A stretch of DNA of 64,000 bases, from NCBI GenBank assembly GCA_020536535.1, contig JAHLWZ010000530.1, positions 158,384 through 222,383 of the forward strand, written 5' to 3'. This document shows, one piece after another, positions 1 through 64,000 of this stretch (position 1 is the first letter of the stretch; every line of letters begins with the position of its first letter). The notes below the pieces were generated by a model that worked only from the letters and a program-made list of their open reading frames with translations, was not told the origin of the DNA and did no database searches. This stretch comes from Pelomyxa schiedti (Eukaryota > Protista > Evosea). A program made the position numbers and the translations under genes.

Positions 1-976
1 TGAATATTTAAAAAAAATGACCCCGCTGCTCCAGAATAGCCATGAACTCAGTTGAGGATGTAGGATTCTCTCAGACTGCGTGTTGGTAATGGCGTAGGTC
101 TGTTGATTATTGTCGTCATTAGTTGAACGGAAAATGTGGCGAGGGTTGCGTATGATCAATGCAATCCGCGCCAACAGAAAATGTACACCAAGTTGGTTGG
201 TGTTTCCGGGTGCGTCATCCCGTTGAAGCAGTGGGAAGAGGAGACCATCATTGGGGCATCGAAACTTACTTCGACTTAGTCTTGGGAGAAGTCATGGACG
301 AAAAGGAATGTTCACAGAATTTTCGTACGAAAATTCCTTTCTGATTGGTTGTGCTTCAAGCTTTACGATAGTGGCCTACAGTCATATCTAGATCAAAGGG
401 CGGCTGTTTTTTTGGCCTGTCAAATTCCTGTAAAAACAGCCGCAACAACAACAGTACTCTGCCTCAGTCTGCAGCAACAGATTTGTCCAGTCTCCGTTTT
501 TTCAAAACGATCAGGAAAGGCTGTTGGTGTCGATGTGGGTGTCGGCACCCACGTATGTGTAGGTGTCGAGCGGCGGTGTTGGGAACAACAGCAGCAACAG
601 ACCGAGTGAAGGGGTGAAGGTTTACCCAACAGCGCCGGCGCCCACGCCATCAGCTGTGCCACTGAGGCCTACAGCGACGCCAGCCCCTCACCACCAGGGC
701 TGACCGGACTCCACGTAATACACCTGCACCTAAGACGCCGACGACGCCTACACCTACGCCAACACCGACGCCTTGCCTGCACTGAGGCCAACACAAACCC
801 ACACCAACACCCTCAGAATAACTTGCCCAACACTGACACAAACACACTGAAGAACACACAACACACAACACACACAACAAGAAACAAGAAACAAGAAACA
901 GAACCCACACTTAACCAGCACACTGTAAAAACAGCCCCCCAGCCACCCCTCAAGTTTTAATAAGGAAAAAAAAAAA

Positions 977-1004
977 TAAAACAGCCACCTGGGTGGCTGT
1001 TTTA
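977..1004. repeat. Perfect 13-bp inverted repeat with a 2-nt loop (TAAAACAGCCACC-TG-GGTGGCTGTTTTA)
   Basis: Read directly. A related AAAACAGC motif forms a second inverted pair at 400-411/432-443. Confidence 0.7.
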
Positions 1005-1639
1005 CCAATGGGGAAAAGCCATTGTTTTTTCACTGTTTTTAACAGGTTTGAGTCTGCAACATGTAGAAAAGGTGGGCAGTTGGTATTTCTAAGGGGAAAA
1101 TTTTTTTGTTTTGTGAAGAACATATGTGGACCCTTGTGAAAAAACAGCTGCCACCTCACACCAAACAAGTGCAAGGTAAATTTTTGTATTGTTACAGTGC
1201 ATTATCCTTGTGCAACCTTTCCTTTCTCTTTGATTACTTATCTCCAATTAGTTGTTTGTGTTTTTGGTTTGTTGGTGCCAAGCAGGAGATGGGGGGTGAG
1301 TGGAGGGGAGGGAGGAGAAGAAAGGTTGGTCTGAGCATCTTGGATGGCATTAATGTTGGGAGAGTTTGTGTGCACACTGTGTCTCAAGTCCTCCACCTTC
1401 TTTACCACTGTCTCAATGCCTTGGTTTTTCATTATGATTGCTGTTGATTTCTATGATAATGTTACAATCAACCTGTACCTTGCGCCTTTGCCCTGTGGTG
1501 TTGACAACAAAATTCACAGAAAAAAATTTATCCGTTTTTTCCCCAGGCCCCTCTGCCGAAAACCTACTGAAGGACCCGAAAACCTTCTTTCAGTAGACTT
1601 GACATTCAAGTAACTGTTGAGAATCCACTAAGCGTATGT

Positions 1640-3985
1640 ATGGCGTCAGTCTTGGCTGCCTGTGAGTACCAGCTCGGGGAACAGTACTACTGGGGAGACT
1701 TCGATATCCCACGAGATGCAGGCAAAGCGGTTGCTTTGTGGGTGCAGGCGGCGCGCCTCGGGTCGCCGTTGGCCATGGTTTCCCTGGGCTGGTGGTGCTA
1801 CCACCGCGGCGTCGGGGTCGGCCGCAATCCAGAGGCGGCCGCCGAGCTCTACGCCCACGCCGCCTCTCTTCCCACCTGCCCGCGGGCAGTGCACTGCCAA
1901 GCAACCGCCTGCCTCGGCGTGTGCTCCTTGCGGGGCGAAGGCGCGCCGAGGGACTGGGAGAAGGCCGCACAGCTGCTGCAGCGGGCTCACGAGAGCATGC
2001 AGCTGGTGGCCGAGCAACTGGGAAAGCCTGCCAGGGTGGACACACTTTGCTACGAGAGGCTGGCGCCTTGCAGGCACCTTGGGTGGTGCTACCTCTGCGG
2101 ATGCGGGGTGTCGCGGGACCCCGAGAGGGCAGTGTCTCTGTTCAATTATGGGCTCAGTTTTTCGTGGAAGGACTGGGGTTGTGCTATTTACCTCGCTCAT
2201 TGTTACGAAACTGGCGAGGGTGTTGCGAAGGACACTGGCAAAGCACAGGAGCTGTATGGCATGGCACTTAATGCCAAAGATAGTGCAAATCGTCCCATGC
2301 TGGGATTTGGCTCCCCGGAGGCTTTCGCGGAACTTGGATTGTACCTCCAGAAAGGTCTGTGTGTTGACCGAAATATTCTCAAAGCGTGTTCATTATTCGA
2401 GAAGGGTGCTATAGCTGGTGACCCTGTTGCAATGTTTCACCTTGCATTGTGTGAGACTACTCACAGACGAAGGAGATTTGACCTTCTTACACAGGCTTCC
2501 TCTCTTGGCCACAAACAATCCTCCCAAATTCTTGCAACCGAAAAGCCATATCCAATTTTACAAGCACTGGTACCTCCGGGCATAACGCCACTACAAGCTG
2601 TCAATCAACAGGCAGTATGTAACCATTATGCTGGCAAATATATTTAACAAGCAGTCAGGACGTAGAAGAATTAATCATAGAACTTACATCAAAGCTGGAA
2701 GAGGTGTGCTTGCATCTACAATGTATGTCATAAAGAAAAACCTCATCAGGACAGTATGCGTATTCGACAACTCCAAGAAGAGAATAAATTACTACGCTCT
2801 GATTATGCACGCTGTCAAGTTAGTCGACTAAGTCAACCCTGATGTCCTCACCCTAAAACACAGGAAGTTATTAACACGATGTCGTCACTTATTACTGCAG
2901 ACATTTCAGACTTCATTCCGCATGGCCTCCTTGGAATGGGAACAAACACTGCAGCATTTGAAGTGCACTTCAATATACCACTCCCTTTTGACATCAAACT
3001 CGGAATCACAACACTGGTCATGAAAGTTGTCTTCAACATGCGTAATACCAAAATTCCAGAGTACAAGATTCTTGCATCAATTCCACATCACCCTAATGTT
3101 ATTCACACACTTGGTGATATTGCCATCCCACGGTTGATACAATCATTGATATACACCAATAATATCGGCTTATAGGTTACCAAATGAGTTTATTGAAAAG
3201 CTAGAAGGACCCATTTTCCGCCGAATGGCACTTGACCCGTCTCTTGCGTTTCTCATGCCTTTCTGTGGGATCACTCTGTCAGCTTATTTATCTTCTGTAT
3301 CTCCGGTCAGTACAATTCACAATCTGATCCTGTACTCACTCTCAGCCTTGCAGACTAGACTCGCCAAAAAGGCCCAGAATATTTTTTTGCAAGGCACAAA
3401 AGCAATCCATCATATTGAAACCTTTTGGGTTGTGCACAGGTACGCCATCTAGCATATTTCTGTATTCACCCTCGCAGGGATATCAAGCAAAGCAACTTAT
3501 TGGTGGACCCAACAGGGAAACTCACCTTGATTGACTTTGGTGACGCGACTAAGTGCCTCAATGCTAACTTGGAGTCAGGGGTTTCTCCAACCACACAGTT
3601 TTGGGCCAACCCAGGGACAATGCCCCCAGAGCTCCACATGTTCATCAAGGCTCTCACCAACGACGTTTCCAGCCGTGGCATTTCCTCCAGCACCAGTAAC
3701 AAGTCCACCACGTTCTCATACTCCAAGTGTGACTCTTTTGCACTGGCCCTCACATTCTACAACACACTTCTTCCCGCTCACGCCAAGTTTATCGGCAGTG
3801 AAAAAAACTTCTCCATGAGCGACTTCACAACGGAGTCACTTGTGACGAATTTCCCACTGCCCGTCCCACAGGGTACACGTCTCACCGGTATACTCATTTC
3901 CATGCTGAACCCTGACAAAGGGCAACGAATGTCAGCTTCTGCAGCCATTGAAACAATCACTCGTGCAACAAAGAACCACCTTTGA
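1640..3985 (+). CDS. SEL1-like repeat protein with a C-terminal protein kinase domain (multi-exon)
   Basis: ORF 1640-2647 has SEL1 motifs (LGWWCYHRGVGVGRNPEAA, LAHCYETGEGVAKDTGKA). Downstream exons give GLLGMGTN, LVMK, HPNVI, HRDIKQSNLL, IDFG and GTMPPE. Stop at 3983-3985. Confidence 0.8.
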
Positions 3986-4124
3986 CTAGACTTGTTCCTT
4001 TGACACTTAGTTCTTTGCAAAAAAATTTGTTTTAAATAAATATATCACGCAAGTTACTGTAACACTCAGAACACAGAACCACAATCAACATGTGATGCTG
4101 GTGCTGTGGCAGGTTATATTACTC

Positions 4125-7100
4125 CTAGTGCCGTTTTTTGTTGCTCTTGGATGATGATGTATTAGTAGTGTGCTTGCTGCTGCTATCTGTTGTGCTGGTG
4201 GATGTAGTGGTGGATGTTGTTGTTTTTGTTGGTGAGGTGTTATTGTGGACCCCCTCTGATACAATCAGGGATGCCAGTTCTTGTTTTCCTTGGAGGCAGC
4301 TGTGGCTTTCAATACTGGGTGATGCGGAATGGAACGGGGCTATGAGAGGGTGTTGAAGCAAGTCTGTGGCGTAAGGCCGGGCGTTGGGATTCACTTCAAG
4401 GCATAAGTTCGAGAACGCCGATATAGAAGTGGACCAGAGTGATGGGTTCAGTGGTGGAGGGGACGTGTTTTGGGCCGCTATCAAGAGTAGGGCATTGAGC
4501 GGCGGGTGTTGGATGAAAGGTGGTGAACCATCAATCATTTCCATCACCATTATTCCGAGACTCCAGATGTCCACCTTTTTTGTGCATTCATTGTAAGGAG
4601 CATGCTTACGGATGTCAACCAAAATGCTATACCTTACAGTTGTATTCTTTTGTCTTGACAACTTCTGGTGCCATCCAATAGGGTGTGCCGACAATCTTGA
4701 AGAAAAAGGGATTAAAAATGCAATTGAGTGGGTAGACAAGTACTGAGTGCCGGACTGATTTGGAACTTGACAAAGTAGAAACATAACCAAAGTCACCAAT
4801 TTTACAGGTACCATCCCTTCCCAGAAGTGTGTTGTCGCTTTTTATATCTCTTTTTGATTATCTGTTAGTATAGTGTGTTTGCAGTGTAGTCTTGTACCTA
4901 TGAATTTTATTGTTGATGTGGAGATATTCCAGTGCTTTTAGTACACAGTAACATACATAACCTATTACACTTGTACTCAGTGGATAGTGATTCTCGATAA
5001 CATCAGTCAAAGTTCCGCCGTCCATGTACCTATTTTTCTTCAATCTTGACAATGGACTTGTTGGAGCGATATCAATTTCTGAACTTACTCCATTATAATG
5101 CGGATTTGGTCCCCCTTGGTGAAGCAGTCAATGAACTTCACGAGATTTGGGTGATGTGACGTTTTCATTGCAAATACTTCCATTGTTATCTATGGGCGTT
5201 AGAGTTCAGAGATAAGAAAAGAAGTTGAAGTACCTGCTTTCGATTTTTATCTGCTAGAGGTATCACCTTAATTGCAACTTTTTTCTTGGAAGCTTTGTGT
5301 AGTGCAGAGAATATCTATTCAAGTGAGCCTCGTTTGGCATAACGAATTGGGGAATTGTACCTTACCAGCAGAGCCTTCGCCTATCAATTTAACGTCACCG
5401 TACTCGGCCATTGTGGAAACTGCAGGTGCTAGATCTAGGATGTCAAGGGGGGTCTGTGCATGGCCTTTTAGCTCCACCGCTGTTGGTGGCGGGGAGGCAC
5501 TGGGTGTTTTCTCATTGGCGGCACTAGTTTTTCCATGTATAGTAAGCTCCCAATGCTTGGAGTCTTGAACACCAATTCCCCCTAGCAAGCCAGTAAAAAG
5601 AACGTCCAGCATGGCACCTCTCACGTAGTTGCTGGGGAAGCTTGGAGATTTTTCACTTGAGGCAGAGGTTTCCCCTTTAAGAGTCGTCGAACTGGGTGAC
5701 TTGGAAGTGGGTGGCTTGAACAGCTTTTTGGATATACTTCTTAAGAAACCATGCTGTGATTCATCGGGCTTGATGCTTGGGGTAGTTGATTCTGCAGGCT
5801 GTGGCACAGGTCGAATGATTCCCGGTGGCAATTCAGGCTGTGATGGCGGGGGAGAGATCGGGACTGGTGTTTGTTGTGGTAATTCTTTATCTTCTTTTTC
5901 CTCTTTGAAATTCCCCCAGCTCCGAGATCGATGATGGGATTTAGTCGAATTAGTTGGTGGTTGAAGATGATCCTTGTAAAAGTGAAAAAGAAAAATTACA
6001 GGCAGGTACCGTACCCCAGAGAGTCTCCGTTTTAGTAACTCGATCGTGGCATCTTGGTTGCTGATTTTCTCCTCCAAGATTTGGAGTCTTGAAGACATTG
6101 ACACCAATTGGCTAGAAAGCTTTTCGTGATCCTTGTATAAGATTAGTGGTTCGAGTGTTCCTAGTTTAATTGCATGACATACTTTGGCCTTTTGCTCAGC
6201 AATGTGCTTCTGTTGTTCTTTTATGGCTTGTTTTAATTTATTTTCTAAATCTTTTTGTATCTGTATGGGATTTTGAAGAGCGAATTGCTCGTTGGTAGCC
6301 AGTCCATTATCCTGGTTACTGTGAATAAAAAAAAACCACAAAATTTACAAGGAAACCGTTACTGTGTGCTCCCGAACGTTGTTCCCTTCATGTATTTCAT
6401 TCCCTTTAATACGTTGAGTCTGGGAAGTTAGTGACAAATTTGAAGCAGCGTGGATTGGTTCTAGATAGGCAGATTTCTTGGCCGTCAAGTTTTTTTGGGA
6501 GGGCAGAAGAATTTGAGATGATAATGTTGGAGAAGGGGAAGTGTGTGTTGGAAAGGCAAGATTGGATCGTGACTGGTGGGCTGATGGATCTTGAAGCTCC
6601 CACCCCGTTAAACTTCTTTGCAGTGAGGAAATATCCCCTTTTTCACATGTGAGTGAAGTAGATAAAAGTAAAGATAAGTGTTTACCAATGTTTGATGGTG
6701 AGTTACTAGGTGGGGCTCTGTGCTTTCTGTTGAAATCAGCTTCTCCGCATACTGAAATAGATCTCGTGAAGGCACCATAGTTGGCAACAACAGAAAGGTT
6801 ATCAGAACTTTTAATGGAAGGAAATCGAACTGCTGAATCCTAGCCATTAAAATGTTGGAAGAAGTATTTCAAAAGAATATCCTAATACCATGGGATAGGG
6901 GGTGTCGGGAAAATTGATTTCCATTTTGCTTTTTTTTTGTGTTAGTTTGAGAGAATTTCTTGAAGTAAGCTCACGAAGTTGTTAAAGATGTTCGTGGACA
7001 CGATTTAGACCTCATTCTAGCCTCAGCTAGTTTTTTAAAAAAGTTAACAAGTAACAACCAAATCAAAAAAAAAAAAAAAGTCACCTTGGGGTGAGGACAC

Positions 7101-8069
7101 ACGGTCTACCGGTGTTTGTGTAATCGAGATGGAGGGTACTGTACATTCCGTCATTTCAGGACTCGCTCTGGCAGGTGCGTCCTTAATGCACAAGTCAAAC
7201 CACAAGTGCGCCAAACCCTCAAGCAAGAGAAGGGATAATACCCGTGGGGAAGGCTGGCTGCAGTTGTGCCTGTGCTTCCCCCGTGGCGGCGACTCGGACG
7301 AGTGCTGCTGGCACGAGACGATGTGGTGCTCCAGCGCCGGGAACGGCTGCCTCGGGGGGGCATCCTCGTGGTGCCTCCGCGACTTCCTCTTGCGCTCCTG
7401 CTCCCCGCCCCCGCTGGCCCCGCCCGCCCCGCTGCTCCCGGGGAGCTGGTCGCCGGTGGGGCTCTGGTTCGAGGCAGAGGCGCCGCAGCCGCCGCCGCAT
7501 GTGCTGCCGTAGATCGCGGGGAAGTGCGTGGTCAGCTCGGACTCGTGGCGGCGGTGGAAGGTGGTGTGGGGCGAGGGCGAGCACGAGGAGGAGACCTCGG
7601 ACGAGGACGAGGAGCTGGGCAGCCGGGCCTTGGAGGGCGAGGGGCACGGGGACCGCGACCGCGACACGGACGGCGACAGCGCCGCGGGCACCGCCGAGCC
7701 GACGTCGTCCTCGCTCGAGGTGTCCTCGACGACGAGCACGGGGTTGTCGCTGCCGAGGTGGCTCACCGTCGACGATCTCACGGGCACCGAGGGCGTGGAC
7801 AACGACAAGGGGTTCCTGCTGCTACCTGCGCCGGGCACCACTGCGGCAACAGAAAGGCACGCCGAAGACTGGTTCTTTCTGAATTGTGGGTTGCTGTAGG
7901 ACTTCTTGTGCCCGCTGCCGTGTACCCTCTCGGTCGTTGGACTCCGGTGTCCCCTCGGCGATGATGTTGTTGGTGGTGTGTTGTTGCTGGCGTTGGTGAT
8001 ACTGAGACTGGTGCCGAGGCTACTGTTGGTTGTAGTTGTCGTTGTCGATACTTCCGGTGGACCGTCCAT
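4125..8069 (-). CDS. STE20/PAK-family Ser/Thr kinase with a long low-complexity and coiled-coil N-terminus (multi-exon)
   Basis: Motifs [64 protein letters not shown] and [21 protein letters not shown]. The start is placed at MDGPPEV (8069). The ATG at 8279 is an alternative, and joining all upstream exons into one gene is inferred. Confidence 0.8.
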
Positions 8070-8301
8070 CGTCAAATGGAGACGGTGGTCTTTGGTTTTC
8101 TCTGTTGATTTTCCCCTTGTGCACTTTCGTTGTTTATTGACGCTGTGGAAAAAACTGGGCGATAACAGATCAAAAAAAGTTTCCTTCCGTACCGCCGTTT
8201 TTGTTCCTTTCTTCTCGGTGGAGAGGCTGACCTGGGACATGGTTGTACTCTTTGGTGTTGGCGATTCCGTTTCTCCCATTATGGGATCATGCGACGCGGT
8301 G

Positions 8302-10054
8302 TTACGGTGAACTCCACAGGGGATCTATGCCTAACTCAAAGTAGGTGTTGAGCCACCCAGCTGTGGAAATGTGGGTGTTGGTTACAAGCTTCTGTACAAT
8401 GTGGGTGAGGTTGGGAATATCTCCCTTTGTGATTCCCAGGTTGACCACCAGCCACTTTACCACAGGAAGCTGCCCGTTTGCAATTGCACTTCGCAATCCA
8501 GGCCGCGAAATAACATCTGATTTGGTGCATCGCCGTTGTAAAACAATCAGTTTCACAGCTTCTAAGTGGCCTCCTGCACAAGCTGCCCACAACATTGCTG
8601 GAAAAACCTCTTCTCTGTTTGGATCCTTCATGTAGTTGGCAAGATACCACTGCACTGCATGTGTGAAACCATGCAATGCAGCGTTTATTACCCCTGAGCC
8701 TATTATAAAGTACCCTGGTGCATATGAATCAAACAGAGTCATCATATCAGGATTGTGCTGAGTACATGCAAGTCCAAACCATTGCCTAACAAAGCTAGAC
8801 TGAGAAAGTTCAGGAGATTGCTGTAGAGCAAGTGATAGTGCTTCTTTGGCGAGATTCAAATGCCCCCCCGAGATTGCCCCTCTAATAATTGCACAGTGGT
8901 AGTGTCTACAAGGGTGGAGCTCGAGTGATATTTTGTTGCTGAACCAGGAAATCAGTTCTCGGTCTCCCACTTTTCCAAGGCTCTCCAGTGCTGTTGAATG
9001 GCAAGTAACACTATCTTCAAACGGTTTCGAGGCAAACCAAAATATCAGGTCCCTGTTTCCTGTGCTGCAAACTGCGCTCAACAAATCAGAAGAGGTTTCC
9101 CAAACTGAAAATGAGTCAGCAAGCCATTTTGCAACTTCAAGATGTCCATTACGGCATGCAGATCGAAATGGTTCGTTTCTAAAGTATTGTACTTGATCTC
9201 TGCCGTAGTGAAAGTAACTTGCAATCCACTTGGCAACGGACAATTGCCCACTGGAGCATGCTCTGTTGAATACCAAGTTAAACAAATCCAATACATCTTC
9301 CATCCGGAGTGAAAACTTCCTCGCCATCCATTCTACAGTCTTCAGAGAGCCAGCTTCACTTGCACCAGCCAGAGAGTATAAAATCAGTCCCTTGTTACGG
9401 TGAGGCTGTGACGCCTCCAAAATCCATTCCAGGGTTTCTTTGTCTTGGCAGTTCTTGAAAGCTTCCATCAACACTTCTCCCCCATTGGCTTTTTTCTTGT
9501 ATGGCCTGTTGCTGAAGTCCATCACTTGTTCAATACAGTCATGCAGCTTGATGTGGAATTTTTTTGAGAACAATTTGGCAGCTTGTATGCGAACCCTCAT
9601 TACCGCGGTGACCATAAGGTGATATTCAGCTATTGTGGGGCATAGAACCGCTTTCCTAAGATGGTCATACAGCCCCTCACTGTGTGAAGTATAATTCTGC
9701 ATGGGGTTGAGTGGAACAAACAAAAAAGTGTCTAAGCAACATAGGGGGGAAAAAAACCCATTGATCTGTGTAAGTGACAGGCGGGTTGGTGGCGAACAGC
9801 AGTCTGGCTTGTTTGACAGAGGCCTCGCACAGCAACCAACTTACATCGCACAGAGTAACCAGTGCCTCAAACGAGTCGAGGATGGGCACTATGTGAGTTA
9901 CCAAAAAGCCGCAGGTTTTCACTGTATCTGCTATTTGTTGGCTCCTGCTGAGTGGGGCACAGCCTCCTTGCAGTGTTGTTGGCGCTGCTTCCTCTGTTGT
10001 TTTGTCACTGTGTTGCGGTATCGGTTTTTTCCCCCTCGACTCCTCACCGCCCAT
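8302..10054 (-). CDS. Ankyrin-repeat-like protein
   Basis: Repeated ACxxGxLxVAKWL motifs (RACSSGQLSVAKWIA, SACRNGHLEVAKWLA, AACAGGHLEAVKLI). The N-terminal exon lies in ORF 9677-10126, and the start is guessed at MGGEESRG. Confidence 0.7.
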
Positions 10055-10113
10055 TTTTTTATCCACCCGGGTCTCGTTTAACTTTGCCAAAGCAGTCCTT
10101 TTCTGCTCCTTTG

Positions 10114-10672
10114 ATGGGTGCGACAAACTACCGCCTCCCCACGGGCTTCACCTTCGTCGACGTGGCCCGCGAACGCTGCAGATACTACCTCGTGGACAGC
10201 GACTGCGTCGTGTGCAACCGCTCATGGATTGCAGCAGCAAGGTGGTCGAACAGGGTGGATATCTGGGAAGGGCGAGGAGGAGGGGGGAAGAGGAGCACGA
10301 CTCCTTGAGGGGGTCCGTCGTTCGGGATTCCAAGCAGACGACCGTTCATTCCCGGGAGTCACTGGGGCTGGATTCTTGTATCTTTTTAGCACTGTACTCC
10401 AGACTGTAACACTCACTTATGTGGACTTGCCCTGCTCCTCTTCTGGATTGCTTGTTGCTGTGAGTCCGCCACTAGTGTTTCACATGCCATTCAGGTCTAT
10501 ATACACCATAGGTGGTGCTATGTTTGCTGGAGGTGTCATTCTACTTTTACTTGGAACTGGGAAACCCAGTAAGAAAAGACTGTTGTTTACTCCACCAAAA
10601 CAAGGAAAGAAATGGAAAGGGGGAAAGGAATCACTCTCTTTAATAACCTATCTTCCACAAAACCTATTTTGA
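10114..10672 (+). pseudogene. Short or frameshifted hypothetical gene fragment
   Basis: Coding-like, GC-rich MGATNYRLPTGFTFVDVARERCRYYLVDSDCVVCNRSWI... stops at 10308 and continues plausibly in another frame to 10672. Confidence 0.3.
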
Positions 10673-10991
10673 CCCTCCCCCATATTATACATGCCAACTG
10701 CCTAACAAGGTTTTGCACATTGGAATCCAACACTCCCATTGCTAACAGTGCACATCACACACCCCCCAACACAGACAACAATTAGATTTTTTTAATGGTG
10801 CCAGCCACATCAACTTTCACATCTCACCATAAACTCCATGAACCAAAATAAATTGGTAAACACTCAAACTCTGGGGTTCTCACCCAGTTGGGGGACCCCC
10901 AGAGTTTCACTTTTACCGTGAAGTATTTTGACAGATGAACGAAAGCGTTTGGAAGTGTAAATTATTAAAACTACTAATTTAATCAGAGGCG

Positions 10992-13004
10992 ATGAGATCT
11001 GCCCTTTGTGCGGTTGGGCTTTGTTTGTGCTTGTGGCTGTCCGTGTGTGCAGGATCCGCCACAATTAATGCTGTTACGGACATTCCTGGTGTCGGTATGT
11101 CTCTTCTCCCCTTGGCCCACGGTCTGACCTTTTTTTTTTGTTAGACCCATCAGAGTACACTTTTTCAATGTACTCTGGATATGTTGGTGTTGGTGATGCT
11201 TCGCTTGGCCACAGATTGTTTTTTTACATTGTGGAGAGCCAGCGTGATCCTGCCAACGACCCAGTTATTGTAAAAATTGGTGGGGGGCCAGGTTGCTCAG
11301 CCGTTGGGGAGGGGTTCTTTGAAGTGGGACCCTTTGTAGCGGAGCCGGATGGCGAATCCCTCAGAGTTAATCAGTGGAGTTATAACACAGTTGCCAACGT
11401 ATGCTATAATAAAGGGTAGGATAAGTATTGTATTGAATTACGAGTAATAATTCTCCCCCTATTTTTATGTAACCTGCTCCATTAAGCTGATTTATTTGGA
11501 CTCTCCTTGTGGTACTGGCTTCAGCAAGGTACTTCCTCAATTATGTATTATTCAATCTAAAGTTCACAAGCCGACAATCGCTGGAAATATAGTCACTTCT
11601 GATAGCGTAGCTACCTCAGAAGCCTTTGATTTTCTGACCCAATTTTTTTCTGTTTTAAGACCCGATTGGATAACTAAGTATCATCCTTTCACTTAATATT
11701 AAGTTGTTAATCATTACAGTCCCCTTTGGTTAATTGGGGGGAGTTATTGTGGTCACTACCTTCCTCAGGTTCCCTTTTTTTCTTTTTTTTTTCTTCTTCT
11801 TTTCTACCACCCTTTTGCATCGCTAAATGGCTCCCAAGTTAGCCAACTACATCCTCGAACACAATGGAGAAAACGGGACAAAGTTAAATTTTGCCGGGTT
11901 AGTGAAGAGAGCTTTTTCTTTTTTGGCCAACCCACAACTATCAGATTTACACTTGGAAATCCTCTCACTGATTTAGCCTATGACCAGTTTGCTCAAATTG
12001 TTGTCGCACTTGACTTCACACTGTACCTAATGCTACTTTTCAGGATACTCTTTATACCCACACAATTATTTCCTCTCAGACATATAATTCGGCTGTAGCC
12101 AATTGTGATTTTTCCATCGAGGGATTACTGGTGCCGCCCCCTTTGAAGAGCAAATGCACAGTTGATAACCAACAATATATCAAGCTCTTAATCTCAAATA
12201 GGCAGCCCTTCTTTCTATAATGACTGAAATGGGGAATATCGATTCTTATGAACTCTATGGAAATCCTTGCACTGACAATGTACCTCTCATTCTAGATCTC
12301 ATTGATGAGCAAATTTATTCTAATAAGAGGTAATTTTTGCAGGAAACAATTTGGGCAAAACCTCAGCCATATTACCAACCCTGTATAGATTCTTTTGTTG
12401 AAGCTTGTAAGCTTACTGTTCTACAATTAATCTCTCAACTCAACTCTCCCCCAAGATATGAATAGAGCTGATGTGCAAAAAGCCTTCAACATTGATGGCA
12501 CTGTAGTTTTTTCACAGTGCAACATGGATGTATGCGACCCTCTTCTATTCCCTTATTAACACTCACCAAGACTTTCACTTTCTGGAATGCAGATGACTTT
12601 GCTCGCAGCATGCTCCCTCTGTGGGCCACTCTCCCGGAATCTGGAATCAACATTTTAGTTTATGGAGGCGACGTGGACGACGTGATACCAACCTCGGGAA
12701 CTAGAGCCTGGGTTGATGGCCTAGCACTTCCGGAGGTATCTAGCTGGAAGCCATGGCTAGTTGAGGGTTTGGTGAGTAAATGCCTATTCCGTCTTGTTGC
12801 CATTTGGTTTACACTGATGGAAGGTTTCTGGTTACTCACACCACTACCAAGGCCTTACATTCGCCACAGTGAAAAATGCAGGGTACACGATCTCCACCCA
12901 TTTCAACCACCTAATTTAAAGCACAACACAGGCACATGGTTGCGTACTGCCAACCCAAAACCACATTCCACATGTGGAGCAACTTCATAGCCGGCCAGTT
13001 CTAA
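10992..13004 (+). CDS. Serine carboxypeptidase, peptidase family S10 (secreted, multi-exon)
   Basis: Signal peptide MRSALCAVGLCLCLWLSVCAG, then YSGYVGV, LFFYIVESQRDPANDP, GGGPGCS, NQWSYNTVAN and LDSPCGTGFS. Catalytic motifs GGSYCGHY, YGGDVDDVIP and AGHMV. Confidence 0.92.
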
Positions 13005-13116
13005 GTTTACCTACACAATCCACATCACCCAAAAGAGGGAAAAAAAAACGAACAGGGAAGCAGGCCTTTTTTTGTTTGTTTCTTTTTTGTTCTTGTGAAA
13101 CCTGGAGCTTTTTGGG

Positions 13117-15022
13117 GTGTCGTCACGAGCCACGACAAGGCACCTGATACGAGGCAGGTGGAGGCTACTCATTCTTTTTGTAGTCGTTGCGTACCTCGGC
13201 GTTACACTGTGGTTTCTCTACTCAACCCTGCATCCCATGTCGGCCACTCCCACGATTGATACTGTTATCACTACTACTACTACTACAACAACCACGACAA
13301 CCAACGGCGACGATAACGAGGGCCATGACGGTTCGGGGGCGAAGGGACACGACCATGGCCCAGGCACAAAAGTGGATGTTGGGCTGAATGAGAATGATGG
13401 GACGGCGGCAGAGGTCACTGGTGAGACTGACATAAACAAGGGGGGTACTGCTGCTGCTGTTGCTGCAACTGTGCCAAATATTATGCACCCTAGAGTGCAT
13501 GTGTTTTATTACCCTTGGTACGCTTCTATGGAGTATGATGGGAGGTGGTCACACTGGAACCACAGAATACTTCCTCACTGGAACCCAGTCACTGCTAAGG
13601 GGGTGTGCTCTTTTGTCCTCTTCTTTCGTTTGCTTTTGTTCATAAGAAGCTTGTTACCTGCAGTTATAACATTCTCCCTGAGTTTCAATTTTTAGTCACT
13701 GATTGGTTTCTTAGTTCCCGACAGGGTTCAATTACAACCCTCCTGATGACATAGGAGCAAACTTCTACCCAGCACTTGGTCCATATTCATCAAGAAATGA
13801 GGTTCACACCATCTGCTTTTTTGCTTTCCCCAATTCACACTTTACAAGTAGACAGTAATTGCACAGCATATGTCTGACCTTTCCGGCTATATTGTGGTTG
13901 TATCGTGGTGGGGAATACCATCCCGGCGTGTATGTCCTCACGGAAATTCGTAAATTTAAATTGACACCCACTGTTTTAGGCTAGTGCCGACGGGGAAGGG
14001 TATACTACAGATACAGTAATGCCCCTTCTGTTGAGTGCAGCAGAGACTGCTGGATGTAAACTGGCAATCCACCTGGAACCGTATCCTGGCAGATCTGCCT
14101 CTACTGTGAAGGAAGATCTTAAATATATTTCTAAGCAGTATGGAAAGCACCCGGCCTTCTATCGCACTCCTGATACCCACTTGCCCGTGGTTTATGTGTA
14201 TGTTACATATTTTGAGGTACATAAATGTAAGCATTTTTAAGGTACGATTCTTACCAAACTGAAGCAAGTGAATGGGCAACGCTACTCAAAGTTGATGGCA
14301 GTAGATCAATTAGGGGGACTGACCATGATGCAATCATGCTGGCTTTGCTTGTTGAGCAAAAGGACTGGTTACTGGTTTCGGCCGGCTTTGATGGTGTCTA
14401 CACTTACTTTGCTGTACGGTTTCATACCAATACTGTACGTTAAATTAATCTTACATAGGCAGATGGATTTACATATGGATCATCAAGGCATAACTGGGAA
14501 TCCATTGCAACAAAAGCTAAAACAGAAGATTGCTTCCTCTCCCTGAGTGTCGGTCCAGGATATATTGATACAAGAATAAGACCATGTACTCCTTTTTTTT
14601 TTTGGGAGAATTGCTAAACATTAATGCCAAATGTCACTAGGGAATGATGCCAACACACATTCAAGGAAAAACGGTGCGTATTATGAAGATGCATGGAGAG
14701 CAGCAACTTCCACGCAACCTGGTATGGTCTAAATACAAAAAATTATTTCAACATTCTCACTGAGGCACCAGATTTCATTTCTGTAACAAGTTACAATGAG
14801 TGGCATGAAGGTAGAACCTAAAATTCAAAAAAACCAGCTCACTTAACACGAATTCAAGGAACTCAAATAGAAGCCGCTGTTCCAAAAAAAATAGGCACCT
14901 CAGTCAACCCCACGTTCGAAAGTGGATACACATACTCGGACTATCAACCCCATGAGCCGGATTTCTACCTTACAACAACCAGAAACCACGCAATGCAATT
15001 TGACCCTCCAAACAAAACGTGA
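13117..15022 (+). CDS. Glycoprotein endo-alpha-1,2-mannosidase, GH99 (MANEA-like), type II membrane protein (multi-exon)
   Basis: Motifs VHVFYYPWY, WSHWNHRILPHW, PPDDIGANFYPALGPYSS, IHLEPYPGRS, HPAFYR, VGPGYIDTRIRPWN and TSYNEWHEGTQIEAA. An N-terminal TM helix is present. The start codon is uncertain (see findings). Confidence 0.92.
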
Positions 15023-15077
15023 AAATGAAAGTGTTGGATGCTTCCAAATAATTTAGATCACTTTACTGTTGCACAAA

Positions 15078-17088
15078 TTACCAGGTATAAACCCAGGAAT
15101 AGCTGGTAACATTGGAAGCCATAGGTGAGCCATTCAGTGTACCTCCTGATTCTATCATGCACTTAATTCCGGAGGCATCATACATTTCACCATTCCTCCA
15201 TACTGTTTTTGTGTTCATAATAAACAAAATCTAGGGGGACTGTGCACACCAAGTCTGAATCCGTCACTGAACATGATTGGGTCCGATTCATGGAATCTGT
15301 ATGCGGACCACTGTGCTAAGTCATTGTCATTTCCGTTGTGTGTGTATCCACTGACGGGCATGTCTGGTTCCGTAAATTAAGCACAAAGGGAATTGGTATC
15401 GGCGTATTGGTTGGAATTTCGTACGGAATTCTCCTGCATTGAAGTACCACCCGCTATCATAATAGTCTTCAGTTCCAGTACTAAGCACAATGCCTGACAT
15501 TGTGAATCAAAATGCAGTGGGTATGAAGTTACCTGGGAACTTGGTGTAAGTATTTGTGTACATATGGAAGCAGCCTTCTAAGAAGCTAAACAGGGATTAG
15601 AACAATGAAGTCTTTTCGACTGAAACACACTTCCAATTGCCACTTTCAACCATGAGAGTAGACATAAAGTGCATGCCATTCCCTGAGGGCACATTGACCT
15701 AAACCTTGTTGTTTGGTGGATGGGCTAAAAAAGAAAAAAAAACCATTTCCACGAAGTCCAGAGCATCATAGGTTCCTTCTACAATAAACTGACGGAGTCT
15801 AGAGGTCTGTGGGAGCTGGACACCGAGGAAGTTGAGAGGAATATCTAGCTAGGGTTAAAAGAAAGGATCCTCTCACGAAGTTGGCACACACTTGCACCAC
15901 CACGAACAATCATGTAGAGACTCCAGCAAGTATTTGGGTGTTGTATTGTTACTCGGATGCTAGATGAAAAAGGAACCCGGAAATTCCAGAACCAGGCAGC
16001 ATCGAGAGCTCCTTTGCCAAACCTGAATGAGTGTAAACTCTCATTTTTTGGAAGGAAAGAGGAAAGTAACCAAATAGTTCCCCAAGGTGCTTGCTGAAAT
16101 TACATATTAGTAATTCAAATATCTAAATGTTTTGCGGCATACGGAGTCATCAAATCCAACACCACAAGCCATTGCCGGTGAAAAAGCAATACTGGCTTCT
16201 TCCTCTTCATCTACATAATAGCGCACCTGTGCTTTGCGTTAGTTAAAGAGTACCCCCTCTATTGAAATACAATGAGATCTTTTTCGTTCCCGTCTGGCTA
16301 AAAGTGTGTTAGCATTAATTGTTTGGTGGGGTGTTACAATTGTCATCCAAAAGTGTGTCATTGCCCCGTATTGCCCTGCATCGTGTGAGGGGATTGTCAA
16401 TGTGAAAACGAAGAACCAGAAGCAAGCCAATGCTGATAGAGAGTGGTTTCAGTTGGTGTTACAACACCCTGAGAATAGCCAAAACCAAATGTCAAATCGT
16501 TCACTGAAGGGTCATCACATCTAATGAAATAAGAGGAAGAATTTGATAAGAGTGAATGATTACTTGCAAAGCCTTTGCACAGTTGGATAGGATGCACCGC
16601 AGTACACTCCTCCAGGTACATCAACATACCCGAGGCACTGATAGTAGTTGCTAATCAAAGGGGTGAGAGGAAAAAAACCTTTTTGTAATCAAGTGACTTG
16701 GGGTCCGAAACATAGTTTGGTTGGTCAGAGCTTGTATACTTTTCACCTGTGGCAGCTGTCCTACAATTTATCCCCAACTTCAAGTAAAAAAGAAAAAGTA
16801 AATGTGGGATGCCAGGAGACTGGAAAAAATAAACAGAGGGAGCAAAGCCAACCTGCGTGAAAAGGTCGACTGTGTTGTTGGTTTCAATTTGTGGATTGCA
16901 ATTCTTCTTGATAGAGTGGCAAAAGTCGGTGCACGATTGTCCCTGGTTGCTCTGCCCAAGAACTCCCCATTAGATAGGACTTTAATTTTTCATTTCAACA
17001 GCGCTACCATGTAGTAGGTAGATTCAGCAATGGAGTACATCCCAAAACACATAACCACCCAACCAACAACCCCTAGGTGCCCAGCCAT
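15078..17088 (-). CDS. Secreted DUF2961 (GH172-like) protein with an N-terminal Cys-rich domain (multi-exon)
   Basis: Hand-spliced minus-strand exons give [39 protein letters not shown] and the C-terminus SYSWVYTW*. Hydrophobic N-terminus [21 protein letters not shown]. Confidence 0.8.
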
Positions 17089-17269
17089 GATTTTTTTTTA
17101 AAGTTTCGTTGTGTAAACGGCCGGTGGTGCCTCTTACCAGAAAGCTGGATGGACTTCGAAGACCAGAAACTGATGAATGGGTGGTTTTGGATTTGGCATC
17201 AGGAGGGAGGAATCCGACCGCTGGGGAATGTCGTTAAAACGGAAAGCAATTTTTGGCCTTGGGCTTGAA

Positions 17270-17472
17270 TAAAAGTGGGAAAAAGTGCTTGGCCTTGGGC
17301 TTGAGACTTGAGAGGAGGAGTGTAAGGCGGAAGTAACAAAATCGTGGCACCTAATTACAAAGGGGAAAATTAGGCACAAGATTAGAACTGGAAATTACCT
17401 TGGACTTCTTGCTTGACCTCTTGAAATCGAGACAAAGTTGTAAAAGTGGGAAAAAGTGCTTGGCCTTGGGCT
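17270..17472. repeat. 32-bp perfect direct repeat (17270-17301 and 17441-17472)
   Basis: TAAAAGTGGGAAAAAGTGCTTGGCCTTGGGCT occurs twice, with a partial third copy near 17252. Confidence 0.75.
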
Positions 17473-17823
17473 CGAAAGTTGTAATTACACAAATGCTAGA
17501 TCAAGCAGGGTATGCAGTTTCCAGCGGTGGTAGAAAGGATACTAGGTAGCTCCATTCAGTTGGCAGCAAACAGCTACGAGATTAGTTATTAGTGCATTGC
17601 CATGAGCGATTAATTGCAAAACGAAATACCATGAAAAAAAACCCACAACAAAAAACAAGTGGTAAGTACGGCTGTAATACCTGTGTTTTGTTGCTGGTAC
17701 CGGTGGCTGGTTTTTGATTTTCTGACTCGATTTGTTTGTTTTACAAAATAATGCGGATCTGGATCCCAGAGAATTAAAAGGCGCGAAACAGTAATTAAAA
17801 AGCAACTGTGCAGTTGAGCTATT

Positions 17824-19971
17824 TTAATTTTTGGTAATTCTACGATGGTGCGTACTCAATGCCGTGCCGACGTACAACGAAATAAACCTGATGTTGCGCA
17901 CATTGTTGGTGCCGGCGAATTCGAAGTAGTTGGATCTTGTGCCAATATTCACAGTCGCAGTGTTGAGGAGGTTCAGAAGTTTGGTCGAAGGCTGGAGAAC
18001 TGGGGAGCCTTTTTGGTTTTTTTTGGGAGGATCACGCTCGACCTGTTCCTCAGTACTTATTTTTTGCACCTCGTCTCTACTGCCCCAATAATCATCACTC
18101 GTTTGGTATGTGCTCATGGCGCAGTGCGAATTTTGGGACTGCCCAAACTTTTTCGGTGTGCACACGATCAAAAAACGAGCGTTTTTCTGGGAAAACAGTG
18201 TGCACACAGTTTGCAGCACGCCAACGGCCAACAGACACACCAATGTGCTTCCCACCCCAAAAAAATCAGGCACAGCCTGGACCATTTTTTTGTTTTTGTC
18301 GATTTGGGTCCGATCGGACTTTCTACACTCTTTCACGCGCGAGATGGTTCGGTCCTGAATGCTTTGTGATGTTGTTCAGGACCGTGTGTGTTTGAGTGCA
18401 TTTTCTTATACTAGGGCTTGTTTCTGCTAAAAGTGAAAGACATCCGATTCTCAAACACCGGATTTGGGGTGGGATCCCTTTTCTCGGCGGGCTCTGTATC
18501 TGGTTTGGTAGGTTGTTTGGGAGGGCAGTTGGGTTGTTTGAGAGTGTTGTTGTTTCTTCCTTTTTTTCTGCGTGGGTGTTTCTGGCTGCTGATTGTCAGG
18601 CTGCAAATGTGAAGATGGTGGGGAATATCCCTGAGGGTGGTGAAGGGATTGAACTCCTACTTGTGGAGTGGGAAGCTGTTCCATGAGAGACAGAGGTGGT
18701 GGTGTTTGGGGAATGGATTGTGGTGGAGTTGGAGGAGGAGGAACAGGCAGTGGTGGAGGAATAGGCTGTTGTTGTGTTTGAGCTGGGGTTGTTGAAAGGG
18801 TTTCACTATGGAAATCTAGTGTTTCTTGTGGCACAGGAACATCTGTACTTGAAGGTGGAGGACGCTGTGCAGATGAATAAATAGGACATTGTAGAGAGAG
18901 ACACTGTGAGGGAACAATGAAAAAAAACATTGTTATTGCTGAAAGTGGTAACACTGTGTGATTCTGGTGGATATCAGTCTGCCATGGATCAGGAGGCTGT
19001 TGAGACATTGGTTGCAGTCCAAACTCTTGATTAACAGTGTCTGTTAACACCAGAGCATGAGGTAGATTGACAGAGATCTCCTGTCGTGTCCTTGAATTTG
19101 GGTGTGCATGCCATTGCTCAGAGAGGGTCAATTTTTCTTTACTAGCTTTCTTTTTAGCAAGTTGGAACTGTTCCAGAGAATACTGAGTTGAACTCTGGTG
19201 TATAAGATCACACAAGGTAACAAGTTCCTCAAAGCAGTCTGGCTTCGCGGTGTTTGTCTTTTCAGGGTTTTGTTAGCTTCTGTGGGCTCGAGAATAAGTC
19301 CCACAGAGGAAGAAAACGAGTGAGAGTGAAGAGAATAAAGGGTTCTCTTGTTTGTTCTCGTCGTTGTTGTAAGGGGATAAAAAGGGAGTGTGTAAAATCT
19401 CGCAGAGCGGTTGTGCGATTGGGTTAAAAGACCACGATGTTCAAATGGATTCTCGGACAAGTGTGCATGTAATCAAAACCGCCTGCCACGTTGTTGTTGC
19501 TGTATTTGTGCGCCCAGCTGCGCTGTGCGCTGATCATTACCTTCGCTGTCTCATTCTGGTAATAGTCCAGATTCGGCTCAGTCCTCAGTCTCTCCAATCA
19601 TCCCGCTAAAGTGCGCCAGACTTCAGAGCCTCGCGAGCAAGGCCGAGTTCGTGTACTTTGTGGAAGTACACAGAATCAAAGTGTGCCCACTTCAATCCAC
19701 GTGTGCCTTTTTCATGATGAAGAGGTTTTGAAGAGGTATACATACACCTGTATGGAACATGTTGTTTTTTTCTCTTTCCAGTTGCAAAGAAGGAACAAAA
19801 TGTATGCTGTTTGGTGTTGCTTGTGACTTGTTGGTAGCAGAGGGTGGAGGATTTGTTCAAAAGAGTATGATGTACAATGGGGGGCACATACATCACCCTG
19901 TTAGTCAAAAGTACCCCAGGAAAAGATATAAGATGAAAATTACACACTGCCTGGGTTTGCAGGCAATCCAT
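17824..19971 (-). pseudogene. Degenerate coding-like region of unknown origin
   Basis: A chain of minus-strand ORF pieces (19606-19971, 19128-19460, Pro-rich 18451-19215, 17824-18336) interrupted by stops. No domain confidently recognised. Confidence 0.25.
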
Positions 19972-20164
19972 CCCGTTGCCAAAGCAGTCTCAGACAACAA
20001 ACCCTCCTTGGGTCGTGGACCTCACACCTTCCTCCAATCCTGTTGAGAGAAAAAAATGGGAATTTTTCAAAGTGTGTGACACATACATCATGGGTTTTCA
20101 ATGAAGGGCTACAACTTGGCTGTGTTGTGTTTGAAAAAAAATTTCAAAGTGACTTATTATTTTA

Positions 20165-22318
20165 TTAACTGTCAGTTGTGTTTTGATGAGGGAACTCAGA
20201 GTCCTTGCCATGCTTTCCACAGGTGTTGTCATGTGACCACTCACCTTGGTACGTGTTCCCATTGGCATACTTGCACACACCATAGCCCTCCCTCACATTG
20301 TTGAGCCAGTGGCCAGAGTACTCGCTCCCATCAGGCCACTTGTACACCCCTGTGCCCTCCCTCTTGTCCTTCCTCCAGTCACCATGATACACATGCCCGT
20401 TGGTGTATTTGCACACACCCTTTCCCTCCCTCTGGTCAGCGACCATGTCACCATTGTACACTCCGCGGCCGAGATAGGTGTACTCCCCTTTGCCATCCAT
20501 CTTGTCATTCTTCCAGTCACCTGTGTACTTGTTCCCATTCGCGTAGTTGCACGTTCCACGGCCCTCTCTGCGGTTATCCACCCAGTCTCCTTCGTACACT
20601 GCTCCATCACCCCACTTGAATGTGCCCTTGCCATACCACGCATCGTTCTTCCACTCGCCATCATACACTGACCCGCTGATGTACTTGCACACGCCCTTGC
20701 CCTCCCTCTTGTTGTTCTTCATCTCACCCTCGTACACATCACCGTGGCTGTACCTGTATGTGCCGTTCCCTTCCATGGTGTCATTGGTCCAGGTACCTTC
20801 ATAAACATTGCCATTGAAGAAGTTGCACACGCCAAATCCCTCCCTCATGCTGTTTATCCACTCGCCTTCATACACATTGCCATCTGGCCACTTGTACACC
20901 CCATTCCCGTGCCACAGGTCATCCTTCCAGTCACCGTCATACAAGTGGCCATTGGCGTACCTCCCAACGCCCTTCCCGTTCCTCTTGTCGTCCTTCCACA
21001 TGCCCTCATAGGTGTCACCATTCAAGTACTTGCAGACGCCATTCCCCTCCCTGTGGTCATCCTTCAGCTCCCCCTCATACACGGCGCCATTAGAATACCT
21101 GTAGATTCCCTTCCCCTCCATCTTGTCATTCCTCCACTCGCCATCATACTCGTTCCCATTCGCAAACAGGCACACGCCTCGGCCGTGCCTCCCATTCGCA
21201 ACCCACTCTCCATCGTACACATTCCCATCAGGCCAAGCAAACACGCCATTTCCCACCCTGAGGTCTCCCTTCCAGTCGCCATCATAGGAGCACCCGGTGG
21301 AGTAGGTGCACCTGCCCTTCCCGTCCCTCAGCGCCCCCTTCCACTCCCCGTCGTACACGTCTCCTCCCTTGTAAGTGTACACTCCCCTCCCGTTCATTGT
21401 GTCATTCTCCCAGTTCCCATCATACACGGTCCCATCAGAGTACTTGCACACCCCGTGGCCCACCCTCACTCCATCGACCCAGTGGCCCTCGTACACGTGG
21501 CCTGGTGGTGATGATGACACTCCACCTTTGCCTCCTTTGCGGCCTGCACCCCACTTTAGTACGCCTATGCCGTTCCACTTGTCGTTGCTCCACTCGCCAT
21601 CATACACGTCTCCCCCGGCGTACCTGCACACGCCCTTGCCCTCCCTCTTGTCGTCCCTGAACTCGCCCTCATACACACTCACACACTCTCTCTCTTCCTC
21701 CTCCTCTTCCTCATTCCCATTCTCATGACCATCACCACCATGATCCTTGTCTTTCTTCTCCTCACTCCCCTTTCCCACTTCCTCTTCATCTGACCCTGAT
21801 GATGATGATGAAGATGAGCAGGACGATGACGATGATTTGGGGGTCGAGAATGATGACGACGACGAGGAGGAGGAGGTGATGCCGCCTTCGTGGAAGTAGT
21901 AGTACACGCCCGTGCCGTGCATCTTGTCGGCGACCCAGGCGCCGTCGTACTCGTTGCCGTTGGCGTAGAGGCACCTGCCGCGGCCGTGGCGCAGGCCGTG
22001 GGCCCAGTCGCCGTCGTACACCGCGCCGTCGTCCCACGTGAAGGCGCCCTTGCCGTGGTACTCCCCGGTGGCCGGGTCCCTGTCCCCAGAGTACGCCGCG
22101 GCGCTGGTCCGCGTCCGCTTCCTCGTCTTCGTCTTGGTAGTCGCCGGCGCCGGCGCCGTGGCGCCACCACTCCCCTGCGTGGTTGCCATTTCTGGTGTTG
22201 TTGGTGTTGTTGGTGTTGCTGACGGAGGCGAGGCCGCATCGGGTTGTGGTTGATCATCAACCGCGCTCTTGTCGTTGGTGAGGCCTTCTTTGACGTTGTT
22301 GGTGTCGTTGCTGCTCAT
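20165..22318 (-). CDS. MORN-repeat protein
   Basis: About 20 repeats of YxGxWxxDxxxGxGxxxYxxG. The likely start is MSSNDTNN (22318). The 3' end may be spliced. Confidence 0.9.
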   Translation of the reverse strand: MSSNDTNNVKEGLTNDKSAVDDQPQPDAASPPSATPTTPTTPEMATTQGSGGATAPAPATTKTKTRKRTRTSAAAYSGDRDPATGEYHGKGAFTWDDGAVYDGDWAHGLRHGRGRCLYANGNEYDGAWVADKMHGTGVYYYFHEGGITSSSSSSSSFSTPKSSSSSCSSSSSSSGSDEEEVGKGSEEKKDKDHGGDGHENGNEEEEEEERECVSVYEGEFRDDKREGKGVCRYAGGDVYDGEWSNDKWNGIGVLKWGAGRKGGKGGVSSSPPGHVYEGHWVDGVRVGHGVCKYSDGTVYDGNWENDTMNGRGVYTYKGGDVYDGEWKGALRDGKGRCTYSTGCSYDGDWKGDLRVGNGVFAWPDGNVYDGEWVANGRHGRGVCLFANGNEYDGEWRNDKMEGKGIYRYSNGAVYEGELKDDHREGNGVCKYLNGDTYEGMWKDDKRNGKGVGRYANGHLYDGDWKDDLWHGNGVYKWPDGNVYEGEWINSMREGFGVCNFFNGNVYEGTWTNDTMEGNGTYRYSHGDVYEGEMKNNKREGKGVCKYISGSVYDGEWKNDAWYGKGTFKWGDGAVYEGDWVDNRREGRGTCNYANGNKYTGDWKNDKMDGKGEYTYLGRGVYNGDMVADQREGKGVCKYTNGHVYHGDWRKDKREGTGVYKWPDGSEYSGHWLNNVREGYGVCKYANGNTYQGEWSHDNTCGKHGKDSEFPHQNTTDS

Positions 22319-22559
22319 TTTTTTGTTTGAAACTTTCTTTGATTGATCCCAACTTAGAAGGAAAAATCTGTGCGGGGAAACCAAGAGTTGGGAGCTTCCA
22401 AAGAGGGATGCACGTGGCGCCTGGGAATTCATTCTCATTGACCAAAGTTCTTCATCAGAGCTTCGGACCAACCGTCCCAGACTCTGATGGTGCAAAAAAA
22501 CAAACAAAAGCAAGACGTCGTTCTTTTCGGCGCTTGGTTGGGGGACAGCGGGGCGGGTT

Positions 22560-25500
22560 GGGCCGTGGGCGTGGTTCTGGGCCGCGTTTGGCGGCGAGTC
22601 CGACAAACTGGCCGTCCTGCTGGAACGGGACTCAGGCCTCATCGATTCGGTGAACGACGGGAATCAAAAAGTGGTGCGTGCGTGTGCCATGTGGGTCTGT
22701 GCACCGTTGTGTTTTGCTTAAGCTTATTTATGAATATGAACTGAACACTCACTAAAATTGGTAAATGGCAGTAGAACTTTACTTACTTGCGTTTTTTTAC
22801 AAACTAAACGACCAGACTGCATTGCATGCGGCTGTGTGCGGTGCGTCGAGTTTCTGTTGTCGGCGCACATCAAAGTCGGTGCCCAGGTTTGTTGTGTTCT
22901 CTCCGGCTCATCACTAAACAATGGTATCATCACACAGATTGTGTGTACAAATCCCCGATATGTGTTCTCGTTTACTCTCCACTTTGACATTCACATTCAT
23001 CTTCTTAAATGAAAAACTAAAACCCAAATCCCTCCCTGTGCCATCCCCAGGGTAAAAATGTAAGTATACTACTATCTTCCGCTCAGATCTATTTTTTCAT
23101 GATTTTCCCTCTCTTGCTTGGGCCTTGGTGCGCTTTCAGGGAGAGGTAACTGCCCCAGACAACCATATTTTTGCATGATTCACCAATTTCTCACTCTCTT
23201 TCAGGTTAATGGAGTATGTTTGTTCTCCACCATCTGAATTATTCATAAATTTCTCACTCACTTCAATTTCCCTTATACTCTGGCCTTGGTGGGCTTTTAG
23301 ATTGTGTGTACCTGCCCGCACCCTATTTCGCATGCAAATTCGTCAATTTCACCAATTTCCCTCTTTTGCCTTGGTGCGCTTTTAGTATGTGCGTGTTCCT
23401 GCCCCATCTTGTATTGCACGATTCATCAATTTCTCACTTTTGCTTTCAGGGAGTATGTTAACTGCCCCCAACCCTATTTTGCCTGATTGGCCAATTTCTC
23501 ACTTGCTTTAATTTCCCTCTTTCATGTTCAGGGAGTATGTCACTGCACCCCAACCCTATTTTGCATTGTTTGATCACTTTTCTTTCTCTCTTTTGCTTTT
23601 CCTTGGCCCGCTTTTAGCTTGTGTGTGATAGGCCAAACCTATGTTGCCTAATTCGAAAATTTTTCAGGGAGTATGTTTCTGCTGCCCCTATTTCACTTTA
23701 TTAGAAGTAGTTTTTCGCTAACTGCGATTTCTCTCTTGTACTTTCCCTTGGTGCGCTTTTAGTATGTGTGTAACTGATCACAATCCTATTTCGCCAATTT
23801 CTCACTCACTTCAATTTCTCTCTTTCGCGTTCAGGGAGTATGTATACACTTCCCCTCAGCCCTATTTTGCCTGATTCATCATTTTGGATATATTATAATC
23901 TGTATGATCTGCATGATCCCACGGATTGTATGCACTTTCGAGCATGTTCATTTTACTTACTTTTGAACTTGCGCAGGAAGTATGAGTTTCTTTTATTGAT
24001 GCCTTGACTTATTTGTTTTCTTGGGTGCTCTCTTTTTTTATCCAAAGGGTGACGTACGTATCCAATTACTTTTTTGTATGCGTTGGCAACTAACAGTAAT
24101 TTTCATCTCTGTCAGACCGCACTTCACCTTGCCTGCAGAAACGGAAAGGTACAAATTGTGAGACAAATTCTCTCATCTGCGGGTGTTGACACTCACATCA
24201 AGGTTTCTTTCCCCCCTTTGACTGTGTGTGGGTTCTGTGCTTTAATTTTCCTGTGTACTTCTGCCAGAACAAGGATGGAGAAACAGCACTCGAGTGCTCG
24301 ACAAGTGATGAAGTCCGGCAACTATTCCAAGCCATGTGTCCAGCCACACCAACAACAATAGCGCGGACAGTCTCCACTCCCAAGACACCACAACAGCAAC
24401 AGCCCCCACAACCACAACCACCCTCCGCTGCAAACAAGCCACCATCATCTTCATCATACAACTCCCCACAACCAACAATGACGGCGACAAAACCAACAAC
24501 AACACCAAACACAATCAGGACTAGCCAGGTGATCTCCAAAGCTCTTGAGGGAGGTTATGATGCCGGCAGCAGCAGCAACAACGTTGTTGAGAAACGAGAA
24601 AGAGACTTCTGGGAAATGACGGCAAAGCAGAAGAGTGAGAGAAACTCCCCCCTCTTTAAGTCAAACTGCACTCCTCACACTTTGTGTTAAGATGACGAGA
24701 TCACGGAACTGAAGGCGCGAATCACACAATTGGAGGATCTTCTCCATGATGAAAGGAAATGCAGACAAGTCGAGGAACAAACATACAATGAAATGAAACA
24801 ATTCTATGAAGATGAAAGTGCAAAGACCCTGAAAACCTTTTGCGATGAAAGAGCATATGACCAACAAAGATTTGTTGATCTCCAACACTGTTTGTGCCTC
24901 CACTCAACACCCCTTTTCTCAATAGACTACATTTTTTTTTACCATTCTGAGTGCCGAACAGACATTGAAAGCATGAATCACGTGACGTCACATTTTAAAC
25001 ACGGAGAAGGCGGCACCTGGTGCAACATTCTTCCTGAAAACAACAACAGCTGCAAACGGTCACAAATCAGCATTGCTTTTGAGAACCTTTCCCCTTTTAA
25101 TGAAATTGTGTGCAGTTTCTGCCCTCTTCAAATGGTGCTTTCCTCGTTCTCTCACTTTCTGAAAGTCAACAAACGCACACAGGTTGTGAACTTCATAATT
25201 TCAAGGAAGTTTGGAGTCGAACCGACTCAGCAAGTCATTTTCACTGTGGGTACAGATAACTCGGAGGAACTGTTGACAGATTCATCCAGAACCTTGGATG
25301 ACAGACAACAACAGCAACAAGGCAGCGCAGTTGTTGTGTCAATCAAGGTGCGAATCAAACCAATCACATTAATACAAGAGAAAGACCTGAAAGTTGTTTC
25401 AACACTTGGAGTTGGATCTTATGGAACCGTTTTCAAGTACACCTTCCTCCACAACACCGCCGCCACTTCCTCCTCCTCATCGGAACCAACAACAACAACA

Positions 25501-27053
25501 TTCGTTGCAGTGAAAGCACTTCATGAAGTCATTCGGAGTGATTTCAACATCACCCAATTTCAGCAGGAAGCTGTGGTGAGTGAGTGAGTGAGAGAGAAAC
25601 CTTAAACAACCAATCAAACAAAAATAGATGACTCACCATACTGTAATCCAGATTTCGTCAAGTTTGAGGCACCCCAACATCGTGAGATGCCTTGGAACGT
25701 GCACAACAAGCACTGGGTCACTCTTGATTGTCTCTGAGCTCATGGAAATGAACCTGACGCAGCTCCTCCATCATGTTCCTCCTTCTTTCACAATCTTGGG
25801 GAATTAATTGTTGGTGCCTTTGCAGAAAAGTTTGATGTTCACAGAAATTGTTGCAGTCTCTTCAGGAATTTCCAAAGGGATGGCTGCACTTCACTTGTTT
25901 GTTTTCTTTCCCCTGATAAGTTTCACAAATGCATGAACTCATGGAAACACAGGAGGAATTACATGCACCGGGACCTGACATGCAACAACGTTCTCATTGA
26001 TTCTCATGGAACTCCGAAAATCGCTGATTTTGGTATCCTCCTCTTTCCTCTTCAATATAAATAGGTTCATGAAATGACTGACATGTTCACAGGAGTGTCA
26101 AGAGCTCTCCCAAGTTACGCTGAGTCTTATGGTGGTGGCCACCGCATCACCCCAGCTGTTAGTTTTACAAACGGGGCCGGCACACTAAATTATCTGCCAC
26201 CACAGATGCACACCCGTCACTACGGACTCAAAGGGGTGTGTCTGTCTCTGTTTTCTCTCATGGTGGCACCAATTCTGACCAAACAACACAATGCCTGCCA
26301 CAGGTGACATGTGGGAGTTTGCAGTCTTGTTGGGTGTGCTTCTCGATGTGCCAATACCACAAGTGCGCGAACCGAAGTCCGCGAACGAAATAACCGAGTT
26401 TTTGGCGGTCCAACGAGCTTCACTCTCCTCATCCGAAGTTGCCGGTTCGTTTGTTAACTCGAATGAATCATTTATGTATTGGCCGATAACTTACATGCAC
26501 ACACAGAATTGAACCGGCTTTGCCAAAGTGACCCTGGAGAACTTATTGTTGTGGGATGCCTCAGCCGGAGGAATGCCGTCATTTCTTCCTTGCGTTCTGA
26601 TCCCCGGATGGGCAACGTGCACCCTGCATGCGTTGGTCTGTTCTCACTCGTTGTCGAGTCGTGACTCTCGATCCTTGGTTCGTTTCTTCCCCCACCCACA
26701 AGCTCCAACTCATCACACACACAGAGAGCAACCGGCCGGCAATCGAGAGAATGCTGATGACATGTGCCGGCATCCTGTTTGAAGGTTCCACAACAACAAC
26801 CAACAACAACAGCATAAGCAACGATGACGCCATTGTTGTTGCAACAACCACGCAATCGGCATCCGCAGCGGCCACGGCACCCTCCACAACAACAACAACA
26901 ACGACGAGTGACAACCGCGAGTTGGCGGCACGCATCGCGGGGTGCCTCGCGGAAATGGCGGCGCAGAGCTTCCCTTGCCATCTCAATCCATCATCAACCA
27001 CAACAACATCACCAGTAACTGCTTCTGCTGCATCATCTTTCTTTTCATCATGA
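22560..27053 (+). pseudogene. K1: ankyrin (with micro-exon array)-coiled coil-ubiquitin-like-TKL kinase; 5' end apparently damaged
   Basis: Exon 1 GPWAWFWAAFGGESDKLAVLLERDSGLIDSVND matches U1/U3 but has no in-frame ATG. Exon 2 (22816-22886) is 71 nt versus 84 nt in paralogs, a frameshift. Downstream motifs TALHLACRNGK, LGVGSYGTVFK, VAVK, HRDLTCNN and ADFG. Confidence 0.65.
22887..24115 (+). other. Micro-exon array A (14 intact candidates plus 1 with a dead acceptor)
   Basis: ag|exon|gt at 22938 ATT, 23051 GGTAAAAAT, 23140 GGAGAG, 23205 GTTAATGGA, 23301 ATT, 23386 TAT, 23450 GGA, 23532 GGA, 23618 CTT, 23668 GGA, 23763 TAT, 23835 GGA, (23925 ATT with a cgg acceptor), 23977 GAA and 24048 GGTGAC. 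Confidence 0.8.
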
Positions 27054-27146
27054 CGACCAGACAGCCACCATGGCACCATCTCAACGAAAGCACAACCAAT
27101 CAAATCAATGATTGCAAGTTTTTATTTTTTTCGTCGACGAAACATC

Positions 27147-30100
27147 ATGACAACACACCAGCAGTGCGAGGAGTTGGGATTTGCGTGCTCGACTGGCACC
27201 ATGCCCGAGTTGCCGTCACCCACGTGGGACATCAACACCCCCATCGACGGTAGTTGGACCATGCTCCACATCGCGTGCTATTACGGGAACGAGTCGGTTG
27301 TTGGGCAGCTCCTTGGTGTGGTGGGTGCCTCACGCAGCCCCCCAATCGACCCAAACAAAACCGACAGCCATGGCCGAACGCCGCTGTGTTACGCTGCTTG
27401 CCAGGGCCACGAAGCAGTGGTGAGGATGTTGGTGGCAAGACCCAATGTGGATGTGAACAAGGGGTGCCCACTGGTCGAGGCATGTAGTAATCACCGCATG
27501 AAGGTGGTGGTGGCGTTGCTTGAGTGCCCACGTGTGGCCGTCAACTTGTTGCAAACAGCAGGAGACCAGCAGTCACACAAGGGTCAAACAGCACTGCACA
27601 TGGCCTGCGAAATGAGATTCGTGAAAGGGGTGAAGGTTCTGCTCCAGGTAAATGGAGTTGACACAAACCGCAAAAACATCAATGGTGAAACACCACTTGA
27701 TGTGGCAACAAGAAGGAAGGTTTCAGATGGCAAATACACTGATATATGCAACCTCTTGAAGGATCACAACGCGAGAATTATTCAATCCTCAAGCCACACG
27801 TTACCGCCACCACAACCACAATCACAACCCACAGCAACCACGATGACAGAAACGGTTCCAACTGCCACCAGGACCGCCACCAGCAATGTGGTGTCCAAAG
27901 CTCTTGGCATCATTGACAGCAGTAACAACTGGGAAATCGCTGCAGAGCAGCAGAAGAGTAACCCTTCCTCCATTGTGCCACACACCTCACTCACACTTTG
28001 TGTTGAAAAGGAGAAATCACAGAACTGAATGCACGAATCACACAATTGGAGGATGAAAACGCAAAGAACCTGAAGCTTCTCCATGATGAAAGAAAATATA
28101 GACAGAATTCAGAGGTGTGTGTTTGCTGGTCTTATGACGGATTCGTCGATAGTAATAACCTCTTTTGACAATGCATTCCACAGATGGAACTCCAAAGGGT
28201 GCAAGAAAAAAACGTGTTGGACATGACTGCAAAGAACAACGGTTTTTTGACACACCTTTTCTCCTCCTCCTTTTTCTCTTGTTTTGAATTCAAAAGTGAA
28301 CTCAAAACCCTTTTTTTCCCCTTCTTCCAAACACAGAAATCATGGAACTGGAGGCCCTTATAACAACATTGGAGGAAGAAAGTGCCAAGAACCTGAAGAT
28401 CTTTTGTGATGCAAGAGAGTTTTCACAACAAAGATCTTGTGATCTCCAACAGTGTATGTGCTCACAAGATCCTCTTTTTCAACCAACCACATCACCATGC
28501 TTCATTCTAACTTTAAAGCAGGCATGAATCACATGATGTCACATTTTGAACAAGGAGAAGGCACATGGTGCAACATTCTTCCTGAAAACAACAAAAGCTG
28601 CAAGAGATCACAAATCAGGATTGCATTTGAGGATTTTCCCTCTTTTGAGGAAATTGTGTGTGCCTTCTGTCCTCTTCAAATGGTATGTGACTGTGCTCTC
28701 CTTTGGCATTTCCCCCCACCCCCCCCCCCCCCCTTTGTTGTTGTTGTGATGTTGGTCACTGGCTGGGTGCATGGAAAAATAACGAGACAAACAAACACAG
28801 GTTGCAAAGATTGTAATCTCAAAGAAGTTTGGAATTGAACTGGCCCAACAAGTGATTTTCATTGTTGGCCCAGGAAACAACAACTCTGATGAGGAACTGC
28901 TGACGGATTCGTCCAGAACCTTGGATGACATTCAAAAACTACAACAACAAGAAGGAAGCAGCAGCACAAACATAGCAGTTCAAATCAAAGTTCGAATCAA
29001 ATCAAGCATGACAATACAAGAGAAAGACCTGAAAGTTGTTTCGACACTTGGAGTTGGATCGTACGGAACTGTTTTCAAGTGCTCCTTCCTTCACAACGTG
29101 GCCACCCCTTCATCATCATCAGAAGCAACGACAACAACGTTTGTGGCAGTGAAAGCACTTCACGAAATCATCAGATCAGAGTCAAACATCACACGATTCC
29201 AGCAGGAAGCTCTGGTGAGTGCCACCCTGTGTTTGAAAACAAATTCATTCATCCACTCACCATCTCACCAGATTTCATCAAGCTTGAGGCATCCCAACAT
29301 TGTGAGATGCCTTGGAACGTGCATTTGCACGAGCACAGGGTCACTCTGGATCGTCTCTGAACTCATGGAAATGAGCCTCAGGCAGCTCCTCCGTCATGTT
29401 TGTTTTCCTCCTCCCACTTTGAAAACATATGAACATTCAACAAACACAATCAGAAAGATTTGACATTCACAGAAGTTGTTGCAGTTTCTTCGGGAATTGC
29501 CAAGGGGATGACTGCACTTCACAGGTTTCAATCTTTCTGTTTTTTCTTTTGCTTGTCAAACCCACAACATCAACTCTAATTTTTCCCAATACGAAAAATG
29601 GATTTGCAACAAAAACACAGGAGGAACTACATGCACCGGGACCTGAGCAGCAACAATGTCCTCTTGGATTCTCATGGAACTCCGAAAATAACTGACTTTG
29701 GTACTTTCTCCAACTGCATACACATAATCTCAACTCAAAACTCTGAAGGAGTGTCGAGAGCCATTCAGGGTCAAATCGGCCGTGGGAGTGTGCCACCTAT
29801 GATTGGGAGTTATTCAAAAGGGGCCGGAACCCCGATTTACTTATCACCACAGATGCACACCGGGCACTACGGAATCCAAGGTATGCGGATGGCGTTCATC
29901 CTGTTGATATCACTCAATACTAATTCCACACACACATATATAATTCAAAAGGGGACATTTGGGAGTTTGCAGTTTTGTTGAGTGAACTTCTTCAACGCGA
30001 AGTTCCGTCGGTACAAATGCCAAAGTCCGGTGCCCAAGTCACAGAATTTGTGAGAGTTCAGAGGGCTTCACTCTCACCCCTTGAAATTGCCGGTTTGTTG

Positions 30101-30598
30101 TCAGCAACAACCACAATACAAAAGGTGCTCTCTGACTCACACACAACACAGAAGTGGACCGGCTTTGCAATGACGTTGGAGACATTCCCGTTGCTGAGTG
30201 CCTCGGCCGGAGGCTCGCAATCATCTCCGCGTTGCGATCCGATCCCAAGATGAACAACAACGTGCACCGTGCGTGCGTTGGTCTGTTCTCTCTCGTTGTT
30301 GAGTCCTGCCTCTCCATCCTCGGTTCGTTTTCCTTTCCGTCCTCACCCTCACTCACTGACTTACTCCCACAACCACACACAAATCCACACGCGCACAGAG
30401 ATCGACCGGCCGTCATTCCCGGCGATTGACAAAGTGTTGATGATGTGCGCCGAGATCGTGTTCACCACCAATTCCAGACCAAGCCCGTCGACCAACAGCA
30501 CTCCCACAAGTGACAACGACGTGATGGGGCACATCACCAAGTGCCTCGAGAACATCGCAGCAACTACGTTCCAAGACCACTGCAATCGCACAGAGTGA
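27147..30598 (+). CDS. K2: ankyrin-coiled coil-ubiquitin-like-TKL kinase (multi-exon)
   Basis: Ankyrin motifs (TMLHIAC, GRTPLCYAA, GQTALHMAC, GETPLDVA), heptad exons and a UBL-like segment ISKKFGIELAQQVIF...DSSRTLDDI. Kinase motifs GVGSYG, VAVK, HPNIV, HRDLSSNN and TDFG. Confidence 0.85.
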
Positions 30599-30905
30599 GG
30601 ACTGGCCTGCCGCCAATGAGCAGCGGTGCGTGCGGCCTGCATCCATTGTAGTCTCTGAGTGGTGCGGGTGGTCTTTTTCACAATAATCAACGGGAGGGGA
30701 GAATTTGGGAGCTCTCAATTGTTGGTAAATGGCTGAACAAAAAAAAACACCGGACCGCCGATCCTGAGCGACGGTAACGAAAATGCCAGCGTTCCGGTCC
30801 GTTGATTATTTGATTCAAAGGGCTGATTGTTAGTGGCTTCCCCTAACCATCAAAAAGCGACCATAGGCGTTATTACGCACCGCCGGCCAAACGTCATCAC
30901 CCACA

Positions 30906-33900
30906 ATGACAACACCACTGTCACACCATCAGTGCGTGGCCATGCGATTTGCGTGCGAGCGTGGTGAGATGCCCGAGTTGCCGCCGTCGCCCACGTGGGA
31001 CATCAACACCCCCATCGACGGTGGTTTGACCCTGCTCCACATCGCGTGCTACTGCGGCCGCGAGTCGGTCGTCGGCCAGCTCCTCGGCGCGGCCGGCGCG
31101 TCGCGCCGCCCCCCGATCGACCCGAACTCGACGGACAGCTACGGCCGAACCCCGCTGTGTCACGCCGCCCGCGAGGGCAAGGAGGCAGTGGTGAAGATGC
31201 TGGTGGCGAGACCAGACGTGGACGTGAACAAGGGGTGCCCGCTGGTCGAGGCGTGTGGGGTGCCGCTCATGGGCGTGGTGGTGGCGCTGCTCGAGTGCCC
31301 TCGGGTGGACGTCAACTTGGTGCAGACGGCAGGCGACGAGAGGTCTCACAGGGGCCAAACGGCACTGCACGTGGCCTGCGGAATGAGGTTCGTGAAAGGG
31401 GTGAAGGTGCTGCTCCAGGTCAATGGAATTGACACGAACCGCAAAAACATCAAGGGCGAAACACCACTTGATGTGGCAACAAGAAGGAAGGTTTCAGATG
31501 GCAAATTCACTGAAATATGCAACCTCTTGAATGATCACAATGCGAGAATTATTCAATCCTCAAGCCACACCTTACCACCACCACAACCACCACCCACCGG
31601 CAATGTACTGTCCAAAGCTCTTGACATCATTGGCAGTAACAATGATGGGAAACAAGAAAGAAACTGGGAAATCACCGTAATGCAGCAGAGGAGTAACCCC
31701 CCAAATCAAATTTAACTTGGTACACACACCTCACTCACACTTTGTGTTCAAAAGGAGAAATCAGAGAACTGAATGCCCGAATCACACAATTGGAGGATGA
31801 AAACTCAAAGAACCTGAAGCTTCTCCAGGAGGAAAGACAACTCCACAAAAAGACTCTTCTTGACTCAACTTTGAAGAACAAGGGTTTTAACCCTTTCTCT
31901 CCTCTTCTCTCACCCCCAAAAAAAAGAGCTGATGGCACTGATCTCCACACTGGAGGAAGAAAGTGCCAAGAACCTGAAGCTTCTCCATGAAGAAAGAAAA
32001 TGCAGACAGGTCGACCAACAAAGGTTTTGTGAACTGCAACAGAACTGTTTGTGCTCCCCCACTCCTCCTTTTCTTCCTTCCTTTTTCTCCCTTCAGGCTT
32101 TGCTTCTTCTCTTTTAGATTCTGACACCTGTTCTCATATCAAGGGAAACAGAATTCAGAAGTGTGTGTTTGTTGTTTGTCTTATAACAATGGGTCCTACA
32201 ATAATAATGAAACACATTCCCTCCACAGATGGAACTCCAAAGGTTGCAAGAAAAACACATGATGGACATGACCGCAAAGAACAACGGTTTTTTGACACCT
32301 CCTTTTTCTCTTTCTTTGTTAAAATTCAGGAAAGTGAACTCATTGGTTCACCCTCAAACTCTTTTTTCCCTTCTTCCAAACACAGAAGTCACGGAACTGG
32401 AGGCCTTCATAACAACATTGGAGGAAGAAAGTGCAAAGAACCTGAAGATCTTTTGTGATGAAAGAGAGTTTTCACAACAAAGATCTCATGATCTCCAACA
32501 CTGTTTGTCCCTCTTTTTCGACAAACCACACATTCATAACACCATGCCACACTCTTCTTCATTCTAACTGTAAAGCAGGTATGAATCACATGATTTCACA
32601 TGTTGAACAAGGAGAAGGCATGTGGTGTGACATTCTTCCTGAAAACAACAACTGCAAGAGATCACAAATCAGGATTGCATTTGAGGATCTTCCCTCTTTT
32701 GAGGAAATTGTGTGTGGCCTCTGTCCTCTTCAAATGGTATGTGACCGTGCTCCTACTTTGAGATATTGGTCACTGGCTGGGTGCGTGGGAAAATAACGAG
32801 ACAAACAAACACAGGTCGCAAAGATTGTCATCTCAAAGAAGTTTGGAATTGAACCAGCTCAACAACTCATTTTCATTGTTGGCCCAGGAAACAACAACTC
32901 TGATGAGGAACTGCTGACAGATTCATCCAGAACCTTGGATGACATTCAAAAACGACAACAACAAGGCAACATCAGCAGCAGCACAAGCAGAGATGTTGTT
33001 CAAATCAAGGTTCGAATCAAATCAAGCATGACAATACAAGAGAAAGACCTGAAACTTATTTCGACACTTGGAGTTGGGTCTTATGGAACTGTTTTCAAGT
33101 GCTCCTTCCTTCACAGCACAACCCCCTCTTCCTCATCATCATCAACAACAACAACGTTTGTGGCAGTGAAAGCACTTCACGAAATCATCAGATCAGAGTC
33201 AAACATCACACGATTTCAGCAGGAAGCTCTGGTGAGAGAGTTTCCCTCTATGACCCTGTGTTTGAAAACAAATTCATTCACCCACTCACCATCTCACCAA
33301 CACACACGCCAGATTTCATCAAGCTTGAGACATCCCAACATTGTGAGATGCCTTGGAACGTGCATTTGCACGAGCACCGGGTCACTCTGGATCGTCTCTG
33401 AACTCATGGAAATGAGCCTCAGGCAGCTCCTCCGTCATGTTTGTTTTCCTCCTCCCACTTTTGAAAAGATATGAACATTCGACAACGCAATCAGAAAGAT
33501 TTGACATTCACAGAAGTTGTTGCAGTTTCTTCAGGAATTGCCAAAGGGATGACTGCACTTCACAGGTTTTCAATTTCTGTTTTTTCTTTTGCTTGTCAAA
33601 CACACAACATCAACTCCAATTTGTCCCAATAAATAAAATGGATTTGCAACAAAAACACAGGAGGAACTACATGCACCGGGACCTGAGCAGCAACAATGTC
33701 CTCTTGGATTCTCATGGAACTCCAAAAATAACTGACTTTGGTACTTTCTCCAACTGCCTACACATAATCTCAACTCAAACCTCTGAAGGAGTGTCGAGAG
33801 CCATTCAGGGTCAAACCGGCCGTGGGAATGTGCCACCTATGATTGGGAGTTTTTCAAAAGGGGCCGGAACCCCGATTTACTTGTCACCACAGATGCACAC

Positions 33901-34638
33901 CGGGCACTACGGAATTCAAGGTATGGGGATGGTGTTAATCCTGTTGATATCACTCAATACTAATTCCACACACACATATATATAATTCACAAGGGGACAT
34001 TTGGGAGTTTGCGGTCTTGTTGAGTGAACTTCTTCAACGCGAAGTTCCGTCGATACAAATGCCAAAGTCCGGTGCCCAAGTGACAGAATTTATGAGGCTC
34101 CAGAGGGCATCGCTCTCACCTCCGGAAATTGCCGGTTTGTTGTCAATAAGAATACACTCTCTCTGACTCACACACATCACGCACAGAAGTGGACCGTCTT
34201 TGCAATGACGTTGGAGACATTCCCGTTGCTGAGTGCCTCGGCCGGAGGATCGCAATCATCTCCGCGTTGCGAACCGATCCCAAGATGAACAACAACAACG
34301 TGCACCGTGCATGTGTTGGTCTGTTCTCTCTCGTTGTTGAATCCTGCCTCTCGATCCTCGGTTCGTTTTTCTTTTCCCATTCCGTCCCTCACTTACTCCC
34401 ACAACCACCAGAGATCGACCGGCCGTCATTCCCGGCGATTGACAAGGTGTTGATGACGTGCGCCGAGATCGTGTTCACCACCAATCCCAGACCAAGCCCG
34501 TCGACCAACAACAACAATAACGACGACGACGTGATGGGGCACATCACCAGGTCCCTCGCGAACATCGCGGCAACAACATTCCCAGGTCGCCGCAATCGCA
34601 CAGAACCAACGACTGCCGTTCCTCTTGGTCACACATAG
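30906..34638 (+). CDS. K3: ankyrin-coiled coil-ubiquitin-like-TKL kinase (close paralog of K2)
   Basis: Same motifs and intron positions as K2, with an extra coiled-coil exon. Confidence 0.85.
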
Positions 34639-34732
34639 TGAGGACCCGCCCCCAATGAGCAGTGGTGAGAGAGCGTCCCTCAGTTTGTCTTCCCTTCCCA
34701 ATTGAGAGAACATCTTCATCTTCATCTTTGGC

Positions 34733-34946
34733 TACCGTATGTTGGGAAACCTTCGTTCTATAAAACTTTCGTTGCCTAAAACATTCGTTGTCGAAAACTT
34801 TTGTTGCCGAAAACATGCGCCCGCAAAAAAGTTCGTCGCGGCACCACCAAAAACCACGACACCGAAAACTTTCGCCGGGTGCTGTGGGAGACGAAAAATT
34901 TGGGCAACAAAAGTTTGTTGGAACGAAGGTTTCTCAACATACGGTA
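34733..34946. mobile_element. MITE, Tc1/mariner (pogo-like) type, 210 bp with a TA target duplication
   Basis: TA|CCGTATGTTGGGAAACCTTCGTTC...GAACGAAGGTTTCTCAACATACGG|TA gives a 24-bp TIR with 1 mismatch, extending imperfectly to about 45 bp. Internal AAAACTTTYGTTG subrepeats and no transposase. Confidence 0.85.
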
Positions 34947-35001
34947 ATCCATAACAGTCACTACTTTTTTCCTCTACTACCAACCTGCCCACTGAGAGAG
35001 G

Positions 35002-38000
35002 ATGGGCAACAACATTCCCGGCAACTCGCAATTGGATCAGCAGTACCAGGCCATGCGCGATGCGTGCGAGCGTGGTGAGATGCCCGAGTTGCCGTCGTCG
35101 CCCACGTGGGACATCAACACCCCCATCGGTGGTAGTTGGACCCTGCTTCACTTTGCGTGTGCGTACGGGCACGAGTCGGCTGTTGGGCAGCTCCTTGGTG
35201 TGGTGGGTGCATCACGCAACCCCCCAATCGACCCAAACAAAGCCAACAGATATGGTAGAACGCCACTGTGTTACGCTGCTCGTGAGGGCAAGGAGGCAGT
35301 GGTGAGGATGTTGGTGGCGAGACCAGATGTGGATGTGAACAAGGGGTGCCCACTGGTCTTCGCATGTTGGTATCACCGCATGGGTGTTGTGGTGGCGTTG
35401 CTTGAGTGCCCACGTGTGGACGTCAACTTGATGGATGAAGGTCAAACAGCACTGCACGTGGCCTGTGACAAGGGATTCGTGGAAGGGGTGAAGGTTCTGC
35501 TCAAAGTCAACGGAATTGACACAAACTGCAAAGACACCAATGGTGAAACACCACTTGATGTGGCAAAAAGATGCAAATTCACTGGTATCTGCAACCTCTT
35601 GAAGGATCACAACTCGAGGATTGCCCCAACAACCAGAAAGACCACCTGCAATGTGATTACAGAACCGAATGCCCGAATCACCCTGAATTCAGAAGTGTGT
35701 GTCTGTTGCTGGTCCTACTATAATAATAATCTCTTTTGACGACACATTCCCTCCACAGATGGAAGTCCAAAGGGTGCAAGAAAAAAACGTTATGGACATG
35801 ACTGCAAAGAACAACGGTTTTTAGACACACCTTTTCTCCTCCTCCTTTTTCTTTTTCTTTTTTCAAATTCGAGAAAGTGAACCCATTGGCTCACCCTCAA
35901 ACTTTTTTCTCCCTTCTTCCAAAAACAGAGGTCATGGAACTACAGGCACACATCACAAAATTGGAGGAAGAAAGTGCAAAGAACCTGAAGATCTTTTGTG
36001 ACGAAAGAGCATTTCACCAACACTGTATGCGACACACAAACCACCATGCACACAACATGATATAACACACCATCATTCGAACGTTAAAGCCAGACACCAC
36101 TCACATGATGTCACATGTTGAACAAGGAGAAGGCACATGGCGCAACATTCTCCCTGAAAACAACAACTGCAAGCGATCACAAGTCAGGATTTGCTTTTGA
36201 GGATCTTCCCTGTTTTGATGAAATTGTGTGTGCCTTCTGTCCTCTTCAAATGGTACGACGTTCCTCTCCCCTTTGACTTGAATTCCCCTCTCTTTCTCCT
36301 GGAAACATTAAACAAACACAGGTTGTGAAACTTATCATCTCAAGGAAGTTTGGTGTCGAACCAACTCAACAAATCATTTTCACTGTTGCATCAGAAAATA
36401 ACTCGGAGGAACTGTTGACAGATTCATCCAGAACCTTGGATGACATTCAACAACAACAGCAACAAGGCAACAGCGGAGTTGCTGTGTCAATCAAGGTTCG
36501 AATCAAATCAACCACCACAATACAAGAGAAAGACCTGAAAGTTGTTTCCCAACTCGGAGTTGGATCGTATGGAACTGTTTACAAGTGCACCTTCCTCCAC
36601 AACACTTTACCCTCCTCAACATCAGAACCAACAACCACCACAACATTCGTTGCAGTGAAAGCACTTCATGAACTCATTCGGAGTGATTTCAACATCACCC
36701 AATTTCAACAGGAAGCTGTGGTGAGTGAGTGAGAGTTTAAACAATCACCAACACACTAACATCCCATCCAGATTTCATCAAGTTTGAGGCACCCCAACAT
36801 TGTGAGATGCCTTGGAACATGCACAACAAGCACCGGGTCACTCTTGATTGTCTCTGAGCTCATGGAAATGAGCCTGACGCAGCTCCTCCATCATGTTTTT
36901 TTTTATTCTCCTTCCTCAATCTTGTGGAATTAATTGTTGGTGTCTTTGCAGAAAAGTTTGATGTTCACAGAAATTGTTGCACTCTCTTTAGGAATTTCCA
37001 AAGGGATGGCTGCACTTCACTTGTTTGTTTTCTTTCCCCTGATAAGTTTCCCAAATGTTCATGAACTCATTGGGAGATACAGGAGGAATTACATGCACCG
37101 GGACCTGACGTGCAACAACGTTCTCCTTGATTCTCATGGAAATCCAAAAATTGCTGATCTTGGTATTGTCCTCATCAAAAAATAGGATCCATCTTTTAAT
37201 TTTATTTGCAGGAGTGTCGAGAGCTCTCCAGAGTTCTTCTGGTGGTGGCCACTGCATTACCGCAGCACCTCCTGTTAGTTTCACAGACAAGGCTGGCACA
37301 GAGATTTACCTGCCACCACAGATGCACACTCATCACTACGGACGCGAAGGTGCGTGTCTGTCTGTTTTCTCTCTGGTCGTGATGTTGCCACACGATGGAT
37401 TCTGACCAATGATGCCACCAGGTGACATGTGGGAGTTCGCGGTCTTGTTGAATGCGCTTCTCAATGGAACAATACCACAAGTGAGTCCACTGAAGTCTGC
37501 GAGTGCAGTAACCCAGTTTCTGGCGGTTCAACGGACTTCACTCTCCACATCCGAAGTTGCCGGTTCGTTTGTTCACTCGAATCATATTGCCGACAACTTA
37601 CACCACGCACACACAGAATTGAACCGGCTTTGCCAAAGTGATCCTGGAGAACTCGTTGTTGTGGAGTGCCTCAGCCGGAGGAATGCAATCATTTCTTCCT
37701 TGCGTTCTGATCCCAAGATGAACAACATCCACCCTGCGTGCGTTGGTCTGTTCTCACTCGTTGTCGAGTCGTGCCTCTCCATCCTCGGTTCGTTCCTTCC
37801 CCCACACCCACAATCTCCAACTCCACCACAACCACCAACCTGACAAAACACACAGAGAGCAACCGGCCGTCATTCCCGGCAATCGAGAGAATGCTGATGA
37901 CATGCGCCGGCATCCTGTTTGAAGGTTCCACAACAACAACAACGCAATCGGCATCCACCGCCGCCACGGCACCCTCAACAATAACAACGATAAGTGAGAA

Positions 38001-38124
38001 CCGCGAGTTGGCCGCACGCATCGCGGGGTGCCTCGCAGATATGGCGGCGAGCTTCCCTTGCCATCTCAATCCATCATCAGCCACAGCTGCTGCTGCCGCC
38101 ACATCATCTTTCTTGTCGTCATAA
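35002..38124 (+). pseudogene. K4: ankyrin-coiled coil-ubiquitin-like-TKL kinase with an apparent +1 frameshift near 36190
   Basis: Reads AGG ATT TGC TTT TGA where K1 has ATT GCT TTT GAG. Otherwise the paralog is complete, with DLG in place of DFG. The extra T could be an assembly error. Confidence 0.65.
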
Positions 38125-38381
38125 TCCCCCCACCAACCCAACACCGTAACGCATTATCATCATCAACAAAGGCACAACTATGCCTTATTGAGAGAGACAC
38201 ACAAACGACGAACTCACTCAATCACGAACCCCTCTTTTCTTTTAACTACAGTTCGTTCTTCGCTTTTACAATTCAAGGAAACTAAGGGGTGATCAGAGCC
38301 TTCACAACGCAATGGGTCACAGTCATCATCACACACATCAACAACATCACCAAATTCCAAGTGAACAACAACGACAACAAC

Positions 38382-41300
38382 ATGGCAGCAGCAACAACAG
38401 CATCCACATCGTGCGAGCAGCCGCCCGCCGTCGCAGGGTCGCGCAAGTGGTTCAGTGCCGCGTATCGTGGCGAAATCGAGGCACTGCGCGCAATGTTGGC
38501 CCGCGACCCCGGCCTCCTGAACTCCGTGAACGACCAACAACAAAGAGTGGTGCGTGTGTGTGTGCGCGCGCGCGAAAACAAAATAATAATTATTAAAAAA
38601 AGAAACAGCAGGAGTAGGCAACCATACTTCTGTTCTTTTTCAGGCACTACGACACTAACAGTTCGGTTTTTGTCCACACACACAGACGGCGTTGCATGCA
38701 GCAGCGTGGGGAGGGAACCCACAGTGCGTTGAATTCCTGTTATCGGTGAATGTCAATGTCAGCTCCCAGGTTTCTTTTTATTTTTGATGTACAGCCCACA
38801 CTCACAAGCTTGTACCTCTCACTTTACAGATTGTGTGTGATATCCCTTCTTGATTTCATGTTTACATTTCCCATTCCTCTAAAAACCGTAAAACCATAAA
38901 TCCTCTCCTCCGCCAGGGTGCACCTGTATGTACAGCCACTGCTCTCAATCCTTTTTGAATTATTCATCAATTCCTCTGACTTGGTTCAATATTCATCCTT
39001 GCTTTGCTCTGTGTGGCGTGTTTAGGATGTGTGTAACTGCTCCCCCCAACCCTTTTTATGCTGTTCATCAATATCTCTGACTTGCTCAATTTCCTTCCTT
39101 TCTACACTCTGTCCGGGTGTTTAGGATGTGTGTAACTGCTCCTCCCAGCCTTTTTATTGCGTTATTCACAAATTTCTTACTTGCTTCAATTTATCCCCTC
39201 CTTGCTTCACTCTGGAAAACTCAGGGAGTGTGTAACAGCCCCCTCCCCCATTATTCATCAATTTCACTGACTTACTTCGATATTCACTCCTTGATTTGTT
39301 CTGTCTGGCGTGTTTTAGCATGTGTGTAACCGCACCCTTTGAAATTGTATTGCTCACCAATTTCTCTTACTTGTTTCAATATTCACATCTTGCTTCCCTC
39401 TGTCTGGCGTGTTTAGTATGTGTGTACCTTTTCCCACAATCCTTTTATGTTGAATTACTCACCGATTTCTCTCACTTGCTTCAATTTCACTCCTTGCTTT
39501 GCTTAGTCTGTGTGTAACTTTCCCCCCAACCCCTTTTATTTGCATTACTGGTCAGTTTCTTACTTGTTTCAATTTCTCTCCTTCTTCACCCTTTGGCGTG
39601 TTTAGTATGTGTGTACCTGCCTCCACCCAACCCCTTTTACGGCATTAACGAATTTTCTTACCTGCTTCAATATTCGCTCCTTTCTTGGCTCTGTTGTAAA
39701 CTCAGGGAGTGTGTCACCCTTTTTGCATTATTCATCAGTTTCTTACTTGCTTCAATTTCTCTTTTTGCTTTTCTCTGTCTGACATGTTTAGATTGTGTGT
39801 AACTGCCCACCCCCAAATCCTATGAATTAATTAAGTTGCGTTATTCACCCTATTAATTAAATTGATTAAATTCCGTCATTCACCAATTTCTTATTTCTTA
39901 TTTGCTTCTATCTTTCTCCTTACTTCACTCTATATGGCGTGTTTACATAGTATGTGTGTAACTGCCCCCTCCCAGCCCATTTTTATTGCGTCATTCACTG
40001 ACTTTCTTCAATTTCACACCCTCCTTGCTTTGCTCTCTGTCTGCTGTATTTAGATCGTGTGTTAATGCCTTTTATTTATCAATTTCTCTGACTTTCTTCA
40101 AACTCAGGGAGTGTGTTTCTTCCCCCCAAACCCCTTTTTGCATTATTTACCAATTGCTTCACTTTCACTCCGTGTGTTCCTCTGTGTTTAGATTGTGCGC
40201 AACTGATTCCCCCCATCCCTTTTATGAATTCCATCCATTTCATTTCTTTGCATCATGACACTTTATCTCATTTTTCTCACATATATCGTGTACCACCACA
40301 ATTGTGGGGTTTTTTTTGTTGCTTGCCTGACATCAGGGAGTATGCAATTCTCCCCCTTTGCTTTTTTTTTAGTTCTCACTTCTTTGGAATTTTCTTTTGC
40401 CTGGACTTTAGACTGTATGTCAGACTCCCTTGAACTCTTTCTTTGTCACTCATTGCCTTTTTTTTTTCCCCAGGAAGTATGACCTTTTTTGTCTTGTTGT
40501 ATTCTGAACTTATATATCTTATCTTTTCTTGGGGCTCTCTTTTGAATGAAAGGGTGATGTGCGTGTCTCCTTTCCTTTCTCCGTTGTTTGACACAAATTC
40601 AATTAGACTGCGCTTCACCTTGCCGCCAAAAACGGAAATGTTGCAGTTGGGAAAAAACTTCTGTCTTGTGTGGGTATTGACACTCGCATCAAGGTTTGTT
40701 TTCCCTGAGTTGATTGATATGCTTGTAATGTTCCTGTTGGGCACAGAACAAGGAGGGAAAAACACCTTTCAAGTGCTCCAAAAATGAGTTAGTCCGGCAA
40801 CTGTTAAAATCTGTGCCTCACCCAGTCACCACTCCCAAAACAGCACAACAACCTCCACCCCCTGCAACAACTCCCACAGATCAACAACCCATCGTCATCA
40901 CCACCCTTTATCAACTCCACAATCTCGTCGCGCATGATTTGTTGTCTTCATTCTCATTGCCTCAAAACTACAAACCATCATCCAGACCAACGCCATCAAA
41001 GACACCTTCCACCACGGTTCTGTCCAAAGCCACTGAAGATGGCATCAGCAACCTGGGGAAGCAAAGCACCATTATGGAGGCATCGGTTCTGATGCTGGTC
41101 AGTGACCAGTTGTCACAAACCCTGTCAGCTCTCCTTGACCAGCAGAAAGTGCACCAAGCCAATGCCGAAAAGGTTGCCGTGCAAGTTGAAGCCACAGAGA
41201 AGCAAATGGCACCGGCACAGGAACTGGTTCAAGAACTGGAGTGCAAGCTCGTGCAAGCAAGGCAACTTCTTGGCGAAATAACGCAGGCCAACACGCTGGC

Positions 41301-42384
41301 AAAGCAGCAACTTGATGACTCCAGAAAGCTCACTTCCACCATCAGCCGGAACATCTCCATGGTGCAGGAAAAGCAACAGGCACTCGAGTGCAAATTGAAT
41401 TCTGCGCGAAAGGTGCTGACCTCTCTGAGCCAGAAAGCAAGCACGCGAAACTTGTTGCAGTTTAACGTTGAGGATATCGGATGCTTGCTCCGTTACTTGG
41501 GCCTTCAGAATCATGCTGAAAAGTTCTGCTTGAATCAAGTTGATGGCGAAGTATTTCTGGAACTGAACAAGGCGGGACTTGAGGAACTTGGGGTGACTGA
41601 GAGAGCGGAGCAGGACCTTCTTTTCCACACAAGGGCAATGATAAAGAACTGCGGTGCAATTCGCACACCATCAATTGCCTCTGACGTTGGCACCAAGGCT
41701 GCTGCTGCGTCATGGGATGTGAACGGAGTTGCAAGCTGGTTGGAATCACAAGGAATACCTCCCGAAGCCGTCACGTGGTTCCGCGAGAAGGGAATAACAG
41801 GAATCTCGTTGCTTTACATGGAAGCCCAAGAAGTAAGCAGTGTTCCGGGTCTCCCATTTGGACTCCGGCACAAGCTCCTCAAGCGAATTGAAGAGCTCAA
41901 ATCCGAGGTCTATACTCCAAGGAATCTCCATGTGCCTTCATCCTCCGGTTTGTGTTTCACCCCTTACTTACACACAAACAACAACAAAAAACCTTACACC
42001 TTATCACTGATCAAACAATCAAGGACCTGGTAAAACAGCAGCGGACCCAGCACAATCGAGCATTCCTTTTGCGGAAGCTACCGGAGGGCATCGTTCTTCT
42101 GTTCCGGCACCGCTTGAATACCTTTGCTCAATCACCGGTGACTTGATGGACACTCCCGTTGTTGCTGCCGACGGGTGTGTGCTCTGCCAACCGTTCACAA
42201 GTTCCTGTGTTGCTAACAGACGATCCAAAGATACTGTTATGAGAAGAGCGCGATTGAGGAGTGGCTGAGCAAGCACAACACATCGCCGATGACCAACAGT
42301 GTTCTTCCCAACGAAGCGTTGGTGGTGTGTCACACCCTCCGCACTTCAATTCTCGACTGGAAGAATGCCAACAACATTCCATAA
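38382..42384 (+). CDS. U1: ankyrin (with micro-exon array)-coiled coil-SAM-SAM-U-box protein (putative E3 ligase)
   Basis: Ankyrin exons TALHAAAWGGNPQCVEFLL and TALHLAAKNGN. SAM domains FNVEDIGCLLRYLGL...VDGEVFLEL and WDVNGVASWLES...GITGISLL...GLRHKLL. U-box PLEYLCSITGDLMDTPVVAADGYCYEKSAIEEWLSKHNTSPMTN. Confidence 0.88.
38770..40606 (+). other. Micro-exon array B (19 candidates, 17 single-codon)
   Basis: 38830 ATT, 38917 GGTGCACCT, 39026 GAT, 39125 GAT, 39225 GGA, 39319 CAT, 39417 TAT, 39507 TCT, 39606 TAT, 39706 GGA, 39792 ATT, 39951 TAT, 40054 ATC, 40108 GGA, 40192 ATT, 40337 GGA, 40412 ACT, 40474 GAA and 40553 GGTGAT. Each is flanked by ag and gt(g/a)(t/c)g. Confidence 0.85.
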
Positions 42385-42438
42385 ACCCCAACACATCGCA
42401 CGTTCCATAAACCCCCACCAACATCTTCATCTTCATCT

Positions 42439-43945
42439 ACACCGGGGCCGAATCAAATGAGAAAAACAGAATTTTTTAGTAAGCAAGCAGGGTGAATCGA
42501 TTTTGCCGGGATTTGTTGATGTTTTGTGCCGCGGGGCGGTTGGCGCGGCGCCGCGGCAGGGCAGCGCGGCGTGTGTGTTCGTTGAATCGGGTCTTGTGTT
42601 GTCTATTCCATCACGTCGTTCCATCTAATATCTAATTGTTTTATTTCTGGACGTGTTTGTTTCAATTAAAGTAAATTAAATTAATGTCATTTAATTTAAT
42701 TTTTAATTGTTTATTATTAATTTAATTAAAATTAATTTTTTACACCTTTACGACTTGTATTAGGCCTACAGCATTGCCTCACCCCTTGTATGTATTTCCG
42801 TGCCTTTTTCCACTGGTATGTGGCTTCTTGTTTCTTTGTTTTCTTTTTCCCAGTAGATAACTATCATTCCAGCGGGCAAGGTAAATTCCATCTGTTCTTT
42901 CAGCACTGGGACACTGGAATGCTTTTTTTTTTTTTTTTTACACTTAGGTGGTCAACTTTCCTGCCACTGCTGACATGACAACCACTGACATCCTTCTACT
43001 TTTTTGTCATTGCTAAACAGTTGTAGGTACCGGACCAACCCCAACTTCCCTTACCCACTCTCCCCCGCTTTTCCGCTTTCCAACTACCACACTTTACTGT
43101 GACGGGTGCACAACCAGGCCCAAATTTCCCTTCTTACTCTTTCACTCTCATGTGTACCCACAACGCCCACTTCTCTCCAAAATGTGGATTTAAAAAAAGG
43201 TGGCACGATTTTTTATCCAAGGACTTAAGGGGGGAGGGATGTACGTTGGCGGTTGCCATCTGGGCAGCTGGCGCAGCTGTAAAAAAAAACCTACATACCA
43301 CCGTGCCAGTACGGGATTATAGACACCACGTCCGGCACCTAAATTATCCTACGTGAGAAAACGAAGAAAGAAGAAGCCACATACTGGCGGAAAGCGGAGA
43401 CTTCTAATACAGGTTGAAAGCGGCGTAAAAACTGGTGTAATGCGGAGACTTCTAATACAGGTCGAATGGAAAAAAGAACTGGAGGCGTAATTAATAATAT
43501 ATAATATATTATTAATTAATACGCATATATAACCATTAAATTTAATTTATTATTATATAATAAATTAAATTTTTAATAATAATGGTTAATACATTTAAAA
43601 TTTGTACATTCAAAATTTAATTTGTATTTAAATAATTAAATAAATAAAATCAAAAACACCACTCCGATAAATAAAATAATAAACAAGCAAACAGAACAGT
43701 TGTGGCTAAGAAGACAACAAAAAGCAAATGGGAGAGTACCGCTTGCTCCTCTTCACCCCAGGGCGGCATGGCCTCCCCTCGTCGATTTCTTTTGTGATAA
43801 TGAAAAGACACAAGCCACTGCACAATCACCAAAACCCATTTATGTCAAGGCCGCGCAGCCGCGGCGAGACCCGAGCTACCGGCCAAGCTAACATAAGTCT
43901 ACACCCTTTTCTAAAGGTCACCTCCATCCAAGCGCGTTTTCCACA
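42439..43945. mobile_element. Putative 1.5-kb non-coding insertion flanked by the 8-bp direct repeat CTTCATCT
   Basis: Absent from the homologous K3-K4 spacer. CTTCATCT lies at 42431-42438 and 43946-43953. Composition is mirror-like (GC, AT, core, AT, GC) but there is no clear TIR. Confidence 0.4.
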
Positions 43946-43978
43946 CTTCATCTTTAGATCTACCCAACCTGCCAAGAG

Positions 43979-46769
43979 ATGGGCAACAACCCCAGCAACT
44001 TGCAATTGGGTCAGCAGCAGTACCAGGCCATGCTTGATGCGTGCCGGCGCGGTGACATGCCCGAGTTGCCGCCGTCACCCACGTGGGACATCAACACCCC
44101 CATCGATGGTACTTGGACCATGCTCCACATCGCGTGCTGGCAGGGGCACGAGTCGCTTGTCGGGCAGCTCCTTGGTGTGGGTGCGTCGCGCAACCCCCCA
44201 ATCGACCCAAACAAAACAAACAGACATGGTAGAACGCCACTGTGTTACGCTGCTCGTTGGGGCAAGGAGGCAGTGGTGAGGATGCTGGTGGCAAGATCCG
44301 ATGTGGATGTGAACAAGGCGGGCCCACTGGCCGAGGCATGTTTGTGGCAACGCATGGGTGTGGTGGTGGCGTTGCTTGAGTGCCCACGTGTGGACGTAAA
44401 CTTGATGGATAGTGGTCAAACAGCACTGCACGTGGCTTGTGAAAGGGGATTCGTGGAAGGGGTGAAGGTTCTTCTCCAGGTCAATGGAATTGACACAAAC
44501 TGCAAAAACAGCAAAGGTGAAACACCACTTGATGTGGCAAAAAGATGCAAATTCACTGATATATGCAACCTCTTGAAGGATCACGACTTGAGGTTTGCAC
44601 AATCTTCACAACTACAAGCACCACCCACATCAACAACAATGACAGAAACGGCCCCAACCACCAGAAAAACCACCAGTAATGTGATCACAGAGGTCATGCC
44701 AGATACCACTCATGTTATGTCACATGTTGAACAAGGAGAAGGCACGTGGCGCAACATTCTCCCTGAAAACAGCAACAACAACAACAACAACAACTGCAAG
44801 CGATCACAAGTCAGGATTTATTTTGAGGATCTCCCCTCATTTGATGAAATTGTGTGTGGCCTCTGTCCTCTTCAAATGGTACGACGTTCCTCCCCCTTTG
44901 AATTGAAACTCTCCTCTCTTTCTCCTGGAAACAAATTCAACGAACACAGGTTGTGAAGCTTATCATCTCAAGGAAGTTTGGAGTCGAACCAACTCAACAG
45001 CTCATTTTCACTGTTGGAGCAGAACATAACTCGGAGGAACTGTTGACAGATTCATCCATAACCTTGGATGACATTCAACAACAGCACAAAGGCAGCGGAG
45101 TTGTTGTGTCACTCAAGGTGCGAATCAAATCAACCACCACAATAGAAGAGAAAGACCTGAAAGTTGTTTCCCAACTCGGAGTTGGCTCTTATGGAACTGT
45201 TTTCAAGTGCTCCTTGCTACACAACACTTCCCCCTCCTCATCATCAGAACCAACAACAACCACAACATTCGTTGCCGTGAAGGCACTTCATGAACTCATT
45301 CGGAGTGATTTCAACGTCACCCAATTTCAGCAGGAAGCTGTGGTGAGTGAGTGAGAGAGAAAGCTTAAACAACCACTCAAAACCAAAAAATAGTCATTGA
45401 CTCACCAACACACAAACATCCCATCCAGATTTCATCAAGTTTGAGGCACCCCAACATCGTGAGATGCCTTGGAACGTGCACAACAAGCACAGGGTCACTC
45501 TTGATTGTCTATGAGCTCATGGAAATGAGCCTGACGCAGCTCCTCCATCATGTTTTTTTGTTCCTTCTTTCGTAATCTTGTGGAATTAATTGTTGGTGCC
45601 TTTGCAGAAAAGTTTGATGTTCACAGAAATTGTTGCAATCTCTTTAGGAATTTCCAAAGGAATGGCTGCACTTCACTTGTTTGTTTCCTTTCCCCCAATT
45701 TGGGTTTTTTTCGAGTTTCACAAATGCATGAATTCATTGGGGACACAGGAGGAATTACATGCACCGGGACCTGACATGCAACAACGTTCTCATTGATTCT
45801 CATGGAACTCCAAAGCTTGCTGATTTTGGTTCCTCCTCCCTCGTCAATAAGCAGGATGGTCAATCTTTTTTTTTTTTTGCAGGAGTGTCGAGAGCTCTCA
45901 GGAGTTCTTCTGGTGACCACCGCATCACAGTACCTCCTGTTAGTTTCACAGACAACGCTGGCACAATGATTTACCTGCCACCACAGATGCACACTCGTCA
46001 CTACGGACTTAAAGGTGCGTATGTATGTTTTCTCTCTGGTCGTGATGTTGCCACACGATGGATTCTGACAAACAACACAATGCTCTGCCACAGGTGACAT
46101 GTGGGAGTTCGCGGTCTTGTTGAGTGTACTTCTCAATGGAACAAAACCAGAAGTGAGTCCACTGAAGTCTGCGAGTGCAGTAACCCAGTTTCTGGAGGTT
46201 CAACGGACTTCACTCTCCTCATCTGAAGTTGCCGGTTCGTTTGTTCACTCGAATCATATTGCCGACAACTTACACCTGCACACACAGAATTGAACCGGCT
46301 TTGCCAAAGTGATCCTGGAGAACTTGTTGTTGTGGAGTGCCTCAGCCGGAGGAATGCAATCATTTCTTCCTTGCGTTCTGATCCAAAGTTGAACATCATT
46401 CACCCTGCGTGCGTTGCTCAGTTCTCACTCGTTGTCGAGTCGTGCCTCTCGATCCTCGGTTCGTTCCTTCCCCCACCCACACTCTTTCGCAATCTCCAAC
46501 TCAACAAACACACAGAGAGCAACCGGCCGTCATTCCCGGCAATCGAGAGAATGCTGATGACATGTGCCGGTATCCTCTTTGAAGGGTCCACCACAACCAC
46601 GCAATCGGCATCCACCGCTGCCACGGCACCCTCAGCAACAACGATAAGTGACAACCGGGACTTGGCCGCACGCATCGCGGGGTGCCTCGAAGAGATGGCG
46701 GCGAGCTTCCCTTGCCATCTCAATCCATCATCAACCACAACTGCTGCGTCATCTTTCTTATCGTCATAA
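43979..46769 (+). CDS. K5: ankyrin-ubiquitin-like-TKL kinase lacking the coiled-coil exons
   Basis: Close paralog of K4. The ankyrin region runs in frame straight into the UBL-like segment, the N-terminus is MGNNPS, and kinase motifs are intact. Confidence 0.85.
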
Positions 46770-46975
46770 TCCCCCCACCAACCCAACACCGTAACGCATT
46801 ATCATCATCAACGAAGGCACAACCACTATCTCTTCGCCTTATTGAGAGTCTCTCACACAAACGAGGAACTCACGCACCTCTTTTAACCTGACTTTTACCA
46901 TTCTCAGAAAAAAGGGCGGAATCATTCTGTGTCCATCACAACGTGATGGGTTACCCCTTCCAAGTGATCAACAAC

Positions 46976-49065
46976 ATGGCAGCAACAACAGCATCTACAT
47001 CGTTCAACCAGGCGGCCGTTGCGCAAGTGGTTCAGTGCCGCGTATCGATTTCCGAAATATATGGCGAAATCGAGGCACTGCGTGCAATGTTGGCCCGCGA
47101 CCCCGGCCTCCTGAACTCCATGAACGACCAACAACAACGAGCGGTGTGCAAAAACAAAATAATAAACCTAACACAGTGCGTTGAATTCCTATTATCGGTG
47201 GATGTCAATGTCAGCTCCCAGGTTTCTTTTTGTCTTTGATGTACAGCCCACACTCACAAGCTTGTACCTCTCACTTTACAGATTGTGTGTGATATCCCTT
47301 CCTGATTTTATGTTTACATTTCCCATTCCTCTAAAAACCGTAAATCCTATATGTACAGCCACTCTCTCAATCCTTTTTGAATTATTCATCAATTCCTCTG
47401 ACTTGCTTCAATTCACTCCTTGCTTTGCTCTGTGTGGCGTGTTTAGGATGTAACTGCTCCCCCCAACCCTTTTTATGCTGTTCATCGATATCTCTGACTT
47501 GCTTCTATTTCCTTCCTTTCTGCACTCCCATCAATTGATGCATCAATTTCACTGACTTACTTCGATGTTCACTCCTTGCTTTGTTCTGTCTGGCGTGTTT
47601 TGGCATGTGTGTAACCGCACCCTTTGAAATTGCATTGTTCACCAATTTCTCTTGTTTCAATATTCACTTCTTGCTTCCCTCGATCTGGCGTGTTTAGTAT
47701 GTGTGTAACTTTTCCTACAACCCTTTCATGTTGCATTACTCACCGATTTCTCTTTTTGCTTTTCTCTGTCTGACATGTTTAGATTGTGTGTAACTGCCCA
47801 CCCCAAAACCCTATGAATTAATTAAGTTGCGTTATTCACCCTATTAATTAAATTGATTAAATTGACGCAATTCACCAATTTCTTATTTGCTTCTATCTTT
47901 CTCTCTTGTTTCACTCTATATGGCGTGTTTAGTATGTGTGTAACTGCCCCCTCCCAACCCATTTTTATTGCGTCATTCACTGACTTTCTTCAATTTCACA
48001 CCCTCCTTGCTTTGCTCTCTGTCTGCTGTATTTAGATCGTGTGTGACTGTGTTTCTTCCCCCCAAACCCCTTTTTACATTATTCACCAATTCCTTCACTT
48101 TCACTCTGTGTGTCCCTCCGTGACGTGTTTAGATTGTGCGTAACTGATTCCCCCCATCCCTTTTATGAATTTCATCCATTTCCTTTCTTTGCATCATGAC
48201 ACTTTATCTCATATATCGTATTGTGGGGGTTCCTTTCAGAAAGTATTACCTTTTTTTCTTGTTGTATTCTGAACTTATATATTCATCTTATATTTTCTTG
48301 GGGCTCTCTTTTGAATGAAAGGGAGATGTGTGTGTCTTTCCTTTCTCCGTTGTTTGACACAAATTCAATTAGACTGCGCTTCACCTTGCCGCCAAAAACG
48401 GAAATGTTGCAGTTGGAAAAAACTTCTATCTTGTGTGGGTATTGACACTCGCATCAAGGTTGTTTTCCCCTGCTGTTTGATTGATATGTGTTGTAATTTT
48501 CCTGTTGGGCACAGAACAAGGAGGAAAAACACCTTTCAAGTGCTCCATGAGTTAGTCCGGCAACTGTTAAAATCTGTGCGTCACACAGTCACCACTCCAA
48601 GGAATCTCCATGTGCCTTCATCCTCCAGTTTGTGTTTCACCCCTTACTTACACACAAACAACAACAAAAAAACCTTACACCTTATCACTGATAAAACAAT
48701 CAAGGACCTGTTAAAACAGCAGCGGACCCAGCACAATCGAGCATTCCTTTTGCGGAAGCTACCGGAGGGCATCGTTCTTCTGTTCCGGCACCGCTTGAAT
48801 ACCTTTGCTCAATCACCGGTGACTTGATGGACACTCCCGTTGTTGCTGCCGACGGGTGTGTGCTCTGCCAACCGTTCACAAGTTCCTGTGTTGCTAACAG
48901 ACGATCCAAAGATACTGTTATGAGAAGAGCGCGATTGAGGAGTGGCTGAGCAAGCACAACACATCGCCGATGACCAACAGTGTTCTTCCCAACGAAGCGT
49001 TGGTGGTGTGTCACACCCTCCGCACTGCCATTCTCGACTGGAAGCAAGCCAACAACGTTCCATAA
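46976..49065 (+). pseudogene. U2: degenerate copy of U1
   Basis: A 14-nt insertion near 47048, loss of the TALHAAAWGG segment, and deletion of the whole coiled-coil/SAM region at about 48597. The U-box exons are nearly identical to U1. Confidence 0.8.
47222..48372 (+). other. Micro-exon array C (eroded copy of B; 9 intact candidates plus 1 with a dead acceptor)
   Basis: 47282 ATT, 47447 GAT, (47604 CAT with a gg acceptor), 47698 TAT, 47783 ATT, 47933 TAT, 48036 ATC, 48133 ATT, 48240 AAA and 48322 GGAGAT. Confidence 0.75.
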
Positions 49066-49234
49066 ACCCCCCCACTCCCACCAACACATCACACAAAGAC
49101 CCATCCACACCTTCCTCAAAGAGCGGCACAGAGAACGAAAGCGAAAGAGAGGGTTCCGGTAATTTTCTCCGCCAATCATTGTCCCACAACAGGCAAACAG
49201 CCAACAAACAAAAAAAAAAATAGAAACACCCCCC

Positions 49235-51902
49235 ATGGCAACAACAACAAAGCCACAGATCGGACCCTATGAGTGGTTCGAGGCCGCGTCTGATGGCAAC
49301 ATCGACGCGCTGCAGCGCAAGCTGGGCAGCTACATAGATATACTAAACTCTATAAACCACGAAGAACAGCGAGTGGTGCGTGTGATGCGGAGCTTGCCTT
49401 TTTTTTTTTTTTTTTTGTTTCCCCTACCACGGTGACAGCAATTCGTTTCTCACACACACAAAATAGACAGCGTTGCACGCGGCCACGTGGTCAGGGCAAG
49501 CACGGTGCGTTGAGTTCCTGTTGTCATTGCATGCCGATGCCAATTGTCAGGTATTCCCTTAATTTTGATGTCTTCTCCGCACTCACCAACTTGTAACCCT
49601 CTCTACTTCACAGATTGTGCGTTATACTATCCAGATTATATTTACATTACCCTTTCCTCTAAAAACCTAAATCCTGAAATACTTCTCCACCAGGGTGTGC
49701 CTGTATGTACTGCCACTGCTCTCCATCCTTTTTATTGTGTTGTTATTCATCAATTTCGCTGACTTGCTTCAATTTCTCCTCTTTGCTTTGCTCTCTGTGA
49801 TAAACTCAGGGAGTGCGTAACTTCTCCCACCCCTTTTTATTGTGTTATTCATCAATTTTCTCTCCTCTCTGCTTTTTGCTCTGTCCGGCATGTTCAGTAT
49901 GTGTGTAACTTTGCTCCCAACCCTTTTTATTGCGTTATGCATCAATTTCACTGACTTCCTTCAATTTTCTCTCCTCTTTCCTTTTTCTCTGTCCGGCGTG
50001 TTTAGTATGTGCGTAACTTGCTCCCAACGGTTTTATTGTGTGATTCATCAACTTTTCTCTCCTCTTTGCTTTCAGGGAGTGCGTAACATCCCAACCCTTT
50101 TTATTGCGTTATTCATCAACTGATTTTCTCTCCTCTTTACTTTTGCTCTGTCTGGCGTGTTTAGAATGTGTGTACCTTTCTCCCACCCCTTTTATTGCGT
50201 TATTCATCATATTTCACTTCAATTTCTTGTGATACTTTACCTAATTTTTCTCACCCATTATTGGACAATAATTGGATACTTTTATTGCCATCAGGGAGTA
50301 AGTAAAAACCCTCCCTTCCAGCTTCTTGTTCTAACTTTTCGGGATGTTTTACTATTTTGAACTACCAGATTGTATGAACTCTCACCTTGATTCTTTCTTT
50401 CCTTAACTCTTTATTTTTAGGAAGTATGAGCTTTTTCTTTTTGTTGTCTTCCTCTATCTTATCTTTTCGTGGGGGTGTCTCTTTCAAATGAAAGGGTGAT
50501 GTACGTGACTGCCCTTTGTTTTATTTCCTTTAATTTTCATCTTCTCTTTCTCAGACCGCGCTTCACATTGCCTGCAGAAATGGAAATGTTGAAATTGTGA
50601 AACAACTTGTGGGTGCTGGGACTCACATCAAGGTTTGTTTTCCCCTGTGTTGATTGATATGCTTGTAATTTTCCCGTTGTTGCACAGAACAAGGAGGGAA
50701 AAACCGCTATCGAGTACTGCAAGAATGATGAAGTACGGCAACTGTTCCAATCTGCGAGTGTCACAGTCCCTGCTTCCACAGCAACAGAAACAACAACAAC
50801 AACAGATCAACAACCACCCATCACCATTACCACCCTTGAACAACTCCACAATCTCGTCGCTCATGATTTATTGTCTTCATTCTCACTGCCTCCATCATCC
50901 ACAGCACAATTGGAGACACCTTCCACAGTTCTGTCCAAAGCCACTGAAGATGGCATCAACAACCTTGGGAAACAAGGCCCAACCATGGAGGCATCGGTTC
51001 TGATGCTGGTCAGTGACCAGTTGTCACAAACCCTGTCAGCTCTCCTTGACCAGCAGAAAGTGCACCAAGCCAATGCCGAAAAGGTTGCCGTGCAAGTTGA
51101 AGCCACAGAGAAGCAAATGGCACCGGCACAGGAACTGGTTCAAGAACTGGAGTGCAAGCTCGTGCAAGCAAGGCAACTTCTTGGCGAAACAACACAGGCC
51201 AACACGCTGGCAAAGAAGCAACTTGATGACTCCAGAAACCTCGCAGCCACCATCAGCCGGAACATCTCCATGGTGCAGGAAAAGCAGCAGGCGCTCGAGT
51301 GCAAATTGGCCTCTGTTCGCCAGGTTCTGACCTCTCTGAGCCAGAAAGCAAGCACGCGAAACTTGCTGCAGTTTAACGTTGAGGACATCGGGTGCTTGCT
51401 CCGTGACCTGGGCCTTCAGAATCACGCTGAAAGGTTCTGTACGAACGCAGTTGATGGTGAGGTCTTGCTGGAACTGAACACAGCGGGACTTGAGGAGCTT
51501 GGGGTGACTGAGAGAGCAGAGCAGGAACTTCTTTTCCACACAAGGGAAATGATCAAGAAATGCGGCGCAATTCGCACGCCATCCAAGCCCGCTGCATCGT
51601 GGGACGTGAACGAGGTTGCGAGCTGGTTGGAATCACAAGGGATACCTCCCGAATCCGTCACGTGGTTCCGCGAGAAGGGAATAACAGGAATCTCGTTGCT
51701 TTCCATGGAGGCACAAGAAATAAGCAGTGTTCCGGGTCTCCCATTTGGACTCCGGCACAAGCTCCTCAAGCGAATTGAAGAGCTCAAGGCTTCATCCTCT
51801 GGTTTCTTCCACCGCTCATGATGATATAATACATATATAACCATTTTTCACTGATCCAACAATCAAGGACCCAGTCAAACAGCAGTGAGCAACGTTCCAT
51901 AA
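49235..51902 (+). CDS. U3: ankyrin (with micro-exon array)-coiled coil-SAM-SAM protein without a U-box
   Basis: MATTTKPQIGPYEWFEAASDG, TALHAATWSGQARCVEFLL and TALHIACRNGN. The coiled coil and SAM domains are near-identical to U1. The last exon is GPSQTAVSNVP*. Confidence 0.82.
49551..50554 (+). other. Micro-exon array D (11 candidates, 9 single-codon)
   Basis: 49614 ATT, 49694 GGTGTGCCT, 49810 GGA, 49898 TAT, 50006 TAT, 50076 GGA, 50165 AAT, 50295 GGA, 50369 ATT, 50421 GAA and 50495 GGTGAT. Confidence 0.85.
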
Positions 51903-52070
51903 CCTCCACCTTCAACACATAATCACGCACCAAAAAACAAACCCAGAAGGACTCCTTCAACAAAAACATTATTCTGTTCCTCCACCACATGAAACGTAAT
52001 GCTAAGATAAAACCCAATGGGAACCTCTTCAACAAAACAAACTTTTTTTTCTTTATTACACAGTCAGGTG

Positions 52071-53019
52071 TTAAAGCAACACACAACATGAAAAGAGGCC
52101 GCCTGAATGACGGGATGACTTTGTTGCGGAAATAAGGCCTTTGGAGGGATCAATGTCAACTGTTGTGTTCTTCACAAACCACGCGAGTTGCTTGCCATCA
52201 AGGTATGATGTGTATGGATCCCTTTTTATCAAAAAGTTAGTTAGTTAGTTAGGAAACAAAAACGGAATATAGAGTAAAGAACGTCAGGGCACGAACTTGA
52301 TGCCCTGTTCTTGTGCAACTGCATCCGCGGCGAGACCGTGGTGATCCCTGAGAGAAATATCCGCACCTCGCGAAACAAGGAACTTCACAATTTCCTGTTT
52401 GGGGTTGAGTTGCGGGATTTTAATATAAGAAGCACACACAATTCGCTTTGGAAGAAGCTGAGTCATTTGCTCTGAAGTCCCGGAACTGATACAGCACGCG
52501 TAGTGCAGCGCGGTTTTGCTGTTGACGTCCTGTTAAACCGTCATTCATTGGCGCGATGTTGATGTAAGAAAGCGGCATACACGCTCATCAAGGTTGGCAC
52601 CATACTCCACAAGAGTCTTCACAATATCCACATGACCAAGCTGTGCTTTTTTGTGTCTTGTTAGAGCACGTGAGAGGCAATTGTGGGGGAGTGTTTAACA
52701 TGGTATAAGCAGTCAATTTACTAAAACCAATATGTCGATAACGAACGGGAATAAAAATGAAATTGTGGGATGGGATGAAGCGGGCGGCGCACACCGGCCC
52801 TCATCAAAGGTGTTATGTGAGCCACGTCCTGCGCATTTGGGTTCGCGTTGTTGGGCGGCTTGGCCGACAACAGCCGCTTCACGTCCTTCAGGCTCCCCCT
52901 CAGTACCGCATCAGTCAGTGCTCTATCTGTGCGGATGAATTATGGGCACGTGACCCACAATACGTTCCCAACGCCGCGTCTAACGCTTACGTAGGTACAT
53001 ACGCACCGACGTCGTTCAT
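52071..53019 (-). CDS. Small ankyrin-repeat protein with a C-terminal CaaX box (CCVLL)
   Basis: Hand-spliced: MNDVDRALTDAVLRGSLKDVKRLL...ITPLMRA...GHVDIVKTLVEYGANLD...KTALHYAC...EIVKFLVSRGADISLRD...GGLFSCCVLL*. Confidence 0.75.
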
Positions 53020-53408
53020 TGTATCAACACCGTGGTCTGTTGTGATCACAACGCTCTGGCCCTTTGTTTAATTAATAATAATCAAAGGGTTGGTTTCTGC
53101 TAATGGGACGTGAAAGGCTCGAAAAGAAAAAGAATGTCCTCTCACTATAGTCAGGAACGACCATCGATGACGTCTTCCTGAAGTACTGGGGAGGATCTAC
53201 TGTTGGGGCACATCTGAGACTCGGTTGCCAAATTTATTCCCGCACAGGGTCCAGCATGCACCTCAGAGAATTCATCACGCGACTCAATTCCGTAGTATTC
53301 CTCTGCCCCAATTCCCACTCCACCATTGTGGGCCGGGCAAAAATGTTGTGTTCACAAAAAAAACAAAAAGAAATCCCTGTTAAGCCAGTGTTGTAAACAT
53401 AAATGACA

Positions 53409-56400
53409 TCACAGACGAGGAGGGAGAGCAGGGGGAGCGCCAGGAGGCGGGGGAGGCGGAGGCGGCCCTATCTGCGAAGGCAGCTCATCCGGCGGCGTGA
53501 GCGACAGAGGCGGCGGCGGGGAGCTAGCCGGCGATGATATCAGAATCGAGGCAGTCCCAGTCCAGCCGCCCCCATACGAGGGCAGCAGGTGCGGCGGCGG
53601 GAGGGGGCTGCACGCGGAAGCTGCGGAGGAATTGTCCCGGTCCCTGTCCCCGCCGCGGGGGGGCAGCGAGGGGGGCGTGCCGGTGGGCAGCGGGAGGATG
53701 GGGACTTGGTAGTCGGTGTCCCGCGGGGGCAGGGAGGGGAGGTAGGCGGGGGACAGCGGGGGGCTTGCGCGGGCGGGCGGGGTGGTGGAGCGGGTCAGGG
53801 TCATGGGCACCATGGTGATTGTTGGGGGGCTGGGGGCCCGCGAGGGGGTCGTGGACGGGCTGGTGGGTGTGCTCGTTGGTGACCGCAGTGTTGCGGACTT
53901 GGCCTTGCTGCCTTCGATTACTGCTTCTTCATCTGTTGGGATTGGTCAGGGATAGGGATTGGAATTCAATTATACCGGGAACGCTGAGTCTGGCAACAGC
54001 TTTCTTGTTGATGATACTTTGGGGTACCTAGTATTGTATTAGTGTGGGAAATGCAAGTGCTTTTTTTATTTTGGGGTGTATTTTTAACGTACTTCTACAA
54101 GCGGAGTCATGGAGCTAGGGGCTTCAATATCGGGGAATGTGTCAAAGAAAACGGAGAAACGGGGGGTGTGATTGACAGAGGAGTTCGCATCCAGTTTTTT
54201 ATGGAAGTTAAACATAGATTGGCTAGTATATAGAAGTTGTTTTAATTGATGAAGTTAGAAAGACAAGAACCGCACTTGAACTGTGATTTAAGGTGCTGGG
54301 GACTATGGCTGAGGATGGAATAGCAAAGAGCCAGATCAAGAGTATTCTGTGATATGTGCTGCAGTGTATCATTCTCTTGTACGTGCATGGATAGTGCCAT
54401 CCATCCCCTTTTATGGTTCTTTAGACTCGCTTAAGAATACATAGGATCTTACGTTGGGGTAATCCCATTTCCATCAAAATCTAGTTCCGTTATAGACTGG
54501 TTTCTGCATAATGCATGCCCCAGTATTGATGCCCCTTGGTCACCAAATGAGTGTCCTGATTCCCGGAATTAAACCTCAATAGAAATATAAATTAAAATAC
54601 CCGACACATCTGCATATGTCAGAGACTTAGAAGAGGCAAAGTGCTGAAGAAGCATTGATATGTAGCGGGATAAGTCCACTCGCTTGTTTCCAAATCCAAT
54701 AGCACAAACAGTAGGATGACTTTTCAGAAAGTCTACAAATACTGTTACAAGCTCTTTCGCATCCTTGTCACTCTGTTCTGAATGAGTTGCAATGAAAAAA
54801 GAGCAACGAGATGCATACGTCTGTATTGTTCCCTATAAAGAGCGATTTCAGAGTTGTATTCTTGGCCATTGCACCCAACACATCAATTACACCTTTTCCT
54901 CGTAATCTGTTGTTTTCGATGTTCAAGTGAGCAATATTGCTGAGGGTAGGGCAGGCACGGGAGAGTGCAATGGACCCTTCAAAGGAAAGACTTGAAAATA
55001 TTAGAAAGTAAAATGGAAACAGAGATTACTTGTTTGAAGAAATGTCCACTGACACATCACTTAGAGAATGGTTGTTGAGTATTGGATAGAAGAGAGAAAG
55101 TTCTAAGCAATCAATGCTGAACTGGCAGTCTTGCAGCGTGACTTGGCGGATAAGACGGCAAGATTCCAGGAATTGTTTCAGAAGCTACTTTAATAACTTG
55201 AAGTTATGCACTTTGGCTTCTTTTCAAAGTATAAGCAAACCACAGAAGTCGGTTCTTTGATGTCCCTTGCTGCCTCTATACGTGCTCCAGATAGATCCAC
55301 TTGGACAAGACGAGATAATGCTATAAGCCCTGGAGCAGCTGTCATCAAGGACAGTGAAGAGTGGCCAAGCATTAAGCTGCGCAGGTGGGAGTGCTCACCT
55401 GCCTAAGGAAGTATTTAACATTGCCATTACAGGATCAGCCATACCGTTGTTGCCCAAGAACTGAAAGCCAAAGACCCTTGCTCTTCAAACTTATTTCCAC
55501 ATAAATTTAGATGAGAAAGGGACAAGGACATTGGCCAGTTCCGTTCAAAAGCATTGAAAAGAAGGGCAATGTGTTTTCCTGATAGATCACATCTAGAAAG
55601 GTCTGATAAAGCTGTTAGACTGTAATTCAGACTAGGGGTTAAAACCTAATGAAATGAAGCCGTGCTGTAACCTCTCCAATCCACAACAAAATGTTGACCA
55701 AGCATTAAGTCCTCCTTCAAAGTGTACTCCTGAGAGAGTGAGGACCTCCATTGTTTAGATTTATGCTGGAGAATTGAGGGATACCTGGATCGAGGACGAA
55801 ATTAAGCCAACCCCAAGACTGATAATTGATTGATCCACGCTGGCCTGATCGAAGTAAGTACGAAGAAAAGGTGACAATAGAGCGTACCTGAGAATACTTT
55901 AAGGACAGCTTTGTGATGGTAGAATTTCGTGGTAAAAGACTGCCAACAGAGTTTAGCAGTCCTTTGTGAAGCACTTCGTCTAGCTGCATGTTATTGAAAT
56001 GTGTGTCTCGTTCGAAGCTTTGAAGTATATGCGACCCATCAAATCTTTTCGCGAATGGTTGGTACAGTGCATCCAAATTCAGGCTTACGCAAGTTTGGAA
56101 TCTCTGTCTGCCCCCGGGCATCCAAATAAGTCAAATACATGCACTCGTGACGAATAAAGTCGTTGGACATAGGCTATAAACTCTTCAGAAATAGGAATTT
56201 GTTTATAGTTGCAATTTGCTATATGCCGCAAAGTGATTATCTCAGCGGGATTTAGACCTGAGATTATGTTATTCAAAGTTGTATTTCCAACGGCAAACCA
56301 AATGGTGTGGTCGGTGCAGCAACCCTGGAAGGGAATTAGAATTAAGCATAAGGGAAGACACCACACACCCGGGCTTCATCTTGACGTTTAAGTAGTCATT

Positions 56401-57179
56401 TTCCGGACAGTTGCCGTTGATGTCTCTCAGAGATGTTCGCAACAAGGCGACCACTTTCCTGTTGGTTATGGGTTATACTGTGTGAATTAGGCGTTAGTAG
56501 TGGTCTCAAACCAAATTTGGGTTGTCTGGATACATATGTATGACACACGAGAATCTGTACTCGAACGTCGAATTCCAAACTCCACTGTATCACCAATGAT
56601 ATCTTCCAAGTCTTGCATGGATACAATATCAAATACATGTATACACCTTACCTTTGGAGGGGAGATAAAGGAAAAAAATTGTTACACAAAACACTCCCCA
56701 AACATTTCCTATCTACACAAAACCACTGAACGCGTACTACTATTCAATAGTAATGAGCATTATAATAAAAAACTAAATAATGCCCAGCTCTGCCCCAAAA
56801 ATAACAACCCCAGTAAACACATTTATAAAAAAGGAATTAGATTTGAATTGGGATTAGGATTTTAGGATCTAGGAGCTTAATCCGAGGGGGGAAACAGACA
56901 CAGGCACAGGCACAGAGGCCCATAATAACACACGGGGGACTTGTTTGAGTTGAGCTTGAACAGCAGCATCCTGAATGAGCTGACGAGGACCCAGCCGCAC
57001 CTCATGTTGAGCGTCTTGGCGGACACGCCCTTGCGCCTGGCGCTCGCCGTGACGCTCGACAGGTACGACGCCGCGTTGGGCGCGTACGTGCACCAGCACT
57101 CGCTGCACAGCCGCACCCCAGCCTCCTGCTCCCCTACGGGGTCGTACCCGACGAGCCCATAATCCGCCGCCGTGGCCAT
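53409..57179 (-). CDS. CARMIL/LRRC16-like protein (PH-like N-terminus, RI-type LRRs, Pro-rich tail; multi-exon)
   Basis: N-terminal VLVSSFRMLLFK, linker IANCNYKQIPISEEFIAYVQRLY, many LRR exons (NSTITKLSL, LVQVDLSG, NHSLSDVSVDISSN, NQSITELDFDGN) and a PPxLPPR tail. Confidence 0.65.
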
Positions 57180-57472
57180 GTGTGGCTGTGTGGGTGTAGT
57201 GCCACGATATGGCCAACTACAAGCTGATTGAAGTGTAGTGATGAAGATGAGGAGGTTTTGGCGTGGGGAAAGGGCAACGGAAAAAGGGTTCCGATTGTGA
57301 TGCCGACTTCTGAGAATGGAACTTGACTCTGTGACTGATGAATGGAATTGGAAGTGGCGCTCATCTGCCTACGCTCGAAAATCCAGCCCCTGTCTGGCCT
57401 CAGACTCACAATTTGGCCGAATTGCTTAATAAATGAACCGAGTTGATTTCGCGAAAAAAAAGATCCACGAAG

Positions 57473-59598
57473 ATGGCAACAACGTCTGCAAGCAGCGCAC
57501 GTGGGAGCGGCGGGGGCGGAGGGGGCCGTGTGCTGAGCGGCGGAGGCAGCGCAGCGAGCAGCGGGGGCAACGACCGCGTCCCCAGCGGCGGCCCCGCCTC
57601 GGGCGCCAGCAGCCGCGTCGCCTCCGCGACCTCCTCCACCTCCAGCGGCGGAGGCAAGCCCGACGCCTCCTCTGCTCCCGCCAGCGGCGCGGCCCACCGC
57701 CACAGCAACGGCGGCGGCGGAGGCGGCGGCACGCACCACCACCACGGAGGCAGCCGCTCCAACAGCGCCAAGTCCCCCGGCTCCGGCGACCCCGCCCGGT
57801 CCGCCTCGATTCCCAACGACGACGTGGAGATCTCGGCGCCGCCGATCAGGGCATCGAGCGGCCGCGCCGCGCCTACCACCACCACCACGACCACGACCAC
57901 CACCACAACCCAAAGTATGGGTAGTGCCAGCACAAATACGGGCAGGGTCGACCAGCAGCACGGGATTATGGGCGGCGTTTCCCCGCCACACTCTCGGTCC
58001 AACAGCGCCAAGTCGACTCAGGGGGGACCCTCAGGAGGCAAACTGGTCGTCAGGGAGCCCAGCCACAGCGCCCACAGCAAGATGGTCACGAACAACAACA
58101 ACGCCAACGCCAATCAGCCCGGAGGCGGCGGAGCCGTTTCGCCGCCGCTTCAGCCCCTGGCCCCGCTGGTCGGAATCCCCGGCAGCTTGCACCATGGTGG
58201 GGGCGGGGTCAAGAGCCCGACTCCGACGCTCAACACTGTGTATACCGGAGCCAGCGCGAGGACAAGCGGCGGCGGCGGCGGGAGCTCGAGCTCCCCGATT
58301 ATGGGAGCGGCAGTTGCTAGTGGTGGTGGTGGTGGGGCAGGTGGAAAGGTATATTCATTTCAGGATGATGTAGATAATGGAACTGGAATAGGAATGGGAA
58401 TGGGAATAGGGGCTGGGATTGGAAATGTAAATGGGATGGGGATGGAACCTAGTGGGGGTGGTGGTGGGAGAGTCATGTCGGGGAAAAGTGGCTTGCCTGC
58501 TGTGGAACCGAAGAGAGGTGCTAGTCCTCCTGTGATCACAAAGGAGGAGAACATTGGGATGCGTTACGGGTCCCCGGATGACGACCAGTCTGACGGTGAC
58601 GAGGCCGGCGAGGATAATTCGCCTGCAAAAGCTCCTCCATTACTTGCCATGAAGGGCACCAAGCCGGCAGTACAACCCAAACCCGCAGCGGAAGCCAGAG
58701 TGACCACAAATGCACCAAAAAACAACGAGAACACCAAGAAGGCTGCGGTATCACTTGTCAGAGCAACAGGTATAAGTGACGGGCCGACAATCCTGCGCTG
58801 TAAGCTGTTGATTCTGGGAAATCCAACAGTTGGAAAGACCAGCATAGTGCAGATGTGGAACAGCAACAATATCACAACATTTCCTAAATCTTACGTTATG
58901 GTAACTTTTCCCTCAATTACTTTTTTCCCACTTGAAATTCAATATTTATAGACTACAGGTGCCGATTTATCTGTAAAAACTGTATCAATCCCGGACCCAA
59001 GCAACAGGCTTGCTTTTGAAAAATAAATTGTATTTTTCTGACTCAATCCTAGTGAAATAAATTCCTTCAAAGTAGAGCTGTTCCTGTTTGATATTGGGGC
59101 ACAGGAAGTAAACAAGCCGCTAATTTCTCGCTACGTTCGTAACTCTATTGGGGATTTCCATTTTACTAATTAATGAAACAGATGGAAGGAGCTGGGCTCA
59201 TCGCTCTTGTTTATGACTGTTCCAACAATAAATCAAAGGAAGACCTTGAAACTTGGTATACCCTTGCCAAGCGATTCTTCCCGCGAGAAAACCCTGCCGG
59301 TACATTGGCCCAATACCAAAACAAAACTTACATTGCTTAAGGAGTATTGATAGCCAACAAAAGCGATATGGCGGTCTCCCAGTCTGCCATATCACAAGAG
59401 GGTTCCGCTTTTGCCAAGACTCACAACCTCGATTTTTTCCTCACGTCAGCGGTATTCCTTCTTTTCAGTATTTCTTTTTTTTTTTTTCACACTGACTGAA
59501 TATAGAAAAACAACGAGGGACTTGAGGCACCACTAAATTGTCTGGCCAATAAATGGGTTACTATGTACCAGGAAGCACTGAGCAAATTTTCTCTCTGA
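57473..59598 (+). CDS. IFT27: IFT27/RABL4-like small GTPase with a ~430-aa low-complexity N-terminal extension
   Basis: ILRCKLLILGNPTVGKTS, FPKSYVMTTGADLSVKTVSIPD, VELFLFDIGAQE, GVLIANKSD and LTSAK, with no C-terminal prenylation motif. Confidence 0.75.
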
Positions 59599-59642
59599 GA
59601 GGTGGAATTGAGGTTTTTTAACAGCACCGGAAGACGGTACTC

Positions 59643-62600
59643 TCACATAATCATACATTTATCTTTCTTATGTACAATAGGTGGATTAAGTTCTTCACCA
59701 GGACGTGGAGGTCGTGGAATTTCAACGCCAAAATTCTCAGATAACCAGAACACCATGGAACTCCATTTCTGTGTGTTCATTGTTACTCTTGTATGAATGC
59801 TAAAAAGAGAACTGTTTTCCAATTTAAAACATACATTCCCGCTGGGGTCACCCCTTTGCAGTGAGATAATAAGTTCGGTCACATCGAAATCCTGCTTTGT
59901 GATTTTGTATGTTTTCAGAATGTACTCGGCCATTTCATGGTTTCCACTGTCACAGGCCCGCCTATGGAATTTTATTTTGTGTAGAAAGATACAAAGCGAT
60001 ACCGGAAGAGGGTGAATTCATCAGAGAGTATTTCCTCCTTGGTGAATGAAAATAATCTCTGGACATACTGCAGGATTTCAACCCGGTAGATCGACCTGTG
60101 AAGTAGTGCAGAGTGAATTTTAATTTCTGGAACCCGGTAATACATACCCCAGGCAGTTGCACGCAATGAATTCATCCTTTGTGATTCCATAAGTTGTGAT
60201 CAGATATTCCACGGCTTCCATACCACCACGCAGTGCGTACCTTTACTTTGAGTGAGTTATATTGTTGAGTTGTTTCTAGCGGAATGTACTTGAGGGCATC
60301 GTTTTGAACGCAGCATACATCCTCTCTGGTCAGCCCAAAGGTGGAAGTAAGATATTCCAACACCTCACGGCGGCCGTTATAGCAGGCCAGCCTTTCGGAA
60401 ATGAAGTGAGAAGTGGGAATTATACAATTGTGCTGAGCGGAAAAGTACCTGAAGCACATGCAGTCGTCTCTCCGAATGTCATGTGAGGTTATTCCATAGT
60501 TCTGAATCAAAAATTTCATCGATTTCAACTTGTTCTGAGCACAACACTGCTGGAGGACCACGTTATCGTGAGAGCGAATGTCATCAGCAGTGATTCCAAA
60601 CGTTTTGATTGCCCACTGGGACATGTTCCAGAATTCAGCACCGAAACAGGCAGATAAAGGTGACCAGGTTCGAGATGGTGAATTCTTCCGTTCAAGCAAG
60701 GTCTTTTTTGTCAAACCCAATACTTTTGTTGCCCATTTGGCAGTTGAGAGATCGCCTGAGAAAAAACAGGATGAGAGAATCCTGTTCGTTGCGTAGGAGT
60801 CCTGTCTCACTGGAAACTTGGTCAGAAACCATCTCAGAACGTGTGGGCGGCAGAACATGCTCTTCTCCAGTTTCTCTTCAATGACAGCCTGTGGTACGGC
60901 AAAAGTATCAACAACCCAGTTGAGCATACAGATGCATTCAGCACTTATGCACGCATCAGTGATCTCTTTTGCTGATCTGGCAAACATCTCTTCACCAAAA
61001 GTTTTGATGAGCCAAAGGAGGGTGTGAGGCCTTCCGCGATGGCATGCTCCAAAAGCCTCTGAGCCGTACCACGAGGGAATTCTGGCTTTGGTACAAGTGC
61101 AAGCAACAATATGTGAAGCTTCACACAGTCCACTCCAAGCAAGTAACGATGATATGAAAGGGGTTAAGCCTGAATCAGCACTCTGGTTTAGTTCTTCTTG
61201 AGTGCAAGAAAACTCAGATTGAAGGAATAAATCAATGGCTTGCTGATCTTGTTCGGGAACACGCTGTGAAATGTTCACTGAAGGCCCGTATGTCAGTGTG
61301 TCCTCTCTTGAAACTGCAAATGTAGTTATAACCCACTTCAAAAGTTCAATGGATCCTGATGACCTAGCTGCAGCGGCTATCATCCCTTGATTAGGCACAT
61401 TTAACTTTGAACCAAAGATATTCCACAGCCATTCCGCCAGAGGTTTGTTTTCTTTCTGGCAAAGTATAATCCAGAATAGAGAACTCATAGACTCATTTAA
61501 GTATTTATCATCAACTGACATGCGGAAGGTATCAAACAACCACTGTGCCACCTCAAAATGCCCCTCTGTGCAAGAAAGTGCGAAGGCAGCAAAGGAGTTT
61601 TTACTGAATATCTTGGGAAATGAGTGAAAAAAAACCGGCTAATGGAAGGAATTTAACCTCATCACCCTGCAACGAAAATGTCTCATGAAGCCACTTTGCC
61701 ACATGGAGATGCCCCGCCTGACAAACGGTGTCAAATAAGAAGCGGGGGAGCTGGCGAGACTCACTCAGCCTATACTCGTGGTAGATGTTGTTGTCCCTCA
61801 GAACCATCTCTCTGGTTGCTCCGCATTCAGCCACCAACCATTGCGAATAATCGAGGTGTCCGAATGTGCAACTGAGGAAAAGAGAGGAATGAACCGTGTC
61901 CTCGAAGAAATGAGCTTTCCAAGGGAACTTGTCATCCTCGCAATCATCCCATTCCGCGTGGTGCTTGAGAATCCACTTTGCCACTTTGTGTGTTCCCGCC
62001 TGTGCACAAGCACAAAGGGCGATCTTTCTCCCCAAGTCATCAACAACATCTCGTGCAACAAGTGGAATCCTAATTCACATGGTCAGTTTCCAACAACCTT
62101 CAAGCCATTCAAACCTTCACCCCCCACAAAAATTCCATTAGCCGCAATAATATCATGATATTACCATATAATTTTCAACCCCGTCCCATAACCAAGGCAC
62201 GCACGCCCCACACGCCCGACAAAACAAAACCCCGGGGCACATACACACAGAGGGAACAGAGCCTCCGCGAGGGACAGCAAGTCCCTCCACGACCACATGC
62301 CCAGCCTCACGTCCGCGTCGTCCGGCGTCATGTGGTACTCCCTCAGCACAGCTCCCACAGCACCCGGCTGCACCCCGCTGGCACCACCACCATATGCCGC
62401 TCCTCCCACGCCCCCCCCGCACATTTGTTCCAGCATGGACGGCGATGGAGGAGGGGCGGGGGAGGAGGAGGAGGAGAAGAAGAAGGAGGAGGCACCACCG
62501 CTGACCCCTCGTCCCTCTGCTGCCGATGCCGTCGGGGGGGGCGCCACCCACGCCCCTGCTCTGTGCCACCCGCCAAGGTACAGCGGCACCACGTTGTCCC

Positions 62601-62667
62601 GCACAACGCGGGCCCAGGATAGAACCGGTGCGGCAGCAGCACCCCGCTCGGCACCCCCGAAGTCCAT
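59643..62667 (-). CDS. Ankyrin-repeat-like protein with a polybasic stretch and CaaX (KKDKCMIM)
   Basis: Repeated CxxGHLxxAxWL motifs in ORFs 61601-62035, 60172-61551 and 59643-59933. The start is guessed at MDFGGAE. Confidence 0.72.
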
Positions 62668-63001
62668 GCGGATGTGGCTGGCTGCTGTTCGTTCTCGTGT
62701 GTGTTTTATGATTAGGCGATGAGGCCCGGAAACCCACAATTCAGCCACCAAGGAACCAAGCATCTTGATGGGGCAACGCTCTCACCGAGTTTTTTGGGTT
62801 TGAAGTTACAGCTGTCCCCGTCTTGGGATCTACCAGATCATCTCGGAGAGGCTTCTCTGGTTGAAGCCATGCATCGAAGGCGACAGCCGTACAATCAACA
62901 GAAAACTTTTTTTCCCCCTCTGCAAGAAGAGGAACCACTCACACTTTATTGTAATAGAAGCACACAAACCCACAGTATTTTTTCTGTGAGTTGGTACCCT
63001 C

Positions 63002-64000
63002 TCACATGATCATACATTTGTCTTCTTTCTTCCGCACAACAGGCGGTTGTCGTTCTTCATCACCAGGGCGTGGTGGCCGCGGAATTTCAACGCCAAAACG
63101 CTCAGAAAGCCAGAACACCATGGAGTTCCAATTCTGTGTGCGTTGTCAATGTTACTCTTGGAAGATATTTTACAAAGAGATATTTCGTAACATACATTGT
63201 GGTTTGGGTCGCCCTTTTGCAGTGAAACAATGAGTCCGGTCACATCAAAATCCTCCTTTGTGATTTTGTATGTGTCCAGGAGGTGTGCGGCCATTTCGGT
63301 GCTTTCACCTTCACAGGCATGCCTATTAAATGTACATGCATTAGATAATTGAGTTTCGAAAATGCGGGAATTATACCGGAAGAGCGAGAATTCGTCAGAG
63401 AGTATCTCCTCCTTGGTGAACGAAAATAACCCCTGGAGGTACTGAAGCATTTTGATGCCGTATACAGAACTGTGAAGCAGTTCAGTGTGATTTTTGAATC
63501 CCAGAACAAGGCAATACCTCAGGCATTTGCACGCAAGGAATTCTTCTTTTGTTAGCCCATAACTGGTTATCAGGTATTCTACAATTTCCACGCCACCGCA
63601 GAGTGCGTGCCTTTGATTGTGAGTTATTATTCGGCAGTAAGTGTTTGTGTGATGTACTTGAGGGCATCGTTTTGAAGGCAACAGACATCCTCCCTGGTCA
63701 GACCGAAAGTGGAAATCAGATATTCCAAAATCTCGCGGCGGCCGTTGCTGCATGCCAGCCTTTCGGAAATGAAGTGGGAAGTCTAATAATTGCGATTAGC
63801 GGAAAAGTACCTGAAACACATGCAGTCGTCTCTCCGAATGTCATCTGAGGTGATTCCGTAGTTCTGAATCAAAAATTTGAGCGACTTGAACTTGTTCTGA
63901 GCACAACATTGTTGGAGGACCACGTTGCCATGAGACCGGATGTCTTCGGCAGTGATTCCAAACGTTTTGATTGCCCACTGGGAACAGTTCCAGAATTCCA
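63002..64000 (-). CDS. 3' part of a tandem paralog of the 59643-62667 gene (runs off the window)
   Basis: High nucleotide similarity to 59643-60640 and ends RKKDKCMIM*. Confidence 0.75.

Follow-up and report, generated by a model that had tools for sequence, protein, structure and literature searches.

An Ankyrin Hairpin Most Likely Encoded Residue by Residue by Three-Base Exons in a Gene Family of Pelomyxa schiedti

Ankyrin genes and candidate micro-exon arrays in the window

Pelomyxa schiedti is an anaerobic amoeba. The window analyzed here, a stretch of 64,000 nucleotides from contig JAHLWZ010000530.1, contains four plus-strand arrays of candidate micro-exons (A to D), which lie where an earlier, sequence-based note had placed them (22887-24115, 38770-40606, 47222-48372, and 49551-50554). 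Two of the arrays are intact and belong to genes B and D, whose features are as follows.

38382..38549, + strand: gene B exon 1, ATG to ...QQQRV, N-terminal ANK cap; identical to NCBI Pelo_6818 (P0012)
38686..38769, + strand: gene B exon 2, TALHAAAWGG...VNVSSQ, phase 0 end
38770..40606, + strand: array B, intact, 19 candidate micro-exons
Array B, 1-5: 38830-32 I; 38917-25 GAP; 39026-28 D; 39125-27 D; 39225-27 G
Array B, 6-10: 39319-21 H; 39417-19 Y; 39507-09 S; 39606-08 Y; 39706-08 G
Array B, 11-15: 39792-94 I; 39951-53 Y; 40054-56 I; 40108-10 G; 40192-94 I
Array B, 16-19: 40337-39 G; 40412-14 T; 40474-76 E; 40553-58 GD
40607..40693, + strand: gene B next ANK exon, TALHLAAKNG...TRIK; matches P0001 (Pelo_6819)
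40747..42027, + strand: gene B large exon, ANK C-cap, coiled coil, two SAM domains; 100% identical to Pelo_6819
After the large exon to ~42385, + strand: gene B U-box exons (Pfam)
49235..49375, + strand: gene D exon 1, ATG to ...EEQRV; matches P0013 (Pelo_6823)
49467..49550, + strand: gene D exon 2, TALHAATWSG...DANCQ, phase 0 end
49551..50554, + strand: array D, intact, 11 candidate micro-exons
Array D, 1-4: 49614-16 I; 49694-702 GVP; 49810-12 G; 49898-900 Y
Array D, 5-8: 50006-08 Y; 50076-78 G; 50165-67 N; 50295-97 G
Array D, 9-11: 50369-71 I; 50421-23 E; 50495-500 GD
50555..50632, + strand: gene D next ANK exon, TALHIACRNG...THIK; matches P0003
50688..51818, + strand: gene D large exon, coiled coil, two SAM domains

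With all exons included, array B amounts to 66 nt (22 residues) and array D to 42 nt (14 residues). An extra match in array D (LL at 50322) was rejected; it has a weak donor and falls within the conserved G-to-I intron. The claim of four genes stood for B and D, both of which are intact and encode ANK, a coiled coil, and two SAM domains, but it failed for A, whose head is frameshifted, and for C, which is a pseudogene. The features of these two decayed members are as follows.

22816..22886, + strand: gene A ANK exon 2, TALH...Q type
22887..24115, + strand: array A, 14 candidate micro-exons, old and diverged (flank diversity, ~0.56)
Array A, 1-5: 22938-40 I; 23051-59 GKN; 23140-45 GE; 23205-13 VNG; 23301-03 I
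Array A, 6-10: 23386-88 Y; 23450-52 G; 23532-34 G; 23618-20 L; 23668-70 G
Array A, 11-14: 23763-65 Y; 23835-37 G; 23977-79 E; 24048-53 GD
24116..24202, + strand: gene A next ANK exon, TALHLACRNG...HIK
To ~27050, + strand: gene A kinase-type tail (Pfam kinase match, 25738-26061)
47222..48372, + strand: array C, 9 candidates, in a decayed copy of gene B
Array C, 1-5: 47282-84 I; 47447-49 D; 47698-700 Y; 47783-85 I; 47933-35 Y
Array C, 6-9: 48036-38 I; 48133-35 I; 48240-42 K; 48322-27 GD

Exon 2 of gene A has a 13-nt deletion relative to B, D, and two family members at other loci (L001 and L006), which shortens it from 84 to 71 nt and shifts the frame; the ATG upstream lies in a different frame, and a penultimate ATT unit in array A has lost its AG (cGG). 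Copy C is 96% identical to B, from which its array differs by deletion of the GAP exon, by an AG-to-GG change at the H cassette, and by a 290-nt in-register indel corresponding to exactly three cassettes. The exons of C carry further lesions: exon 1 has gained 14 nt, exon 2 lacks its 5' half, later exons have lost 1 nt and 4 nt, and 1.08 kb of the coiled-coil and SAM region is missing. The decay of A and C was entered among the observations counted against reading the triplets as exons.

A base-by-base recount reproduced the 53 candidates bounded by AG and GT (A, 14; B, 19; C, 9; D, 11), of which 44 are 3 nt long and the rest 6 or 9 nt, so that only multiples of 3 occur. As the note had stated, none of the 53 is a stop codon, which is weak evidence because 235 of the 313 triplets in the family end in T. 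The phase assignments also held: the upstream exons of B (38686-38769) and D (49467-49550) end in phase 0, and the TALH exons begin in phase 0 at 40607 (B), 50555 (D), and 24116 (A). On the plus strand, the arrays (5.2 kb) contain 42 matches to the motif yAG-N3-GTrnG and the other 58.8 kb contain 7 (i.e., a ~68-fold higher density in the arrays), and the motif has no match on the minus strand of the arrays. When the spacer was set to 0, 1, 2, 4, 6, 7, or 8 nt, the same motif gave 0 to 1 matches each, while the four matches with a 5-nt spacer reflect a GTGTGT register shift. Zero-length exons of the recursive-splicing ratchet type (AG directly followed by GT) have no plus-strand site in the arrays. 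The GD exons are preceded by AAG rather than YAG. The introns of array B range from 48 to 156 nt, and Tandem Repeats Finder (TRF) reported periods of 99 and 292 there. Taken together, the sequences most likely represent an ankyrin family in which one loop is encoded residue by residue by 3-base exons separated by ~100-base introns.

Position in the ankyrin fold and variation across the family

Pfam profile positions and an AlphaFold model agree with the proposal that the arrays fall exactly between two ankyrin repeats, in the inter-repeat hairpin. The flanking exons match PF00023 and PF12796 (P0002, Ank 2.6e-14 and Ank_2 9.1e-15; P0003, Ank 1.8e-07). In the annotated paralog P0002, the ANK match ends with the Q (Ank_2 profile 89/90); the final GD exon, as anticipated, supplies the G-x before TALH and aligns to Ank profile positions 2-3. 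The fold was run on the public model (P0002:1-130), which carries a 5-residue loop; residues 73-86 form the loop and bridge joining the helix pairs 54-72 and 87-105. The candidate micro-exons constitute one loop of ~600-aa proteins with cytosolic-type domains. Pfam detected ANK, SAM_1, SAM_2, and U-box or kinase domains in the family proteins and no NACHT domain; no U-box was detected in gene D (P0003).

That gene predictors miss the triplets, as had been expected, is evident from the NCBI models, in which B and D each appear as two genes or the triplets are left out. The models of most family members break at the arrays, and such families are therefore probably underreported. One model (Pelo_4155) joins GxP and GD alone into a canonical-length (5-residue) hairpin, which was counted against reading the triplets as exons.

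A genome scan for triplet arrays, as proposed in the earlier note, returned 154 strict-pattern matches versus 3 in the control. At least 27 arrays were found in the fetched P. schiedti loci. They are spread over more than 20 contigs, each has its own order of codons between conserved exons, and runs reach up to 27 consecutive micro-exons; arrays with both flanks in the fetched stretch lie between a CVEFLL exon and a TALH exon. Within arrays, codon positions 1 and 2 vary 5 to 15 times more than position 3 and the introns. For 11 well-aligned arrays, pairwise diversity was 0.52 to 0.80 at position 1, 0.34 to 0.73 at position 2, and mostly 0 at position 3, while the intron mean was 0.05 to 0.13 (0.28 in one array). 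Because the window arrays are diverged, this contrast is weaker in them than at other loci (array B, 0.81/0.57/0.29 at positions 1/2/3 versus 0.25 in introns), which was counted against reading the triplets as exons.

Of 130 cassettes that were located by an intron motif independent of the splice sites, 119 retain the pattern yAG-NNN-GTrnG, including cassettes of arrays with ~50% unit divergence, and the donors (GTGyG) are of the same type as those of bona fide introns of these genes. The GD exon is invariant in 17 arrays, where GGTGAT, GGTGAC, and GGAGAT differ only synonymously and neighboring intron bases vary; the Gly of GxP is likewise written GGT, GGG, or GGC (synonymous changes only). 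Among 235 NNT triplets, those that would give rise to a cryptic GT hardly occur (GTT, GGT, and AGT, 0; TGT, 2). Two near-identical tandem paralogs (L001 and L004) differ chiefly in micro-exon codons and cassette swaps. The variability, splice-site, and synonymous-change signatures combined argue strongly, if indirectly, for translation of the triplets as exons. Judged from genomic comparisons, the diversity between paralogs is germline-level and takes the form of cassette gain, loss, and swap and of codon substitution. One TGA triplet, in an array at another locus (L018), was counted against the triplets being exons.

The P. schiedti genome is intron rich (7.43 introns per gene; PMC8887013). 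Protein searches with the ANK head gave matches dominated by giant multi-ankyrin proteins; among homologous proteins, only P. schiedti NCBI models and no transcript-derived proteins were found, and metagenome contigs yielded only generic ankyrin matches (30 to 37%) that lack arrays. No contigs encoding Pelo_4155 and Pelo_16390 are on record. None of the genome matches is a contiguous (intron-less or retro-copied) paralog displaying the spliced loop; an apparent contiguous match (C161) proved to be read-through into the first intron.

Proposed reading and its alternatives

We consider it probable, from the sequence signatures, that the triplets are genuine exons spliced in order into a paralog-specific loop, with a germline repertoire diversifying at codon positions 1 and 2. 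Each micro-exon would be flanked by a complete short intron, which has a donor of the GTGTGTAA type, a branch-like box (CTGAC/CTTAC), and a pyrimidine tract with a YAG acceptor. In exons of 3 nt the footprints of U1 and U2AF necessarily overlap, so that recognition presupposes an ordered pathway, which was counted against the reading. We infer that the exons are spliced into the mRNA sequentially by intron definition. Ordered splicing would give small ANK heads a long loop in the hairpin that joins their second and third ankyrin repeats, predicted to be rich in Gly, Tyr, Ile, and Asp, with a fixed frame (I - G-x-P ... G - I/T - E - GD) around a variable cassette core; this loop is presumed to be a recognition surface. 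The heads are fused to signaling or effector tails. In both B and D the tail has a coiled coil and two SAM domains, to which B adds a U-box E3 ligase; that of A is a kinase tail. The ~100-nt introns may act as homology spacers for unequal recombination or conversion, and because they provide homology, whole units of intron plus codon could be added, removed, or swapped with the frame always kept, while codon positions 1 and 2 would be under diversifying selection. Two RNA runs (X1 and X2) contained 18% and 11% of the words sampled from 40701-50700, in unlocalised form, and this was counted against the reading.

A rather unlikely alternative is that the micro-exons are real and combinatorially included, so that cassette skipping yields many loop isoforms per gene, as in Dscam or the truffle nank genes. 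Every exon is in phase 0 and a multiple of 3, and any exon subset would therefore keep the frame; omission of all triplets would leave the canonical 5-residue hairpin, and two papers describe codon-sized micro-exons of truffle nank genes as diversified by alternative splicing. However, the splice signals are strong and almost identical in nearly all cassettes instead of being graded, and the germline arrays, at least 27 in number, already supply diversity. There is only a slim chance, correspondingly, that stochastic or regulated skipping gives each cell its own somatic set of ankyrin binders, varied one residue at a time, with ubiquitin-ligase and kinase outputs. If true, skipping would do at the RNA level what CDR diversification does for antibodies, in a host protist that lives with prokaryotic endosymbionts.

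Slightly less probable again is an intronic minisatellite, i.e., splice-like motifs in noncoding repeats, with the mRNA joining Q-GxP-GD-TALH or Q-TALH and the triplets left untranslated. The tandem repeats are confirmed by TRF, GxP plus GD gives exactly the canonical ankyrin hairpin length, and the public annotation models Pelo_4155 and Pelo_4154 in that way, but these models come from Augustus, PASA, and EVM (PMC8887013) and mostly break at arrays. A minisatellite also leaves unexplained why variation is concentrated at triplet positions 1 and 2 and not at position 3 or in introns, and why AG and GT survive in so many of the located cassettes; the avoidance of GT-creating triplets and the paralogs that differ mostly at triplets likewise argue against it. 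An assembly or amplification artefact of the single-cell (MDA) genome is very improbable, since the arrays recur on many contigs with unique codon orders and conserved flanking exons, and two further runs of the same study contain ~61-62% of the sampled words, even though the assembly was made from single-cell data (PMC8887013) and gene A has odd frame defects.

Comparison with known systems and significance

The idea that the design is without precedent did not hold. Codon-sized mini-exons were described in the NACHT-ANK (nank) genes of Tuber melanosporum (Iotti et al. 2012, Fungal Biol 116:261), as cited in two papers (PMC9815663, PMC4986451), and the codon-exon ankyrin design is so far reported only for these immune-like truffle genes. 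As described in the two citing papers, the truffle genes share with the Pelomyxa family many 3-bp exons in ankyrin recognition domains, expanded and fast-evolving paralogs, and a proposed role as a diversification device. The 44 window triplets are in phase with canonical AG/GT borders and lie at variable ankyrin positions (Ank_2 89/90 to Ank 2). Unlike the truffle, Pelomyxa belongs to the Amoebozoa rather than the Ascomycota, its proteins carry SAM and U-box or kinase domains without NACHT, and its micro-exons, in contrast to the truffle genes as the citing papers describe them, all follow one another in a single hairpin as an array of tandem cassettes. The truffle nank genes are reported to undergo alternative splicing, whereas the Pelomyxa arrays are known from genome sequence. 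The independent appearance of the truffle design in an amoebozoan suggests that ankyrin hairpins have been recruited convergently as programmable recognition loops.

Schistosome micro-exon genes (MEGs) encode most of a secreted protein in exons of 6 to 36 nt and vary by exon skipping. The Pelomyxa arrays resemble them as runs of symmetric, multiple-of-3 micro-exons permitting in-frame variation, but their exons are mostly 3 nt, are repeats of one cassette, and form one loop of a probably intracellular multidomain protein with cytosolic-type domains rather than a mostly micro-exonic, secreted product. The Dscam1 and protocadherin cassettes, which encode whole half-domains and are mutually exclusive, are similarly tandem arrays of coding units within one gene feeding a recognition domain, but the Pelomyxa units are single codons, additive, and probably all included.

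In PMC9815663, fungal NLR repeats (HNWD/WD, ANK, and TPR) are described as highly similar tandem units with few hypervariable sites, positive selection, and recombination by unequal crossing-over. The Pelomyxa cassettes are likewise tandem units with hypervariable positions, probably under positive selection and reshuffled by recombination, but the fungal unit is a whole protein repeat within an exon, while that of Pelomyxa is an intron plus one codon, and its recombination homology is therefore noncoding. Isolated 3-nt micro-exons of animals and plants have canonical splice sites and are often misannotated, according to two further papers (PMC7821500, PMC8831610); these occur singly, in contrast to the long consecutive runs in Pelomyxa.

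If spliced as the sequence indicates, the arrays would be among the densest micro-exon structures known (19 micro-exons in 1.8 kb in B), raising the question of how a spliceosome recognizes an acceptor and a donor 3 nt apart. They would also suggest an evolvability device in which intron homology lets a binding loop gain, lose, or swap single residues in frame. Pfam found no WDSUB1-like WD40 repeats at the N terminus, where ANK repeats occur instead; the remaining layout is WDSUB1-like, with SAM_1, SAM_2, and then a U-box in the gene B tail (P0001) and, as in gene B, two SAM domains and then a U-box in the paralog P0002.

Candidate micro-exon arrays and their host genes

The window was scanned for yAG-(N3)1-3-GT matches, and the matching stretches were then read and each border was verified. 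Regular rows of matches were confined to four stretches of the + strand, one in each of four gene copies (A to D), between an ankyrin (ANK) exon ending in Q and one beginning with TALH.

Candidate arrays in the window
22887-24115, + strand: array A, 14 candidate micro-exons
38770-40606, + strand: array B, 19 candidate micro-exons
47222-48372, + strand: array C, 9 candidate micro-exons
49551-50554, + strand: array D, 11 candidate micro-exons

The earlier note had counted 53 candidates, 44 of them 3 nt long, and this count was upheld when every border was reverified. The introns between candidates measure 47 to 156 nt (arrays A to D). In the spacer-length control, a 3-nt spacer gave 42 matches in the 5.2 kb of the arrays versus 7 in the remaining 58.8 kb; other lengths gave 0 to 1 match (5 nt excepted, a GTGTGT register artifact), and the minus strand of the arrays gave none. 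Array B has tandem periods of ~99 and ~292 nt (identity, 75 to 79%; Tandem Repeats Finder).

The micro-exon introns (median, 97 nt) carry the donor GTGTGTAA and the acceptor TTYAG, and about half of them contain CTGAC or CTTAC ~47 nt 5' of the acceptor; the bona fide introns that these genes also contain use GTGyG donors, with median lengths of 54 to 79 nt. Because an exon of 3 nt leaves the footprints of acceptor and donor overlapping, the micro-exons are probably recognized by intron definition, with the introns removed sequentially. Recursive splicing was rejected, because the spacer scan found no zero-length AG/GT sites in the arrays.

Genes B and D are laid out alike: exon 1 supplies the N-cap, and an 84-nt exon 2 (TALH...Q) that ends in phase 0 leads into the array; next come a 78- to 87-nt ANK exon with TALH at its start and a large exon for the coiled coil and a pair of SAM domains (plus a U-box in B). 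Two public models cover each gene (Pelo_6818 and Pelo_6819 at gene B, 38382-42385; Pelo_6823 and Pelo_6824 at gene D, 49235-51818). The 5' NCBI models of both reach '...Q-I' and then read through into intron, and the first ~80 residues at the N terminus of Pelo_6824 are translated array intron. Elsewhere, the Pelo_4155 and Pelo_4154 models skip every 3-nt exon. The claim that gene predictors miss the arrays was thus correct, because NCBI splits B and D and its models run into array introns.

Pelomyxa schiedti is an anaerobic archamoeba. As read from its sequence, the window is eukaryotic in character, with short GT-AG introns, and the NCBI protein Pelo_6819 (Pelomyxa schiedti) matches the large exon of gene B with 100% identity. 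In the assembly of this species, the window corresponds to C530:158384-222383. The genome, which has 7.43 introns per gene, is a single-cell assembly annotated by Augustus, PASA, and EVM (PMC8887013). Of the words sampled from 40701-50700, two small single-cell RNA runs contained 18% and 11%, and two further sequencing runs contained ~61 to 62%.

Copy C is 96% identical to gene B and is decayed.

Lesions of copy C
Exon 1: 14-nt insertion
Exon 2: 5' half deleted
GAP micro-exon: deleted
One cassette (i.e., intron plus codon): AG changed to GG
Coiled coil/SAM region: 1.08-kb deletion
Later exons: 1-nt and 4-nt deletions

Gene A combines a head of the B/D type with a kinase-type tail. Its exon 2 lacks 13 nt compared with four relatives, and its ATG is not in frame with the conserved reading; its head is either a pseudogene or misassembled at that place.

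Probable coding signatures across the genome-wide family

Matches to the head exons were found at dozens of loci in the P. schiedti assembly, and a strict pattern of 14 bases enclosing the triplet gave 154 genomic matches versus 3 with the reversed control. The fetched loci contain 27 arrays of 4 to 27 candidates each, flanked by a CVEFLL exon and a TALH exon wherever the flanks fall within the fetched stretch. All arrays share the frame I - GxP ... G - I/T - E - GD, in which GxP (9 nt) and GD (6 nt) are framework micro-exons. Pooled micro-exon residues include I (55), Y (41), G (40), L (28), D (24), F (23), H (21), and P (15). At one locus (L012; G000:C479:4992-8147), a family member has lost all sequence between a point just past its GKP micro-exon and the midpart of its coiled-coil exon; this further decayed copy attests to high turnover in the family.

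Coding status was assessed by evolutionary tests on this family across the genome. In 11 arrays with clean cassette alignments, pairwise diversity was 0.52 to 0.80 at triplet position 1, 0.34 to 0.73 at position 2, and mostly 0 at position 3, and the mean for intron columns was 0.05 to 0.13 (0.28 in one array). Positions 1 and 2 usually ranked as the most variable of the ~90 to 100 cassette columns; the corresponding values in array B were 0.81, 0.57, and 0.29 (positions 1 to 3) versus 0.25 for the intron. When cassettes were found via an intron motif that excludes the splice sites, 119 of 130 retained an intact yAG-NNN-GTrnG after the motif, the exceptions being mostly the last framework intron, which is of a different build. 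The GD exon is protein invariant in 17 arrays, with synonymous variants only, and neighboring intron bases vary; the first GxP codon is GGT, GGG, or GGC, and the middle one is hypervariable. Triplets that would create an exon-internal GT are nearly absent among 235 NNT triplets (GTT, GGT, and AGT, 0; TGT, 2). In the tandem paralogs Pelo_4155 and Pelo_4154, exons and introns are almost identical, and the micro-exon codons differ (ATG/AAG, CTT/GAT, and GAA/CAA); in addition, cassettes of one type have been exchanged for those of the other of the two types.

Such signatures would be expected if the codons were translated and subject to diversifying or purifying selection; a noncoding minisatellite would not yield them. 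The lack of stop codons is weak evidence of coding, because most triplets end in T. A single TGA triplet occurs among the family arrays, outside the four in the window: it lies amid F, D, G, and R cassettes at L018 (G000:C219:9000-13450, - strand), where either the cassette is skipped or the copy is decaying.

Loop position and probable origin of loop diversity

The public model of the annotated paralog Pelo_4155 (P0002) gives the loop as Q-GMP-GD-TALH. The Ank_2 match before the loop ends at Q (position 89/90), and GD aligns to Ank profile positions 2 and 3 (Pfam). An AlphaFold model of a piece of this protein (mean pLDDT, 67.6) has residues 73 to 86 as the loop and bridge joining helix pairs 54-72 and 87-105. 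Together, the Pfam placement and the modeled loop indicate that the array site is the inter-repeat hairpin of the ankyrin domain. In designed ankyrin repeat proteins, this hairpin is part of the randomized binding surface.

Arrays of different paralogs vary in how many cassettes they have, in the order of these, and in the codons carried. A 290-nt indel, the size of three cassettes, distinguishes B from C, an older 292-nt duplication within B also comprises three cassettes, and cassettes have been swapped between recent paralogs. The observed differences fit germline diversification, in which cassettes with homologous introns may have undergone unequal recombination or conversion, together with selected codon substitutions. 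The combinatorial cassette skipping proposed in the earlier note would be possible, because every exon subset stays in frame.

Our literature search turned up no description of such arrays from Pelomyxa or any other amoeba. Of two papers that describe the nank (NACHT-ANK) genes of Tuber melanosporum, one credits them with 'dozens of 3 bp mini-exons' (PMC9815663), and both cite Iotti et al. 2012. As these papers describe them, the Tuber genes share with those of Pelomyxa the micro-exon idea and the ankyrin setting; unlike them, the Pelomyxa genes lack NACHT, have SAM/U-box or kinase tails, and stack all cassettes as a tandem array in one hairpin.

Neighboring genes

Tandem kinase-tail paralogs in the window
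27054-30600, + strand: array-free
30867-34640, + strand: array-free
34996-38120, + strand: array-free
43958-46800, + strand: array-free

These four paralogs have a multirepeat ankyrin head in a single exon (Ank_2, 1e-33) and a PK_Tyr_Ser-Thr tail. Because gene A joins an array-type head to a kinase-paralog tail, the two families have exchanged heads. Gene A and the kinase paralogs also carry a conserved Cys/His-rich segment.

Cys/His-rich segments
24950-25150, + strand
28520-28700, + strand
32560-32740, + strand
44700-44900, + strand

The segment has the pattern H-F-x-x-G-E-G-x-W-C-N-I-L-P-E-N-N...C-K-R-S-Q...C-P-L-Q-M-V and is followed by a stretch of ubiquitin-like appearance; the gene A piece had no Pfam match. 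The MORN frame listed below immediately precedes gene A and is read from the other strand.

Other open frames in the window
1571-2644, + strand: Sel1 repeats
8305-9840, - strand: ankyrin
20168-22663, - strand: MORN repeats, 832 aa (Pfam MORN, 5e-126, 11 stretches)
60175-61638, - strand: ankyrin
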